From NCBI GenBank assembly GCA_965203175.1, contig OZ241867.1, forward strand, positions 2,048,001 through 2,112,000: a stretch of 64,000 nt of DNA, given 5' to 3'. The notes beneath the pieces were generated by a model, which ran no database searches, was not told the DNA's origin, and saw nothing but the letters and a program-made list of their open reading frames with translations. This stretch comes from Candidatus Latescibacterota bacterium (GTDB lineage Bacteria; Latescibacterota; UBA2968; UBA8231). Position numbers and translations under genes: made by a program. Shown one piece after another: positions 1-64,000 of the stretch. Every line of letters begins with the position of its first letter. Within the stretch, counting starts at the first letter, position 1.

Positions 1-2
1 TC

Positions 3-818
3 GACGTCAGTGACACCCGCATCTTGGCCCAGCTCAATATCTCCTCGCAGGGCATGTTGACGCAGGAAATCGGCGAGTTTGAGATCCCGGAGTACGCGGA
101 CGTGGATAAAGCCTGCCGCATGATCGAACAACACCGCGACCTCATCTTGGGCGTCAAGGTGCGGCTCACCCGCAACAGCATCGTCAGCGAGCGCTCGGGA
201 ATGCTGCCCCTACACCGGGCCCGCGAGGCCGCGGATGCCGCCGGTCTGCCCATTATGGTCCACCCGCAAGACGCTTGGTGCGACAGCCTCGATGATGTGC
301 TGGCCGTTATGAAACAGGGCGACATCCTCACCCATTGCTTCCACGGTATGAAGTGCGGGGTCCTCGACGAGGCCAGTCAAGTGCGCCCTGCGGTACACGA
401 GGCCGTGGAGCGCGGTGTGCTCTTTGACGTGGGGCACGGCGCTGGTTCTTTCTCTTGGGAGGTGGCCGAGACCGCTCTGAGTGCCGGCCTTGCGCCGCAT
501 ACTATCTCCTCAGATTTGCACGTGTACAACCTCCACGGGCCGGTATATGACTTAGTCAATGTCGTGTCTAAATTCTTCCACTTGGGCATGGACTTGGACA
601 CCGCGCTGGCTAAAGTCACCTCAGTGCCGGCCCAAGTTATTGGGATGCCGGACGAGATCGGCACCCTAGCAGTAGGTGCTTGGGGCGACGCCGTAGTACT
701 CGATGTGCGCCAGGGGCAGTTCCAGTTGGCCGATTCGGGCGGGGAGGTGCGCACGGGCCAACAGCAATTGGAACCGCTTGTTGTGGTCAAGGGCGGTCGA
801 GTTTATCGCCGGTATTGA
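3..818 (+). CDS. Amidohydrolase/deacetylase-family metallohydrolase (dihydroorotase-like), 5'-truncated by window edge
   Basis: The frame is open from position 3 (DVSDTRILAQLNIS). Motifs GVKVR, IMVH, LTHCFHG, FDVGHGAGSF, ISSDLH and GTLAVGAWGDAVVL are typical of this amidohydrolase group. Confidence 0.8.
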   Translation, partial: DVSDTRILAQLNISSQGMLTQEIGEFEIPEYADVDKACRMIEQHRDLILGVKVRLTRNSIVSERSGMLPLHRAREAADAAGLPIMVHPQDAWCDSLDDVLAVMKQGDILTHCFHGMKCGVLDEASQVRPAVHEAVERGVLFDVGHGAGSFSWEVAETALSAGLAPHTISSDLHVYNLHGPVYDLVNVVSKFFHLGMDLDTALAKVTSVPAQVIGMPDEIGTLAVGAWGDAVVLDVRQGQFQLADSGGEVRTGQQQLEPLVVVKGGRVYRRY

Positions 819-839
819 GACCCAACCTAGGAGAGGCTT

Positions 840-1583
840 GTGAGTTCATCTGAAAATCAGTATGACGTGATCGCCGAAGCCTATCAAGATTCAAAGCAAT
901 TGCCCTTTCGGAAATACATCGAAGCGTATTCTCTTTTCGAAATCTTGGGCGATATTCGCGGGACGACGGTTTTAGACTTGGCTTGTGGTGATGGGTTTTA
1001 CACGCGCAAAGTCAAGCAAGCCGGGGCACTGGAGGTCACCGGCGTCGATCTCTCCGCAGAGATGATCAAGTTGGCCGAAGACGAAGAACGCGCCCGCCCC
1101 TTGGGCTGTAAGTACTTGCACCGCGATGTGGCCGCGCTCGAGTTGTCTGAACCGGTTGATCTCGTGGTGGCCATGTACCTTTTGAATTACGCCAAGACGA
1201 AAGAGGAACTGCTCAGGTTTGTCGAGGTGGCTTACAACATGCTGCGGCCTGGGGGGCGATTCGTTGGCTTCAACGACAATGTTCAGTGCGTTGCCAAGGG
1301 AACTGTTTCCCTGGCTCAATACGGATTGGAAAAAGTGTGCGCCGATGACCCGCGAGAAGGCGATGTCGTTTTGTACAAATTGACCAATGAAGATGGGACG
1401 CAGTTTGAGTTTAAAAATTACTTTCTCAAACCAGAGACCTATCAGTGGGCCTTTCAAAAAGCTGGATTTGCCGATTTTCAATGGGTCGGTCCTTATTTGC
1501 ACCCGTCCCAGCAGCACAATCCATTTTGGGACGCCTTTATGTCTCATCCCCCAGTCATTGGCTTTAGCGCGGCGAAATCGTGA
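840..1583 (+). CDS. Class I SAM-dependent methyltransferase
   Basis: VLDLACGDGFY motif I, GVDLSAEMI and LRPGGRFV. GGAGAGG RBS lies just upstream of the GTG start. Confidence 0.88.
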   Translation: MSSSENQYDVIAEAYQDSKQLPFRKYIEAYSLFEILGDIRGTTVLDLACGDGFYTRKVKQAGALEVTGVDLSAEMIKLAEDEERARPLGCKYLHRDVAALELSEPVDLVVAMYLLNYAKTKEELLRFVEVAYNMLRPGGRFVGFNDNVQCVAKGTVSLAQYGLEKVCADDPREGDVVLYKLTNEDGTQFEFKNYFLKPETYQWAFQKAGFADFQWVGPYLHPSQQHNPFWDAFMSHPPVIGFSAAKS

Positions 1584-1615
1584 ACGATGAGTTACACCAG
1601 CGAGGAGTACGGATC

Positions 1616-4402
1616 ATGAACGCGAGATACGCATTTTTGCTAGCCCTCGTCTGTACTATGGGAGCGTTCGCAGAAGAGGAGGCGGACGAACGGAAGATAT
1701 ACGAAGTCGAAGAGATCACGGTGACCGGCTCCCGCATCAAAAGCGCGGAGACGCTCGCGCCAGCGCCGATTGTCGTCATGTCAGCCGAGGAAATCAGGGC
1801 GCAGGGCTTGGCCTCTCTTGGGGACGTGTTGCAAACGCTCACTGTGCAGTCCAATGCGATCAACACCCAAGCCAACAATGGCGGCGATGGCTCTACCCGC
1901 GTCAGTCTGCGCGGCCTCGGTTCCAATCGCACTCTGGTGTTGGTCAATGGCCGTCGCTTCGTGTCGGGCGGGACGGGTGCGAATTCATCCGTTGACCTAA
2001 ATGCCATTCCCGCCGCCGTCATCGAGCGCATTGAGGTGCTCAAAGACGGGGCCTCGGCCGTCTATGGCTCGGACGCCATCGGCGGCGTGGTCAACATCAT
2101 TACCAAGACCGCGATAGAGGGAATAGAGATCGACTATTACACGGGGACTTCGGGCGCGGGCGACGGCGAAGTTTTGGACCTCAGTGTAACTACCGGCCTA
2201 CAAAGCGAAAAAGGCCATATCGCTTTTTCGGCCGGCTACCACAACCGGCGGCCGGTTTGGACCGGCGATCGCAGCTTCAGTGAGTCGGACAAGGCCTACG
2301 ACTGGGAAAAGAACGACGGATCCTATAACAAAAACGGCAGTTCGGCTACCCCGGAAGGCCACATCATCGACCGCTCGGGTGACGAGGGGAACGAAGCTTG
2401 GCAGGCGGTCGTGGAGGCAGCCGGCGACGAGGCCGGGGATTACCACCGCGATCCGGATATTGGCTGGCGTCCCTTCAATTGGGCGGGGATCTCATCCGAC
2501 GGGAGCGGTGATACGTACAACTACCAGCCGGAAAATTACCTCTACACACCGCAGACGCGCTACAGCTCCTTTCTCAGCGGTTCCCATACCGTCGCTGAGG
2601 ATGCGAAGGCGTATTTCGAGGTGGTGTACACCAACCGCCAGTCCGACCAGAAGCTAGCGCCAACGCCGCTGTTTATCATCAGCGACGGGATCGTGGTGTC
2701 GGCCACCAATCGGTACAACGAATTCGGCCGCGATTTTATCGATGTGCGCCGGCGCTTTGTCGAGGCGGGGAATCGCAACTTCCTCCAGGATATCGATACC
2801 TACCGCATGGTGTTGGGGTTGGATCATCGGCTCGGAAGCTTTGACTCTGACTTGTCTTTTACCTACGGCCGCAGTGAGGGTACCAATGTCAACGAGGGCC
2901 GGTTCATTCTCAATCACGTAAAAAATGCCCTCGGGCCGGACGAGGATTGCACCGGCGACTGCGTCCCGCTGGACCTCCTCCACGGCGCCGGCACCATCAC
3001 CCAACCGATGGTAGATTACATCCAGTACACTGGCGTTGGCCGAGGCTATTCCCGGCAGCAAATTCTACAGTGGAACCTGACCGGTGAGGTAGCGCGTCTG
3101 CCTGCCGGTCCGCTGGCAGTGGCAGCCGGTCTCTCGTCGCGCTGGGAGGCGGGGGCTTACCTCCCCGATCCCATGACTGCATCGGGAAATACCACTGGCA
3201 GCAAAGCGTTCCCGACCGAGGGCTCGTACTCGGTCAGGGCGCTGTACGCAGAAACCCAACTGCCGATCTACGAAGCAGGGGCTGTCAGCCTCGATGCAAC
3301 GGCTGCCGGACGCGCCTTCGACTACGACACCTTCGGCGGGGGTTTCACCTATGAAGCTGGAAGCCGTCTCCAGCTTTCCGAGGGCCTAGCTTTCCGGGCC
3401 ACTTCCTCTAACGCCTTTCGCGCCCCCAGTATCGCCGAAATGTTCCTCGGCACCAGCGATTCTTTTCCCTTGGTCAGCGATCCCTGTAGCAGGGTGGACG
3501 AAGCGGGCAATGCCCGGGAGTTGACCGCTCAGCAGGAGCGGAATTGCGCCGACCAAGGCATCCCGGACGATTTCGAGGACTCGCGCGCTCAGCTATTGGC
3601 AAAGTTGGGTGGCTCTACGGATCTCGATCCGGAAAAGGCCGCGATGATCACTGCGGGCGTGGTGTACCAGCCGGATTTCTTGGGGGGATTAGACCTGACC
3701 GTTGACTACTATACCACCAAGATCGAGGATGAGATCGGCACCCTGCCAGCTAGCCTCATTCTGAGCAACTGCTACTCGCAGGACGTGCCATCCGACTGCG
3801 ATCAAGTCGTGCGCGATCCGGACAACCACCTGATCACCCAGATTCTGGCGACCAATACCAATATCGGGGAGACTGAAACTAGTGGTGTGGATTTCGGACT
3901 TAACTACATTGCAGATGCGCCCATTGGTGTTATCTCGGCACAGTTCGAGAGCAACATGCTCGTTAAGTACGAGCAAACGCTGCCCTCAGCCAGCGGTCCT
4001 GAGCTGGTCAAGGGCTTGGGTTACTACGACTTGGGCGTGTTTCCCGAGTGGCGTCATACCGCTTCCGTTGGCGTGGCAAAGGAGCGTTTTTCCGCTGGGT
4101 TGACGTGGCGCTACATTGGCGGATTTGAGGAGTGCGAGGACGACGACTGCAAGGGCAAGTACCGCGCGGATGTAGAAGAAGTGCCGCCGAGCCGCAAGAT
4201 TGATCCGAACAGTGTCTTCAATGTGCGTGGATCGTACGAACTGGGAACGGCTCTTGGACTCTCCACCCTGACCGTCGGCATCAACAATCTACTCGATCAG
4301 CCGCCGGCGGTGATCTTCAATGGGTTCCTCGGCACTTCTGATTCAAGCACTTATGACTTTATGGGCCGCTACCTATACGTGCGCCTGTCCCATTCTCGGT
4401 AG
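1616..4402 (+). CDS. TonB-dependent outer-membrane receptor
   Basis: Signal peptide; TonB box EEITVTGSRI; plug motifs SLRGLGSNRTLVLVNGRR and IERIEVLKDGASAVYGSDAIGGVVNIIT; C-terminal GINNLLD..GRYLYVRL. ATG 1616 follows GAGGAG and is preferred over the GTG at 1580. Confidence 0.92.
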   Translation: MNARYAFLLALVCTMGAFAEEEADERKIYEVEEITVTGSRIKSAETLAPAPIVVMSAEEIRAQGLASLGDVLQTLTVQSNAINTQANNGGDGSTRVSLRGLGSNRTLVLVNGRRFVSGGTGANSSVDLNAIPAAVIERIEVLKDGASAVYGSDAIGGVVNIITKTAIEGIEIDYYTGTSGAGDGEVLDLSVTTGLQSEKGHIAFSAGYHNRRPVWTGDRSFSESDKAYDWEKNDGSYNKNGSSATPEGHIIDRSGDEGNEAWQAVVEAAGDEAGDYHRDPDIGWRPFNWAGISSDGSGDTYNYQPENYLYTPQTRYSSFLSGSHTVAEDAKAYFEVVYTNRQSDQKLAPTPLFIISDGIVVSATNRYNEFGRDFIDVRRRFVEAGNRNFLQDIDTYRMVLGLDHRLGSFDSDLSFTYGRSEGTNVNEGRFILNHVKNALGPDEDCTGDCVPLDLLHGAGTITQPMVDYIQYTGVGRGYSRQQILQWNLTGEVARLPAGPLAVAAGLSSRWEAGAYLPDPMTASGNTTGSKAFPTEGSYSVRALYAETQLPIYEAGAVSLDATAAGRAFDYDTFGGGFTYEAGSRLQLSEGLAFRATSSNAFRAPSIAEMFLGTSDSFPLVSDPCSRVDEAGNARELTAQQERNCADQGIPDDFEDSRAQLLAKLGGSTDLDPEKAAMITAGVVYQPDFLGGLDLTVDYYTTKIEDEIGTLPASLILSNCYSQDVPSDCDQVVRDPDNHLITQILATNTNIGETETSGVDFGLNYIADAPIGVISAQFESNMLVKYEQTLPSASGPELVKGLGYYDLGVFPEWRHTASVGVAKERFSAGLTWRYIGGFEECEDDDCKGKYRADVEEVPPSRKIDPNSVFNVRGSYELGTALGLSTLTVGINNLLDQPPAVIFNGFLGTSDSSTYDFMGRYLYVRLSHSR

Positions 4403-4431
4403 GGTCACTTATTGCGTTGGCCCTACCGAGA
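4394..4431. terminator. 14-bp stem hairpin between convergent receptor genes (bidirectional terminator or REP-like)
   Basis: TCTCGGTAGGGTCA-N10-TGGCCCTACCGAGA with one G-T pair; no clear U-tract. Confidence 0.5.
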
Positions 4432-4454
4432 CGGGGCAAGTGGACTGCTGACCG

Positions 4455-7106
4455 CTAATAATCGTACGTCAATGAAATATTCCAGCGGCGTCCCAACCCG
4501 AGGAATACGCGAGCGCTTGCGGCGTCGTGGCCATCGCCATCATCGGCATCGGACACGTAGCTTTCGTCGAGCAAATTGAAGACGTGCAATCGCAGCTTCA
4601 TATTGCTGAACGAAGCGCCGGGCAGCGTGTAACTCGCGTGTAGATCCATCAGATTGTAATCTGGGAGTTTCCAAGACTGTGCTCGGTCGTCGGGGTCGGT
4701 TCGGTTGGCGGGATCAAATTTGGCGTAGTGATCCATGAACCGCCGCACACCTAGCGAGGCGTAGAGGCCGCGCGTGGGAAATACCGCACCGCTCAGGCGC
4801 AGGGTCTTTTGCGCTGCGTCGCCCACCTTTAGCCCTTTGGCATAGACTTGAAATTCGCCGATCGTCTCTGGATCCTCTTCGGGTGAAAATGTCACATCGA
4901 CATCGTTGAGCCATTCCCAATTGCCCAGCGACACCATGCCGCGCACCTCAAATTTGTCATGGGGACGCGCCTTCAGGTCTAGCTCTACGCCGGTATGCAG
5001 CGCGTCAATGCCGTTTAGCAGAAATCGCAAGCGCTGGTCGAGCTTTTCGCTGTAAATACTCTTGGGCCACGAGCGGTCTATCCACTTGGTGTAATAAAAG
5101 TTTGCGTTGCCGGTAAACATGCCGCGTTTGAAATAACCGGCACCCAGTTCAAAAGAGGCGACTTTTTCATTGAACGTGGGATCGTACAGGCTGTTGTCGT
5201 AGTGGTAAACCGAGTCGAATTTGGGCGCGGTCGAGAGCCAGCCCATGTTGGCATACACATTGACTGTGGGAGTGGCGTTGTAGTTGCCGCCCACTTTCAT
5301 GGTGTAGCCGGAGAAGTTTTCCCAGGCTGTCTGGTCCCAGTCACCATCGACCTTGGCGCGGAAATAGTCGATGCGCTTATAACCAGTCACCGATCCCGAG
5401 GTGCTCAAAAAGGCCGAGAATTTGTCAAACTGCCCTTCGAGCTGTGCAAAGCCGCCCCCCCAGCGCGTAAGGCCATCGTTGTGGTAGGAGACTTTGTCGC
5501 CGAGTCGCTTGACGACGGTCGTGGCATTGTTGTCCCATTCAAAGACGTAGTAGTCGGCTCCGAGCAGATTGCGCACTTCGCGCCAGTGCTGCCCTTTGTA
5601 ATAGCGCAAATCTGTGCCAAAGGTCAGCTTGTAGATGTCGCTCAAATGGTATTCGGCCGTGCCCAAATATCCATACCAAAAGTGCTGATTGACCGAGTTG
5701 CGGATAATGGTCTGTGCTGCGATTTCGTCGGCACCCACTGCGCCGGCAGCTACCAATGCGGAATCGGCTTGGGTATTCAACTCATCAGCAACGCGTTGCC
5801 AGTTGATGGTGCCATCGTCGAGTGTGCCCGGATTGGCGCCCAAACGCCCGGTGCCGCCGCCTTTCCCGCGCGAGAAGTAGAATACATTGGACAACATGAA
5901 TTGCGCGCTGGGGGTCCAGTACCAGTTCAAATTGGCCTGGGGTTTGTGGTAAAAATTTTCGCGCTCCATGATGATTGCGCTGTCGCGCGCATCGTGGACG
6001 CTGCCGTTGTAATACTCTTGATAGGACGAAAAGGGCGAGCGTCCCCAGTTGGGATTGTAATCGACGCCGTAGTTTTTTGCGTCTGTAACGTCAATGCCCA
6101 ATGAGCGGGCGTAATCGGCGTCAAAGGTTGCAATGGACTGCTTGTAAAGACGGTGCCCGTGGCGCTGCGGTGCGCCGGTGACGAACAGATCGATTTTGTG
6201 CGTGTCGGATGCCAAAAAGCTCAACGCACCAAAGTAGGCCCACGCCGAGGACCACGCCTGAGCGGGCAGGCCCTCGCTGCTCTTGCGCGTCATGCCCACG
6301 GTGAAAGCCGTTTTTTTGTCGATCAAACCCGAGGAAAAATTGAGCGTGGTTTTGTAAAAGGCGTTATTCCCAGCCTCCTGTTTGAGTTTGAATCCGCGCC
6401 GCTGACTGGCGATATCGGTGATGATGTTCATGGTGCCACCCACCGAGGCAATCGCCAGATTGGAAGCTCCCAATCCGCGCTGTACTTGGATTGACGACGT
6501 GACATCACTCAGCCCATCCCAGTTGGACCAATAGACCCAGCCGTTTTCCATATCGTTGACGGGTACGCCGTTGATCATAACGGCGACATTGCGCTGGTCA
6601 AAGCCGCGCACATTGATGCGGGAGTCGCCGGCCCCTCCGCCTTGCGCGGTTGCATACACGCCCGGCGTATCATTTAAAATCAGCGGCAGATCGCGCGAGC
6701 CGAGTTTGCGCTGCATGTCGGCTTTGGGCACATCGGAGAAGGCGACGGGTGTTTCGCGCATTTTAGCCCGGTCGGCGACGATGATGATTTCTTTGCCGCG
6801 AAATACCTCGGGCATGAGTTCGACAAACAACTCGACCGCATCCGCTTCTACGACAACGGGGCTGCGGTGTTCTTTGTATCCGATAAAGCTTACGACGAGC
6901 GTGTGGCTGCCGGCACCGACATTGGCGATGGCAAATTGTCCGTCGAGGTCTGTAGAGGCTCCGCGCTCGACGCCTTCTATATATACGTTGGCACCCGGCA
7001 GTGACTCGCCGGTTTCGGCATCGCGCACGGTGCCTTTTAATTCGGCGGCAGACAGAGCTGAATGGGCGAGGAGCAGCAAGGAAAAAAGCGTGATCATTGG
7101 CTTCAT
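4455..7106 (-). CDS. TonB-dependent receptor with N-terminal carboxypeptidase-regulatory-like domain (FCB-type)
   Basis: Signal peptide; GTVRDAETGESLPGANV..GASTDLDGQF..VSFIGY; plug INVRGFDQRNVAVMINGVPVND and IQVQRGLGAS; aromatic C-terminus (LTYDY); GGAGG RBS. Confidence 0.92.
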   Translation of the reverse strand: MKPMITLFSLLLLAHSALSAAELKGTVRDAETGESLPGANVYIEGVERGASTDLDGQFAIANVGAGSHTLVVSFIGYKEHRSPVVVEADAVELFVELMPEVFRGKEIIIVADRAKMRETPVAFSDVPKADMQRKLGSRDLPLILNDTPGVYATAQGGGAGDSRINVRGFDQRNVAVMINGVPVNDMENGWVYWSNWDGLSDVTSSIQVQRGLGASNLAIASVGGTMNIITDIASQRRGFKLKQEAGNNAFYKTTLNFSSGLIDKKTAFTVGMTRKSSEGLPAQAWSSAWAYFGALSFLASDTHKIDLFVTGAPQRHGHRLYKQSIATFDADYARSLGIDVTDAKNYGVDYNPNWGRSPFSSYQEYYNGSVHDARDSAIIMERENFYHKPQANLNWYWTPSAQFMLSNVFYFSRGKGGGTGRLGANPGTLDDGTINWQRVADELNTQADSALVAAGAVGADEIAAQTIIRNSVNQHFWYGYLGTAEYHLSDIYKLTFGTDLRYYKGQHWREVRNLLGADYYVFEWDNNATTVVKRLGDKVSYHNDGLTRWGGGFAQLEGQFDKFSAFLSTSGSVTGYKRIDYFRAKVDGDWDQTAWENFSGYTMKVGGNYNATPTVNVYANMGWLSTAPKFDSVYHYDNSLYDPTFNEKVASFELGAGYFKRGMFTGNANFYYTKWIDRSWPKSIYSEKLDQRLRFLLNGIDALHTGVELDLKARPHDKFEVRGMVSLGNWEWLNDVDVTFSPEEDPETIGEFQVYAKGLKVGDAAQKTLRLSGAVFPTRGLYASLGVRRFMDHYAKFDPANRTDPDDRAQSWKLPDYNLMDLHASYTLPGASFSNMKLRLHVFNLLDESYVSDADDGDGHDAASARVFLGLGRRWNISLTYDY

Positions 7107-7190
7107 GGGACACCTCCGTGGGGGAATGGGGACGCAGCAGTGCCGTTATGTTTATATCATTTTTATATAAAATTTAATTAAAACATATTT

Positions 7191-7219
7191 AATCTAATGA
7201 ATCGCGGATGCTCCGTCAA
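7191..7219 (-). promoter_or_regulatory. Putative sigma70 promoter of the minus-strand receptor
   Basis: Minus strand TTGACG (7219-7214), 17 bp spacer, TAGATT (7196-7191), followed by an extremely AT-rich tract. Confidence 0.55.
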
Positions 7220-7294
7220 GTTCCGTCGCCGTTGGGGGTAGAGAGGGGAGTGGGATGCTGCCCGACCCTTAATTGACTCCTAGTTCACTTGCTG

Positions 7295-7323
7295 TTGACA
7301 TGTGTACCGGCACACGGTACGTT
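7295..7323 (+). promoter_or_regulatory. sigma70 promoter of higBA with palindromic operator
   Basis: TTGACA (7295-7300), 17 bp spacer, TACGTT (7318-7323). The inverted repeat GTACCG-N5-CGGTAC (7304-7320) overlaps the spacer and -10. Confidence 0.7.
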
Positions 7324-7328
7324 TTTTT

Positions 7329-7607
7329 ATGATTCGGACGCTTCGACATCGCGGCCTCAAGCGGTTGTACGAGCACGGAGATCCCAGCAAAGTACGTGCT
7401 GATCAAACGGAACGGATCGCACTCGCTTTGGCGGACCTCGACGACGCTAGCAAGCCGTCGGACCTCGATTTACCAAGGTATAGGCTTCACCCGCTGAAGG
7501 GTGATTTGAAAGGATTTTGGAGCATCTCGATTTCCGCTCACTGGCGAATCATCTTCCGCTTTGAGGAGGGTGATGCGTACGACGTCGACTTGATCGATTA
7601 TCACTAG
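7329..7607 (+). CDS. higB: HigB (RelE/ParE-family) toxin
   Basis: MIRTLRHRGLKRLYE...YRLHPLKGDLKGFWSISISAHWRIIFRFEEGDAYDVDLIDYH. The toxin lies upstream of the antitoxin. The ORF-track start at 7302 falls inside the promoter. Confidence 0.9.
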   Translation: MIRTLRHRGLKRLYEHGDPSKVRADQTERIALALADLDDASKPSDLDLPRYRLHPLKGDLKGFWSISISAHWRIIFRFEEGDAYDVDLIDYH

Positions 7608-7622
7608 TAAGAGGCATAAATT

Positions 7623-7916
7623 ATGGCTATGAAGAATCCCCCGCATCCTGGTTATAGCATCAAGGAGAATTGCCTAGATCCGCTCGGTCTGAACGTCACC
7701 GAGGCAGCGAAGGTATTGGGCGTGGCCCGTCACACGCTTTCGCGCGTACTGAATGGACATGCAGGCATTTCGCCGGAGATGGCCATTCGGCTGGAGAAGG
7801 CGGGCTGGTCTAACGCCGAATTCTGGCTGCGTCGGCAGACCTCGTACGATCTGGCGCAAGCGCGCAGGGGCGAAGACCAGATCAAGGTCGAGCGTTATCA
7901 GCCGCAGGTAGCCTGA
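7623..7916 (+). CDS. higA: HigA antitoxin (Xre HTH)
   Basis: [52 protein letters not shown]. Confidence 0.92.
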
Positions 7917-8017
7917 AGCGACGATCCGAGAATATTTTATTCTCGCCCACAATCCAAACGGTCAATTCGCAGCAAAGTAGACCTGCGAATGTGCTACGAC
8001 CACACCCACTAATCCCT

Positions 8018-9370
8018 TCAAAACCGCAACGCAAACACCGTCCGCACGCCTGGTTCCGAACGGGCGGAGATGGACCCCCGGTGGAGCCGCATGATTTGGC
8101 GGCACAGGCTCAGCCCGATGCCGGAGCCGTCCGGCTTGGTCGTGAAAAAGGGAATGAAGACCTTGCCGAGTGCTTCTTCGACGATCCCTGGCCCATTGTC
8201 CGCGACCTCGACGACGACCTTGTCGTGCGCCAGATGAGCGGTCAAGTCAACGCGGGCTCCAGCGCGGCCAGCCGTGGCTTCGCGGGCATTGCTCAGTAGG
8301 TTGATGAGGATCTGCTCGACTTGCTCGGGGTCGGCGGTCAATTCGAGGCTGGGGGGATTGACCTCGGTGTGCAACTCGACTGCGGACTCGGTGAATTGGG
8401 ACCGCATTAGCTGCTCTACCCGAGCGAATAGACCGGCTGCCGGGACGATCTCAAAGGAGGGGGCTGGTACGCGGGTGAGGTCGCGGTAGGCTTCGACAAA
8501 GTGCAGCAGGCCCTCGCTGCGGCGCTGGATGGTGCTCACCGCAGTGCGGATGTCTTCGGTGCTCTCGGCATCGAGGGAATCGTCTTTTAGCATTCCGTCC
8601 GCGGTGGCGGCCAGCGAAGCAATGGGGGTGATGGAATTCATGATCTCGTGGGTGAGCACGCGGATCAGGTTTTGCCAAGCCTCCATTTCTTTTTCGTCGA
8701 GGTCGGGGCCAATGTCGTGGAGAGCTACTAGGGTGTTCTTGCGGTCGCCGATCTGGAATACCGAGGCGTGCAGGGCGAGTCGGACTTCCTCCAAACTCAC
8801 TAGGTCGCGGCCTTGAGGCCCGAGGCTTTGCAGGGTGGTGGTTAGGATGGGGTTGATTCGGTTGAGATCGGCAATGTGGCCCAAGCGGGGCACCCCCAAC
8901 AGGCGCTTGGCCGCGTTGTTGATCAGCGACACCTCGCCAGCGTTGTCGAAGACGATCAAGCCGACGCCAATGTGCTGCACCACGGTTTGCAGATAGCGCG
9001 CCTGTTCTTCCTTTTCGGCGCGCGCTTGGCGAAAGGCGTCGAGGACTTCGTTGAACGCGGTCTTGAGTTCGTCGAAAGAGGAGCCGAGGCCGCCGGTGAC
9101 AAAGGTCTGCGAGAAATCGGCGTAGCGGATGGCGTTCAAAAAGCGCGCTAGATCGCGGTTGGCGCGCTCGACGTAGTGAACGAGGGCGTAGAGTTGGTAG
9201 AGCAGGACGAAGCCGACGGCGATGGGGACGGCCAGATGATAGGTTCCTTTGGCTATTATATAGAACAGCAGCCACAGGGTGGCGCCGAAGAAGACGACGC
9301 GCAGCACGATCCGCGTGCGGAAGGCGCGGGCTCCTTGCGCCAAGCGATGCAGAACGTCCTTAAAGTCCAT
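8018..9370 (-). CDS. Sensor histidine kinase (two closely spaced TM helices, HAMP-like and PAS-like regions, HisKA, HATPase)
   Basis: H-box LTHEIMNSITPI, N-box QILINLLSNA, DNGPGI, FIPFFTTK, GSGIGLSL. It overlaps the 3' end of the regulator. Confidence 0.92.
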   Translation of the reverse strand: MDFKDVLHRLAQGARAFRTRIVLRVVFFGATLWLLFYIIAKGTYHLAVPIAVGFVLLYQLYALVHYVERANRDLARFLNAIRYADFSQTFVTGGLGSSFDELKTAFNEVLDAFRQARAEKEEQARYLQTVVQHIGVGLIVFDNAGEVSLINNAAKRLLGVPRLGHIADLNRINPILTTTLQSLGPQGRDLVSLEEVRLALHASVFQIGDRKNTLVALHDIGPDLDEKEMEAWQNLIRVLTHEIMNSITPIASLAATADGMLKDDSLDAESTEDIRTAVSTIQRRSEGLLHFVEAYRDLTRVPAPSFEIVPAAGLFARVEQLMRSQFTESAVELHTEVNPPSLELTADPEQVEQILINLLSNAREATAGRAGARVDLTAHLAHDKVVVEVADNGPGIVEEALGKVFIPFFTTKPDGSGIGLSLCRQIMRLHRGSISARSEPGVRTVFALRF

Positions 9371-10736
9371 ATTTCTCCATGCGGCGATAGAGGGCCGTGC
9401 GGGTCAAGCCGAGCTCCCGCGCGGTTTGGCTGACGTTGCCTTGGTGCTTGCGCAGCACCCGGGCGATGACCTCGCGTTCGACGTCTTCGAGGTTGTAGCT
9501 GTCAAAGGCGACGGACTCCTCCGGCGACGATGCCGCAGTCAAGGGGAAATCGTCTGCGGCTAGTCGGTCCCCTTCACTCATAATGACGGCGCGCTCCACC
9601 GCGTGCTGCAATTCCCGCACATTGCCCGGCCAAGCGTACGCACGCAAGTGGGCGAGCGCTTCGGCGGTCAGGCCGGTCAGCGCCTTGCGGTACTTGGTCC
9701 GGTACAGGTCGAGGAAGTGGCGGGCCAACAGCGCGATGTCCTCGGGGCGCTCGCGCAGGGGCGGTAGGTGGATTTCCACGGTGTTGATGCGGTAGAGCAG
9801 GTCCTGGCGGAAGGTGCCGGCGGTGGCCATTTCGTGGATGGGCTGGTTGGTGGCGCATATGAGGCGCACATCCACGGAGACGGGTTGGTTGGCACCGACG
9901 CGGACGATCTGCTGGTTTTGCAGGGCCGCGAGCAGCTTGACCTGCAAGGGCAGGGGCAGGTTGCCGATCTCGTCGAGGAACAGGGTGCCCCCGGAGGCGA
10001 TTTCAAAGCGGCCAGCGCGGTCGCTGCGGGCGTCAGTGAAGGCACCTTTGACGTGGCCGAAGAGTTCGCTCTCGAACAAGGTCTCGCTCAGGGACCCCAT
10101 ATCGACGGAGATGAAGACTTCGTCGGCGCGCGCCGAGCGGCGGTGAATCTCGCGCGCCACTAGTTCCTTGCCCGTGCCGTTTTCTCCGAGGATGAGGACG
10201 CTGGCGTCGGTGGCGGCTACCTTGGCCATTGTCTGAAATACTTCCTGTAGGACTGGGGCCTCGCCGATGAGATCGCCAAAGGGCTGGTCGAGATCCGCGG
10301 ACAGCCGCTGCTGGCGAGAGCGGAGGTGGTCGGTTTCCCGGCGCGAGCGATGCAATTCCACGGCCGCGGACACGGTGGCGAGCAGCTTCTCGTTCTGCCA
10401 GGGTTTGAGCACAAAATCGACGGCCCCCTCCTTGACGGCGCGCACGGCCATCTCGACGTCGCCGTACGCGGTGATCAGCAAGACAGCGACGGTCGGGTCT
10501 AGGTCGCTGATTTGTTGGAGCCAGTAGAAGCCCTCCCGGCCGCTGGTCGCCTCCTGCGTGAAGTTCATGTCGAGGAGGACGACGGCTGGCGACTCCTGTT
10601 TGAGGGCACTCGGAATGGCCTGGGGATCGGTCTCGGTGCGGACTTGGTAGCCCTGCTGCTTGAGGAGCAAGCGGGCGGCGACGAGCACGTCTTGATTGTC
10701 GTCCACGACGAGGATGCGGGCGGCTTCAACAGACAT
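9360..10736 (-). CDS. sigma54-dependent (NtrC-family) response regulator
   Basis: Receiver ILVVDD..LLDMNF..KPW; AAA+ GENGTGKE, ESELFGHVKGAFTDA, GTLFLDEI, WPGNVREL; Fis-type HTH. Confidence 0.95.
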   Translation of the reverse strand: MSVEAARILVVDDNQDVLVAARLLLKQQGYQVRTETDPQAIPSALKQESPAVVLLDMNFTQEATSGREGFYWLQQISDLDPTVAVLLITAYGDVEMAVRAVKEGAVDFVLKPWQNEKLLATVSAAVELHRSRRETDHLRSRQQRLSADLDQPFGDLIGEAPVLQEVFQTMAKVAATDASVLILGENGTGKELVAREIHRRSARADEVFISVDMGSLSETLFESELFGHVKGAFTDARSDRAGRFEIASGGTLFLDEIGNLPLPLQVKLLAALQNQQIVRVGANQPVSVDVRLICATNQPIHEMATAGTFRQDLLYRINTVEIHLPPLRERPEDIALLARHFLDLYRTKYRKALTGLTAEALAHLRAYAWPGNVRELQHAVERAVIMSEGDRLAADDFPLTAASSPEESVAFDSYNLEDVEREVIARVLRKHQGNVSQTARELGLTRTALYRRMEKYGL

Positions 10737-10751
10737 GGGATATGCTCCCTA

Positions 10752-10792
10752 GTGTACGCCAGCGGACAGTAGGTGTATCACCAGCGGACAGT
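10752..10792. promoter_or_regulatory. Tandem putative enhancer (UAS) sites for the NtrC-family regulator
   Basis: Direct repeat GTGTACGCCAGCGGACAGT / GTGTATCACCAGCGGACAGT. Each copy is an imperfect TGT..-N-GGACA dyad. Confidence 0.6.
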
Positions 10793-10836
10793 GGCGCTGG
10801 GGCGGGCAAGGAGGCGATTCGACTCATCTTCTTTTT

Positions 10837-10849
10837 TATCAAGGGGTTA
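10837..10849 (+). promoter_or_regulatory. IHF binding site
   Basis: TATCAAGGGGTTA matches WATCAANNNNTTR exactly, is preceded by a T-tract, and lies between the UAS and the -24 element. Confidence 0.65.
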
Positions 10850-10855
10850 GGAATA

Positions 10856-10871
10856 TGGCATGTATCTTGCT
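10856..10871 (+). promoter_or_regulatory. sigma54 -24/-12 promoter
   Basis: TGGCATGTATCTTGCT versus consensus TGGCAC-N5-TTGCW; the GG-N10-GC spacing is exact. Confidence 0.8.
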
Positions 10872-10914
10872 ATCTCTGGAGAAAAGGCTGCGACAAGATA
10901 AGGTAGCAAATGCT

Positions 10915-12264
10915 ATGCCCGCAAATATTCGACTTTTCTCGAAAAAAGACCCCACTCCCGAGCCGAGCCCCGGTAGCACCCGCCTCGGCGGCGGCGTTGG
11001 CATGGATCGCAAAATCGAAAAGCCTCGGTTCACGCCCAAGCGCATCGCGCTAGGCGCGGCTGCTTTGCTGTTGGCCGGGCTATTCGGGTACGTCCTGCTC
11101 GTGGATTTCGGGGTGCGCAAGCTGAATGTGGAGCGCGAGCGGCTGACGATCTCGACGGTCGAGTTCGGCCCGTTTCAGGAATACATCCCAGTGCGCGGCA
11201 CGGTGCTGCCGCTGCACACCGTGTATCTCGACGCCTTGGAGCGCGGTCAAGTGGAGCAGGTGTTCGTCGAAGAGGGTGCCTCGGTGGCCGAGGGCGATCC
11301 ACTGCTGCGCCTTGCCAACCCCGATCTAGAATTGACCGTCCTGCAACAGGAAGCCGACCTCGAGCGCAGCCGGGAGGCGTTGCGCAATGGCCGGCTGACC
11401 ATGGAGCAGGAACTGCTGCGCTCGCGGAAATCACTGATGGAGATCGAGTACCAGCTAGCCATCAACAAGCGCAACTTCGAGCGCTACGAGAGCCTGTCGG
11501 CGGAAGATTTGACGGCCATCCTATCGCGGCAGGAGTACGAGAAGCTGCGCGACGAGTACCAGTACAGCGTCCGCCGCATGGCCCTGACGCGGGAGACCCA
11601 GACCCAGGACTCGCTGCTGTCGGCGAGCAAGGTGGTACAGCTCGTCTCGGCCGTGGAGCGCATGGAACGCAACCTCGAAATCGTCCGTCGTAGGCTCGAC
11701 AATCTGACGGTGCGAGCCCCTGTGTCCGGGCAGTTAACCCTGCTGGCGGCGGAGGTCGGCGAGAGCAAGGGGACGGGTGCGCGCTTGGGCAAGATCGACA
11801 TGATTGACGGTTTCAAGGTGCGCGCCGCTATTGACGAGCACTACATCGGCCGCGTGGGCCGGGGGCAGCGCGGCCAGTTCGACAGCGACGACGAGTCATA
11901 CAGCTTGATGATCCGCAAGGTCTATCCAGAGGTAAGGGAAGGCCGCTTTGAGGTCGATCTGGTGTTTGAAGGAGAAGCACCCGAGGGCATCCGGCGCGGC
12001 CAGACTCTGCACATTCGCCTTGAGTTGGGCGATCTGGATGAAGCAGTGCAAGTGGCAAGGGGTGGATTCTATCAGGCGACCGGGGGCCACTGGGCCTATG
12101 TGCTCGACGCTGCTGGCGACCGGGCCACGCGGCGCTCTATCGCCCTGGGACGCCAGAACCCCCGGGTGTACGAAGTGCTGGAGGGGCTTGAGCCGGGAGA
12201 GCAGGTGATTACTTCGAGCTATGAGACTTTTGGCGAAGACATGGACGTGTTGGTGTTGCGCTAG
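10915..12264 (+). CDS. Periplasmic adaptor/membrane fusion protein (HlyD/MacA-like)
   Basis: Single N-terminal TM; lipoyl halves GQVEQVFVEEGASVAEGDPLLRL and VRAPVSGQL flank a coiled coil; EGLEPGEQVITS. The start must be downstream of the sigma54 site (10915, alternatively 11002). Confidence 0.9.
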   Translation: MPANIRLFSKKDPTPEPSPGSTRLGGGVGMDRKIEKPRFTPKRIALGAAALLLAGLFGYVLLVDFGVRKLNVERERLTISTVEFGPFQEYIPVRGTVLPLHTVYLDALERGQVEQVFVEEGASVAEGDPLLRLANPDLELTVLQQEADLERSREALRNGRLTMEQELLRSRKSLMEIEYQLAINKRNFERYESLSAEDLTAILSRQEYEKLRDEYQYSVRRMALTRETQTQDSLLSASKVVQLVSAVERMERNLEIVRRRLDNLTVRAPVSGQLTLLAAEVGESKGTGARLGKIDMIDGFKVRAAIDEHYIGRVGRGQRGQFDSDDESYSLMIRKVYPEVREGRFEVDLVFEGEAPEGIRRGQTLHIRLELGDLDEAVQVARGGFYQATGGHWAYVLDAAGDRATRRSIALGRQNPRVYEVLEGLEPGEQVITSSYETFGEDMDVLVLR

Positions 12265-12290
12265 CAACGCCCTAACCAAGGAGAAAAAAC

Positions 12291-13025
12291 ATGACTGAGC
12301 AGACAGCAAACGCTGAAAACGGCCGCGCGCCCCTGATCCGCACTGTCGGGCTGCGCAAGCTATACACGACCGAGGAGGTGGAGACGACCGCCTTGGACAA
12401 CGTGAACCTCGAAATCGCCGAAGGCGAATTTGCCGCCATTATGGGGCCGTCGGGCTGCGGCAAGTCAACGCTGCTCAATCTGCTCGGCCTGCTCGACAAC
12501 CCAACCGAGGGGGAATACTGGCTGCTGGACGAGGAGGTAGCGACCTACTCGGAGCGCCTGCGGGCGAATCTGCGCAAGGGGACGATCGGTTTTGTCTTTC
12601 AGTCGTTCAACTTGATCAACGAATTGACCGTCCACGAGAACGTCGAGCTGCCCCTGCTCTACATGGGTATGCCAGCTACGGAGCGCAAGCAACGGGTGCG
12701 GTTGATCCTCGACCACATGCAGATCACCCACCGCGAGAAGCACTTTCCGCTCCAGCTTTCCGGCGGCCAGCAGCAGCGCGTGGCCGTAGCGCGGGCTTTG
12801 GTCGCGGAACCGAAGCTGGTGCTGGCGGATGAGCCGACGGGCAATCTCGACTCGCGCCACGGCGACGAGGTCATGGAGATGCTCACCGAGATGAACCGGA
12901 ATGGCACGACCGTGGTGATGGTGACGCACTCGCCGGCCTACGCCGACTTTGCGCACCGAATCATTCACTTGTTCGACGGCAGGATCGTGAGCGAGAACAT
13001 CGAGCGGGATCAGGAAGCGTCGTAA
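12291..13025 (+). CDS. ABC transporter ATP-binding protein 1 (MacB/LolD-like)
   Basis: [43 protein letters not shown]. Confidence 0.95.
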
Positions 13026-13066
13026 GCGGCGGACTAGGGCGCACTACGACACGAAAGGAACTTATC

Positions 13067-15463
13067 ATGCTGGGCAACTACCTGACGACGGCGCTGCGGC
13101 TTCTGTGGCGGGAGCGCGGCTATGCGGCGATCAACATTTTCGGCTTGGCCATTGGCTTTGCCCTGTGCCTGCTGATCGTCCAGTTCTCTGCTTATCAGCT
13201 CGCGGTTGGCGACTTCCACGAAAAAAAAGACCGGGTTTATCGCGTTCTGGGACCCTCCTTCTGGGGTGAGGCCCAGTACTCGGGAGGTTTGCCAATACCG
13301 CTAGGCCCGACCCTCAAGGAGCAACTTCCCGAGGTCGAGGAGGCGGTCCGCTTCAGCGGGGCTAGGCCGAGTTTGCTGCGGGTCGGGGCCAAGGACGGGA
13401 TCTCCGAGGAAGTGCTGACCGCGGAAGCCGGCGTTTTCGACGTATTCAGCTTGCCGCTCCTACGCGGCGACCCCAAGACGGCCTTGGCGCGCCCCTACAC
13501 CATGGTACTGACCGAGCCGTTGGCCCGTCGGCTGTTCGGCGAGGGCGATCCCATCGGACAGGTCGTCCGCTACGAAGAAAAATTTGATTGCGAGGTCACT
13601 GGCATCGTCGGCCAGCCGCCCACCAGCTCGTTGCTCCAGTTCTCGGCACTGCTCTCTTTTGCCACAGAGTACAAGGAGAGTCCGGGAATGATGGCGTCTG
13701 GTTGGAACGCTTCAGCCTTCACGACCTTCGTGCAGCTAACGCCGGGTGCCGACCCGGCTGCGGTAGCCGGGCGCATCCCCAGTATTGTCGAGGCGAACAC
13801 GGGGATGTCAAGCGCTGATAGGGCCGAGGCGATCACAGGATCGCGAGAGACTGCCGGTTCCTACGCGCTACAACCCCTGAAATCGATCTACTTCGACACC
13901 GAGGTGTCCAGCAATATCGGCCCGAGTGGCAACCCTCTCTACTTGGCGCTGTGCGCCATCTTAGCAGCAGTGATTCTGACGATCGCCGGTGTCAACTACG
14001 TGAACTTGGCGACGGCGCGAGCCGGGCGGCGGACCCACGAGATCGGCGTGCGCAAGACTCTCGGTGCTCATCGCGGTCAACTCATTGGCCAACTCCTGAG
14101 CGAGTCCGTGCTGTTGAGTACTGTAGCGACGGTCTTAGGCGTTGCCATGGCCGAGGGTGTGATTCTGCTCCTGCCCGTGATTACGGGATTCGATTTTGAA
14201 TTGTCCTTCCTGCGCTGGACCCTCCCGGCCTGCGCTGGGGCCGCAGTGCTGGCGGTAGGGGTCGGATTGGCCGCGGGTGCGTACCCAGCGTGGGTCGTGG
14301 CGCGCTTTCAGCCGGCGACCGCGGTGCGCGGGGACCGCGTGGGCGGTGCGCGTCTGCGCCGGGGTTTAGTGGTGGCGCAGTTTACGGTTACGGCGGCCTT
14401 GATGACCATGACGCTGCTGATATGGCACCAAGTCGATTACGTCCAGAATCTCCTCCGCGAGGAGTCCGCCTTGGGGTTTGAGCCGGAACAGGTAGTGGTG
14501 ATCAGAAATAGCGCTTTGAGCATAGATCGCGCCCGAATCTTTAAGGCAGAGCTGCTTCAGGACAGCCGCATTGCCGCGGTGAGCCTTGCTGCGACAGTAC
14601 CTGGTGAAGGTTCGCGGACGAGCTACAGTGTCAATCCAGAGGGCGTGGAAGAGCAAGTAATGATGAGAACTTATGACGTGGATGGCGACTTCGTCGAAAT
14701 CCTAGGCTTGCGCATGGCCGAAGGACGCAATTTTACCGACGAAGCGACCCACGCAACTGTCATCAACGAGACCGCGATGCGGATGTTGGGGTGGACCAAG
14801 CCGCTGGGCAAGAGGATCAAAGTCGGCGGTCGGGATCGGCGCGTCGTGGGCGTGATTGAGGACTTCCACTTCGACGGTCCGCACCGCAAGATAGAGCCAC
14901 TGATCATAACGCCGGTCACTCACTGGCCGAGCCTCATTATCGTGCGGGTGCAACCTGGGCATCTCGATGCGGCCCGCAAAATGATTGACGACAAGTGGGC
15001 CGCCGTTGAGCCCTACCGCCCCATCCAGCGCAATTCCCTCGAAGAGGTCTTCACTGGGCTTTACTTCGAAGAGCTGTTGATGGGCCGTGCCCTCACGTTC
15101 TTCCTCGTTTTATCGCTCGTCGTCGCCTCGGTGGGACTCTTCGGCATGGCCGCACACGCCGCCCAAGAGCGCACCAAGGAGATCGGCATTCGCAAGGTGT
15201 TCGGCGCTTCTCCCAGCGGCCTCACCACTATGCTGCTGCGCGACTTCGCCAAACCCGTTGCCATCGCCTTCCTGCTCAGCGTGCCGATCGCCTACTGGTT
15301 GGCTAACCAGTGGCTGCAAGACTATGCCTATCACGTGGAAGTCGGCGTGGGCCTGTTCTTGGTGTCGGGAGCCTTGTCCTTCGCCATCGCCGGGTTGACG
15401 GTGGGGCACCAAGCGATGCGAGCGGCGCTGACCAATCCGATAGAGACGCTGCACACCGAGTAG
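13067..15463 (+). CDS. FtsX/MacB-type duplicated ABC permease A1
   Basis: 798 aa; INIFGLAIG, NYVNLATARA..EIGVRK.LGA, VVAQF, ERTKEIGIRKVFGA, NPIETLHTE. Confidence 0.92.
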   Translation: MLGNYLTTALRLLWRERGYAAINIFGLAIGFALCLLIVQFSAYQLAVGDFHEKKDRVYRVLGPSFWGEAQYSGGLPIPLGPTLKEQLPEVEEAVRFSGARPSLLRVGAKDGISEEVLTAEAGVFDVFSLPLLRGDPKTALARPYTMVLTEPLARRLFGEGDPIGQVVRYEEKFDCEVTGIVGQPPTSSLLQFSALLSFATEYKESPGMMASGWNASAFTTFVQLTPGADPAAVAGRIPSIVEANTGMSSADRAEAITGSRETAGSYALQPLKSIYFDTEVSSNIGPSGNPLYLALCAILAAVILTIAGVNYVNLATARAGRRTHEIGVRKTLGAHRGQLIGQLLSESVLLSTVATVLGVAMAEGVILLLPVITGFDFELSFLRWTLPACAGAAVLAVGVGLAAGAYPAWVVARFQPATAVRGDRVGGARLRRGLVVAQFTVTAALMTMTLLIWHQVDYVQNLLREESALGFEPEQVVVIRNSALSIDRARIFKAELLQDSRIAAVSLAATVPGEGSRTSYSVNPEGVEEQVMMRTYDVDGDFVEILGLRMAEGRNFTDEATHATVINETAMRMLGWTKPLGKRIKVGGRDRRVVGVIEDFHFDGPHRKIEPLIITPVTHWPSLIIVRVQPGHLDAARKMIDDKWAAVEPYRPIQRNSLEEVFTGLYFEELLMGRALTFFLVLSLVVASVGLFGMAAHAAQERTKEIGIRKVFGASPSGLTTMLLRDFAKPVAIAFLLSVPIAYWLANQWLQDYAYHVEVGVGLFLVSGALSFAIAGLTVGHQAMRAALTNPIETLHTE

Positions 15464-15482
15464 CGATGCGAAAGGAACTATC

Positions 15483-17846
15483 ATGCTGGGCAATTATCTG
15501 ACAACGGCGCTGCGCCTCTTGTGGCGGGAGCGCGGCTACGCGGCGATCAACATCTTCGGCTTGGCGGTTGGCTTTGCCCTGTGCCTGCTGATCATTCAGC
15601 TCGCCGACTATCAGCTCGCCATTGGCGATTTTCACGAGAAAAAAGACCGGGTTTACCGCGTGCTTGGGAAGTCATCATCCGGGTACGAGGGAGCGTTGCC
15701 TGTAGAGCTGGGGCCGACCCTCAAGGAGCAATTGCCCGAAGTTGAGGAGGCGGTCCGCTTCAGACCAGGTGGGCGGGGACTGCTTCGGGTCGAGGCCAAG
15801 GACGCGATCTACGAACAGGTTATGCTGGCGGAAGCCGGCGTTTTCGACATGTTCAGCTTGCGGCTCCTACGCGGAGATCCGAAGACGGCCCTGTCGCGTC
15901 CCTACACCATAGTGCTGACCGAGCCGTTGGCCCGTCGGCTGTTCGGAGATAACGATCCCATCGGACAGGTCATCCGCTACGAGGAAGACTTCGATTGCGA
16001 GGTCACCGGCATTGTCGGTCAGCCGCCCTCTAGTTCATTGCTCCAGGTCTCGGCGCTGGTCTCTTTCGCCACGATGTACGAGGAGAGTCGGAGGATGATG
16101 GAATCGAAGCACGTTAGGTCCTTCAGGACCTTCGTGCAGCTAACGCCCGGTGCCGACGCGGCTGTGGTGGCCACGCGCATCCCCGGCATTGCTGAGGAAC
16201 TTACGGGCTTACAAGAGGAAGCCGATTCCTACGCACTGCAACCTCTGAAAGCAATCTACTTCGACACGGAGGTGTCCAGCTACCTCGGCCCGAGAGGCAA
16301 CCTCTTCTACTTGACGCTATGCGCCATCTTGGCGGTGGTGGTCCTGACGATCGCTGGGGTCAACTACGTGAACTTGGCGACGGCGCGGGCGGAGCGCCGA
16401 ACCCACGAGATCGGCGTGCGCAAGGCCCTCGGCGCTCATCGCGGCCAGCTCATTCGCCAGCTCCTGAGCGAGTCGATTCTGCTGAGCGTTGGGGCGACGG
16501 TGCTAGGCGCGGTTTTAACAGAGGTTTTGATTGTGCTCATACCCATCATTACGGGATCCGATTTCCAGTTGCCCTACTTGCACTGGACGCTGTCGACCTG
16601 CGCTGGGGCTGCGGCGCTGGCGGTAGGGGTTGGACTGGCTGCGGGTATGTACCCGGCGTGGGTGGTGGCGCGCTTTCAGCCGGCGACTGCGGTGCACGGG
16701 GGCCGCGTGGGTGGTGCGCTTCTGCGTCGAGGCTTAGTAGTAGCGCAGTTTACGGTCACGGCGGCGTTGATGACGATGACGCTGCTGATATGGCACCAAC
16801 TCGACTACTTCCAAAACCTCCTTCGCGAGGACTCCGTCTTGGGGTTTGAGCTAGAACAGGTTGTCGTCGTCCACAACCGCGGCCTGACCATGGATCAAGC
16901 CCGAGTCTTCAAGACGGAGCTTCTGCAGGACAGCCGCATCGCCGCAGTGAGTCTCTCTTCTACAGTACCTGGTAAGGGTTCGCGGGCGACGTACGGTGTC
17001 AAGCCGGAGGGCGTGGAAGGGGAAGTAGGAATAAGAGTGTATCAAGTAGATGGTGACTTTGTCGAAATCATGGGATTGCGCATGAGCGAGGGACGTGCCT
17101 TTACCGACGAACCGGCCGACGCCCAAGCGATCATCATCAACGAGGCCGCCGCGAAGAGGATAGGATGGACAGAGCCGTTGGGCAAAACGATTTTCGGCTT
17201 CCAGGGCCGAGACCGGCGCGTCGTCGGCGTGATTGAGGACTTTCACTTCGACGGCCCGCACAGCAAGATAGAGCCACTGCTCATGGCACCGTTTGGTCAA
17301 TGGGCGTGGGCGGGAACCATTATCGTGCGGATGCAACCCGGGCATCTCGACGCAGCCCTCAAAGTGATCGACGACAAGTGGGCTGCTGTCTCACCCTATC
17401 GCCCCATCCAGCGCAATCCTCTCGAAGAAGTCTTCGCCGGACTCTATTCCGATGAGCTGCTGATGGGACGTGCGCTCACTTTCTTTCTCTTTTTAGCCAT
17501 CGCCGTCGCCTCGGTGGGGCTTTTCGGCATGGCCGCACACGCCGCCCAAGAGCGCACCAAGGAGATCGGCATCCGCAAGGTATTCGGGGCGTCCCCTGGC
17601 GGCCTCACCACTATGCTGCTGCGGGACTTTGCCAAACCTGTTGCCATTGCTTTTCTGCTCAGTGTGCCGATCGCCTATGGCTTGGCCAATCACTGGTTAC
17701 AGGAGTTTGCTTATCGCGCGGAAATCGGCGTGGGCCTGTTCCTGGTGTCGGGCGCTTTGTCCTTCGCCATCGCCGGGCTAACGGTGGGGCACCAAGCGAT
17801 GCGGGCGGCGCTGACCAATCCGATAGAGACGCTGCACACTGAATAA
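15483..17846 (+). CDS. FtsX/MacB-type duplicated ABC permease A2
   Basis: 787 aa; close paralog of A1 with the same motifs. Confidence 0.92.
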   Translation: MLGNYLTTALRLLWRERGYAAINIFGLAVGFALCLLIIQLADYQLAIGDFHEKKDRVYRVLGKSSSGYEGALPVELGPTLKEQLPEVEEAVRFRPGGRGLLRVEAKDAIYEQVMLAEAGVFDMFSLRLLRGDPKTALSRPYTIVLTEPLARRLFGDNDPIGQVIRYEEDFDCEVTGIVGQPPSSSLLQVSALVSFATMYEESRRMMESKHVRSFRTFVQLTPGADAAVVATRIPGIAEELTGLQEEADSYALQPLKAIYFDTEVSSYLGPRGNLFYLTLCAILAVVVLTIAGVNYVNLATARAERRTHEIGVRKALGAHRGQLIRQLLSESILLSVGATVLGAVLTEVLIVLIPIITGSDFQLPYLHWTLSTCAGAAALAVGVGLAAGMYPAWVVARFQPATAVHGGRVGGALLRRGLVVAQFTVTAALMTMTLLIWHQLDYFQNLLREDSVLGFELEQVVVVHNRGLTMDQARVFKTELLQDSRIAAVSLSSTVPGKGSRATYGVKPEGVEGEVGIRVYQVDGDFVEIMGLRMSEGRAFTDEPADAQAIIINEAAAKRIGWTEPLGKTIFGFQGRDRRVVGVIEDFHFDGPHSKIEPLLMAPFGQWAWAGTIIVRMQPGHLDAALKVIDDKWAAVSPYRPIQRNPLEEVFAGLYSDELLMGRALTFFLFLAIAVASVGLFGMAAHAAQERTKEIGIRKVFGASPGGLTTMLLRDFAKPVAIAFLLSVPIAYGLANHWLQEFAYRAEIGVGLFLVSGALSFAIAGLTVGHQAMRAALTNPIETLHTE

Positions 17847-17880
17847 CCAGCACACCCATTACGTGAGAGGAGACGCCATT

Positions 17881-19545
17881 ATGAACCCTTTTATCTACCC
17901 ACTGCAACGCCTCTTGGGCGCGCTGTTGGCCATTCTGGTCGCCTTTGGCTCAGCTCAGGCCGACTCTTCCAAACCCGAACAAAGGCGGTTCGCGCAAAAC
18001 GCTGCCACCGCTCCGGGCCAGACCCTCTATCTGGAAGCGCGTCATGCCGAGATCGTCGTCAGCGGCTCGGACGAAAACGAAATCGCCCTTGAAGCCACCG
18101 TCGAACTCAGCAGTGGCAATGCCGAAGCTAGGGACGCTTTCTTTGCCGCGATTCAACTCCTGCTCGAACCTCGCGGCCAAGACTTTCGCGCCGTGCTCAA
18201 GATCCCCGAGTGGGAAGAAGAGGAGTCGGAGGACAAAAGAAAATCTTCCGGCTTCCTGCGTCGGCTGTTCCATCGCGTAGAACACCGAGAGCAAGCCCGC
18301 ATCGTTCTGCGCGTTGATGTGCCCTCGCGCTATGGACTCGACATCGCGGGTGAATTCGGCGACATCCACATTGAGGGCATTGAGGGCGCGATCCGCATCG
18401 ACAATAGGTCGGGCCGCATCAGCGTGGAAAACTCCGGCGGGTCATTCGATGCACGCAATCAGTACGCTGACTTAGAAGTTGTCTCTTTTGCGGGCGACAT
18501 CCACTACCGGGGTGCCAGCAGCGCGGTGTCTCTGCGCGACATCACTGGCAATGCCACCGTGCACACCACCTATAACCCCGTATCCGCGGTCGGCGTCAGC
18601 GGCACTTTGCACATTGACGCGCAGAGCAGTCGGATCGAGGGTCGGGACATCGGTGCCGACTGCACCATCTCTACTTCGTACAACCCGGTCGTCGTCGACA
18701 ATGTCGCGGGCAATCTGTCGGTCAGTGCTAGGAGCAGCAAGGTCAGAGTCGCCGACATCAAGGGCAATGCACATATCGAATCGAGCTACAACCCAATCGC
18801 AGTGAATCGCGTCGCCGGCAACTTGGTAATTCGCGGCTCCTCCAGCTCGGTCGCCATCGAGCGCGTCGAGCAGGATGTGTCCGTTCGCACCTCGTACAAT
18901 CCCGTCACCGTCGAGCACGTCGCCGGCAATTTGGAAATTGACGGCTCTTCGTGCAGCGTGGTTGTGCGCCAAATCAGCGGCGATACCGAGGTGGTCAACT
19001 CGTACAATCCCGTCACCGCCGAGGACATCACCGGCAATTTGGTAATTCGCGGCTCCTCTAGCCCAGTCACCGTCGAACGCATTGAGCAGAACGCCACCAT
19101 ACGCACCTCGTACAACCCCATAGTCGCCGAAGAAATCGGTGGTGACCTGCGTATTGATGGCAACTCTTGCAGCGTCTTGGTGGAAGGAATTGAGGGCGAC
19201 GCGACCATTGCCAATTCCCACAATTACGTCGTCGTCAAGGGCAGTGCCGGAGCGCTCTCCATCAACGGCCATAACAGCCCCATTGAAGTATCCAACGTGG
19301 CCGCTCTGCCTGCCACCGGCCGCGTCGAACTCTTCACCACCGGCAAACCCATTGAACTACACATCCCCGCCGATGCCGACATCGAGGCTAGGTTGCAGAC
19401 CAATCGCGGCAAAATTCGCTCGGACTTCCCGCTGTTGACTGAAGAAGATGGCCGCAACCGCAAAAACGCTCGTCTCGAATTGGGCAGTGCCGGTACGCAG
19501 GTACACGTGCGGACGGACGGAGACATCAGGATCGAGAAGCAATAG
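17881..19545 (+). CDS. Exported DUF4097-like beta-strand repeat protein
   Basis: Signal peptide (..AFGSAQA); LRVDVPSRYGLDI..GDIHIEGI; repeated ~22/44-aa units with SYNP; terminal VRTDGDIRIEK; GAGGAG RBS before ATG 17881. Confidence 0.7.
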   Translation: MNPFIYPLQRLLGALLAILVAFGSAQADSSKPEQRRFAQNAATAPGQTLYLEARHAEIVVSGSDENEIALEATVELSSGNAEARDAFFAAIQLLLEPRGQDFRAVLKIPEWEEEESEDKRKSSGFLRRLFHRVEHREQARIVLRVDVPSRYGLDIAGEFGDIHIEGIEGAIRIDNRSGRISVENSGGSFDARNQYADLEVVSFAGDIHYRGASSAVSLRDITGNATVHTTYNPVSAVGVSGTLHIDAQSSRIEGRDIGADCTISTSYNPVVVDNVAGNLSVSARSSKVRVADIKGNAHIESSYNPIAVNRVAGNLVIRGSSSSVAIERVEQDVSVRTSYNPVTVEHVAGNLEIDGSSCSVVVRQISGDTEVVNSYNPVTAEDITGNLVIRGSSSPVTVERIEQNATIRTSYNPIVAEEIGGDLRIDGNSCSVLVEGIEGDATIANSHNYVVVKGSAGALSINGHNSPIEVSNVAALPATGRVELFTTGKPIELHIPADADIEARLQTNRGKIRSDFPLLTEEDGRNRKNARLELGSAGTQVHVRTDGDIRIEKQ

Positions 19546-19640
19546 GGGCAAGTCCGCACCCCGTAGCAAGGGTGCCACAAGGACGCCCTCTGCAAAAGCG
19601 AATTCGTTGGTACAAATGTTTGAAACTTGCTGCGAACCAT

Positions 19641-19673
19641 GTAGGGGCGGTTCGCGCTCCGCACCGTCCCTAC
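19641..19673. repeat. GTAG-type REP-like palindrome
   Basis: GTAGGGGCGGT-N11-ACCGTCCCTAC. Degenerate related sequence lies at 19543-19592. Confidence 0.55.
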
Positions 19674-19691
19674 GACACTAAAGGAACTATC

Positions 19692-22043
19692 ATGCTGAGC
19701 AACTATCTGACGATGGCGCTGCGTCTCCTGCGGCGGGAGCGCAGCTACGCGGCGATCAACATCTTCGGCTTGGCGGTCGGCTTTTGCCTGTGTCTGCTGG
19801 TCATCCAACTCGCCGCCTATCAACTCTCGGTTGGCGACTTCCACGAGAAAAAAGACCGGGTTTTCCGCGTGATGGGGCCAACCAGTCATCCAAGAATTCA
19901 TACTACGTCCGGGTACACCTCAAGTATGCCGATACCGCTTGGACCGACCCTCAAGGAGCAATTGCCCGAAGTCGAGGAGGCGGTCCGCTTTAGCTGGAAT
20001 TATCCGCGTCTGTTGCGGGTCGGGGACAAGGAAGGAATATATGAAAAGGTTGGTGGGGTGGAGACGGGCGTTTTCGACATGTTTAGCTTGCCGCTCCTGC
20101 GCGGCGATCCCAAGACGGCCTTGGCGCGTCCCCACACCTTAGTGCTGACCGAGCCGTTGGCCCGCCGGCTCTTTGGCGAAAGCGATCCCATTGGACAGGT
20201 CGTCCGGGTCAATGAGGAGTTCGATTGCGAGGTTACTGGCATCGTCGGCCAGCCGCCCTCCAACTCATTGCTCCAGTTCTCGGCGCTGCTTTCGCTCGCC
20301 ACAGAGTCAATGGCAGCGTATGGCTGGGGCTTTTCAGGCTTCTCAGTCTTCGTGCAGCTAACGCCCGGTGCCGACCCTGCTGCGGTAGCTGCGCGCATTG
20401 CCGACATCGTCAAGGAAGCTAAGGGGTTGCCCGAAGCGTCCGATCCCTACGCGCTGCAACCCCTGAAAGCGATCTACTTCGACACGGAGGCACCTAATCA
20501 CTTTGGCCCGAGGGGCAACACCATGCACCTCGCTTTGTGCGCCATCTTGGCGGTGGTGATCCTAACGATCGCCGGTTTCAACTACGTGAACTTGGCGACG
20601 GCGCGGGCCGGGCGACGGATTCACGAGATCGGTGTGCGCAAGGCCCTCGGCGCTCATCGCGGCCAGCTCATGCGCCAACTTTTGAGCGAGTCCGTGCTGT
20701 TGAGTGCTGCGGCAACGGTGCTAGGCGCAGCCTTAACAGAGGTCTTGACTCCGCTTATACCCGTCATTGCGGGAGCCAATTTCTCGTTGCCCCACTTGCA
20801 CTGGACGATCTCGACCTACGCCGGGGCTGCGGCCTTGGCGGTGGGGGTTGGACTGGTCGCGGGCGCGTACCCGGCGTGGGTAGTGGCGCGCTTTCAGCCG
20901 GCGACCGTGGTACAGGGGGGCCGCGTGGGCGGTGTGCGCCTGCGTCGGGGTTTGGTAGCGGCGCAGTTCACGGTTACGGCGGCGTTAATGACGATGACGC
21001 TGCTGATATGGCACCAAGTCGATTACTTCCAAAACCTCCTCCGCGAGGACTCCATCATGGGGGCAAAACCGGAACAGGTTGTGGTGATCGAGAACCGGGG
21101 CCTGACCGAGGATCAGGCTCGAGCCTTCAAGACGGAGCTGCTTCAGGACAGCCGCATCGCCGCGGTGAGTATCTCTAATACAATACCTGGTGGGGGGGCG
21201 AAAATGGTGTTTGTGAGCGGGGAAGAGCAAATGAAGATAAATGTGTATAAAGCAGATAGCGACTTCGTCGAAATCATGGGGTTGCGCATGGCCCAAGGAC
21301 GCGCCTTGACCGACGAACCGGCCGACGCCCAAGCGGTCGTCATCAACGAGACCGCCGCGAGGATGATGGGATTGGAGGAGCCGCTGGGCAAGATGATCTC
21401 CGCCTCTAGGGGAGACTCGCGCGTCGTGGGCGTGATTGAGGACTTCCACTTCGATGGCCCGCGAAGTAAGATAGAGCCGCTGGTTATATTGCAGATTGAT
21501 GGAGGGGGGCGCGTCATTCTCGTGCGTGCGCAACCCGGCCATCTCGACGCAGTCCTCAAAGTGATCGACGACCAGTGGGCTGCCGTTGAGCCCCATCGCC
21601 CCATTCAGCGCAATTCCCTCGAAGAGGTCGCCACCAAGCTCTACTCCCAAGACCTGATGGTGGGGCGCGCACTCACGCTCTTTCTCTTTTTAGCCATCGC
21701 CGTCGCCTCGGTAGGGCTTTTCGGCATGGCGGCACACGCTGCCCAAGAGCGCACCAAGGAGATCGGCATCCGCAAGGTGTTCGGCGCTTCTCCCGGTGGC
21801 CTCACCGCTATGATGATGCGGGACTTCGCCAAACCCGTTGCCATCGCCTTCCTGCTCAGCGTGCCCATCGCCTACGGCTTGGCCACTCACTGGCTACAGG
21901 AGTTTGCCTATCGCGTGGAGATCGGCGTGGGCCTGTTCCTGTTGTCGGGCGCTTTGTCCTTCGTCATCGCCGGGCTGACGGTGGGTCACCAAGCGATGCG
22001 GGCGGCGCTGACCAATCCGATAGAAACGCTGCGCACTGAATAA
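19692..22043 (+). CDS. FtsX/MacB-type duplicated ABC permease A3
   Basis: Paralog of A1. The start is set at MLSNYL after the shared AAAGGAACTATC leader. Confidence 0.92.
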   Translation: MLSNYLTMALRLLRRERSYAAINIFGLAVGFCLCLLVIQLAAYQLSVGDFHEKKDRVFRVMGPTSHPRIHTTSGYTSSMPIPLGPTLKEQLPEVEEAVRFSWNYPRLLRVGDKEGIYEKVGGVETGVFDMFSLPLLRGDPKTALARPHTLVLTEPLARRLFGESDPIGQVVRVNEEFDCEVTGIVGQPPSNSLLQFSALLSLATESMAAYGWGFSGFSVFVQLTPGADPAAVAARIADIVKEAKGLPEASDPYALQPLKAIYFDTEAPNHFGPRGNTMHLALCAILAVVILTIAGFNYVNLATARAGRRIHEIGVRKALGAHRGQLMRQLLSESVLLSAAATVLGAALTEVLTPLIPVIAGANFSLPHLHWTISTYAGAAALAVGVGLVAGAYPAWVVARFQPATVVQGGRVGGVRLRRGLVAAQFTVTAALMTMTLLIWHQVDYFQNLLREDSIMGAKPEQVVVIENRGLTEDQARAFKTELLQDSRIAAVSISNTIPGGGAKMVFVSGEEQMKINVYKADSDFVEIMGLRMAQGRALTDEPADAQAVVINETAARMMGLEEPLGKMISASRGDSRVVGVIEDFHFDGPRSKIEPLVILQIDGGGRVILVRAQPGHLDAVLKVIDDQWAAVEPHRPIQRNSLEEVATKLYSQDLMVGRALTLFLFLAIAVASVGLFGMAAHAAQERTKEIGIRKVFGASPGGLTAMMMRDFAKPVAIAFLLSVPIAYGLATHWLQEFAYRVEIGVGLFLLSGALSFVIAGLTVGHQAMRAALTNPIETLRTE

Positions 22044-22107
22044 CCAAGACGCTGAACGATATGCACGACCCTAAAAAAATCCTCACTGCGACACGAAGGG
22101 AACTATC

Positions 22108-24444
22108 ATGCTGGGTAATTACCTGACGACGGCGCTGCGCCTTTTGTGGCGGGAGCGCGGCTATGCGGCGATCAACATCTTCGGCTTGGCGGTTGGCTTT
22201 TGCCTGTGCCTGCTGACCGTCCAACTCGCCGCCTATCAACTCTCTGTTGGCGACTTTCACAAGAAAAAAGATCGGGTATTTCGCGTGTTGGTATCAGACA
22301 CGCAGAATACCAAGTACACAGCAGGGGTGCGAATACCACTGGGGCCGACCCTCAAGGAGCAATTGCCCGAAGTCGAGGGGGCGGTACGCTTTAGTCGAAG
22401 TTGGCCGCGTCTCCTTCGGGTCGGGGACGAGGACGGAATATATGAAAAGGTTGGTGAGGCGGAAGCCGGCGCTTTAGACATGTTCAGCTTGCCGCTGCTA
22501 CGCGGAGACTTGAAGACGGCCTTGGCGCGCCCCTACACCATGGTGCTGACCGAACCATTGGCCCGCCGGCTCTTCGGCGAGAGCGATCCCATCGGACAGG
22601 TCGTCCGCGTCGGAAAGACAGACGATTACGAAGTTACTGGCATCGTCGGCCAGTTGCCCGCCAACTCGCTGCTCCAGTTTTCGGCGCTGCGTTCGCTTTC
22701 CACCGCCACAAACCCAATGTTGGCGTCTGGTTGGAACGCTTCAGCCTTTGAGACCTTCGTGCAGCTAACGCCCGGTGCCGACCCTGCTGCGGTAGCCGCG
22801 CGCATTGCCGGCATCGTCAAGGAAGTTAGGGGGCTGCCCGAAGCGCCCGGTTCCTACGCGCTACAGCCGCTGAAATCGATCTACTTCGACACCGAAGTGC
22901 CCAACAGCGTCGGTCCAAGTGGCAATCCCGTGTACCTCGCTGTATGCGCCATCTTAGCGGTGGTGATCCTGACAATCGCCGGGGTCAACTACGTGAACTT
23001 GGCGACGGCGCGGGCGGGGCGACGAATTCACGAGATCGGTGTGCGCAAGGCCCTCGGCGCTCATCGCGGCCAACTCATGCGCCAACTTTTGAGCGAGTCG
23101 GTGCTGTTGAGTACTGCGGCAACGGTGCTAGGCGTTGCCATGGCAGAGGTTATGGTTGTGCTCCTACCTGCGCTTGTGGGATTCGATTTTGAATGGTCAG
23201 CCCTGCGCTGGACGATCTCGACCTATGCTGGGGCTGCGGTGCTGGCGATGGGGGTCGGACTGGTCGCAGGCGCATACCCGGCGTGGGCCGTGGCGCGCTT
23301 TCAGCCGGCGACCGTAGTGCAGGGGGGGCGCGTGGGCGGTGTACTCCTGCGTCGGGGTTTGGTGGTGACGCAGTTCACGGCCACTACGGCGTTGCTGACG
23401 ATGACACTCCTGATGTGGCACCAACTCGATTACATCCAAGACCTTCTCCGCGAAGACTCCATCTTGGGGGCAAAGCCGGAACAGGTTGTCGTCGTCGAAA
23501 ACCGCGGTCTGACCATGGATCAGGCTCGAGCCTTCAAGACGGAGTTGCTGCAGGACAGCCGCATCGCCGCAGTGAGTCTCTCTATGACAGTACCTGGTCA
23601 GGGGTTCGGAATGACTATGAGAGGGGAAGATCAAATAGAAATAAATGTGTATCAAGCAGATAGCGACTTCGTCGAAATCATGGGGTTGCGCATGGCCCAA
23701 GGACGCGCCTTGACCAACGATCCAGCCGATGCCGACGCGGTCGTCATCAACGAGACCGCCGCGAGGATATTGGGATTGGCAGAGCCGCTGGGCGAGACGA
23801 TCGCCGTCCAGGGAGGAAAGCGCGTCGTCGGCGTGCTTGAGGACTTCCACTTCCACGGCCCGCGCCATGAGATAGAGCCACTAATTATAGAACAGGTCGC
23901 TGGATGGGCGGGCGTCATTATCGTGCGGGTGCAGCCCGGCCATCTCGACGCAGCCCTCAAAGTGATCGACGACCAGTGGACTACCGTTGAGCCCTACCGC
24001 CCCATTCAGCGCAATTCCCTTGAAGAGGTCACCGCCAGCCTCTACTCCGAGGAACTGATGGTAGGCCGTGCGCTTACTCTCTTCCTCTTGTTAGCCATCG
24101 CCGTCGCTTCGGTGGGACTCTTCGGCATGGCCGCACACGCCGCGCATGAGCGCACCAAGGAGATCGGCATCCGCAAGGTGTTCGGCGCTTCTCCCGGCGG
24201 CTTGACCGCTATGATGATGCGCGACTTTGCCAAACCCGTTGCCATCGCCTTCCTGCTCAGCGTGCCCATCGCCTATGGGTTGGCCACCCACTGGCTACAG
24301 GGGTTTGTCTATCGCGTAGAAATCGGCGTGGGCCTGTTCCTAGTGTCGGGTGCTTTGTCCTTCGCCATCGCCGGGCTGACGGTGGGTCACCAAGCGATGC
24401 GAGCGGCGCTGACCAATCCGATAGAGACGCTGCGCACGGAGTAG
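22108..24444 (+). CDS. FtsX/MacB-type duplicated ABC permease A4
   Basis: 778 aa; paralog of A1-A3. Confidence 0.92.
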   Translation: MLGNYLTTALRLLWRERGYAAINIFGLAVGFCLCLLTVQLAAYQLSVGDFHKKKDRVFRVLVSDTQNTKYTAGVRIPLGPTLKEQLPEVEGAVRFSRSWPRLLRVGDEDGIYEKVGEAEAGALDMFSLPLLRGDLKTALARPYTMVLTEPLARRLFGESDPIGQVVRVGKTDDYEVTGIVGQLPANSLLQFSALRSLSTATNPMLASGWNASAFETFVQLTPGADPAAVAARIAGIVKEVRGLPEAPGSYALQPLKSIYFDTEVPNSVGPSGNPVYLAVCAILAVVILTIAGVNYVNLATARAGRRIHEIGVRKALGAHRGQLMRQLLSESVLLSTAATVLGVAMAEVMVVLLPALVGFDFEWSALRWTISTYAGAAVLAMGVGLVAGAYPAWAVARFQPATVVQGGRVGGVLLRRGLVVTQFTATTALLTMTLLMWHQLDYIQDLLREDSILGAKPEQVVVVENRGLTMDQARAFKTELLQDSRIAAVSLSMTVPGQGFGMTMRGEDQIEINVYQADSDFVEIMGLRMAQGRALTNDPADADAVVINETAARILGLAEPLGETIAVQGGKRVVGVLEDFHFHGPRHEIEPLIIEQVAGWAGVIIVRVQPGHLDAALKVIDDQWTTVEPYRPIQRNSLEEVTASLYSEELMVGRALTLFLLLAIAVASVGLFGMAAHAAHERTKEIGIRKVFGASPGGLTAMMMRDFAKPVAIAFLLSVPIAYGLATHWLQGFVYRVEIGVGLFLVSGALSFAIAGLTVGHQAMRAALTNPIETLRTE

Positions 24445-24523
24445 CCAGCACTGGCTTCGTCGGCAGCAGGAAAGAGACTTCCAATGCCGCCCGCCGAGGG
24501 CATTTGCTGAAAGGAAATACCAA

Positions 24524-25771
24524 ATGAATAGATCATTCGCAGTAGCGGTCGTGTTGTTGCTGGCGTCGCATCCACTATGGGCCGGGGAGAAGCAGGGCTC
24601 TTGGGACAGCAGCAGGTACTTGGGGTGGGAGCAAAAGTGGGGGGTGGGCGACGCGCATCTATACTACGACGACGTAAATCCCTTGGTGCGGTACAACCGG
24701 GTGGAGGGTTTGCTGGTGGGTGCTCGGGTGCCGCGCTCCTACCGCGACTGTCAGGGCTTTGCACCCTATGGGGAACTGGCCTATAGCTTTGGCAACAGCG
24801 CATGGCACTACCAAGCTGGCACCCAAGTATTCACGTTCCAAGCCTGCCACCGCGACAACCCCCACCTCGCCAGCTTGGGGGTCGAGGTGCACGATCTGAC
24901 CGCCACGCAGGACGACTATCTGGTGCCCGAGGAGGCGAACTCGCTGTATGCGGCGCTGTTCCGGCGCGATATGCGCGATTACTACCGTCGCGTCGGCTGG
25001 AGCGTCTATGCGGTGCAGAACTTGGCCGGCGCAGTGCAGCTTACCGGGCGCTTGGCTCACGACGAATTCTTCAACTTGGAAAATGCAGTCCATTGGATCT
25101 TGCTGGGCAACCGCTTGGCCCGCGACCAGTTCCGCGCCAATCCGGCAATAGACGAGGGCACGGCGGTCCGTTTGCAAGCCGAGGTGCAGTTCGACTCCCG
25201 GTCTAATGGAGACCAGCGGCAGGGGTGGCTGGTCAATGCCTTGGCCGAACGCGCTGGCGACTTGGGCGGAGAATACGCCTTCCGTCGCTATCTAATAGAC
25301 CTCCGCCGCTATCACCCCATCGCCCGTGGTACCCAGATAGACTTGCGGCTTCGTCTCGGGCGGGGAGATGGGGGCGTGGGGCGGTGTATAGGAGACGGCG
25401 ATACATGCTCGTCTCAAGGAGGCCTGCCGCGGCAATACTTGTTCGATCTGGGAGGCTATTCGACGCTGCGGGGGTATCCGTACAAGGCATTTACCGGGGA
25501 CCGGATGATCCTCCTCAACGCCGAATACTGGATTTACGCTGACCACGCAGACGAATGGCGCGCTGGCGTCCTCTTTGACGTGGGTTCGGCTTGGTTTGCC
25601 CGGCTGGAGGACGCTGCAAAGATCGGAGTCGGGGAATCGCTCGACACCGACTTCAAGGCCAGCCTTGGTTTTGGGATAGGCGACGATGAGTGCCAATTCG
25701 AGTTGGCTAGGCCGTTCGGGCAACGCGACGCCGATTGGCACTATGCGATCCGGTTCAGCGAGACGTTCTAG
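24524..25771 (+). CDS. Omp85/BamA-TamA-family outer-membrane beta-barrel without POTRA domains
   Basis: Signal peptide; RYNRVEGL; amphipathic strands; loop-6-like LGGYSTLRGYPYKAFTGDRMILLNAEY; LFDVGSAW; C-terminal Phe. Confidence 0.7.
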   Translation: MNRSFAVAVVLLLASHPLWAGEKQGSWDSSRYLGWEQKWGVGDAHLYYDDVNPLVRYNRVEGLLVGARVPRSYRDCQGFAPYGELAYSFGNSAWHYQAGTQVFTFQACHRDNPHLASLGVEVHDLTATQDDYLVPEEANSLYAALFRRDMRDYYRRVGWSVYAVQNLAGAVQLTGRLAHDEFFNLENAVHWILLGNRLARDQFRANPAIDEGTAVRLQAEVQFDSRSNGDQRQGWLVNALAERAGDLGGEYAFRRYLIDLRRYHPIARGTQIDLRLRLGRGDGGVGRCIGDGDTCSSQGGLPRQYLFDLGGYSTLRGYPYKAFTGDRMILLNAEYWIYADHADEWRAGVLFDVGSAWFARLEDAAKIGVGESLDTDFKASLGFGIGDDECQFELARPFGQRDADWHYAIRFSETF

Positions 25772-25800
25772 GGACTTACTACGAGACGAAAGGAACTACC

Positions 25801-25940
25801 ATGCTGGGTAACTATCTGACGACGGCGCTGCGCCTTTTGTGGCGGGCGCTTTGTCCTTTGTCATCGCCGGGTTAACGGTGGGGCACCAAGCGATGCGGGC
25901 GGCCTTGACCAATCCGATAGAAACGCTGCGCACTGAATAA
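25801..25940 (+). pseudogene. Internally deleted subfamily-A permease (first ~46 nt fused to last ~95 nt)
   Basis: Leader, RBS and MLGNYLTTALRLLWR are joined out of frame, at CGGG microhomology, to sequence encoding ..ALSFVIAGLTVGHQAMRAALTNPIETLRTE*. Confidence 0.9.
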
Positions 25941-25960
25941 CTAAGACGTGGAGGCACATC

Positions 25961-26635
25961 ATGATCGAAATGCACGACATCGAAAAATACCACCAATCCG
26001 GTCCCCGCAAGACCTACGTGCTGCGCTACGTAAACCTGAACGTCGCCGAGGGCGAATTCGTGTCCATTATGGGGCCGAGCGGCGCGGGCAAATCGACGCT
26101 GTTGCACATCATGGGGATGCTCGATGAGCCGACGGCTGGGTCGTATCGGTTTCTCGGCGAAGAGGTGGGTGGAATGGGGGAGAAGGAACGCACTGAGATC
26201 CATCGGCAGCACATTGGTTTTGTCTTCCAAGCCTATCACCTGATTGACGAGCAGACGGTGTACGAAAACCTGGAGATGCCGCTGCTCTACCAAAAGGTGA
26301 AGGGAGCCGAGCGCAAGGCGCGGGTGAGCGAGCTGCTCGACCGCTTCCAGATGGTGGCCAAAAAGGACCTGTTCCCGCACCAGCTTTCCGGTGGCGAGCA
26401 GCAGCGCGTTGGCGTGGCGCGAGCCCTGATTGGCCAGCCGACGCTGATTCTCGCCGACGAGCCTACGGGCAACCTCAACTCCAAGCAGGGGGAAGAGGTG
26501 ATGGACATGCTGCGAGAGCTAAACGACGAGGGCACGACGATTGTGCAGGTGACTCATTCGGAGAAAAACGCTGGCTACGGTAGCCGGGTGGTGCATCTGT
26601 TGGACGGCAAGATAGAGCAAGAGGGAAGGTACTAA
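25961..26635 (+). CDS. ABC transporter ATP-binding protein 2 (MacB/LolD-like)
   Basis: [42 protein letters not shown]. Confidence 0.95.
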
Positions 26636-26654
26636 CCAAGAGGGAGGTACTAAC
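26618..26654 (+). repeat. Tandem ~18-bp duplication spanning ATPase stop and permease RBS
   Basis: CAAGAGGGAAGGTACTAAC followed by CAAGAGGGAGGTACTAAC. Confidence 0.8.
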
Positions 26655-26655
26655 C

Positions 26656-29025
26656 ATGCTGCGCAATAACCTGATCGTCGCTTGGCGCAATCTGCGCCGC
26701 TATCGGATGTACACTGCGATCAACGTGGGTGGGCTGGCCGCAGCCTTCGCGGTGACCATCTTTGCCGGCCTGTACATACATAGCGAACTGACGTGGGACC
26801 GCTTTCACACCAAGGGCGAGCAGATCTACCAAGTTTACGTAATATGGTCCGAAGCCGAGGATCCCGGGGTACTGCGGAGCTCCTACAGGTGGACGCCCAA
26901 GGCCCTCGGTGCCGAGATGGTAGCTACGATCCCAGGGGTGTTGCGCTCGGTGCGCGTCGAAGAAGACGAGCCTGGGGTACTGAGTCACGGGGACCGGGTC
27001 TTCGATGCACGGGGACAGTTCACCGATCCCGGGTTCTTTGAGTTGTTCAGCTTCCCGCTGATTGAGGGCGACCCGAACACGGCGCTCGACGCACCGCACT
27101 CGATCGTGTTGTCGAGGCGGATGGCGCGGCGGTTGTTCGGCGACGGAGATCCCATGGGCCAGACCCTCCAACTGGGGTACCAAGGTGCCGGTGGGGACTT
27201 CATCGTCACCGGCATCGCCGCTGACGTGCCGTACGCGTCCAGCCTGCAATTCGACTGGTTGATCCCCTTCGTCCACTTGGAGGCCCAAAGGCCCCCCGGC
27301 CCTTGGGACATTGGCGGCCAGACCTATCTGCAAATCGCCGATGCCGCGGGTGTGGAGGCGGCCTTGGTCTTCGACCTAGACCGCTACATGGAGAAGAAGG
27401 GGGACAGCCTCGCCCTAGTGCCCCTGTTCGACAAGCATCTGCACTCTGAAGTCAGCCACGGCAAGTCGGAAATCTACGTCTTCGGATTCGTCGCCTGCCT
27501 CGTGCTGCTGCTAGCGTGCATCAACTACGCCAATCTGGCGGCGGGCATGTCGCTGACGAGGGCGCACGAAGTGGGTGTGCGCAAAGTGATGGGTGCCGGA
27601 CGGGGGCAGCTAGTACGCCAGTACTTCGCCGAGTCCTTGCTGCTCAGCTTCGCCGCCTTGGCGCTGGCCGTGCTGCTGGCGGAGACCTTGCTGCCGGGCC
27701 TGAATCGTCTGATGACGATGCCTGGAGAGTTTGAACTGCGCCTCGACTTGCGGTACACGCCGTGGATGATCGCGGCCCTAGCTGGGTTCGGCGTGGTCAT
27801 GGGAGTCGTGGCGGGCGCATATCCGGCGCTGGTGCAGTCGCGGATGCAGCCGGTCGAGATTCTACAGGACAGGCTCCAAGTGCAGGGCCGTTCTGGCCGC
27901 ATCCTAGTAGTTGTGCAGTTCGTGGCCGCCACGGTATTCCTCACCGCAGCCCTCGTCGTGGACCGGCAGGTCAATCACTGGATGTCTCTGGACCAAGGCT
28001 ACGACTCTCGGCTCGTGGTCTGCATTCCGACCTTCGCGGATCACTCGCACGAGGACGGGGTACACGAGACGCGGCGCTTCCTCGATATTTTCCGTCGGGA
28101 GGTGCTCCCCCTTCCGGGCGTGCTTGCTGTGTCCGGCTCGCAGGACTTCGTCCCCAGGAGTGGAAGTTTTTCCTTCCGTGACCGCAATGGAAATCGGACG
28201 CGGGTTTCGGCGATCGAGGCTGATCCCTACTTCCTGCACACCCTCGGCTTGGAACTGATTGAGGGCGAGGACTTCTCGCCGGATCTGCTGGCCAGCGGTG
28301 GAACCGCGCTGGTCAACGAGGGGCTGGCGGCTCAGTTGGAGGGACAGGTAGTAGGCGTAGAGCTCGAAGAAGGCGATCGCTATCCTGGCCACCAGACGCG
28401 GATCATCGGCGTAGTCTCCAACTTCGAGCACTCACCGCATTATGCCGCTTCCCACCCCCTCATAATCAGCGTACGACCCGAACACTCCATTGAGACGGTG
28501 CTGGTAAGAGTGCGGCCCGGAGATGTGTCCGGGACGCTCGCAGGACTGCGAGATGCTTGGGTCCGGATGGCTCCCGAGGTGCCCTTTAGCTATCGCTTCC
28601 TCGATGACCATATCGCCGAGCGCTTTATGGGGAAGGCTATGCTTGCCAGCCTGACGCGCTGGCTGGCCGGATTCCTGGCCCTAATCGCCTGTCTCGGCGT
28701 CTTCGGCATGGCTTCCCTCGCCGTCAGCCGACGCACGAAAGAGGTAGCCGTGCGCAAGGTACTCGGCGCCTCGACGGCGAGCGTGGCCGTGCTGTTGTCG
28801 TCGCAGTCCACGCGGCTCGTGCTGATCGCCGTGGTCATCGCCATGCCTCTGGCCTACCGGCTCTCGGAGTATTTACTCCGCAGCGAAGTGAACCGCATCG
28901 AGCTCGACCTGCTCAGCTACTCGGCCGGCGGCCTGATCGCCTTGGGCTTGACTTGGCTGGTGTCGGGATACCACGCGGTTCGAGCGGCGATGGCGAATCC
29001 GGTGGACTCGCTGCGCAGTGAGTAG
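26656..29025 (+). CDS. FtsX/MacB-type duplicated ABC permease B1
   Basis: 789 aa; INVGGLA, INYANL..RAHEVGVRK, RRTKEVAVRKVLGA, NPVDSLRSE. Confidence 0.92.
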   Translation: MLRNNLIVAWRNLRRYRMYTAINVGGLAAAFAVTIFAGLYIHSELTWDRFHTKGEQIYQVYVIWSEAEDPGVLRSSYRWTPKALGAEMVATIPGVLRSVRVEEDEPGVLSHGDRVFDARGQFTDPGFFELFSFPLIEGDPNTALDAPHSIVLSRRMARRLFGDGDPMGQTLQLGYQGAGGDFIVTGIAADVPYASSLQFDWLIPFVHLEAQRPPGPWDIGGQTYLQIADAAGVEAALVFDLDRYMEKKGDSLALVPLFDKHLHSEVSHGKSEIYVFGFVACLVLLLACINYANLAAGMSLTRAHEVGVRKVMGAGRGQLVRQYFAESLLLSFAALALAVLLAETLLPGLNRLMTMPGEFELRLDLRYTPWMIAALAGFGVVMGVVAGAYPALVQSRMQPVEILQDRLQVQGRSGRILVVVQFVAATVFLTAALVVDRQVNHWMSLDQGYDSRLVVCIPTFADHSHEDGVHETRRFLDIFRREVLPLPGVLAVSGSQDFVPRSGSFSFRDRNGNRTRVSAIEADPYFLHTLGLELIEGEDFSPDLLASGGTALVNEGLAAQLEGQVVGVELEEGDRYPGHQTRIIGVVSNFEHSPHYAASHPLIISVRPEHSIETVLVRVRPGDVSGTLAGLRDAWVRMAPEVPFSYRFLDDHIAERFMGKAMLASLTRWLAGFLALIACLGVFGMASLAVSRRTKEVAVRKVLGASTASVAVLLSSQSTRLVLIAVVIAMPLAYRLSEYLLRSEVNRIELDLLSYSAGGLIALGLTWLVSGYHAVRAAMANPVDSLRSE

Positions 29026-29053
29026 AGGGATTCCCTACAAATCGCATCGCTTT
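29022..29053 (+). repeat. Conserved post-permease intergenic element, copy 1 (others at 31441-31472, 36291-36322, degenerate 38831-38874)
   Basis: GTAGAGGGATTCYCTAC followed by the dyad AARTCR-N3-YGMTTT. Confidence 0.7.
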
Positions 29054-29077
29054 AGCGCGAAAAAGAGGGTACTAACC

Positions 29078-31444
29078 ATGCTACGCAATAACCTGATCGT
29101 CGCTTGGCGCAATCTGCGCCGCTATCGGATGTACACCGCGATCAACGTGGGTGGGCTGGCCGCGGCCTTTGCGGTGGCCATCTTCGTCGGCTTGTACGTG
29201 TATAGGGCGCTGACGTGGGATCGCTTCCACGCCAAGGGAGAGCAGATATACCAAGTCTGCGAGACACGTCCAGTCTGGAAAGGGCAGGCCTTTACGTCAG
29301 TGCCGGGAGGTCTCGGCCCGGAGATGGTGGCCACACTCCCCGCGGTGTTGCGCTCGGTGCGTACGGAAGACGAGGACGGGCTGCTGAGCTATGGGGGGCA
29401 AGAGATCGCGGCGAAGGGACGGTTCGCCGACCCCGGCTTCTTTGAGTTGTTCAGCTTCCCGCTGATCGCGGGTGATCCGGGCACGGCGCTCGACGTGCCG
29501 AACTCGATCGTGCTATCGAAGCGGCTGTCGCAACGGCTGTTCGGCTCCGACGACCCCATGGGCCAGACTCTGCTGCTGGGGGGAAGTGGTATTAGCAGAG
29601 ACTTTATTGTCACCGGGGTCGCTGAGAACGTGCCGTACGAATCCAGCTTGGGATTCGACTGGGTGATCCCCTACGTCCACCGGGAAATCCAGACTGCGTG
29701 GGCCGATGATTTCAGTGTCGGCGTAGGCGAGACCTATCTCCAGATCGCCGATGCCGCGGGCGTGGAGGCGGCCCAAGCCTTCGACTTGGATCGGTACATG
29801 GAGAAGGAGAAGGATCGTAGTCTCGTCATCGTGCCGCTGTTCGACAAGCGGCTGCATCCCCAACTCAGCGGCGGGAGAGGGATGATGAGTTCACTCTACA
29901 TCCTCGGATTCGTCGCCGGCCTCGTGCTGTTGCTGGCGTGTATCAACTACGCCAATCTGGCTGCGGGGATGTCGCTGACGAGGGCGCACGAAGTGGGTGT
30001 GCGCAAGGTGGTCGGTGCCGGACGGGGACAGCTAATGCGCCAGTACTTCGCCGAGTCTCTGCTACTCAGCTTCGTCGCTCTAGTACTCGCCGTGCCGCTG
30101 ACGGAGATTTTGCTGCCGGGCCTGAATCGTCTTCTGGAGGTGCCCGGAGAATTTGAATTGGGCCTCGACCTACAGTACACGCCGTGGACGGTGGTGGCCC
30201 TAGCTGGGTTCGGCGTGGTCATGGGGCTCGTGGCGGGCGCGTACCCGGCGCTGGTGCAGTCGCGGATGCAGCCAGTCGAGATTATGCAGGACAGGCTCCA
30301 AGTACGAGGCCGTGCCGGCCGCATCTTAGTAGTCGTGCAGTTCGTGGCCTCCACGGTGTTCCTGACTACGGCCCTCGTCGTGGCCCGGCAGGTCGATCAT
30401 TGGGAGTCCCTAGATCAGGGCTACGACCCGAGGCTCGTGGTCTGCATCCCGACGTTTGCTGGCTCCTCAAGAGGGGGGGGCGATGTGCATGAGTCGCAGC
30501 GCTTCCTCGATGTATTTCGCCGGGAGGTTCTCCCGCTTGCGGGTGTGCTCGCGGTGTCCGGCTCCAGCGAATTCCCCGATGGAGCCGACGACTTTCGCTT
30601 CGCCGACCCGGAACGGCCGGAGGCCGCGCTGATTGAGGTTGATCCGTACTTCCTGCGCACCCTCGGCTTGGAACTGGTCGAGGGAGAGGACTTCTCCCCG
30701 GACCTGCTGGCCAGCGGTCGCGTAGTGCTCGTCAACCAGCGGCTAGCGGCTACGCTGGAGGGACCGGTCGTCGGCTCTTACCTCGAAGGCGGGTACCCGC
30801 CGCGCCGGCCGCGGATTATTGGCGTAGTCTCCGACTTCCAGCACGATGATCCCAGCTCTGGGGGCTTCGTGCCGGAACTCGTGATCAGCGTCCTACCGGA
30901 TCGTTCCATTGAGACGGTGCTGGTGCGGGTGCGACCCGAAGGGGTGCCCGAGACGCTCGCCGAGCTGCGCGAGGCTTGGGAACGCCTGTCGCCTGGGGTG
31001 CCTTTCAGCTATCGCTTTCTCGACGACCATATCGCCGAGCGCTTCATTGGCCACGCCATCCTCATTAGCCTGCTGCGCTGGGTGACCGGGTTCCTTGTGC
31101 TAATCGCCTGTCTCGGCGTCTTCGGCATGGCCTCCCTCGCCGTCAGCCGACGCACCAAGGAGGTGGCCGTGCGCAAAGTTCTCGGAGCCTCGACGGCGAG
31201 CGTGGCCGTGCTGCTGTCGTCGCAGTCCACGCGGCTCGTGCTGATCGCCGTGGTCGTCGCCATGCCCCTGACCTACCAGATCTCGGAGATGTTACTCCGC
31301 AGTGAGGTGGACCGCATTGAACTCGACCTGCTCAGCTACTCGGCTGGCGGCCTGATCGCCTTGGGTCTGACTTGGTTGGTGTCGGGATACCACGCGGTTC
31401 GAGCGGCGCTGGCGAATCCGGTGGACTCGCTGCGCAGCGAGTAG
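29078..31444 (+). CDS. FtsX/MacB-type duplicated ABC permease B2
   Basis: Paralog of B1. The start is set at MLRNNL after GAGGGTACTAACC. Confidence 0.92.
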   Translation: MLRNNLIVAWRNLRRYRMYTAINVGGLAAAFAVAIFVGLYVYRALTWDRFHAKGEQIYQVCETRPVWKGQAFTSVPGGLGPEMVATLPAVLRSVRTEDEDGLLSYGGQEIAAKGRFADPGFFELFSFPLIAGDPGTALDVPNSIVLSKRLSQRLFGSDDPMGQTLLLGGSGISRDFIVTGVAENVPYESSLGFDWVIPYVHREIQTAWADDFSVGVGETYLQIADAAGVEAAQAFDLDRYMEKEKDRSLVIVPLFDKRLHPQLSGGRGMMSSLYILGFVAGLVLLLACINYANLAAGMSLTRAHEVGVRKVVGAGRGQLMRQYFAESLLLSFVALVLAVPLTEILLPGLNRLLEVPGEFELGLDLQYTPWTVVALAGFGVVMGLVAGAYPALVQSRMQPVEIMQDRLQVRGRAGRILVVVQFVASTVFLTTALVVARQVDHWESLDQGYDPRLVVCIPTFAGSSRGGGDVHESQRFLDVFRREVLPLAGVLAVSGSSEFPDGADDFRFADPERPEAALIEVDPYFLRTLGLELVEGEDFSPDLLASGRVVLVNQRLAATLEGPVVGSYLEGGYPPRRPRIIGVVSDFQHDDPSSGGFVPELVISVLPDRSIETVLVRVRPEGVPETLAELREAWERLSPGVPFSYRFLDDHIAERFIGHAILISLLRWVTGFLVLIACLGVFGMASLAVSRRTKEVAVRKVLGASTASVAVLLSSQSTRLVLIAVVVAMPLTYQISEMLLRSEVDRIELDLLSYSAGGLIALGLTWLVSGYHAVRAALANPVDSLRSE

Positions 31445-31510
31445 AGGGATTCTCTACAAGTCGTACCGATTTATGACGATGTGGATTTTTTACTCCAGAG
31501 GAGGCGCGAG

Positions 31511-32875
31511 ATGATCAGCCAGAAGCCTAACGGCAGCAGTTCAAAACGGGAAGCGGTACTCTTTGCGCTTTTAACTTTTTTCTGCACTAGTACGGCAATG
31601 GGCACGAGTACCGAGGACGGCCCGATCGTCGTCCCGTTGCAGTGGGTGCGGCCCAGTGAGGAGGTGCTCTCCGACTTTGGTGGGCCAGGGGTCGACTTTG
31701 AAGACCAAGGCTGGGTCCGCAAGCGGCCTGTTGAGTCCGGTCTCCGGGGCCTGCCGCCAACCGACCGAATCCTGTTCTATGGGATATTCGATCTCAGTGC
31801 AGAATCCATCGTTTTGTCGTGGAGACCAGAGCAGCCTGAGGAACTCCTGTGGACGCTTCCACAACGCGAACTTCCCGACTCTCGCGTTTCTTGGATCAAT
31901 GCGCTGGACGCTGATGGCGACGAAGTCTTCTACTTTGACTCCGACAACGACGAGGATTTCGCGGACGAGGAGCCGGTTTATCCCAAGGACTATAGCCCCC
32001 TTAGGAGATTAATCGGGTACGTATTCGACGGGATGCCTTATGGAATTCAAGCAGAGTCGGAAGTCCACTTTGAATACACCGACGGCGAGCAAGTAAAAGA
32101 GAAGACCGTACCCGTCGCGGTGGTCAAGTTCGAGCAGTATTCGAAAAAAAGGCATCCCGACAATCCCAAGTTCAGGGGACAGGTGTTCGACATGCGGGTG
32201 GGTTCAGTCGAACTAAACGGCGAGGAAGTCGGACTAGCGGTAGTACCCAGCGGCGACGCGGCTACCTATCACTACAGGCGCAATCGCATCATTTGGGATT
32301 TAAACAAGGATGGGATCTTTGAAAATGAAACCGAATCTCGCGAATGCTACCGGGCCAATAATTCCTTCAGCATCCTCGGCAGATCACTTCAGGTCGAGAT
32401 GGTCAGTTCGTCCGGGGATGAGATCGTGCTGGTACCAGCCGACGTGGAAGTCCCCCCCAAGATCGAGATAACAGAAGGTGAACCCGCGCCCGAATTCGCA
32501 GTTGTAGACGTCCACGGCGATACGCTCCGCCTCGCTGACTTCCGGGGACGCCACGTTCTGCTCGACTTCTGGTTCACGACCTGCGGACCGTGCATAGAGG
32601 ATACGCCAGAGCTAGTGGAGATATATAGTGCGAAGCAGGCGCACGGCTTTGAAATCATCGGCATTAGCGTCGACCACAGCCGCGAGGCGGTGTTCCGCTA
32701 TGTCGAGAAGCACGGGATCGAGTGGCCCCAGGTAATCGAAGTCGAAAACGAGACCAAGCCAACGGAGATATACCACATAAGCGGGTTCCCTTCGTACGTC
32801 TGGATTGGCCCCGATGGCGTCGTAATTAACCCAGAGCTAAAAGGCGATCTGGACGATTTGTACGACGCCTTTTGA
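31511..32875 (+). CDS. Exported protein with C-terminal TlpA/AhpC-TSA thioredoxin-like domain
   Basis: GEPAPEF..LADFRGRHVLLDFWFTTCGPC..EIIGISVD..ISGFPSYVWIGPDG; N-terminal hydrophobic signal; GAGGAGG RBS. Confidence 0.82.
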   Translation: MISQKPNGSSSKREAVLFALLTFFCTSTAMGTSTEDGPIVVPLQWVRPSEEVLSDFGGPGVDFEDQGWVRKRPVESGLRGLPPTDRILFYGIFDLSAESIVLSWRPEQPEELLWTLPQRELPDSRVSWINALDADGDEVFYFDSDNDEDFADEEPVYPKDYSPLRRLIGYVFDGMPYGIQAESEVHFEYTDGEQVKEKTVPVAVVKFEQYSKKRHPDNPKFRGQVFDMRVGSVELNGEEVGLAVVPSGDAATYHYRRNRIIWDLNKDGIFENETESRECYRANNSFSILGRSLQVEMVSSSGDEIVLVPADVEVPPKIEITEGEPAPEFAVVDVHGDTLRLADFRGRHVLLDFWFTTCGPCIEDTPELVEIYSAKQAHGFEIIGISVDHSREAVFRYVEKHGIEWPQVIEVENETKPTEIYHISGFPSYVWIGPDGVVINPELKGDLDDLYDAF

Positions 32876-32913
32876 CGCGACCATGTTCGATCCCCGAGAA
32901 AGGAGCGAGGGAC

Positions 32914-33735
32914 ATGAAAACCTTAGCATCGCTGCTGTTGGTCGCATACCTGTCGGCCGCGGCAGCCGGCTCAGCGGAGGTCTCCTACGAGGTACACTTC
33001 ACCGAAGAAGAGATGACCCTGGACGGCCGCGCCGACGAACAGAGTTGGAGCTTGGCCCCAACTATCGAACTGACGGATCGGGCCTACCCCAGCCTAGAGC
33101 CGATTAGCCCTGCAAGCACGAGGGTGAGAGCCCTCTGGAACGAGCAAGGACTCTTGGTTTTGTACCAGTGCCAAGACCAGAACATTTTGGCGACGGTTAC
33201 CAAGCGGGACAGCACCGTGTACAAAGACGATGACGTGGAATTGTTTCTCGACCCGGACATGGACGGCACCCACTATGTCCAACTGGCCATCAACGCGCTG
33301 AATACGCAGATGGACGTCCTCAAAACCGATATAGATAACAAGCCCACTTTCTCCAACTGGGATTCCGGCACTGAAAGCGCGGTCGTCGTAGTGGGCAGCT
33401 TGGAAAATGGAGCTGACCGGGACGAGTCGTGGACGGTGGAACTCTTCTTTCCTTGGAGCAGTATGGGCCAAGAGGCACTGGAACTAAGCCGGTTCTACAA
33501 GGTGAAAGAGAGGGATGTGTTGGGCGGCTTATCGGTTCCGCCAAAGGTCGGGGACAGGTGGAAGGCCAACTTCAACCGCTTTGATCACGGCCGGGGCGAG
33601 GTCAGACGCACTGATCTCAGTTGGGGGACGATACGCTACAAGGAAGGAGATATAGTCAGTGGGTGGGGCGTCTCGCCCACTTCGGGTTCTTTGCACGACC
33701 CGACGCATTGGGGCGTGCTGGTCTTCGTCAAGTGA
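32914..33735 (+). CDS. Exported CBM9-like/DOMON-like protein
   Basis: Signal peptide; LDGRADEQSW, RVRALWNEQGLLV, DDDVELFLDPD, WTVELFFPW, GDRWKANFNR, HDPTHWGVLVF. Confidence 0.75.
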   Translation: MKTLASLLLVAYLSAAAAGSAEVSYEVHFTEEEMTLDGRADEQSWSLAPTIELTDRAYPSLEPISPASTRVRALWNEQGLLVLYQCQDQNILATVTKRDSTVYKDDDVELFLDPDMDGTHYVQLAINALNTQMDVLKTDIDNKPTFSNWDSGTESAVVVVGSLENGADRDESWTVELFFPWSSMGQEALELSRFYKVKERDVLGGLSVPPKVGDRWKANFNRFDHGRGEVRRTDLSWGTIRYKEGDIVSGWGVSPTSGSLHDPTHWGVLVFVK

Positions 33736-33786
33736 GGCACTTCGTCGGCGAGAACATCGCGGAATCGAGTGGGAAGGAGAATAACC

Positions 33787-36294
33787 ATGCTGCGCAATAA
33801 CCTGATCATCGCCTGGCGCAATCTGATGCGCCATCGCCTGCACACGGCAATCAACCTCGCAGGGCTGGGCTTAGGCATGGCGTTTTGCCTGCTCGCGTGG
33901 CGCTTTGCCTCTCAGGAGTGGTCGTTTGATCGCTTCCACAGTAAAGCGGATCGGATCTATCGCGCCTATGTCGAGTACATGGGGTCGGCGAGACAGGTGC
34001 GCTACGCCGACAGGATTGATTTGGCTTTTGCACCCGAGTTGGAGGCTCTCTCTCCGCACGTAGAGCGCACGGTACGCCTCAAAGCGACGAGGCGCAGTAA
34101 TCGCTATGTACGCACGACCTTCGCGGGCAGTTCGCGTGACGAGGAATTTCTCCTCGCTGATCCGGCGTTTTTCGAGGTCTTCGACTTTCCACTCCTGCGA
34201 GGTGATGCTGCGACGGCGCTGGCCGAGCGCAACTCAGTCGTCCTCAGTTACGAAATGGCCCAACGCCTATTCGGCGACGCCGATCCGCTGGGTCAGCACT
34301 TGGCGATCACCTCAATGTGGAACAGCACTAAGACCGAAGACTTCACTATCACCGGCGTGGCCGCGCCGGTTCCGCGCACGTCGTCGATTCAGTTCAACAT
34401 GCTGCTGCCGTTCGACAACACGGAGTTCCTCATGCACAACTCCCCGAATGAGTGGGACGGCTCGTGCGACTCATTTATCCTCCTTGCGCCCGAAGCGGAT
34501 CCGGCCGATGTAGCGCCAGCCCTCGCACAGGTCACGCAGATATGGCTCCAACACGGGGAAACGATCCCTGAAGCCCTCGCGGAGGGCGCTTCTGCATTTC
34601 ACTTGCAGCCGCTGATCGATATGCGCTCAGATACCGGCCTGCTGCCAGCGTACGGACACGGCGTGATAGAGCCGAGGGATCCGTATATCTCGTATGTGCT
34701 CGTCAGTATGGCCTTGGCGGTCTTGTTAATGGGGTGCATCAACTTCGTCAATCTGGCGATTGGCCGGGCCTCGCTGCGGGCAGCGGAGGTTGGTGTGCGC
34801 AAGGCAGTGGGCGCAGGACGTGGGCAGTTGATGCGTCAGTTCATCGGCGAGGCAGTGGTGCTCTCTATTGTAGGATTGGGTGCCGGGTGTGCGTTGGCGG
34901 CGCTGCTGTTGCCGGCGTTTAACGCCACCTTTTCGCAGGAGCTGTCGCTCGGTCTAAGCGAGCCGAGTATGCTGGCTGCGCTGGCTGCACTGCTGTTGTT
35001 GGTCAGTTTGGGAGCCGGTTGGTATCCGGCTCTCGTGCTGTCCCGTCTGGATGCGTTGAGCGCGATTCGGCGCAGCGTGTCCATGGCCGGGATTGCTCGG
35101 TTTAGCCGCATCCTCGTGGGTGTGCAGTTGGCCATTTCCGTGGGGTTGATCACCTGTACGCTGGTCATGTATCACCAGCTAGAGCACCTCATGGCGCGCG
35201 ACTTGGGGATCGACCAAGAGCGCGTCATCGCGGTAGATACGGACGCTCTCAAACAGCACAGGCCCCAACATCCCGTACTTATGGAGTCCTTTCTCCGCCA
35301 TAGTCGCATTGCCTCGGTCACTACGTTGAGAGAGAACTTCCTTAAAAAACCTTATTGGTTCAGAGTCGATTTCCGAGCCGGGATCGAGAGCGACCGGGAG
35401 ACGAAGGTCCGACCTTACGAGGTGGACCACAACTTTGTGGAGACCATGAACTTGGAGTTGGTGCGCGGGCGGAACTTCTCGCTGGCGCAGGGCGACAAGA
35501 AGAACCTCGCGCTGATCTCCGAGAGCGCGGCAGCACGCCTCGGACTCGCCGATCCGATTGGCGAGATGATTAAAGTAGGGTATATGTCGCGTTCGGGAGT
35601 GGTGTGGGGGAGGAAGGGAGGTGAAGATCGCATCATCGGCGTGGTCAAGGACTTCACCTTCGAGTCAGGGTACGAAGACGCCACCCCGGGTCTACTGCTG
35701 CTCAATCCCGACTTGGGACCAAGATACTCCCAAGGCAATCTCATCTTCAGGTACGAAGCTGATCTCATGCTCGTGCGCGTAAAGCCAGGAGATATGCAGG
35801 AAGTCGTCCAGTACATGCAGGAGACGTGGAGCAGCATCGTCGATTATGCGGACTTCAAATTCTCCTTCCTACAGCAGGACTTGGAAGCGGCCTATCGCGA
35901 CGAGTTGCACTGGCGACAGCTCATTACGTGGGCTGCGATCGGCGCAGTGTTCATCTCCGCTTTGGGTGCCTTTGCGCTCACTGCTCTTGCCGCCGGTCGC
36001 CGCACCAAGGAGATCGGCATCCGCAAGGCCCTCGGTGCCGATGTCTTCGGTCTCACCACGCTGATGACCCGCGAGTTTGCCTGTCTCGCCCTGATTGGGT
36101 CGCTGGTGGCGTGGCCTCTGTCGTGGTGGTGGATGCGCGACTGGCTGAACGGCTTTGCCTTCCGCATTGATCTGGCGGCGTGGCATTTTGCCGCTGGGGC
36201 TGCGATTGCGCTCGTCGCGGTTTTGCTCAGTTCTGGTCATCAGGCGTATAAAGCTGCTAAGGCAGATCCGGTAGAAGCTCTGCGCTATGAGTAG
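33787..36294 (+). CDS. FtsX/MacB-type duplicated ABC permease C1
   Basis: INLAGLGLG, CINFVNL..EVGVRK, RRTKEIGIRKALGA, DPVEALRYE. The start is set at MLRNNL. Confidence 0.92.
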   Translation: MLRNNLIIAWRNLMRHRLHTAINLAGLGLGMAFCLLAWRFASQEWSFDRFHSKADRIYRAYVEYMGSARQVRYADRIDLAFAPELEALSPHVERTVRLKATRRSNRYVRTTFAGSSRDEEFLLADPAFFEVFDFPLLRGDAATALAERNSVVLSYEMAQRLFGDADPLGQHLAITSMWNSTKTEDFTITGVAAPVPRTSSIQFNMLLPFDNTEFLMHNSPNEWDGSCDSFILLAPEADPADVAPALAQVTQIWLQHGETIPEALAEGASAFHLQPLIDMRSDTGLLPAYGHGVIEPRDPYISYVLVSMALAVLLMGCINFVNLAIGRASLRAAEVGVRKAVGAGRGQLMRQFIGEAVVLSIVGLGAGCALAALLLPAFNATFSQELSLGLSEPSMLAALAALLLLVSLGAGWYPALVLSRLDALSAIRRSVSMAGIARFSRILVGVQLAISVGLITCTLVMYHQLEHLMARDLGIDQERVIAVDTDALKQHRPQHPVLMESFLRHSRIASVTTLRENFLKKPYWFRVDFRAGIESDRETKVRPYEVDHNFVETMNLELVRGRNFSLAQGDKKNLALISESAAARLGLADPIGEMIKVGYMSRSGVVWGRKGGEDRIIGVVKDFTFESGYEDATPGLLLLNPDLGPRYSQGNLIFRYEADLMLVRVKPGDMQEVVQYMQETWSSIVDYADFKFSFLQQDLEAAYRDELHWRQLITWAAIGAVFISALGAFALTALAAGRRTKEIGIRKALGADVFGLTTLMTREFACLALIGSLVAWPLSWWWMRDWLNGFAFRIDLAAWHFAAGAAIALVAVLLSSGHQAYKAAKADPVEALRYE

Positions 36295-36341
36295 AGGGAT
36301 TCCCTACAAGTCGTACCGATTTGAGGAGGAGAAAAATAACC

Positions 36342-38834
36342 ATGCTGCGCAATAACCTGATCACCGCCTGGCGCAATTTGATGCGCCATCGCCTGCACAC
36401 GGTCATCAACCTCGCGGGACTGAGCTTGGGCATGGCGTTTTGCCTGCTGGCGTGGCGCTTTGCCTCTCAGGAGTGGTCGTTTGATCGCTTCCACAGTAAA
36501 GCGGATCGGATCTATCGCGTTTATGTCGAGGCTATGGGGACGGAGGAGGGGCTGATGCGCATGGCCGACGTGATTGACTTTGCTTTTGCGCCCGAACTGG
36601 AAGCCCTCTCTCCACATGTGGAGCGCACGGTACGCCTCAGTGCGGCGAGAGGGAATGACAGAGATGATCGCGTCGTGCGCACGACATTCGAAGGTGGTTC
36701 GCGCGACGAAGAGTTCCTGCTGGTCGATCCTGTGTTTTTCGAGGTCTTCGACTTCCCGCTCATGCGGGGCAATGCCTCCACGGCCCTAGCCGAGCGCAAC
36801 TCCGTCGTCCTGAGCTACGAGATGGCTCAACGCCTGTTCGGCGATGCAGATCCGTTGGGCCAGAGTCTGAGGTTAGCCTCGCTGGCTACACGCGATGTCG
36901 AGGACTTCACCATCACCGGAGTGACGGCACCCGTTCCGCACGCGTCGTCGATTCAGTTCAACATGCTGCTGCCGTTCGACAACACGGAGTTACTCTTCCA
37001 CCATTCCTCGGATGAGTGGGAAGGTTCGTGTAATGCATACGTCCTGCTCAGGTCCGGCGCAGACCCGGCTGATCTAGAGCCGGCCTTCGTGCAACTTACA
37101 CGGAACATGATCCAAAGCGATGGACAGGAGATACCAGAAGACCTCCCGGAGGATTTTTCTCTATTTCGGTTGCAGCCGCTGACCGATCTACACTCGGATA
37201 CTGGCCTGATGAAATGGATCGGGCACGGCGTGGTGGAGCCGAGAGATCCGTACGTCTCGTATGTGCTCGGCAGTATAGCCTTGGCGGTTCTGTTAATGGG
37301 GTGTATCAACTTCGTCAATCTGGCCATTGGTCGAGCCTCGCTGCGGGCGGCGGAGGTCGGCGTGCGCAAGACGGTGGGTGCCGGACGTGGTCAATTGATG
37401 CGCCAGTTCATCGTCGAAGCAGCAGTGCTCTCTATTCTTGGATTGGGTGCTGGGTATGTCTTAGCGGCGCTGCTGCTGCCGGCGTTCAACGCGACCTTTT
37501 CGCAGGAGCTATCGCTCGGTTTGAGCGAGCCGAGTATGCTGGGTGCATTAGCGGCGTTGCTGCTGCTGGTCAGTGTAGGAGCTGGTTGGTATCCGGCGTT
37601 CGTGCTATCCCGTCTGGAGCCTTTGAGCGCGATTCGGCGCAGCGTGTCCATGACCGGAATCACTCGGTTCAGCCGCGTACTTGTGGGTGTGCAGTTGGCC
37701 ATTTCCGTGGGATTGATCACTTGTACGCTGGTCATGTATCACCAACTTGATCACTTAATGAGTCAGTACGGGTTTGAGCAGGAGCGCATCATCGCGGTGC
37801 ACACGGACGCTCTATACGACTTGAAGCCCGATCATCCCGTGGTCGTAGAGGCCTTCCTGCGCCATAGTCGGATCGCCTCGGTTGCCATGGTGGACGACGA
37901 CTTCCTACAAGGCTTTCATTGGTCCGACTACCGAGCCGTGACTGAGAGCGGTCGGGAGACAAAGGTTCGCCCTTACATTGTAGATCACAACTTTGTAGAG
38001 ACTATGAACCTGAAGCTGATAGCTGGACGGGACTTCTCGCTGGCCCAAGGCGACAAGCGGGACCTCGCACTGATCTCTGAGAGTGCAGCAGCACAGCTTG
38101 GACTCGCCGACCCGATTGGTGAGACGATCAAAGTAGGGAAGTTTAAGGACTCGGAGTTCAAACCGAGGAGGAGGACAAGTAAGGATGGGGCTCGCATTAT
38201 TGGCGTGGTCGAGGACTTCACCTTCGAGTCCGGGTACGAGGACATCCCCCCGGGCTTGCTGGTGCTCAATCCCGTCTTGGGACCAGGCTACTACGAGGTT
38301 GACCTCATGCTCGTGCGCGTGAAGCCGGGAGATATGCAGGAGGTCGTCCAGTACATGCAAGAGTCATGGGATAGCATCGTTGACTACGCCGACTTCCACT
38401 TCTCCTTCCTGCAGCAGGATTTAGAGGCGGCCTACCGCGATGAGTTGCGCTGGCGTCGGCTCATCACGTGGGCTGCGGTTGGCGCAGTGTTCATCTCCGC
38501 TCTCGGTGCCTTTGCGCTCACCGCTCTCGCTGCGGGTCGCCGCACCAAGGAGATTGGCATTCGCAAAGCCCTCGGTTCCAGCGTCTTTGGCATCACCGCG
38601 ATGATGGCCCGCGAGTTTGCCTACCTCGCTCTGATTGGATCGCTCGTGGCGTGGCCTCTGTCTTGGTGGTGGATGCGCGACTGGTTGAATGGCTTCGCGT
38701 TCCGCATTGACTTGGCGGCGTGGCATTTTGCCGCGGGTGCTGCGATTGCGCTCGTCGCGGTTTTGGTCAGCTCCGGCCATCAGGCGTATAAAGCTGCTAA
38801 GGCCGATCTCGTGGAAGCCCTGCGCTGCGAGTAG
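36342..38834 (+). CDS. FtsX/MacB-type duplicated ABC permease C2
   Basis: Paralog of C1; GAGGAG RBS before MLRNNL. Confidence 0.92.
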   Translation: MLRNNLITAWRNLMRHRLHTVINLAGLSLGMAFCLLAWRFASQEWSFDRFHSKADRIYRVYVEAMGTEEGLMRMADVIDFAFAPELEALSPHVERTVRLSAARGNDRDDRVVRTTFEGGSRDEEFLLVDPVFFEVFDFPLMRGNASTALAERNSVVLSYEMAQRLFGDADPLGQSLRLASLATRDVEDFTITGVTAPVPHASSIQFNMLLPFDNTELLFHHSSDEWEGSCNAYVLLRSGADPADLEPAFVQLTRNMIQSDGQEIPEDLPEDFSLFRLQPLTDLHSDTGLMKWIGHGVVEPRDPYVSYVLGSIALAVLLMGCINFVNLAIGRASLRAAEVGVRKTVGAGRGQLMRQFIVEAAVLSILGLGAGYVLAALLLPAFNATFSQELSLGLSEPSMLGALAALLLLVSVGAGWYPAFVLSRLEPLSAIRRSVSMTGITRFSRVLVGVQLAISVGLITCTLVMYHQLDHLMSQYGFEQERIIAVHTDALYDLKPDHPVVVEAFLRHSRIASVAMVDDDFLQGFHWSDYRAVTESGRETKVRPYIVDHNFVETMNLKLIAGRDFSLAQGDKRDLALISESAAAQLGLADPIGETIKVGKFKDSEFKPRRRTSKDGARIIGVVEDFTFESGYEDIPPGLLVLNPVLGPGYYEVDLMLVRVKPGDMQEVVQYMQESWDSIVDYADFHFSFLQQDLEAAYRDELRWRRLITWAAVGAVFISALGAFALTALAAGRRTKEIGIRKALGSSVFGITAMMAREFAYLALIGSLVAWPLSWWWMRDWLNGFAFRIDLAAWHFAAGAAIALVAVLVSSGHQAYKAAKADLVEALRCE

Positions 38835-38898
38835 TGAACAACGATCGTTAATTCCCTACAAATCACACTGATTTAAAGAGAAAAGGAAGATACCAATC

Positions 38899-41331
38899 AT
38901 GCTCAAGAGCTATCTGCCCCAAAATGCAGGGGTCATGTCGCTTTTCATCGTCTGTCTTATCGGGCTCGTGTTCAGCATTGGCGTCGGCGCGGAGCCGCTA
39001 GTGGAAGGCCGGATACGCCTATCGTCCGGGTTGCCAGCCGCCGGGGTGCAAGTGCGGCTGTTCGATTTGAGCGACCTGCGCCAGTCCGTCGGCACGACGA
39101 CGGATGCGACCGGCTATTTTGCACTTTCGCTGCCAGCACTGTCTGGGGGAAGGAACGCGGCGCTGCCCGCCGACTTTGCCTTGGGGCAGAATTACCCCAA
39201 TCCGTTCAATCCTTCTACCCTCATTCCCTACCAACTGCCAGTGGCTGGTCCTGTGCGGCTGGAAGTGTTCAATATGCTGGGGCAGCGCTTGGCCAAGTTA
39301 GTCGATGGCGAACGGTCGGCGGGTGTACACACGGCGCGGTGGGACGGTACGGATGCGGCTGGGCGCGCGGTCGGGGCGGGAGTGTATATCTACCGGCTCA
39401 GCAGTGGCGGGATGACGGTGAGTCGGCGGATGGTGCTGATTGACGGGCAGGCTGGGGTTAGCAGCGGTGCGCCGAGTAGGCCCTATACGTCACCGGCTAC
39501 CCAAGATCAGGTGTATGGATTGGCCGTTTGGGGCTCGGACATGGTCGCCTACGTGGATCCCGCCTTCCAAGTTCGAGACGGGATGGCTCCAGTGGACATC
39601 GTCGTGGAAGCGCGTGGCCTGTCTGGGCGGCTGAAGGTGGCCGCAGGTAGCCTCTTGGGGGATGTCAACGGCGATGGTCGCGTCGATATTGTCGATGCTT
39701 TGTTCGTGGCCATGTACAGCGTCGATCCTTCGACTTTGGCGGCTCATATTCCCAACATTTCCCTCGGCGATGTGGATGCCGATGGCGACCTCGACTTTAC
39801 CGACGCTTATCTAATAGGGACGTACAGCGTCAATCCGTTGGATCCCATGTTGCCCGCGGGGATTGGCCAAGCCGTATCTGATCCTGAATTCCTGACTCCT
39901 GAGGCAGCCCGTAGTGCGCTAGATGAGCGGGGGATTGCGTATGCCCCGGCATCCTTTTTGGAGCGCATCCGCGCGGGGGATGTATCTGCGGTACGGCTGT
40001 TTATTGCGGCTGGGATGGACATCCACGCCCAAGATGATGATGGCAGGACGGCTTTGATGTGGGTGGCCTTTGGGGGCGATGTGGAAATGGTTCGTCTTTT
40101 GCTCGCCAACGGGGCCAATATCCACGCCCAAGATGCCGACAGCACTACGGTATTGATGTGGGCCGCTTCTGGGGGTGGTGTGGAGGTGGTGCATCTTTTG
40201 CTCGCCAACGGGGCCAATATCCACGCCCAAGATAAATACGGCTATACGGCCTTGACGTGGGCGGCTGGGGCGGGTCAGGTGGAGGTGGTGCATCTTTTGC
40301 TCGCCAACGGAGCCGACATAAGCGCACAAAATAGCTCCGGCATTACAGCTTTGATGTTAGCCGCTAGGGCGGGTCAGGTGGAAGTAGTGCGGCTCTTACT
40401 CGCCAATGGGGCCGACCTCCACGCCCAAGATGACCTCTTTGACAGGACGGTATTGATGTGGGCCGCTTCTGGGGGGCATGTGGAGGTAGTGCGTCTTTTG
40501 CTCGCCAACGAGGCCGACATTCACGCCCAAGATGACCTGTATGGTAGGACGGCCTTGGCGTGGGCCGCTTTTGGGGGCCATGTGGAGGTAGTGCGTCTTT
40601 TGCTCGCCAACGAGGCCAATATCCACGCCCAAAATAGCTCCGGCAGGACGACCTTGATGTATGCCGCTAGGGAAGGCCATATCGAGGTAGTGCGGCTCTT
40701 ACTCGCCGACGGGGCCGACATTCACGCCCAAGATGCCTACTATGGCAGGACGGTCTTGGCGTGGGCCGCTTGGGCGGGTCAGATGGAGGTAGTGCGGCTC
40801 TTACTCGCCGACGGGGCCGACATTCACACGCGAACTAACGAAGGCACTACGGCCTTGATACTAGCTGTTCTTGAGGGCCATGTCGAGGTCGCACGCATCT
40901 TAGTAGAACAATGGGTAGCAGAAGGAGATGTGGATGCCCGATATGACGACGACACTACGGTTTTGATGTGGGCCGCTCAGGCAGGCCATGTCGAGATGGT
41001 TCGCTTCTTGCTCGAAAACGACACCGATATTCACGCCCGAAATAACAACGGCACTACGGCCTTGGCGTGGGCCGCTTGGGGGGGCGCTGTGGAGGTGGTG
41101 CGTCTCTTGCTTGAAAGCGGCACCGATATTCACGCCCGAAATAACGGCGGCTGGACGGTCTTGATGTGGGCGGCTCGGGGGGGCGCTGTGGAGGTGGTGC
41201 GTCTCTTGCTTGAAAGCGGCACCGATATTCACGCCCAAAATAACGACGGCACGACGGCCTTGAGCTTGGCCAAAAATAGTGGTCGCCAAGAGGTGATAGA
41301 CCTTCTCGAAGCGGCTGGTGCCACGGAGTAA
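38899..41331 (+). CDS. Secreted ankyrin-repeat protein ANK1 (carboxypeptidase-regulatory-like, FlgD-Ig/T9SS-tail-like, dockerin-like, ~13 ankyrin repeats)
   Basis: Signal peptide; LGQNYPNPFNPST..WDGTD..GVYIYRL; GDVNGDGRVDIVD and GDVDADGDLDFTD; 33-aa repeats GxT(A/V)LMxAAxxG. Alternative start at 38935. Confidence 0.88.
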   Translation: MLKSYLPQNAGVMSLFIVCLIGLVFSIGVGAEPLVEGRIRLSSGLPAAGVQVRLFDLSDLRQSVGTTTDATGYFALSLPALSGGRNAALPADFALGQNYPNPFNPSTLIPYQLPVAGPVRLEVFNMLGQRLAKLVDGERSAGVHTARWDGTDAAGRAVGAGVYIYRLSSGGMTVSRRMVLIDGQAGVSSGAPSRPYTSPATQDQVYGLAVWGSDMVAYVDPAFQVRDGMAPVDIVVEARGLSGRLKVAAGSLLGDVNGDGRVDIVDALFVAMYSVDPSTLAAHIPNISLGDVDADGDLDFTDAYLIGTYSVNPLDPMLPAGIGQAVSDPEFLTPEAARSALDERGIAYAPASFLERIRAGDVSAVRLFIAAGMDIHAQDDDGRTALMWVAFGGDVEMVRLLLANGANIHAQDADSTTVLMWAASGGGVEVVHLLLANGANIHAQDKYGYTALTWAAGAGQVEVVHLLLANGADISAQNSSGITALMLAARAGQVEVVRLLLANGADLHAQDDLFDRTVLMWAASGGHVEVVRLLLANEADIHAQDDLYGRTALAWAAFGGHVEVVRLLLANEANIHAQNSSGRTTLMYAAREGHIEVVRLLLADGADIHAQDAYYGRTVLAWAAWAGQMEVVRLLLADGADIHTRTNEGTTALILAVLEGHVEVARILVEQWVAEGDVDARYDDDTTVLMWAAQAGHVEMVRFLLENDTDIHARNNNGTTALAWAAWGGAVEVVRLLLESGTDIHARNNGGWTVLMWAARGGAVEVVRLLLESGTDIHAQNNDGTTALSLAKNSGRQEVIDLLEAAGATE

Positions 41332-41484
41332 CATAGACGGCCTAAGAAAAGCCGGATTAGACTGGCTCTACCTTAACACCGGGAGTACTGCCTTATGACT
41401 AAACTCACTGTGAACGCGCCGTGTCCTTTACCCGGCCATCAGTCGGTTTCCTCTAATCCGACATCCAATAAAGGAGTTGACCTC

Positions 41485-44400
41485 ATGCTGGCTTTCATCG
41501 CCTGTCTTATCGGGCTCGTGTTAAACGTTGGCGTCGGCGCGGAGCCGCTAGTGGAGGGCCGGATACGCCTATCGTCCGGGTTGCCAGCCGCCGGGGTGCA
41601 GGTGCGGCTGTTCGATTTGAGCGATCTGCGCCAGTCCGTCGGCACGACGACGGATGCGACCGGCTATTTTGCGCTTTCGCTGCAAACACTGTTTGGGGGA
41701 AGGAATGCGACCCTGCCGACCGACTTTGCCTTGGGGCAGAATTATCCCAATCCGTTCAATCCTTCCACTCTTATTCCCTATCAACTGTCGGCGACTGGCC
41801 ATGTACGGCTGGAAGTATTCAATATGCTGGGACAGCGCGTGGCCAAGTTAGTCGATGGCGAACGGTCGGCGGGTGTGCACACGGTGCGGTGGGACGGTAC
41901 GGATGCGACCGGGCGCGCGGTCGGGGCGGGAGTGTATATCTATCGGCTCAGTAGCAGGGGGATGGAGGTGAGTCGGCGGATGGTGCTGATAGACGGGCAG
42001 GCTGGGGTCCGCAGCGGTGCGTCGAGTAGGCCCTATACGGCACTGGCTGCCCAAGAAGATCAGACGTATGGGTTGGCTGTTTGGGGCTCGGACATGGTCG
42101 CCTATGTGGATCCCGCTTTCCAGGTCCGAGACGGGATGGCTCCGGTGGACATCGTCGTGGAAGCGCGCGGCTTATCCGGTCGGCGAAAGGTCGTTGAGAG
42201 TGGCCTCTTAGGGGATGTCAACGGCGATGGTCGCGTCGATATTGTCGATGCTTTGTTCGTGGCCATGTACAGCGTCGATCCTTCGACTCTTGCGGCTCAT
42301 ATTCCCAACATTTCTCTCGGCGATGTGGATGCCGATGGCGACATCGACTTTGCCGACGCCTATCTAATAGGGACGTATAGCGTCAATCCGTTGGACCCCA
42401 CCTTGCCCGCGGGGATTGGCCAAGCCGTATCTGATCCTGAATTCCTGACTCCTGAGGCAGCTCGTAGTGCGCTGAATGATCGAGGGATTGCGTATACGTC
42501 GGCATCCTTTTTGGAGCGCGTCCGAGCGGGGGATGTATCTGCGGTACGGCTGTTTGTTGCGGCTGGGATGGACATCCATGTCCGAGATAAATACGGCACG
42601 ACGGCCTTGAACGCGGCCGCTTTTATGGGCCATGTCGAGGTCGTACGCATCTTAGTAGAACAGTGGGTAGCGGAAGCAGACGCGCAGGCCCGAGATGCCG
42701 ACGGCACGACGGTTTTGATGTGGGCGGCTCGGGGGGGCGCTGTGGAGGTGGTGCGTTTTTTGGTCGCCAACGGGGCCGACATTCACGCTCAAAATAACGC
42801 TGGCACGACAGTCTTGATGTATGCGGCTTTGGGGGGCGCTGTGGAGTTCGTGCGTTTCTTGCTCGAAAATGGTGCCGACATTCACGCTCAAAATAACGCT
42901 GGCACGACAGTCTTGATGTATGCGGCTTTGGGGGGCGCTGTGGAGTTCGTGCGTTTCTTGCTCGAAAATGGTGCCGACATTCACGCTCAAAATAACGCTG
43001 GCCGGACGGCCTTGATGTATGCGGCTCAGGGGGGTGATGTGGAGGTGGTGCGTTTTTTGGTCGACAACGAGGCTGGCCTCCACGACCAAGATGACCGCAG
43101 CCGGACGGTCTTAGTGTGGGCGGTTTTTGGGGGTGATGTGGAGGTGGTGCGTTTTTTGGTCGACAACGGCGCTGACCTCCACGTCCGAGATGCCTCTGGC
43201 CGGACGGCCTTGATGTATGCGGCTCAGGGGGGTGATGTGGAGGCGGTGCGTCTTTTGCTCGACAACGGCGCTGACCTCCACGCCCAGAATAACACCGGCG
43301 AGACGGCCTTGACGTATGCGGCTGCGGGGGGCGATATGGAAGTGGTGCGACTTTTGTTCGAAAACGGCGCTGACATAAATAAAAAAACTGACTACGGCCT
43401 TACGGCCTTAACGAGGGCCGCTTGGACGGGCCACGTCGAGGTGGTGCGTTTCTTGCTCGACAAGGGGGCTGACCTCCACGTCCGAGATGACCACGGCAGG
43501 ACGGTTTTGATGTATGGTGCTCAGGAGGGCCACGTCGAGGTGGTGCGTTTTTTGCTCGAAAACGGCACCGGAGCCAACATAAATAAAAAAACTGACTACG
43601 GCACTACGGCCTTGATGAGGGCCGCTCAGGAGGGCCACGTCGAGGTGGTGCGTCTTTTGCTCGACAACGGGCCTGACATTCACGCTAAAGAGTTCCATTC
43701 TGGCAGGACTGCCTTGATGTTCGCTGCTGATGAGGGTCATGTCGAGGTCATACGCATCATAGTAGAACACTGGGTAGCGGAAGCAGGCCCGGAAGCCCAA
43801 GATGACAACGGTACTACGGTTTTGATGTGGGCTGCTTTGGGGGGCGATGTGGAGATGATTCGCCTCTTGCTCGACAACGGGGCCGACCGCCAAGCCCAAG
43901 ATGCCTCTGGCCGGACGGTTTTGATGTATGGTGCTTGGGGGGGCGCTGTGGAGGTGGTGCGTTTCCTGCTCGACAACGGGGCCGACCGCCAAGCCCAAGA
44001 TGCCTCTGGCCGGACGGTTTTGATGTATGGTGCTTGGGGGGGCGCTGTGGAGGTGGTGCGTTTCCTGCTCGACAACGGGGCTGATCGCCAAGCCCAAGAT
44101 GCCTCTGGCACGACGGTCTTGATGTATGCTGCTCGGGAGAGTGCTGTGGAGGTGGTGCGTTTCTTGCTCGCCAACGGGGCCGACATAAATAAACAAAATG
44201 ACTACGGTATTACGGTCTTGATGTATGCCGTTGGTTTTGGGTTCCCCGATAGGGAGATCGGTGTCGAAGTGGTGCGTCTTTTGCTCGCCAACGGGGCCGA
44301 TATACACGCCCAAGATGACAACGGCACGACGGTCTTGATGTGGACCGCTCGGGAGAGTGTTGTGGAGATGGTTCGTCTTTTGCTCGACAAGGGGGCCGAC

Positions 44401-44604
44401 CTCCACGCCCAAAATAACAACGGCTGGACGGCCCTGATGTTCGCCGCTCGGAGGAGCAACTTGGAGATGGTTCGTCTTTTGCTCGACAAGGGGGCCGACC
44501 TCCACGCCCAAAATAACAACGGAGATACGGCCTTGAGCTTTGCCAAAAAAGGTGGTCGCCAAGAAGTGATAGACTTTCTCAAAGCGGCTGGTGCTACGGA
44601 GTAA
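41485..44604 (+). CDS. Secreted ankyrin-repeat protein ANK2 (~20 repeats, same N-terminal module)
   Basis: As ANK1. AAAGGAG RBS precedes ATG 41485; there is an in-frame upstream ATG at 41395. Confidence 0.88.
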   Translation: MLAFIACLIGLVLNVGVGAEPLVEGRIRLSSGLPAAGVQVRLFDLSDLRQSVGTTTDATGYFALSLQTLFGGRNATLPTDFALGQNYPNPFNPSTLIPYQLSATGHVRLEVFNMLGQRVAKLVDGERSAGVHTVRWDGTDATGRAVGAGVYIYRLSSRGMEVSRRMVLIDGQAGVRSGASSRPYTALAAQEDQTYGLAVWGSDMVAYVDPAFQVRDGMAPVDIVVEARGLSGRRKVVESGLLGDVNGDGRVDIVDALFVAMYSVDPSTLAAHIPNISLGDVDADGDIDFADAYLIGTYSVNPLDPTLPAGIGQAVSDPEFLTPEAARSALNDRGIAYTSASFLERVRAGDVSAVRLFVAAGMDIHVRDKYGTTALNAAAFMGHVEVVRILVEQWVAEADAQARDADGTTVLMWAARGGAVEVVRFLVANGADIHAQNNAGTTVLMYAALGGAVEFVRFLLENGADIHAQNNAGTTVLMYAALGGAVEFVRFLLENGADIHAQNNAGRTALMYAAQGGDVEVVRFLVDNEAGLHDQDDRSRTVLVWAVFGGDVEVVRFLVDNGADLHVRDASGRTALMYAAQGGDVEAVRLLLDNGADLHAQNNTGETALTYAAAGGDMEVVRLLFENGADINKKTDYGLTALTRAAWTGHVEVVRFLLDKGADLHVRDDHGRTVLMYGAQEGHVEVVRFLLENGTGANINKKTDYGTTALMRAAQEGHVEVVRLLLDNGPDIHAKEFHSGRTALMFAADEGHVEVIRIIVEHWVAEAGPEAQDDNGTTVLMWAALGGDVEMIRLLLDNGADRQAQDASGRTVLMYGAWGGAVEVVRFLLDNGADRQAQDASGRTVLMYGAWGGAVEVVRFLLDNGADRQAQDASGTTVLMYAARESAVEVVRFLLANGADINKQNDYGITVLMYAVGFGFPDREIGVEVVRLLLANGADIHAQDDNGTTVLMWTARESVVEMVRLLLDKGADLHAQNNNGWTALMFAARRSNLEMVRLLLDKGADLHAQNNNGDTALSFAKKGGRQEVIDFLKAAGATE
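42775..43002 (+). repeat. Exact 99-bp tandem duplication within ANK2
   Basis: The unit ATTCACGCTCAAAATAACGCTGGC... recurs at 42781, 42880 and 42979. Confidence 0.9.
43868..44081 (+). repeat. Exact 99-bp tandem duplication within ANK2
   Basis: The unit TGCTCGACAACGGGGC... recurs at 43868, 43967 and 44066. Confidence 0.9.
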
Positions 44605-44736
44605 CTAGACGGCCCCTATCTCACTCGACATCGGGAATACTGCCTTATGACTAAGCTCACTGTGAACGCGGTCGACTGGCCATTGGGTTCCTCTAATCCA
44701 ACATCCAACGTACATCCAGCTAAAGGAGTTGCCCTC

Positions 44737-47700
44737 ATGTTGCCTTTCATCGCCTGTCTTATCGGGATCGTGTTAAGTATTCGCGTCGGCGCGGAGCCGC
44801 TGGTGGAGGGCCGGATACGCCTATCGTCCGGGTTGCCAGCCGCCGGGGTGCAGGTGCGGCTGTTCGATTTGAGCGATCTGCGCCAGTCGGTCAGCACGAC
44901 GACGGATGCGACCGGCTATTTTGCGCTTTCGCTGCAAGCGCTGTCTGGGGGAAGGGGCGCGGCCTTGCCCGCCGACTTTGCCTTGGGGCAGAATTACCCC
45001 AATCCGTTCAATCCTTCCACTCTCATTCCCTACCAACTGCCGGCGACTGGCCATGTACGGCTGGAAGTGTTCAATATGCTGGGGCAGCGCTTGGTCCGGT
45101 TAGTCGATGGCGAACGGTCGGCGGGTGCGCACACGGCGCGGTGGGACGGTACGGATGCGGCTGGACGCGCGGTCGGGGCGGGAGTGTATATCTACCGGCT
45201 GAGCAGTGGGGGGATGACGGTGAGTCGGCGGATGGTGCTGATTGACGGGCAGGCTGGGGTCCGCAACGGCGTGTCGAGTAGGCCCTATACGGCACCGGCT
45301 ACCCAAGATCAGGCCTATGGATTGGCCGTTTGGGGCTCGGACATGGTCGCCTATGTGGATCCCGCTTTCCAGATCCGAGACGGGATGGCTCCGGTGGACA
45401 TCGTCGTAGAAGCGCGCGGCCTGTCCGGTCGGCTGAAGGTGGCTGCAGGCGGTCTCTTAGGGGATGTCAACGGCGATGGTCGCGTCGATATTGTCGATGC
45501 GCTGTTCGTGGCCATGTATAGCGTCGATCCTTCGACCCTGGCGGCTCATATTCCCAACATTTCCCTCGGCGATGTGGATGCCGATGGTGACCTCGACTTT
45601 ACCGACGCCTATCTGATAGGGACGTATAGCGTCAATCCGTTGGACCCCACCTTGCCCGCGGGGATTGGCCAAGCCGTATCTGATCCCGAATTCCTGACTC
45701 CTGAAGAAGCCCGTGGTGCGCTGAATGATCGAGGGATTGCGTATACGTCGGCATCCTTTTTGGAGCGCATCCGCGCGGGGGATGTATCTGCGGTGCGGCT
45801 GTTTATTGCGGCTGGGATAGACATCCACGCCCGAGATGCCGACGGCACTACAGCTTTGATGTTAGCCGCTTGGTACGGCCATGTGGAGGTGGTGCGTCTC
45901 TTGCTCGAAAACGGCACCGACATCCACGCCCGACGCGACAACGGCCAAACGGCCTTGATGATGGCCGCTGCTGCGGGCCATGTCGAGGTCGTACGCATCT
46001 TAGTAGAACAGTGGGTAGCGGCAGCAGGCGCACGGGCCCAAGATGCCGATGGCTCTACGGCCTTGATGTGGGCAGCTCGAGGGGGCGATGTCGAGATGGT
46101 GCGGCTTTTGCTGGAAAACGGGGCCAACATAAACGCCCAAGATGTCTCCGGCACGACGGTTTTGATGTATGCGGCTCGGGGGGGCGATGCTGAGGTGGTG
46201 CGTCTCTTGCTCGAAAACGGCATCGACATCCATGCCCGAAATAATAACGGCATTACGGTTTTGATGTATGCGGCTCGGGGGGGCGATGCTGAGGTGGTGC
46301 GTCTTTTGGTTGAAAACGGCACCGACGTCCACGCCCAAAATAATAACGGCATTACAGTTTTGATGTATGGCGCTCGGGGGGGCGATGTGGAGGTGGTGCG
46401 GCTCTTGCTAGAAAACGGCACCGACATCCATGCCCAAGATGACCACGGCGGGACGGCCTTGGGGGCGGGCGCTGATCGGGGCGATGTGGAAGTGGTGCGT
46501 CTTTTGCTGGAAAACGGGGCCGACATAAACACCCAAGATGTCTCCGGCTCTACGGCCTTGATGAAGGCTGCTTTGGGCGGCCATGTGGAGGTGGTGCGGC
46601 TCTTGCTGGAAAATGGGGCCGACATCCACGCCGAACAAGAAAAAGGCTTTACGGCCTTGATGTATGCTGCTTCGGGCGGCGATGTGGAGGTGGTGCGTCT
46701 TTTGCTGGAAAATGGGGCCAACATAAATGAAAGAAATGACTACGGCTATACGGCCTTGATGAGGGCCGCTCAGAGGGGCGATGTGGAGGTGGTGCGGCTC
46801 TTGCTGGAAAACGGTGCCGACCTTCACGCCCAAAATTTCTCCAATAGCAAGACGGTCTTGATGTTCGCCGCTGATAAGGGCCATGTCGCGGTCATACGCA
46901 TCTTAGTAGAACAATGGGTAGCGGAAGCAGGCCCGGAGGCCCAAGATGCGTCTGGCCGGACGGTCTTGATGTGGGCGGCTTTTGGGGGCGATGTGGAGAT
47001 GGTGCGCTTCTTGCTGGAAAACGGTGCCGACCTTCACGCCCAAGATGCCTCCGGTCGGACAGTTTTGATGTATGCTGCTTGGGGGGGTGATGTGGAGGTA
47101 GTGCGTCTTTTGCTGGAAAACGGCACTGACATTCACGCCCAAGATATTTCTAGCCGGACGGTCTTGATGTATGCCGCTTGGGGGGGCGATGTGGAGGTAG
47201 TGCGTCTTTTGGTTGAAAACGGTGCCGACATTCGCGCCCGAGATGTCTCCGGCCGGACAGTCTTGATGGATGCGGCTCGGGGGGGCGATGTGGAGGTAGT
47301 GCGTCTTTTGGTTGAAAACGGTGCCGACCTTCACGCCCAAAATGCCTACGACATTACGGTCTTGATGTGGGCGGCTTTTGGGGGTGATGTGGAAGTGGTG
47401 CGTCTTTTGGTTGAAAACGGCACTGACCTTCACGCCCGAGATATCTCCGGCACGACGGTTTTGATGTATGCGGCTCGGGGGGGCGATGTGGCGGTGGCGC
47501 GTCTTTTGGTTGAAAACGGTACCGACATTGACGTCCAAAATAACGACGGCTGGACGGCCTTGATGTTCGCCATTGATTTTGGGTACTCCGGTGGGGAGGG
47601 CGGTGTAGAAGTGGTGCGTCTTTTGCTCGACAACGGGGCCGATATTAACGTCCAAAATAACGACGGCTGGACGGCCTTGCGCCTTGCCAAAAACAATCCT

Positions 47701-47748
47701 CGTCAAAGGATAATAGACCTTCTCGAAGCGGCTGGTGCCACGGAGTAA
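44737..47748 (+). CDS. Secreted ankyrin-repeat protein ANK3 (~19 repeats)
   Basis: As ANK1. AAAGGAG RBS precedes ATG 44737; there is an in-frame upstream ATG at 44647. Confidence 0.88.
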   Translation: MLPFIACLIGIVLSIRVGAEPLVEGRIRLSSGLPAAGVQVRLFDLSDLRQSVSTTTDATGYFALSLQALSGGRGAALPADFALGQNYPNPFNPSTLIPYQLPATGHVRLEVFNMLGQRLVRLVDGERSAGAHTARWDGTDAAGRAVGAGVYIYRLSSGGMTVSRRMVLIDGQAGVRNGVSSRPYTAPATQDQAYGLAVWGSDMVAYVDPAFQIRDGMAPVDIVVEARGLSGRLKVAAGGLLGDVNGDGRVDIVDALFVAMYSVDPSTLAAHIPNISLGDVDADGDLDFTDAYLIGTYSVNPLDPTLPAGIGQAVSDPEFLTPEEARGALNDRGIAYTSASFLERIRAGDVSAVRLFIAAGIDIHARDADGTTALMLAAWYGHVEVVRLLLENGTDIHARRDNGQTALMMAAAAGHVEVVRILVEQWVAAAGARAQDADGSTALMWAARGGDVEMVRLLLENGANINAQDVSGTTVLMYAARGGDAEVVRLLLENGIDIHARNNNGITVLMYAARGGDAEVVRLLVENGTDVHAQNNNGITVLMYGARGGDVEVVRLLLENGTDIHAQDDHGGTALGAGADRGDVEVVRLLLENGADINTQDVSGSTALMKAALGGHVEVVRLLLENGADIHAEQEKGFTALMYAASGGDVEVVRLLLENGANINERNDYGYTALMRAAQRGDVEVVRLLLENGADLHAQNFSNSKTVLMFAADKGHVAVIRILVEQWVAEAGPEAQDASGRTVLMWAAFGGDVEMVRFLLENGADLHAQDASGRTVLMYAAWGGDVEVVRLLLENGTDIHAQDISSRTVLMYAAWGGDVEVVRLLVENGADIRARDVSGRTVLMDAARGGDVEVVRLLVENGADLHAQNAYDITVLMWAAFGGDVEVVRLLVENGTDLHARDISGTTVLMYAARGGDVAVARLLVENGTDIDVQNNDGWTALMFAIDFGYSGGEGGVEVVRLLLDNGADINVQNNDGWTALRLAKNNPRQRIIDLLEAAGATE

Positions 47749-47782
47749 CTTGGACGGCCCAAGAAAAGCCGGATGAGATGAT

Positions 47783-50182
47783 ATGTGGAAGAGCAACCTG
47801 ATCATTGCCCTGCGCGTATTGGGGCGCAACAAGACGATCTCGCTGATTAACATCATCGGCCTGTCCGTGGCCTTTGCCGTGGCAGTCCTGTGTCTGCTGT
47901 TCGTGCGCCACGAGACCTCCTTTGACACTTGGCACGAAAAAGGGGACCGGATCTTCGCCATCTATCTTGATCCGCTAGAGCCCGAACCCGGTGCATTCTT
48001 TAACCGTTCCACGATGAGAGGTTACAGTCTGCGCGAGGACGTGCGTGCTAAAGTCGTCGGCATCCGCGAATCGGTTTCCATGCGGTTGGGCGTCGGTAAA
48101 GTCTCGTATGGAGATGCGACCTTTGATGAGTCCTTCCTCGCGGTCGATCCGGCTTTCCTCACTATGTTCACCTTGCCACTGGCTGCGGGCGATGCGGTGA
48201 CGGCTCTCGACGATTCTCAGAGCGTTGTTCTCGCCCATGAGACGGCCCAGAAGTACTTCGGTGCCGATGTTCCTGCCCACGCCCTACTGGGCAAGCGCAT
48301 CCGGCTGCACACCGTCGAGTGGGACCACTCGACATCGCCGCTGAAGGAGACGCCTATCGAGGTGGAGCGTACCATTGCGGGTGTACTGGCACCCCTGCCG
48401 GGGCCTTCCATTTTGCGTCTAAAGGTACTCGTGCCCGCAGTAACGGCCGAGGCCCTGTACTTCAGGGGGACAGGCGGACTCTTTGTTGAACTTGAAGAGG
48501 GCGTAGAGCCTGCCGAAGTGGAAACGCGGCTGGCACCCCTGATCTCGCGGGACCGATTGAAGTTGCAACCTTTTGCGGGTGCTCACTTAGGACCTAGGAT
48601 AATGGGACCCGTCCCCCTCGGTTATGGCTCGGTCGAGCATATCTATCTGTTGGCAGGGCTGGCCGCGCTCGTACTGCTGATAGCTGCCATCAACTTCGTC
48701 AACCTCGCCATGAGCCGCGCTATGACGCGGACCTTGGAAGTCGGGGTGCGCAAGGTGGTCGGCGCGACACGCTACCAGCTTTCCAACCAATTCCTCGCCG
48801 AAGCAATCGTAGTAAGCCTAATCGCCATCGCCGTTGGCATGGGCTTTGCCGAAATCGTGCTGCCGACGTTTAACGAGGTCATGCGTCAGCAACTCATGCA
48901 TCGGCAGCTAGAGATTGAGTGGCTGTCGGTCGAGACAGGGATAGGTGCCTTAACCCTTGCCGTGGTGGTCGGCGTACTCTCGGGTCTGTATCCGGCCCAA
49001 ATCGTTACGCGGCTCCATCCCGTCCGGGCACTGTCCCGCAAGACGCCTCAGCCGGGTCGCGGCTGGCTCGGTCGCGGTCTGATTGTCGTGCAGTTTGCGC
49101 TGTCGGCCGTTCTCCTCGTCGTGACGATCACTATGGCGCGACAGCTCGATTTTATGCGCACCAAGGATTTGGGCTTCGACGGCGACCAAGTCTTGCTGGC
49201 TATCCAATTTAAAGGCAGTCTCAATGCTTTGCAGATTGAGCGTCTCGCCGACGAGATCAATTTCCGGCCGGGACTTGTACAAGGAGTTACCGGTGCCTCG
49301 GCCGCACCCGGCTTTGGCGGCTTTCCCCCTATGACAATCCGGTCCGATGAGAACGAGCTCCGCGCTAAGCCCTTCTACGTAAGTCCAAACTTCCTGAGCG
49401 TCATGGGTATAGAGGTCCTCTCCGGGCAGGGCTTCGATCCCAATCTGCCGCACGGAGTTCTGCTCAACGAGACCGCCGCACGCCTCTTCGGCTCTGAAAA
49501 CCTAATCGGCCGCACCTTGACATCTACCCAAAATGATGGCGAGCCAATGACGGTGATCGGCATAGTCAAAGATTTCCACTTCGTGGATATGCGCCATACC
49601 ATAGGGCCGGCTTTTCTAACTACACCTATGCTAGAAGATCGGTTCAGGCGCACCCTGTTCCGGCTCGACCGCGCCGACCTGCCCGCGGCGGTCGAAGAGG
49701 TAAAGGCGCTGTGGAAGCGGGTTTTGCCGGAATACGAATTGTGGGGCGTGCGCTTCCTCGCCGAAGCCTTTGCCGAGAAATACGAGACTGAGCAGCGCAT
49801 CGGCCTTGTCATGCGATGGATGAGTGCCGTCGCCATTGCGATCTCCTGCATGGGGCTTTTTGGCTTGGTCGCTTTGGCATCCGTGCGGCGCACCAAGGAA
49901 ATTGGCATCCGCAAGGTATTGGGCGCTACGACCGGCAGCGTGCTGCTGTTGATGTCGCGCGAATTCGGCTGGCTGGTGGTGGCGGCCAATGTCATTGCTT
50001 GGCCTGTGGCTTATTTCGCGTTGAACCGCTGGCTCGCGCTCTACGCCTACCGCATTGACATGGGCGTGGGATGGTTTGTGCTGGCGGGCGTGGGCGTTCT
50101 CGCGGTTGCACTGGTCACTGTCAGCGGCCAAACGTGGCTGGCGGCGCGGACCAATCCGGCGGATGCGTTGAGATACGAATAG
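47783..50182 (+). CDS. FtsX/MacB-type duplicated ABC permease D1
   Basis: 799 aa; INIIGLSVA, AINFVNL..EVGVRK, RRTKEIGIRKVLGA, NPADALRYE. Confidence 0.92.
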   Translation: MWKSNLIIALRVLGRNKTISLINIIGLSVAFAVAVLCLLFVRHETSFDTWHEKGDRIFAIYLDPLEPEPGAFFNRSTMRGYSLREDVRAKVVGIRESVSMRLGVGKVSYGDATFDESFLAVDPAFLTMFTLPLAAGDAVTALDDSQSVVLAHETAQKYFGADVPAHALLGKRIRLHTVEWDHSTSPLKETPIEVERTIAGVLAPLPGPSILRLKVLVPAVTAEALYFRGTGGLFVELEEGVEPAEVETRLAPLISRDRLKLQPFAGAHLGPRIMGPVPLGYGSVEHIYLLAGLAALVLLIAAINFVNLAMSRAMTRTLEVGVRKVVGATRYQLSNQFLAEAIVVSLIAIAVGMGFAEIVLPTFNEVMRQQLMHRQLEIEWLSVETGIGALTLAVVVGVLSGLYPAQIVTRLHPVRALSRKTPQPGRGWLGRGLIVVQFALSAVLLVVTITMARQLDFMRTKDLGFDGDQVLLAIQFKGSLNALQIERLADEINFRPGLVQGVTGASAAPGFGGFPPMTIRSDENELRAKPFYVSPNFLSVMGIEVLSGQGFDPNLPHGVLLNETAARLFGSENLIGRTLTSTQNDGEPMTVIGIVKDFHFVDMRHTIGPAFLTTPMLEDRFRRTLFRLDRADLPAAVEEVKALWKRVLPEYELWGVRFLAEAFAEKYETEQRIGLVMRWMSAVAIAISCMGLFGLVALASVRRTKEIGIRKVLGATTGSVLLLMSREFGWLVVAANVIAWPVAYFALNRWLALYAYRIDMGVGWFVLAGVGVLAVALVTVSGQTWLAARTNPADALRYE

Positions 50183-50230
50183 AGGAAAAGGGAGCGTGTA
50201 GAACAGACCCCAAAGCCGAAAGGGAATGGG

Positions 50231-50310
50231 ATGCTGAGAACCTAATCATCACGGCTGGACGCAATCTCGTTCGGCACAAGGCGTATGCGCTACTGAATGT
50301 CGTTGGACTG
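50231..50310 (+). pseudogene. Frameshifted 5' remnant of a permease abutting the ANK4 leader
   Basis: ATGCTGAGA, then in another frame NLIITAGRNLVRHKAYALLNVVGL, which resembles MLRNNLIIAWRNLMRHRLHTAINLAGL. Confidence 0.75.
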
Positions 50311-50347
50311 ACATCCAACATCCATGAATGATAAAGGAGTTGATATC

Positions 50348-53300
50348 ATGTTGCCTTTTATCGCCTGTCTTATCGGGCTCGTGTTAAGTATTCGCGTCGG
50401 CGCGGAGCCGCTGGTGGAGGGCCGGATACGCCTATCGTCCGGGTTGCCAGCCGCTGGGGTGCAAGTGCGGCTGTTCGATTTGAGCGATCTGCGCCAGTCC
50501 GTCAGCGCGACGACGGATGCGACTGGCTATTTTGCGCTTTCGCTGCAAGCACTGTCAGGGGGAAGGAATGCGACCCTGCCCGCCGACTTTGTCTTGGGGC
50601 AGAATTACCCCAATCCGTTCAATCCTTCCACGGTCATTCCCTATCAACTGCCAGCGGCTGGTCCTGTGCGGCTGGAAGTGTTCAATATGCTGGGGCAGCG
50701 CTTGGTCCGGTTAGTCGATGGCGAACAGTCGGCGGGTGTGCACATGGCTCGGTGGGACGGTACGGATGCGGCGGGACGTGCGGTAGGAGCGGGGGTGTAT
50801 ATCTACCGGCTCAGCAGTGGGGGGATGGAGGTGAGTCGGCGGATGGTGCTGATTGACGGGCAGGCCGGGGTCCGCAGCGGTGCGCCGAGTAGGCCCTATA
50901 CGGCATCGGCTACCCAAGATCAGGCGTATGGCTTGGCCGTTTGGGGCTCGGACATGGTCGCCTATGTGGATCCCGCTTTCCAGATCCGAGACGGGATGGC
51001 CCCGGTAGACATCGTAGTGGAAAAGCGCAGTCTGTCTGGGCGGCGGAAGGTCGTTGCGGGTAGCCTCTTAGGGGATGTCAACGGCGATGGTCGCGTCGAT
51101 ATTGTCGATGCGCTGTTCGTGGCCATGTACAGCGTCGATCCTTCGACTTTGGCGGCTCATATTCCCAACATTTCTCTCGGCGATGTGGACGCTGATGGCG
51201 ACATCGACTTTACCGATGCCTATCTGATAGGGGCGTATAGCGTCAATCCGTTGGATCCCACATTGCCAGCGGGGATTGGCCAAGCCGTATCTGATTATGA
51301 CTCTCTGACTCCTGAGGCAGCTCGTAGTGCGCTAGATGATCGGGGGATTGCGTATACATCGGCATCCTTTTTGGAGCGCGTCCGAGCGGGGGATGTATCT
51401 GCGGTACGGCTGTTTATTGCGGCTGGGATGGACATCCACGCCCAAGATGACGATGGCACGACGGCCTTGATGTGGGCAGCTCGGGGTGGCGATGTGGAGG
51501 AGGTGCGCTTCTTGCTGGAAAACGGGGCCAATATAAATGCCCGGAATAACAACGGCATTACGGCCTTGATGTTCGCCGCTGCTGCGGGCCATGTGGAGGT
51601 CGTACGCCTCTTAGTAGAACAGTGGGTAGCGGCAGCAGGTGCTCAGGCCCAAGATGACGATGGCACGACAGTCTTGATGTGGGCGGCTCGGGGTGGCGAT
51701 GTGGAGATGGTGCGCTTCTTGGTCGACAACGGCGCTGACGTCCACGCCCAAGATGCCAACGGCATTACGGTTTTGATGTATGCCGCTTGGGGTGGCGATG
51801 TGGAGGTGGTGCGTTTCTTGGTCGACAACGGCGCTGACGTCCACGCCCAAGATGCCAACGGCATTACGGTTTTGATGTATGCCGCTTGGGGTGGCGATGT
51901 GGAGGTGGTGCGTCTTTTGCTCGACAACGGCACCGACCTCCACGCTCGGAATAACAACGACTGGACGGTTTTGATGTATGCCGCTTGGAGGGCTCACGTC
52001 GAGGTGGTGCGTTTCTTGGTCGAAAACGGGGCCGATATTCACGTCCAAAATAACGACGGCTGGACAGCCTTAATGCGGGCGACTCAGAGCGGCGATGTGG
52101 AGGTGGTTCGTTTCTTGGTCGACAACGGTGCCGACATAAATAAACAAACTAAACACGGCTTTACGGCCTTGACGTGGGCGGCTTTTGGTGGCGATGTGGA
52201 GATGGTTCGTTTCTTGGTCGACAACGGTGCCGACATTAACGCCCAAGAAGCAAGGGGTAGTACGGCCTTAATACAGGCGGCTTTTGGTGGCGATGTGGAG
52301 GTGGTTCGTTTCTTGGTCGACAACGGTGCCAACATAAATAGAAAAGATGACTACGGCTTTACGGCCTTAATGCGGGCGGCTCAGAGCGGCGATGTGGAGG
52401 TGGTGCGGTTTTTGCTTGCCAACGGCGCTGACCTTCACGCCCAAGCATTCTACTCTGGCAAGACGGTCTTGATGATGGCCGCTGATGAGGGCCGTGTCGA
52501 GGTCATACGCATCTTAGTAGAACAATGGGTAGCGGAAGCAGGCACGGATGCCCGAGATGCCTCTGGCCGGACGGTCTTGATGTGGGCGTCTTTTGGTGGC
52601 GATGTGGAGATGATGCGCTTTTTGCTGGAAAACGGGGCCGACATAAACGCCCAAAATGACAATGGCATTACGGTCTTGATGTATGGTGCTTGGGGCGGCG
52701 ATGTGGAGGTAGTGCGTCTTTTGCTTGCCAACGGCGCCGACCTCCACACCCAAGATTCTTCCGGCCGTACGGTCTTAATGTGGGCGGCTCGGGGCGGCGA
52801 TGTGGAGGTGGTTCGTCTTTTGCTCGCCAACGGCGCTGACCTCCACACCCCAAATGTCTCCGGCCGTACGGTCTTGATGGATGCGTCTTTTGGTGGCGAT
52901 GTCGGGGTCGTACGTCTTTTGCTTGATAACGGTGCCGACATAAACGCCCAAAATGACAACGGCATTACGGTCTTGATGTGGGCGTCTTTTGGTGGCGATG
53001 TGGAGGTAGTGCGTCTTTTGCTCGCCAACGGCGCTGACCTCCACACCCAAGATGTCTCCGGCACTACGGTCTTGATGTATGCGGCTCGGGGGGGTGATGC
53101 AGAGGTGATGCGTCTTTTGCTTGATAACGGCGCTGACACCGACATAAACGCGCAAAATGACAACGGCAGGACGGCCTTGATGTTCGCCTCTGATTTTGGG
53201 TACTCCGGTGGGGAGGGTGGTGTGGAGGTGGTACGTCTTTTGCTCGCCAATGGTGCCGACATAAACGCCCGAGATAACGACGGTTGGACGGCCTTGAACA

Positions 53301-53368
53301 TTGCCAAAAGCAGGGGAGGGCAACCAAGGGTGGTAGACCTTCTTGAAGCGGCTGGTGCCACGGAGTAA
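50348..53368 (+). CDS. Secreted ankyrin-repeat protein ANK4 (~19 repeats)
   Basis: As ANK1. AAAGGAG RBS precedes ATG 50348. Confidence 0.88.
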   Translation: MLPFIACLIGLVLSIRVGAEPLVEGRIRLSSGLPAAGVQVRLFDLSDLRQSVSATTDATGYFALSLQALSGGRNATLPADFVLGQNYPNPFNPSTVIPYQLPAAGPVRLEVFNMLGQRLVRLVDGEQSAGVHMARWDGTDAAGRAVGAGVYIYRLSSGGMEVSRRMVLIDGQAGVRSGAPSRPYTASATQDQAYGLAVWGSDMVAYVDPAFQIRDGMAPVDIVVEKRSLSGRRKVVAGSLLGDVNGDGRVDIVDALFVAMYSVDPSTLAAHIPNISLGDVDADGDIDFTDAYLIGAYSVNPLDPTLPAGIGQAVSDYDSLTPEAARSALDDRGIAYTSASFLERVRAGDVSAVRLFIAAGMDIHAQDDDGTTALMWAARGGDVEEVRFLLENGANINARNNNGITALMFAAAAGHVEVVRLLVEQWVAAAGAQAQDDDGTTVLMWAARGGDVEMVRFLVDNGADVHAQDANGITVLMYAAWGGDVEVVRFLVDNGADVHAQDANGITVLMYAAWGGDVEVVRLLLDNGTDLHARNNNDWTVLMYAAWRAHVEVVRFLVENGADIHVQNNDGWTALMRATQSGDVEVVRFLVDNGADINKQTKHGFTALTWAAFGGDVEMVRFLVDNGADINAQEARGSTALIQAAFGGDVEVVRFLVDNGANINRKDDYGFTALMRAAQSGDVEVVRFLLANGADLHAQAFYSGKTVLMMAADEGRVEVIRILVEQWVAEAGTDARDASGRTVLMWASFGGDVEMMRFLLENGADINAQNDNGITVLMYGAWGGDVEVVRLLLANGADLHTQDSSGRTVLMWAARGGDVEVVRLLLANGADLHTPNVSGRTVLMDASFGGDVGVVRLLLDNGADINAQNDNGITVLMWASFGGDVEVVRLLLANGADLHTQDVSGTTVLMYAARGGDAEVMRLLLDNGADTDINAQNDNGRTALMFASDFGYSGGEGGVEVVRLLLANGADINARDNDGWTALNIAKSRGGQPRVVDLLEAAGATE
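51716..51913 (+). repeat. Exact 99-bp tandem duplication within ANK4
   Basis: Two identical units encoding FLVDNGADVHAQDANGITVLMYAAWGGDVEVVR. Confidence 0.88.
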
Positions 53369-53398
53369 CATGGACAGCCCAAGAAAAAGCCGGATGAT

Positions 53399-55801
53399 AT
53401 GTGGAAGAGCAACCTGATCATTGCCCTGCGCGTGTTGGGGCGCAACAAGACGATCTCGCTGATCAACATCATCGGCCTATCCGTGGCCTTTGCCGTGGCA
53501 GTCCTGTGTCTGCTGTTCGTGCGCCACGAGACTTCCTTTGACGCTTGGCACGAAAAAGGGGACCGGATCTTCGCCATCTATCTTGAGCTTCTAAAGCCCG
53601 ACCCCGGTTCCTCCCCCAACCGTTCCACGAAGGTGGGTTACCGTCTGCGCGAGGACGTGCGCGCTAAAGTTCCCGGCATCCGCGAATCGGTTTCTATGAA
53701 GCTGGGATACGGCCAAGTCTCGTATGAAGATGCGAGCTTTGACGAGTCCTTCCTCGCTGTCGATCCGGCTTTCCTGACCATGTTCACCTTGCCGCTGGCG
53801 GCGGGCGATGCGACGACGGCCCTTGACGATCCCCAGAGCGTTGTTCTCACCCATGAGACTGCGCAGAAGTACTTCGGCCCAGATGTGCCAGCCCACGCCA
53901 TGCTGGGCAAGCACATCCGGCTGCATACCGTCGAGCGGGACTACTCGACATCGCCACCGAAGGAGACGCCTATCGAGGTAGAGCGCACCATTGCGGGTGT
54001 GCTGGCTCCCTTGCCGGGGCCTTCTATTTTGCGTCTAAAGGTACTCGTGCCCGCAGTAACAGCCGAGGCGCTGCACTTCAGAGGGGAAGACGGACTTTTT
54101 GTTGAACTCGAAGAGGGAGTAGAGCCTACCGAAGTGGAAACGCGGCTGGAGTCCCTGGTCTCGCGGGCCCGACTGAAGTTGCAACCTTTTGTGGGTGCTC
54201 ACATAGGACCTGAGATAGCGGGACCCGCCGACTTTGGTTATGGCAAGGTTGAGCATATCTATCTGCTGGCGGGACTGGCCGTGCTCGTGCTGCTGATCGC
54301 TGCTATCAACTTCGTCAACCTCGCCATGAGCCGCGCTATGACGCGGACCTTGGAAGTCGGGGTGCGCAAGGCAATCGGCGCGACGCGCCACCAGCTTTCC
54401 AACCAATTTCTCGCCGAAGCAATTGTGGTGAGCCTAATTTCCATCGTCGTTGGCATGGGCCTCGCCGAAGTCCTGCTGCCGACATTTAACGCGGTCGTGT
54501 ATCAGGAGCTAGAGATTGAGTGGCTGTCGGTCGAGACGGGGATAGGTGCCTTGACCCTTGCCTTGATGGTCGGCGTACTGTCGGGCTTGTATCCGGCCCA
54601 AGTGGTTGCGCGGCTCCATCCCGTCCGGGCACTGTCCCGCAAGACGCCTCAGCCGGGTCGCGGCTGGCTCGGTCGCGGTCTGATTGTCGTGCAGTTTGCG
54701 CTGTCGGCCGTTCTCCTCGTCGTGGCGATCACTATGGCGCGACAGCTCGATTTCATGCGCACCAAGGATTTGGGTTTCGACGGCGACCAGGTCGTGCTGA
54801 TTGCCCACAAAGGCGATCTCAATCCTTTGCAGATTGAGCGTCTCGCCGACGAGATCAATTCCCGACCGGGACTTTTACAAGGAGTCACTGGTGCTTGGCC
54901 AGCACCTGGCTTTGGCGGCTATCCCCCCATGCCAATCCGGTCCGATGAGAAAGTACTCCGCGCCAAGCCCTTCTACGTAAGTCCAAACTTCCTAAGCGTC
55001 ATGGGTATCGAAGTCCTCTCCGGACAGGGCTTCGATCCCAATCTGCCGCATGGCATCCTGCTCAACGAGACCGCTGCAGACTTCTTCGGCCCTGAAGACC
55101 TAATCGGCCGCACCTTGACAGGCCCTAGTGACGAGCCGATAACGGTGATCGGCATAGTCAAGGATTTCCACTTCGTGGATATGCGCCATACCATAGGACC
55201 GGCTTTTCTAACGACGAGTACGCTCATATCCAAGCCCAAACCCTTGGTGCAGGCAGACCAGTTCAAGTACACCCTATTTCGGCTCAACCGCGCCGACCTG
55301 CCCGCGGCAGTTGAAGAAGTAAAGGCGCTGTGGAAGCGGGTTTTGCCGGAATACGAATTATGGGGCGTGCGCTTCCTCGACGAGTCCTTTGCCGCGAGAT
55401 ACTGGGAAGAGCAGCGCGTCGGCGTTGTCATGAGATGGATGAGCGCCGTTGCCATTGCGATCTCCTGCATGGGGCTTTTTGGCTTGGTTGCCCTAGCGGC
55501 GGTGCGGCGCACCAAGGAAATTGGCATCCGCAAGGTATTAGGCGCTACGACTAGCAGCGTGCTGCTGTTGATGTCGCGCGAGTTCGGCTGGCTGGTGGTG
55601 GCGGCCAACGTTGTTGCCTGGCCTGTGGCTTATTTCGTCTTGAACCGCTGGCTCGCGTTCTACGCCTATCGGATTGACATCGGCCTGGGGTGGTTTGTGC
55701 TGGCGGGCGTGGGCGTTCTCGCGGTTGCGCTGGCTACCGTCAGCAGTCAGACGTGGTTAGCGGCGCGGACCAATCCGGCGGATGCGTTGAGATACGAGTA
55801 A
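53399..55801 (+). CDS. FtsX/MacB-type duplicated ABC permease D2
   Basis: 800 aa; paralog of D1. Confidence 0.92.
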   Translation: MWKSNLIIALRVLGRNKTISLINIIGLSVAFAVAVLCLLFVRHETSFDAWHEKGDRIFAIYLELLKPDPGSSPNRSTKVGYRLREDVRAKVPGIRESVSMKLGYGQVSYEDASFDESFLAVDPAFLTMFTLPLAAGDATTALDDPQSVVLTHETAQKYFGPDVPAHAMLGKHIRLHTVERDYSTSPPKETPIEVERTIAGVLAPLPGPSILRLKVLVPAVTAEALHFRGEDGLFVELEEGVEPTEVETRLESLVSRARLKLQPFVGAHIGPEIAGPADFGYGKVEHIYLLAGLAVLVLLIAAINFVNLAMSRAMTRTLEVGVRKAIGATRHQLSNQFLAEAIVVSLISIVVGMGLAEVLLPTFNAVVYQELEIEWLSVETGIGALTLALMVGVLSGLYPAQVVARLHPVRALSRKTPQPGRGWLGRGLIVVQFALSAVLLVVAITMARQLDFMRTKDLGFDGDQVVLIAHKGDLNPLQIERLADEINSRPGLLQGVTGAWPAPGFGGYPPMPIRSDEKVLRAKPFYVSPNFLSVMGIEVLSGQGFDPNLPHGILLNETAADFFGPEDLIGRTLTGPSDEPITVIGIVKDFHFVDMRHTIGPAFLTTSTLISKPKPLVQADQFKYTLFRLNRADLPAAVEEVKALWKRVLPEYELWGVRFLDESFAARYWEEQRVGVVMRWMSAVAIAISCMGLFGLVALAAVRRTKEIGIRKVLGATTSSVLLLMSREFGWLVVAANVVAWPVAYFVLNRWLAFYAYRIDIGLGWFVLAGVGVLAVALATVSSQTWLAARTNPADALRYE

Positions 55802-55882
55802 ATGTACGCCGCTTGGGTGAGAGTAGGCACTTGATATGCTAACTGTCCTCAAACTCTAAACAAGAATGCGAGAGATCACACT

Positions 55883-58282
55883 ATGTGGAAGAGCAACCTG
55901 ATCATTGCCCTGCGCGTATTGGGACGCAACAAGACGATTTCGCTGATCAACATCGTCGGCTTGTCTGCGGCCTTTGCCGTGGCGGTTCTATGTCTGCTGT
56001 TCGTGCGCCACGAGACTTCCTTTGACGCTTGGCACGAAAAAGGGGATCGGATCTTCGCCATCTATCTTGACCCGCTAGAGCCCGAACCCGGTGCTCCCTT
56101 CAACCGTTCCACTATGGTGGGTTACCATATGCGCGAGGCCGTGCGCACTAAAGTCCCCGGCATTCGCGAATCGGTTTCCATGCAGTCGGAATCCGGCAAA
56201 GTCTCGTACGGCGATGCGAGCTTTGACGAGTACTTCCTCGCTGTCGATCCGGCTTTCCTGACTATGTTCACCTTGCCGCTGGCGGCGGGCGATGCGGCGA
56301 CGGCCCTCGACGATCCGCAGAGCGTTGTCCTTTCCCATGAGACCGCGCAGAAGTACTTCGGCCCCGATGTGCCAGCCCATGCCATGCTGGGCAAGCACAT
56401 TCGGCTGCACACCGTCGAGCTAGATTACTCGACATCGCCAACGAAGGAGACACCCATCGAGGTGGAGCGTACCATTGCGGGTGTGCTGGCACCCCTGCCG
56501 GGGCCTTCTATTTTGCGTCTAGACGTACTCGTGCCTGCGGTAACGGCCGAGGCCCTGCACTTCAGGAGCCTATCCGGACTTTTTATTGAACTCGAAGAGG
56601 GCGTAGCGCCTGCCGAAGTAGAAACGCGGCTGGAATCCCTGATCGTGCGGGACCGGTTAAAGTTGCAACCTTTTGCGGGCGCTCACTTGGGACCTAGTAT
56701 AACGGGCCCCGCCGACTTTGGCCGCGGCACGGTCGAGCATATCTATCTGCTGGCAGGGCTGGCTGCGCTGGTCTTGCTGATCGCTGCCATCAACTTCGTC
56801 AACCTCGCCATGAGCCGCGCCATGACGCGGACCTTGGAAGTGGGGGTGCGCAAGGCGATCGGCGCGACGCGCCACCAGCTTTCCAATCAATTCCTCGCCG
56901 AAGCAATTGTGGTGAGCCTCATCGCCATCGTCGTTGGCATGGGCCTTGCCGAAGTCGCGCTGCCGATGTTTAACGCGGTCGTGCATCAGCAGCTAGAGAT
57001 CGAGTGGCTGTCGGTTGAGACAGGAATAGGTGCCTTAACTCTCGCCTTGATGGTCGGCGTACTGTCGGGCTTGTACCCAGCCCAAATCATTGCGCGGCTC
57101 CATCCCGTTTGGGCACTGTCCCGCAAGACGCCTCAGCCGGGTCGCGGTTGGCTGGGTCGCGGTCTGATTGTCGTCCAGTTTGCACTGTCGGCCGTCCTCG
57201 TTGTCGTGACGATCACTATGGCGCGACAACTCGACTTTATGCGGACTAAGGATTTGGGCTTCGACGGCGATCAGGTCGTGTTGGCTATCCAATTTAAAGG
57301 CGATCTCAATGCTTTGCAGATTGAGCATCTCGCCAACGAGATTAATTCTCGACCGGGACTTATACGGGGGGTCACCGGTGCCTCGGCAGCACCCGGCTTT
57401 GGCGGCAGGCATCCCATACCAATCCAGTCCGGTGAGAAAGCGCTCCGCGCCAAGCCCTTCTACGTAAGTCCAAACTTCCTAAGCGTCATGGGTATAGAGG
57501 TCCTCTCCGGGCAGGGCTTCGATCCCAATCTGCCGCACGGCGTCCTGCTCAACGAGACCGCCGCGCGCTTTTTCGGCTCTGAAGACCTAATCGGTCGCAC
57601 CTTGACGTCTCCCCAAGATGCTGGCGAGCCAATGACGGTGATCGGCATAGTCGAGGATTTCCACTTCACGGATATGCGCCATACCGTAGGGCCGGCTTTT
57701 CTGACGACACTTATGCCCAAGTCTAGATTGCGGAGAGATGGGTTCGGGCACACCCTGTTTCGGCTCGACCGCGCCGACCTGCCCGCGGCAGTTGAAGAAG
57801 TAAAGGCACTGTGGAAGCGGGTCCTGCCGGAATACGAATTATGGCGCGTGCGCTTTCTCGACGAGGCTTTTGCAGCGAAATACGAGGTAGAGCGGCGCGT
57901 CGGCATTGTCATGGGGTGGATGAGTGCCGTCGCCATTGCGATCTCCTGCATGGGACTTTTTGGCTTGGTCGCCCTAGCGGCGGTGCGGCGCACCAAGGAA
58001 ATTGGTATCCGCAAGGTACTCGGCGCTACGACTAGCAGCGTGCTGCTATTGATGTCGCGCGAATTCGGCTGGCTGGTGGTGGCGGCCAATGTCATTGCTT
58101 GGCCTGTGGCTTATTTCGTCTTGAACCGCTGGCTCGCGTTCTACGCCTATCGCATTGACATGGGCTTGGGTTGGTTTGTGCTGGCGGGCGTGGGCGTGCT
58201 CGCGGTTGCGCTGGCCACTGTCAGCAGCCAGACGTGGTTAGCGGCGCGGACCAATCCGGCGGATGCGTTGAGATACGAGTAA
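55883..58282 (+). CDS. FtsX/MacB-type duplicated ABC permease D3
   Basis: 799 aa; paralog of D1 and D2. Confidence 0.92.
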   Translation: MWKSNLIIALRVLGRNKTISLINIVGLSAAFAVAVLCLLFVRHETSFDAWHEKGDRIFAIYLDPLEPEPGAPFNRSTMVGYHMREAVRTKVPGIRESVSMQSESGKVSYGDASFDEYFLAVDPAFLTMFTLPLAAGDAATALDDPQSVVLSHETAQKYFGPDVPAHAMLGKHIRLHTVELDYSTSPTKETPIEVERTIAGVLAPLPGPSILRLDVLVPAVTAEALHFRSLSGLFIELEEGVAPAEVETRLESLIVRDRLKLQPFAGAHLGPSITGPADFGRGTVEHIYLLAGLAALVLLIAAINFVNLAMSRAMTRTLEVGVRKAIGATRHQLSNQFLAEAIVVSLIAIVVGMGLAEVALPMFNAVVHQQLEIEWLSVETGIGALTLALMVGVLSGLYPAQIIARLHPVWALSRKTPQPGRGWLGRGLIVVQFALSAVLVVVTITMARQLDFMRTKDLGFDGDQVVLAIQFKGDLNALQIEHLANEINSRPGLIRGVTGASAAPGFGGRHPIPIQSGEKALRAKPFYVSPNFLSVMGIEVLSGQGFDPNLPHGVLLNETAARFFGSEDLIGRTLTSPQDAGEPMTVIGIVEDFHFTDMRHTVGPAFLTTLMPKSRLRRDGFGHTLFRLDRADLPAAVEEVKALWKRVLPEYELWRVRFLDEAFAAKYEVERRVGIVMGWMSAVAIAISCMGLFGLVALAAVRRTKEIGIRKVLGATTSSVLLLMSREFGWLVVAANVIAWPVAYFVLNRWLAFYAYRIDMGLGWFVLAGVGVLAVALATVSSQTWLAARTNPADALRYE

Positions 58283-58300
58283 ATGCACGCCGCTTGCTAG

Positions 58301-58354
58301 CACGCCGTCAGGACGAGTCGCATTGATCCAATAGAAGCGCTGCACTGTGAGTGG
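58301..58354 (+). pseudogene. 3' remnant of another permease
   Basis: Translates HAVRTSRIDPIEALHCE-TGG, compared with HAVRAAMANPVDSLRSE* and ADLVEALRCE* in intact paralogs. Confidence 0.65.
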
Positions 58355-58472
58355 CTCAAGTGCAACTAGGCTCTTACAAAAAAATGTATGGGCCTTTTTA
58401 ATTTTCCCCTCTCTGGCCGTCTTTACTTGCAGACGGATTGATATGCGTCATCAGTCCCGCATTTGAATACCT

Positions 58473-60326
58473 ATGGACAACTTCCATCCCGAAAACTTCG
58501 TCGAGCGCTGCTTGGCGGGCAACGCGCAAGCCTTTGAGCCGCTCGTCCGGCACTACCAGAACGCGGCCTTTGCCACGGCCCTGCGCTACGTGCGCTCGCA
58601 GGTCGATGCCCAAGACATCGTGCAGGATGCCTTTGTCTCCGCGTACTGCCGCTTGGGGCAACTGCGCGATAGGGAGCGTTTCGGTGGCTGGTTGATGCAC
58701 ATCGTAGCCAATCGTTGCAAGGACTGGTTACGCGACCGCAGGCGGACACAGCCGTTGGATTCGGCAGAGACGACTCTGGAGAATGCGGCCGCGACCGAGC
58801 ACGCGGACCAGATGCGGCGGCTGGAGTTGCAGGAGGCCGTTGATCTGTTGCCCGAACACTACCGCTCGGCCGTGCTGATGTACTACCTGAGCGGCCTGTC
58901 CTACCGAGAAATCGCCGAGTTGATGGAAGTCCCTCTGAGTACGGTGTGCGGCCGATTGCAACAAGGACGCATCCGGCTGCGCCAGCTATGGGACGAACCC
59001 GACCACGAGGAGATTGCCATGAAGCCAATCGACGTGACCGAACAGGTCCAAGAGGTGGTGTGCCAAATCGCCACCCGACAGGTGCAGGAGACGATTCCGC
59101 TAGGGGATACCGAGCACATCGTCTTCTACTGCGCCCTGGACACCGATCTCGAGATCCGCCAAGCCGAGGGCGAAGACGCAGTGCTCGAAGGGACGCTCAG
59201 CGCAATTGGGTTGACGCGGGAAAAGGCCCGGGAGAGCGTCGAAAGCATTGAGATCGGGGCCGACCAAGTGGATAGTTTCCTCGAGAGCGGTCCGCATGAG
59301 GGCGAGGTGTTTATGAGGACCCACCAGCAGAACGACCAACTCGAGGCCGAGTCTCTGGATAGCGGACAATTGTGGCGAGCCTACGTGGAGGGAAGCCCCT
59401 ATCCCTGGGGCGTGACAAACGGCGTTAAGACGACGGATGCCTTTCCCCAGATGCAAGCATATACCGACGGCAGTATGCCGACTGATATGCGCTTGAGGTT
59501 GGGGCGGGCCACGCGGATAACGGTCTATCGCGAAAAACTCGAAGACATAATCCTGCCGCCCTCGGCTGTTACGGCAGAAGTCCAACAGGTCTTTCGCCCC
59601 AACAGCACGTCGCTCGAAAGGGTCCACGGACCAGTTGGTTCCGCCAGCTTAGTGTTGCTGGTGCCCAAGGGCAAGCGCGTGACTGTCATCAAAGGGAAGC
59701 AGATCCGCGCCTTTGGTTTGCAGGACTCAATTAGTTTTATCGAATCGACCTGTGAGGAAGTGGCCGATATTGAGGGCGATGTGGAACTCTTCGACAGCGC
59801 ATTGGAGACGGCACGCAATATCCGCGGCAAGCTCTACCAGCGCTACTACCGATACCTCGGCATGAGGATGGAGGGCCGCGAGGTCAGGCGTCAGGCAGCT
59901 AAAAATTGTCGTCTGGAGGATATTAGCGGCGGCGTGGATATTGACGTGGGCGGCGTACAAATTGAGGCCACCCGGTTGGGGGGCCGGGTGCGGATCTACA
60001 ACCGCTTTGGCCATACGCAGTTACATCAGGATCAACTCGCCACAGACAGCCGCATCGAACTGGAATCGTGTGGGGGCGACATTCATCTCTCGCTCAAAGG
60101 AGCCCTGCTGGACGAGGTTTTGCTGGACGAGGTACATCTGACAGTGCTCACGCTGTGCGGGCGGATCCAATCTACGGTCTTTAAGGATAGGGACAAGCCT
60201 CTCAGAATGGCCAACAACTCCGAGGTGATGGTCCTGTCGAACGCGCCTAGTGGCCCAGCGATACTAGCGGCGGATTTTATGCTCAAAAGCGAGGTCGGCG
60301 AGATCGTTGTCGAGCAGGCGAAATAG
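58473..60326 (+). CDS. ECF sigma-70 factor with ~430-aa C-terminal extension
   Basis: sigma2 AFEPLVRHYQ..DAQDIVQDAF..FGGWLMHIVANRCKD; sigma4 LPEHYRSAVLMYYLSGLSYREIAELMEVPLSTV. Confidence 0.88.
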   Translation: MDNFHPENFVERCLAGNAQAFEPLVRHYQNAAFATALRYVRSQVDAQDIVQDAFVSAYCRLGQLRDRERFGGWLMHIVANRCKDWLRDRRRTQPLDSAETTLENAAATEHADQMRRLELQEAVDLLPEHYRSAVLMYYLSGLSYREIAELMEVPLSTVCGRLQQGRIRLRQLWDEPDHEEIAMKPIDVTEQVQEVVCQIATRQVQETIPLGDTEHIVFYCALDTDLEIRQAEGEDAVLEGTLSAIGLTREKARESVESIEIGADQVDSFLESGPHEGEVFMRTHQQNDQLEAESLDSGQLWRAYVEGSPYPWGVTNGVKTTDAFPQMQAYTDGSMPTDMRLRLGRATRITVYREKLEDIILPPSAVTAEVQQVFRPNSTSLERVHGPVGSASLVLLVPKGKRVTVIKGKQIRAFGLQDSISFIESTCEEVADIEGDVELFDSALETARNIRGKLYQRYYRYLGMRMEGREVRRQAAKNCRLEDISGGVDIDVGGVQIEATRLGGRVRIYNRFGHTQLHQDQLATDSRIELESCGGDIHLSLKGALLDEVLLDEVHLTVLTLCGRIQSTVFKDRDKPLRMANNSEVMVLSNAPSGPAILAADFMLKSEVGEIVVEQAK

Positions 60327-60342
60327 ATGAAGGAGGTTCAAG

Positions 60343-62784
60343 ATGCTGCGCAGTTACGTCGTAATCGCACTGCGGAACCTGATACGCGACAAAGTGGTGA
60401 CCAGCATCAACATCGTGGGCTTGTCAGTCGCTATCGCCGTCAGCGCAATCCTCGGCCTTGGCGTACACGGCGCCCTGACCGCGGATTGGAACCTTCGCGA
60501 GGATGACCGCCTCTTCCGCGTAGTGGCACGCGAGATTAGCTCTGCGGGTCACATACAGCGCCCGGCGTATCAGAGCGAGGATCTCGCCGCGGCGCTCGCA
60601 GAGACGTTCCCCGAGATCGCCCGCACCACGCGCGTAATCTCGACGAGTGTCCTGATGACAGTAGGCGAGCGCCATCTCGAGCACTCAGTGGTCGAGGTTG
60701 ATCCCCCGTTCCTACAGATGTTCCACTATCCGCTCGCGGCCGGTAATCCGGCCACGGCGCTAGACGACCTCGACCAAGTCGTCATTTCCAAGCGACTGGC
60801 CGAGCGCATGTTCGGAGATGAATTCAGGGACTACCCAGAACTCGTGGGCCGGCAAATCGTCTTGCACGGCAATGAGGGACCCGAGGCATACACGGTTGCC
60901 GGTGTCTTCGCCGATCTGCCAAAAAAGCGGAGCCTGGACCTTGACGCGGCGATTCGCTTTGAGAACCGGACGAAGTATGGCATGGCCAGTTACTGGGGCG
61001 CTACGGCTTCTACGTACATCGCGCTTCAGCCCCTTGCCGAGCGGAAGGCACTCGAAGCAAAGCTCCCGGAGTTCTCCCGCACGTTCATCGCGCCGCTCTG
61101 GGAACGCTACAAAGGTGTGCGCTGGAAGGACGATCCAGACGCCTTCCTCCTCGAACTCGAAGACGCACGGACGATCTACCTCGATCCGCAGGCCCAGACC
61201 TATTATAGCTCTGAAAAATCCGTGAGCATGGAGTCAATCCTCGCCCTCGTCGCTCTGATTGGCATCATCCTAACTGTTGCCTGCATCAATTTCACCACTC
61301 TCGCCGTAGCGGGTTCCATGGGCCGGAGTGCGGAAGTGGGCGTGCGCAAGGCACTCGGCGCTAACAAGGCACAAATCGCCCTGCAGTTTTTAGGCGAGGG
61401 CGTCCTGCTGGCCTTGTTCTCTTTGATCGCCGGACTGATCCTCGTGCAGTTGGGGTTGCCCGTCTTTAACGCGCTTTATGGACTTGACCATTGGGTCGGG
61501 CTGTCGCTCGGCGATCTAGGTCTGCCAATTCTCGTCGGCGGAGGTGTCTTGTTGGTGGTGCTGATCGGCATCGCCGCAGGAAGCTATCCGGCCCTAATCG
61601 TGGCGCGGATGCAGCCTGCGTCTGTCGTCCGCGAGGTGTCGCCGTGGCGCAGAAGAAGGGCGACGAGCGCGCTTCTGACCTTGCAGTACGGCATGGCGGT
61701 TTTCCTGATCTTCTGCACCATTGCGATTCGTCAGCAGTTGGATTTTGCTCAGTCGCGCGATCTGGGATACGCGGCTGAGGAGGTCGTCGTCGTCAAGCTG
61801 CGCGGTGCAGACCCCACGCGGCTCGGCGAACGCTTCAAGGAGGCAGCCCTTTCCCAGTCGGGTGTCGCTGGTGTGGCCTTGGCCGATCGCGAATTTTCGC
61901 TCAGTGCTAGCACCAATTACATCAAGCGGCCGGACGGGGAGCGCGTGAGCGTGTTCGTGTATGCCGTTGACCCCGACTTCTTCACCACCTTGGGCATCGA
62001 CCTCGTATCCGGCCGCTCCTTTGCGGCCGGACGGCTGGCTGATCGGACGGAAAGTGTCGTTGTCAATCAGCGCTTTGCGGACGCTTACGGCTGGGGGGAA
62101 AATGCCGTTGGCGAATTCCTGCCGGAGTACGGGGGCTACGGCGTGAGCAAAACGCCTACCGTCATCGGCGTCATACCGGACTTCCACTTCCGCTCTCTTC
62201 GGGAGCCGATCAAACCCGCCGTGTTCCACTATGGGCCGGAAGTGTCCTTTAAGCGGGCACTGGTGCGGCTGAATACACACGAGGTTGACGACGCGCTCGC
62301 GGGACTAGAGCAGCTATGGGAAAGGGTGGCACCCGAACAACCCTTTGAGTACGAGTTCCTCGACCGGGCTTTTGCCCGTCAGTACGAGAATGACAAGGAG
62401 AGCAGTCGCACCGTTACCTTTGCCTCCGTCGTCGCCATTCTCATTGCCTGCATGGGTTTGTTCGGCCACGCGACTATCGTCCTGCAGCGGCGCACCAAGG
62501 AGATCGGCGTCCGCAAAGTGCTCGGCGCTACGGTGGCAGAGATCCTCGCGCTCTTGTCGCGCGACCTGACGAAAATGGTTGCCTTGGCCTGCCTGTTGGC
62601 GTTTCCGCTGGCCCACTTCTTGGTAGGGCAATGGATGTCGCGATACGCCTATCAGTTTGGGTTGGGACTGACGACGTACCTCCTCTGCGGGACGATCGCT
62701 TTTGCGATTGCACTGGGCACGGTGGCGTACATCGGCGTCCGAGCCGCACGGGAGAATCCCGTACATGCCCTGCGCTATGAGTAG
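60343..62784 (+). CDS. FtsX/MacB-type duplicated ABC permease E1 (divergent singleton)
   Basis: 813 aa; INIVGLSVA, CINFTTL..EVGVRKALGA, RRTKEIGVRKVLGA, NPVHALRYE; AAGGAGG RBS. Confidence 0.92.
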   Translation: MLRSYVVIALRNLIRDKVVTSINIVGLSVAIAVSAILGLGVHGALTADWNLREDDRLFRVVAREISSAGHIQRPAYQSEDLAAALAETFPEIARTTRVISTSVLMTVGERHLEHSVVEVDPPFLQMFHYPLAAGNPATALDDLDQVVISKRLAERMFGDEFRDYPELVGRQIVLHGNEGPEAYTVAGVFADLPKKRSLDLDAAIRFENRTKYGMASYWGATASTYIALQPLAERKALEAKLPEFSRTFIAPLWERYKGVRWKDDPDAFLLELEDARTIYLDPQAQTYYSSEKSVSMESILALVALIGIILTVACINFTTLAVAGSMGRSAEVGVRKALGANKAQIALQFLGEGVLLALFSLIAGLILVQLGLPVFNALYGLDHWVGLSLGDLGLPILVGGGVLLVVLIGIAAGSYPALIVARMQPASVVREVSPWRRRRATSALLTLQYGMAVFLIFCTIAIRQQLDFAQSRDLGYAAEEVVVVKLRGADPTRLGERFKEAALSQSGVAGVALADREFSLSASTNYIKRPDGERVSVFVYAVDPDFFTTLGIDLVSGRSFAAGRLADRTESVVVNQRFADAYGWGENAVGEFLPEYGGYGVSKTPTVIGVIPDFHFRSLREPIKPAVFHYGPEVSFKRALVRLNTHEVDDALAGLEQLWERVAPEQPFEYEFLDRAFARQYENDKESSRTVTFASVVAILIACMGLFGHATIVLQRRTKEIGVRKVLGATVAEILALLSRDLTKMVALACLLAFPLAHFLVGQWMSRYAYQFGLGLTTYLLCGTIAFAIALGTVAYIGVRAARENPVHALRYE

Positions 62785-62836
62785 CACGCGGAATCTACCG
62801 TCATCGAGTGTACTTCGGGACGCTGCCTGCCGATCC

Positions 62837-62868
62837 TTGCTGTAATACAGTCCAACTCTATAATTGGA
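62837..62868 (+). promoter_or_regulatory. Putative sigma70 promoter with overlapping dyad
   Basis: TTGCTG (62837-42), 16 bp spacer, TATAAT (62859-64). TCCAA-N8-TTGGA straddles the -10. Confidence 0.5.
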
Positions 62869-62908
62869 GGGTCGATGGCTCCGAGTAATTGATGAAAGGA
62901 GGGCCGCA

Positions 62909-64000
62909 ATGACGCCCTCACAACTCCAGTCGGCCGTTGTCGCCTCGGCCCTCGCCACTTCCGCAGCGCTTGCTGAAGAAAATGTAGTTTACTGGGTCTC
63001 AGCACCGGTTCAGCCCGGGGAGACCGTGATGATGTGTGGCTTTTTCCCGCAGCCCGACGCCGTGGAAATTGCGGTGGAGCGCCTTGCAGACCGAGATCCC
63101 GGCAAGCCTTTCGGGCAGCCGTGGCAGCCTCCCAAGCGCTTGCCCGGGACCGTCAAACCGCTCCAGACGAGCGAGACAGCCCTGATGTTCGAACTGCCCG
63201 AGCACGGCGCACCCGGCGTGTATTACTACGCTGTGCACTCGGATGCCGCCGCGAGCTTCGGACGCCTCAATGTGCCTACGCCTTGGTGGACACTCGGCGA
63301 TGTCGTTGCTACCGATACCCCTTTTGGCAAATGGCGCTTGGAGGACGGTGCCGCTTATGCCGGCGGCAGGCTGCGCATCCTTGGACGCTGCCTGAAGTTA
63401 GGGGAGAAAAAGCCAACCGTGGCTCTCCGATCCGAGGACGGACGCGTGACGCTGCTGCAACCAGAAAAAGCAGAGCCTTTCTCGCTCGCAGTGACGGTGC
63501 CGGAAGGGCTGGCCCCAGGCCGCTATGAGCTGTTTGTGCACAACGGGTACGGCGGACAGCACGCTTGGAGCGAACCACTCGACATTGCGGTCCTGCACCG
63601 GGAGGAGGAAGACCAACCCTTGATAAAGGTGGCTGATTTCGGGGCGGAGGGGGACGATGAGCGGGACGACACCGATGCGATCCAGTCGGCGCTGAAGGAG
63701 GCGGGCGAACTCGGCGGGGCCGTCGTGCTGGTACCGCGGGGACGCTTTGTCGTCAGCGAGAAGTTGGTAATTCCGCCGCACGTAACGCTTCGCGGTGCCG
63801 GGCGCGAGCTGACCGCCCTGTGCATGGCGGATACTGACGATCCGCCCGACGCCTGGATCGAAGGCTCCCACCACTTCGCCATCGAGGACCTTACCTTCTA
63901 CTGCAACCACCACTACCACGTCATCTCCAACAATACTGCGGCGGCCGTCCACGCCCCGGCTGCTCCCATAGAGAATCCGGAGACCGCTGGCCACGTGCGC
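62909..64000 (+). CDS. Pectate_lyase_3/GH28-like right-handed beta-helix protein, 3'-truncated (absent from ORF track)
   Basis: AAAGGAGG RBS; the frame is open to the window end; VADFGAEGDDERDDTDAIQSAL..GGAVVLVPRGRF..VTLRGAG. Confidence 0.78.
   Translation, partial: MTPSQLQSAVVASALATSAALAEENVVYWVSAPVQPGETVMMCGFFPQPDAVEIAVERLADRDPGKPFGQPWQPPKRLPGTVKPLQTSETALMFELPEHGAPGVYYYAVHSDAAASFGRLNVPTPWWTLGDVVATDTPFGKWRLEDGAAYAGGRLRILGRCLKLGEKKPTVALRSEDGRVTLLQPEKAEPFSLAVTVPEGLAPGRYELFVHNGYGGQHAWSEPLDIAVLHREEEDQPLIKVADFGAEGDDERDDTDAIQSALKEAGELGGAVVLVPRGRFVVSEKLVIPPHVTLRGAGRELTALCMADTDDPPDAWIEGSHHFAIEDLTFYCNHHYHVISNNTAAAVHAPAAPIENPETAGHVR

Follow-up and report, generated by a model that had tools for sequence, protein, structure and literature searches.

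A sigma-54-led array of twelve MacB-type permeases with two ABC ATPases and one adaptor in a sponge-associated Candidatus Latescibacterota bacterium

What is the function of a locus in which twelve permeases stand beside only two ABC ATPases and a single adaptor, and do the secreted ankyrin proteins encoded among the permeases belong to the same machine? The locus lies in a 64,000-nt stretch of contig OZ241867.1 of Candidatus Latescibacterota bacterium (GCA_965203175.1), referred to as the window; all coordinates are positions in the window, and features are on the plus strand unless stated otherwise. The bacterium is sponge-associated, and the locus was found in sponge metagenome runs, one of which yielded near-identical contigs. 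The 31 long open reading frames (ORFs) of the window were profiled with Pfam and NCBIfam. The original prediction of a sigma-54-led array with one adaptor, two ATPases and twelve permeases was confirmed by Pfam, NCBIfam and BLASTP. Behind the sigma-54 promoter, a co-oriented plus-strand run of about 52 kb encodes these proteins (all twelve permeases are intact), as well as an exported beta-helix protein, Omp85-, TlpA- and CBM9-like proteins, an ECF sigma factor and four secreted ankyrin proteins; the two regulatory genes lie upstream on the opposite strand, outside the run. In consensus scans, whose consensus sequences may not suit the host organism, internal promoters and terminators did not rise above the level expected from shuffled sequence. 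RNA-library contigs of relatives span the adaptor, the ATPases, the beta-solenoid gene and a B-type permease, which is no proof of transcription.

The regulators are a sensor histidine kinase of 450 aa (8018..9370, minus strand), with PAS, HisKA and HATPase_c domains (Pfam), and an NtrC-type sigma-54 activator (9360..10736, minus strand), with a receiver, an AAA+ domain and a Fis-type HTH (Pfam). The two TM helices of the kinase (residues 21-39 and 46-64, from hydropathy) precede the PAS domain, and the loop between them has only about 6 residues, which leaves no periplasmic sensor domain. The activator matched Sigma54_activat with an E-value of 3e-66 (Pfam) and has a GAFTDA motif at position 231 of the protein, in the AAA+ domain. 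The promoter, TGGCATGTATCTTGC (10856..10870), has one mismatch to TGGCAC-N5-TTGC; the form TGGCAT-N5-CTTGC is conserved in 8/8 loci (the window and seven fetched congener loci, the set used for detailed comparison), and rpoN was found in the genome. The promoter was thus borne out, but it overlaps the ATG at which ORF calling would start the adaptor, whose true start, set by comparing the aligned upstream regions of relatives, is at 10915. About 65-95 bp upstream of the promoter are two direct copies of CCAGCGGACA (10759..10790), 22 bp apart, which are candidate sites that the activator may bind. These repeats were present in all eight aligned upstream regions (the stretch of congener G011 covers the second copy only), and one copy differed by one base in G010 and G022.

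The adaptor (10915..12264; 449 aa from the corrected start) is a periplasmic membrane fusion protein with one N-terminal TM helix and matches to HlyD_3 and RND_mfp, the latter at 108 bits versus a cut-off of 94.9. ABC ATPase 1 (12291..13025) is of the MacB/LolD/FtsE type (Pfam, NCBIfam, motifs), with intact Walker A, LSGGQ and Walker B-DE motifs; the motifs are also intact in ABC ATPase 2 (25961..26635; Pfam, motifs), which is 53% identical to ATPase 1. Kinase, activator, promoter with upstream repeats, adaptor and both ATPases form a core present in 8/8 loci, and the five core proteins were 89-99.6% identical across all seven congener loci (kinase, 91-96%; activator, 94-98%; ATPase 1, 95-99.6%; ATPase 2, 97-99%). 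No TolC-family gene was found within the window; the genome has seven, the nearest about 94 kb away.

The twelve permease ORFs (778-841 aa) each contain two MacB_PCD and two FtsX stretches (Pfam) and eight predicted TM helices arranged 1+3+1+3. BLASTP returned the five subfamilies (4+2+2+3+1) that had been proposed, with 70-87% identity within and 27-34% between them. Subfamily A comprises P1 (13067-15463), P2 (15483-17846), P3 (19692-22043, from its conserved start) and P4 (22108-24444); subfamily B, P5 (26656-29025) and P6 (29078-31444, likewise from the conserved start); subfamily C, P7 and P8 (33787..38834); subfamily D, P9 (47783..50182), P10 (53399-55801) and P11 (55883-58282); and subfamily E, P12 (60343..62784), all assigned with Pfam and BLASTP. 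The divergence is mainly in the periplasmic domains. Within subfamilies these domains are 63-84% identical with dN/dS values of 0.26-0.50, as compared to 78-100% and mostly below 0.3 for TM1, TM5 and TM6-8. Comparisons between subfamilies gave 25-28% identity for the periplasmic domains, versus 38-43% for TM1, TM2-4 and TM6-8, with 32% for the loop plus TM5 segment. All 12 permeases retain the two coupling-helix motifs, E-[IV]-G-V-R-K (first half) and R-T-K-E-[IV]-x-[IV]-R-K (second half).

The number of permeases varies strongly among relatives. The seven congener loci have 4, 5, 6, 6, 7, 12 and 17 intact permeases and the window has 12, so that in 8/8 loci 4-17 permeases far outnumber two ATPases and one adaptor, as had been claimed. 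Judged from these gene counts and the conserved motifs, the ATPases and the adaptor are probably common to all permeases. Broken copies were found in G013 (frameshifted), G010 (split into three) and G001 (a 251-aa fragment). One clear scar is present in the window (25801..25937), where an internal deletion has reduced an A-type permease to its first 15 and last 34 codons (tblastn, 88-100% identity to A-type permease, E from 1e-16 down to 2e-17). Two other remnants, among the "several scars" of the original prediction, are weak: a permease N-terminus of about 25 codons at 50239..50316 (tblastn, best E 1e-5, 48% identity) and a stretch at 58301-58351 (similarity search). Overall, varying copy number, broken copies and the scar bear out birth-and-death evolution of the permease family.

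Several genes beside the permeases encode exported or regulatory proteins, and the Omp85, TlpA-like, CBM9 and ECF sigma assignments held up in Pfam. An exported protein of 560 aa with a signal peptide (17863..19545) had been called DUF4097-like; the sequence match is weak (LiaG, E 1.9e-7, NCBIfam), but the AlphaFold model (AF2, pLDDT 78.3) is a long beta-solenoid of Toastrack/DUF4097-like type, with 4QRK (E 7.5e-5) and 4OPW as top PDB matches in Foldseek. A-type permeases flank this gene in the 5/5 loci that have it. The Omp85-superfamily outer-membrane barrel protein (24524..25771; 415 aa, signal peptide; Pfam Omp85 E 4.5e-10) is encoded after A-type permeases in 4/4 loci (window, G010, G022, G023). 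A TlpA/ResA-like thiol-disulfide oxidoreductase (31481-32875), with CGPC at residue 368 and an N-terminal part of 330 aa that matched no family in Pfam or NCBIfam, is followed by an exported CBM9-like protein (32872-33735; CBM9_1, Pfam); the pair separates the B from the C permeases in 3/3 loci (window, G012, G010). The ECF sigma factor (58473..60326; 617 aa, Pfam) has a 440-aa C-terminal extension, in which no TM helix and no Pfam match were found, is weakly similar to the beta-solenoid protein (E 7e-4), and lies directly upstream of the E-type permease in the 4/4 loci that have it. The beta-solenoid, Omp85, TlpA and CBM9 genes are absent from the arrays of G011 and G001, and G023 has an E permease without the ECF sigma gene. 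The conserved exported neighbours of each subfamily fit activation of partner proteins as well as efflux.

The four ankyrin proteins (810-1069 aa; Pfam, NCBIfam) are encoded by Ank1 (38899-41331), Ank2 (41395-44604), Ank3 (44647-47748) and Ank4 (50324..53368). Each has an N-terminal module of signal peptide, CarboxypepD_reg, an FlgD_ig/T9SS-CTD-like domain away from the C-terminus and Dockerin_1 (25.4-27.9 bits; cut-off 22.9), with ankyrin repeats of 11-18 units of 99 bp per gene. Ank4 and P10 are a segmental duplicate of Ank3 and P9 (44701-49620 versus 50311-55212, 86% identical over 4.9 kb). Among 23 array-bearing congeners, only five (G000, G011, G012, G021, G041) have genes with the module within or next to the array; these five form one close clade with 86-91% module identity. 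The module also heads LRR, WD40/PD40, CARDB/PPC and GSDH/NHL proteins at four other sites of the genome, none of which has a permease beside the module gene, and no ankyrin gene is present in the multi-permease arrays from three further families or genera in the class. The coupling to diversified secreted binding proteins that had been proposed is thus not upheld: ankyrin genes are mostly unlinked to permeases in relatives, an outcome that the original prediction itself had named as speaking against it. From sequence comparison, they look like a lineage-specific insertion, recent passengers rather than components of the machine. Literature searches returned no published description of the module. 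Enrichment of eukaryote-like repeat proteins (ankyrin, LRR, WD40) in sponge symbionts is widely reported; the present case resembles it in the ankyrin-rich genome (107 Ank_2 matches) and the sponge metagenome runs, and differs in that a subset of the proteins has a fixed N-terminal module in common.

Of 121 genomes sampled across the phylum, 60 have a match, including 28/29 and 12/13 in two sister families. Arrays with an adaptor and one or two ATPases are present in G031, G114 and G105; the stretch in G136 has permeases and a CBM9-like gene only. The term "undescribed system" was therefore too strong, as a multi-permease array of the MacB/type VII ABC superfamily is a class-wide trait.

Could the functional picture be a different one? 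As in the original prediction, the Ank proteins might be functionally coupled to the permeases, for example by being exported, released or displayed for host interaction by D-type permeases and the adaptor, which we consider unlikely. The four genes are interleaved with the D permeases in one orientation, at spacings of 30-142 bp; five genomes retain this layout, and duplication of the Ank3-P9 unit as Ank4-P10 could reflect function rather than chance; moreover, some MacB-type systems export small proteins. However, in 18 of the 23 array-bearing congeners the array lacks a module gene although D permeases are present, the genes of five to six further module proteins in this genome have no permease beside them, and the arrays in other families do without ankyrin genes. 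The Ank proteins are, to our knowledge, also far above the size of any known MacB substrate, they carry a Sec signal peptide, and exported proteins could be served by the T9SS translocon of the genome. It is extremely improbable that the array itself is an artefact of collapsed or mis-joined repeats. Short-read contigs of an independent sponge metagenome do end at paralog boundaries, but the genome consists of a single 6.58-Mb contig, DNA identity does not exceed 89% even between the closest paralogs, all 12 permease reading frames are intact, and independent contigs match unique parts of the locus at 99% identity or higher. Locus order and flanks are also the same in seven congeners, six of which are one- or two-contig assemblies, including closed genomes. 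Misassembly is thus unlikely.

A more serious, though still rather unlikely, alternative is that the permeases are not efflux pumps but mechanotransmission modules of a partner-activation platform, like FtsEX-EnvC, LolCDE-LolA and YbbAP-TesA. With one ATPase pair, A permeases would act on the beta-solenoid and Omp85 proteins and B and C permeases on the TlpA-like and CBM9-like proteins, while the E permease would signal to the ECF sigma factor. This would account for the subfamily-specific adjacencies described above and for a locus without a TolC gene; dedicated periplasmic partners are established for the type VII ABC systems treated in parts of PMC12646458 and PMC5985334, and Toastrack domains are tied to membrane-stress signalling and ABC operons in part of PMC11237479. 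Against it, the efflux-type adaptor (RND_mfp above cut-off) is kept in 8/8 loci, pointing to a trans-envelope pump, and several loci (G011, G001, G023) have permease subfamilies without the supposed partner.

Among known systems, MacAB-TolC, the type VII ABC holotype, is similar in its FtsX-type 4-TM unit, large MacB periplasmic core domain, MacB/LolD-type ATPase and HlyD-family adaptor, and mechanotransmission on periplasmic substrates, as part of PMC5985334 describes for the MacB family, would be expected here as well. In the present locus, however, a single 8-TM chain comprises two fused units, the ATPase is encoded separately, 12 permeases stand against 2 ATPases and 1 adaptor, TolC is missing from the locus, and control is by sigma-54. 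ADOP permeases (TIGR03434) share the tandem-duplicated length and architecture and occur in large paralogous families per genome. TIGR03434 was the best NCBIfam match of 12/12 permeases, but at 251-286 bits versus a cut-off of 622.3, so they are not members by the NCBI threshold. The ADOP family is described as orphan permeases; those of the array, in contrast, are not orphans, because ATPases and adaptor are adjacent. In the darobactin exporter DarBCD, too, the FtsX permease is duplicated, the ATPase is encoded separately and an adaptor is present; DarBCD was the best-scoring named match for the adaptor and both ATPases (NCBIfam), but scores were far under the cut-offs (DarB, 54-84 versus 700; DarC, 165 versus 450; DarD, 247-266 versus 375), and none of the window ORFs scanned by Pfam was a peptide-precursor or radical-SAM gene. 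The BceRS-BceAB modules for sensing of and resistance to peptide antibiotics also have a kinase without an extracellular sensor domain adjoining an FtsX-type ABC transporter under its control, a pairing to which the Bce flux-sensing model applies. Here, the regulator is of NtrC/sigma-54 rather than OmpR type, the host is diderm, the locus has an adaptor, and the permeases have 8 TM helices and two periplasmic domains, versus 10 and one in BceB (part of PMC5985334). YbbAP-TesA of E. coli also joins two units in one type VII permease, with the ATPase as a protein of its own and a dedicated partner in the periplasm (part of PMC12646458), and both ATPases match the YbbA model at 184-193 bits (NCBIfam); YbbP, however, reaches 10 TM helices through two additional linking ones (part of PMC5985334), versus 8 predicted here, and the present locus has an adaptor and no TesA-like gene.

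The reading that we favour, and hold to be somewhat probable, is that of a chromosomal, vertically inherited and paralog-expanded type VII (MacB-type) ABC envelope locus for inducible efflux or defence, with a shared motor and adaptor and passenger ankyrins. Gene content, the conservation of genes and promoter, the turnover in copy number, the pattern of divergence and the confinement of ankyrin genes to one clade are shown by the comparisons, whereas we infer the sharing of ATPases and adaptor, the substrate class, the sensed signal and the operon extent. The kinase, lacking a periplasmic sensor domain, would sense within the membrane or through the transporter and phosphorylate the activator, which would bind the upstream repeats and open the sigma-54 promoter. 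One or more transcripts would then supply the adaptor, the two ATPases and a variable set of permeases, each presumably a pseudo-dimer in which two MacB units are fused (TM1, periplasmic domain and TM2-4 in either half). Since all permeases keep the cytoplasmic coupling helices, they would dock onto the same ATPase pool, in which ATP1 and ATP2 would either pair as a heterodimer that matches the two unlike halves of a permease or each form a homodimer for different subfamilies; one adaptor would be used by all, with exit through a TolC-type duct encoded elsewhere. The four ankyrin genes, which encode secreted eukaryote-like repeat proteins, would have entered between the C/F and D permeases in a single recent clade and then been amplified along with a D permease by tandem duplication. 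Because the periplasmic domains have diverged, each subfamily would handle its own substrate or partner in the periplasm or outer leaflet, and the likely output would be that membrane-active compounds of the sponge environment are removed or that the bacterium is protected from them.

The ORF listing and the Pfam and NCBIfam searches bore out the gene inventory of the original prediction almost item for item. A histidine kinase (8018–9370) and an NtrC-type sigma-54 activator (9360–10736; Sigma54_activat, E = 3e-66 in Pfam) are encoded on the minus strand, and 26 genes run divergently from this pair on the plus strand, between 10.9 and 62.8 kb of the window. The plus-strand order starts with an HlyD/RND_mfp adaptor, the ABC ATPase ATP1, the permeases P1 and P2, a 560-aa exported protein (17863–19545), P3, P4 and an Omp85-family barrel; it continues with the second ABC ATPase (ATP2), P5, P6, a TlpA/ResA-like oxidoreductase with a CGPC motif, a CBM9-like protein, P7 and P8; and it ends with the secreted ankyrin proteins Ank1, Ank2 and Ank3, then P9, Ank4, P10, P11, a 617-aa ECF sigma factor and P12. 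The adaptor matched RND_mfp (TIGR01730) at 108.4 bits (NCBIfam cut-off 94.9), and Walker A, signature and Walker B motifs are all present in ATP1 and ATP2. Each of the 12 permeases has two stretches each of MacB_PCD (PF12704; 92–136 bits, cut-off 27) and FtsX (PF02687; 68–92 bits, cut-off 25.5), and by hydropathy each chain would have 8 TM helices, in two repeats of the order TM1, periplasmic domain (~250 aa), TM2–4. The predicted grouping into 4+2+2+3+1 was exact (A, P1–P4; B, P5–P6; C, P7–P8; D, P9–P11; E, P12), with BLASTP identities of 70–87% within and 27–34% between subfamilies. Profile searches with FtsX, MacB_PCD, TIGR03434, Dockerin_1 and FlgD_ig upheld the domain assignments, with TIGR03434 staying below its cut-off. 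The several permease scars that had been proposed reduced to one solid case, at 25801–25937, which retains 15 codons from the start and 34 from the end of an A-type gene; the others (50239–50316 and 58301–58351) were weak. A scan of the whole window with Rfam gave no match, and PADLOC found no defence system, just generic AAA+, ABC-ATPase and ankyrin models in 4 of 16 proteins scanned.

A misassembly of the array is unlikely on contig, paralog and congener evidence. The window sits within a single contig of 6.58 Mb, the closest paralogs share at most 89% DNA identity, and all reading frames are open. The locus has the same flanking genes in seven congeners, of which six are assembled into one or two contigs: it is bordered by the gene for a TonB-dependent receptor of 883–887 aa and, at the opposite end in G022 and G023, by a pectate-lyase-like gene. 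Contigs from an independent sponge-metagenome run were at least 99% identical over unique parts (for example, 3 differences in 994 nt); these short-read contigs break at the paralog boundaries and say nothing on gene order. The TonB-dependent receptor gene and the kinase gene are 911 bp apart, and the space between them contains a HigB-like toxin (PF05015, E = 4.9e-16; 7299–7607) and an XRE/HTH antitoxin (7620–7916), both on the plus strand. Weak ankyrin-like tblastn matches in this gap (7107–8017) were rejected, as it holds the HigBA pair.

The orthologous loci of the seven congeners were annotated against the proteins of the window, giving eight loci in all; ATP2, which is overlapped by a longer antisense ORF in six relatives, was placed by tblastn. 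The kinase (91–96% identity), the activator (94–98%), the adaptor (89–94%), ATP1 (95–99.6%) and ATP2 (97–99%) were constant in 8/8 loci. The number of intact permeases was 4 in G013, 5 in G001, 6 in both G010 and G011, 7 in G012, 12 in G022 and in the window, and 17 in G023. Broken copies were seen as well (a frameshifted A permease in G013, an E permease in three pieces in G010 and a 251-aa fragment in G001), and permeases of a further subfamily, F, are present in five relatives and absent from the window. Among 31 genomes drawn from the genus, 23 had a match at E ≤ 1e-60 and 8 had none, three of the latter being assemblies of 1–3 contigs. Given the varying copy numbers (4–17), the broken copies and the presence or absence within the genus, the permease family turns over fast around a fixed core, which supports the birth-and-death evolution proposed originally. 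Some neighbours of the permeases were conserved too: the gene for the 560-aa exported protein lies among the A permeases in 5/5 loci having it, Omp85 follows the A permeases in 4/4, the TlpA–CBM9 genes lie between B and C in 3/3, and the ECF sigma gene precedes E in 4/4.

The fixed core includes the promoter region. A sigma-54 element, TGGCATGTATCTTGC, is located at 10856–10870, and TGGCAT-N5-CTTGC was found in all eight loci. Two CCAGCGGACA direct repeats, 22–23 bp apart, lie ~65–95 bp upstream of the promoter and are likewise constant in 8/8 loci; for G011 the upstream sequence shown includes just the second of them, and G010 and G022 each have a single-base difference in one copy. The first ATG that the adaptor ORF offers is overlapped by the sigma-54 element, and comparison with the relatives set the start of the adaptor at 10915. 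Matches to sigma-54 with 2 mismatches were not above chance window-wide (87 versus 72.5 expected), so that the weight for the promoter rests on its conservation. Other near-consensus matches (48835, 56935 and 53229) were dismissed as lying inside coding repeats of the paralogs. The genome encodes rpoN (438 bits, cut-off 277), and an enhancer-binding protein with a GAFTGA-type loop (GAFTDA, at residue 231) adjoins the promoter, as expected of a sigma-54-dependent operon. In the whole genome, 26 sigma-54 activator genes scored at least 177 bits, about 12 of which are in open frames of 1049–1094 aa, unusually long for the family.

The kinase has a hairpin of 2 TM helices followed by PAS, HisKA and HATPase domains (Pfam, hydropathy). 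The loop of the hairpin has just ~6 residues and the kinase therefore cannot bind a periplasmic ligand via a sensor domain. Intramembrane-sensing kinases read the activity of Bce-type FtsX transporters, and the kinase of the window would resemble these by analogy. Internal sigma-70 promoters and terminators were not more numerous than expected from shuffled sequence and none was convincing at the intergenic gaps, where the consensus used may not suit this organism. Contigs from three metatranscriptome libraries, derived from relatives at 90–99% identity, span several parts of the locus and leave other parts uncovered; they are assembled contigs and cannot show transcription, strand or level. 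One of 3.3 kb spans the adaptor and the start of ATP1. Another, of 6.5 kb (run X20; window 17457–29116), has the end of an A permease followed directly by the gene of the 560-aa exported protein, ATP2 and a B permease; judged from this join, a relative with a much shorter array is present in that sample.

Codon-aware comparison of the permeases within a subfamily showed that the two periplasmic domains are 63–84% identical (dN/dS 0.26–0.50), and TM1, the TM5 region and TM6–8 are 78–100% identical (dN/dS mostly <0.3). All dN/dS values were below 1, and the permease copies are therefore under purifying selection. Between subfamilies, the periplasmic domains are 25–28% identical versus 38–43% for TM1, TM2–4 and TM6–8, with 32% for the segment comprising the loop and TM5. 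The cytoplasmic TM2–TM3 and TM6–TM7 loops have kept their motifs in all 12 permeases, each half with its own flavour. Such a pattern would be expected of permeases that all dock on shared ATPases and have become specialised in their periplasmic domains. The paralogous permease genes (13067–58282) have diverged less at synonymous sites towards their 5' and 3' ends than in the parts coding for the periplasmic domains; for P9 and P10, dS values of 0.10 (TM1) and 0 (TM5 region) compare with 0.28–0.31 in the periplasmic domains. These values suggest gene conversion between the tandem copies.

By its domain content the locus belongs to the type VII (MacB) ABC superfamily, and it would probably work by mechanotransmission on periplasmic or outer-leaflet substrates (PMC5985334). 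The locus has an HlyD/RND_mfp adaptor as MacAB-TolC does. There is no TolC gene or other outer-membrane factor in the window; 7 OEP proteins are encoded elsewhere in the genome, the nearest ~94 kb away. The permeases are not members of the ADOP family (TIGR03434), all 12 scoring 250.9–286.3 bits against a cut-off of 622.3, and a search of the genome with this model gave no match over the cut-off. The scores for DarBCD were also far below the cut-offs (DarB, 54–84 of 700 bits; DarC, 165 of 450; DarD, 247 and 266 of 375). YbbP and BceB have 10 TM helices, which in the fused permease YbbP include two interceding ones (PMC5985334), whereas 8 are predicted for the permeases of the window.

The 560-aa exported protein had been described as DUF4097-like. 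At the sequence level this label goes back to a weak LiaG match (E = 1.9e-7), with Pfam DUF4097 unmatched and 0 matches by phmmer among PDB sequences; the predicted fold, on the other hand, agrees with it. The AlphaFold2 model (pLDDT 78.3) is a regular beta-solenoid, for which Foldseek ranked 4QRK first among PDB entries (E = 7.5e-5, probability 1.00) and 4OPW second, at low TM-scores of 0.17–0.35. Both entries are named as Toastrack representatives in the PSP paper (PMC11237479). On the strength of the model, ORF 17863–19545 qualifies as a predicted Toastrack/DUF4097 beta-helix, the low TM-scores notwithstanding. The ECF sigma factor (58473–60326) has a 440-aa C-terminal extension without a TM helix or a Pfam match, which weakly resembles the N-terminal part of the beta-solenoid protein (34% over 89 aa, E = 7e-4); in G022 the ECF sigma gene is internally deleted, leaving residues 1–171 and 523–617.

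Ank1–Ank4 consist of a Sec-type signal peptide, CarboxypepD_reg, a domain of the T9SS sorting type, a short beta region, a dockerin and 11–18 ankyrin units. The sorting domain matched TIGR04183 (type A) at 36.3–39.5 bits in all four proteins (cut-off 23), at residues 95–197 of proteins of 810–1069 aa and thus away from the extreme C-terminus. Dockerin_1 matched 4/4 at 25.4–27.9 bits (cut-off 22.9), and the two Ca-binding loops, GDVNGDGRVD and GDVDADG, are conserved across 12 aligned modules. Pfam PF00963 gave 0 cohesin matches in the 6.58-Mb genome, a search in which divergent cohesins could be missed. The SprA translocon is present (618 bits) and, in a local HMM search, ~115 ORFs of the genome carried the sorting domain in its canonical C-terminal position, from which the organism has a large T9SS secretome. 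The full N-terminal module that the ankyrin proteins have in common (N-module, ~320 aa, running from the signal peptide to the dockerin; window 38899–39990 and paralogs) was found by local HMM on 9 ORFs of the genome, 4 of which are in the window, and one further copy is partial. The five full copies outside the window, at C1:357189, 360308, 4436225, 4439794 and 5427358 (357, 360, 4436, 4440 and 5427 kb), are joined to LRR, CARDB/PPC, WD40/PD40 or GSDH/NHL domains and the partial copy to LRR/CARDB/peptidase; none of these six genes adjoins an FtsX permease. In genome contigs outside the genus, a search with the N-module returned just T9SS-CTD matches (residues ~85–181) from diverse FCB-group MAGs. 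Protein-atlas matches scored at most 0.82 and serve as leads only; one cluster (Por_Secre_tail, FlgD_ig, dockerin) is commonest in Poribacteria. The AlphaFold2 model of the module is of low confidence (pLDDT 56.8). The N-module may be a lineage-specific device for export or anchoring of eukaryote-like proteins. Further clusters of ankyrin-repeat genes are located at C1:2232–2245 kb and 4797–4799 kb, and the genome has 107 Ank_2 matches in total.

The coupling of permeases to ankyrin proteins, as proposed in the original prediction, has lost its main support. The N-module occurs in 1–12 copies per genome in 25 of the 31 genus genomes. When the complete listing for these genomes at E ≤ 1e-85 (121 matches) was compared with the array coordinates, 5 of the 23 array-bearing genomes had module genes within the array or next to it (G000, to which the window belongs, and G011, G012, G021 and G041). 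With 86–91% identity of their modules, these five form one clade. The other 18, some of which are fragmented drafts, have no module gene in the array, so that in most relatives the ankyrin genes are unlinked to it, and no linkage was seen in the arrays of other families. Within the clade the ankyrin genes lie between the C/F and D permeases, and the same junction exists without an ankyrin gene in G010 and G023. Ank3 with P9 and Ank4 with P10 form a 4.9-kb tandem duplicate that is 86% identical. A single insertion followed by co-amplification is the simplest account, and the interleaving is clade-specific, recent and probably incidental. A 13th full-length permease (genome 6237063–6239507) has ankyrin genes 7–10 kb away; it was rejected as a second linkage because unrelated genes intervene, and these ankyrin ORFs have no hydrophobic N-terminus and are not among the full N-module matches.

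Arrays of this type extend beyond the genus. In a phylum sample of 121 genomes, 60 had a P2 match at E ≤ 1e-40, where a single genome had as many as 54 first-look candidates, and in two sister families 28 of 29 and 12 of 13 genomes had one. G031 has 9 permeases, an adaptor, two ATPases and an ECF sigma factor; G114 has 11 permease ORFs, an adaptor and two ATPases; G105 has a sigma-54 activator (66% identical), a kinase, a TlpA-like gene, an adaptor, an ATPase and 4 intact permeases plus fragments; and G136, from another genus of the same family, has 8–9 permeases and a CBM9-like gene. The stretches fetched from these four genomes contained no ankyrin match. The multi-permease array is therefore a class-wide trait, and the window shows it in a well-preserved form. 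The locus occurs in runs with the label sponge metagenome (three studies; shares of 0.28–0.57), and near-identical contigs came from one of these runs. The open-access literature searched held no description of such multi-permease arrays or of the N-module.

How the constant and variable parts work together can be read in several ways. ATP1 and ATP2 are 53% identical, and their positions are constant, ATP1 before the A group and ATP2 before the B group. The two ATPases may pair with each other, as a heterodimer that fits the dissimilar halves of the permeases; alternatively, each may be homodimeric and serve part of the array. We favour a sigma-54/two-component-controlled, paralog-expanded MacB-type envelope locus in which ATPases and adaptor would be shared and the permeases turn over fast. 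The interpretation put forward originally is partly supported: sigma-54 control and fast turnover are kept, and the ankyrin coupling has become improbable. Ranked second is a model in which the permeases would work with their own exported neighbours, by analogy with YbbAP-TesA (PMC12646458). The subfamily-specific neighbours that have been conserved (beta-solenoid protein and Omp85 with A, TlpA–CBM9 with B/C, ECF sigma with E) leave room for such partner activation. In a further, improbable reading, the ATPase pair and the adaptor would power interchangeable permease cartridges, each subfamily with its own exported partner (the Toastrack beta-helix and the Omp85 barrel for A, TlpA and CBM9 for B/C, an ECF sigma circuit for E), and the D cartridges of one clade would have acquired dockerin-ankyrin partners. 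If it were true, a MacB-type machine would handle host-interaction proteins.

In several bacterial phyla, tandem-duplicated MacB/FtsX permeases make up paralogous families that rank among the largest, and to our knowledge almost nothing is known about their function. From locus to locus among the window and its congeners, between 4 and 17 permeases accompany a core that stays the same: two ATPases, an adaptor, a sensor kinase lacking a periplasmic sensor domain and a sigma-54 activator. This natural series makes it directly testable whether one ABC motor can serve many transmembrane partners and whether specificity is set by the periplasmic domains. The locus also calls for caution, in that the striking ankyrin interleaving is a recent, clade-specific insertion. 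The N-module itself, shared by proteins of the ankyrin, LRR and WD40 types, may mark a route for the export or anchoring of eukaryote-like proteins in this sponge-associated lineage.
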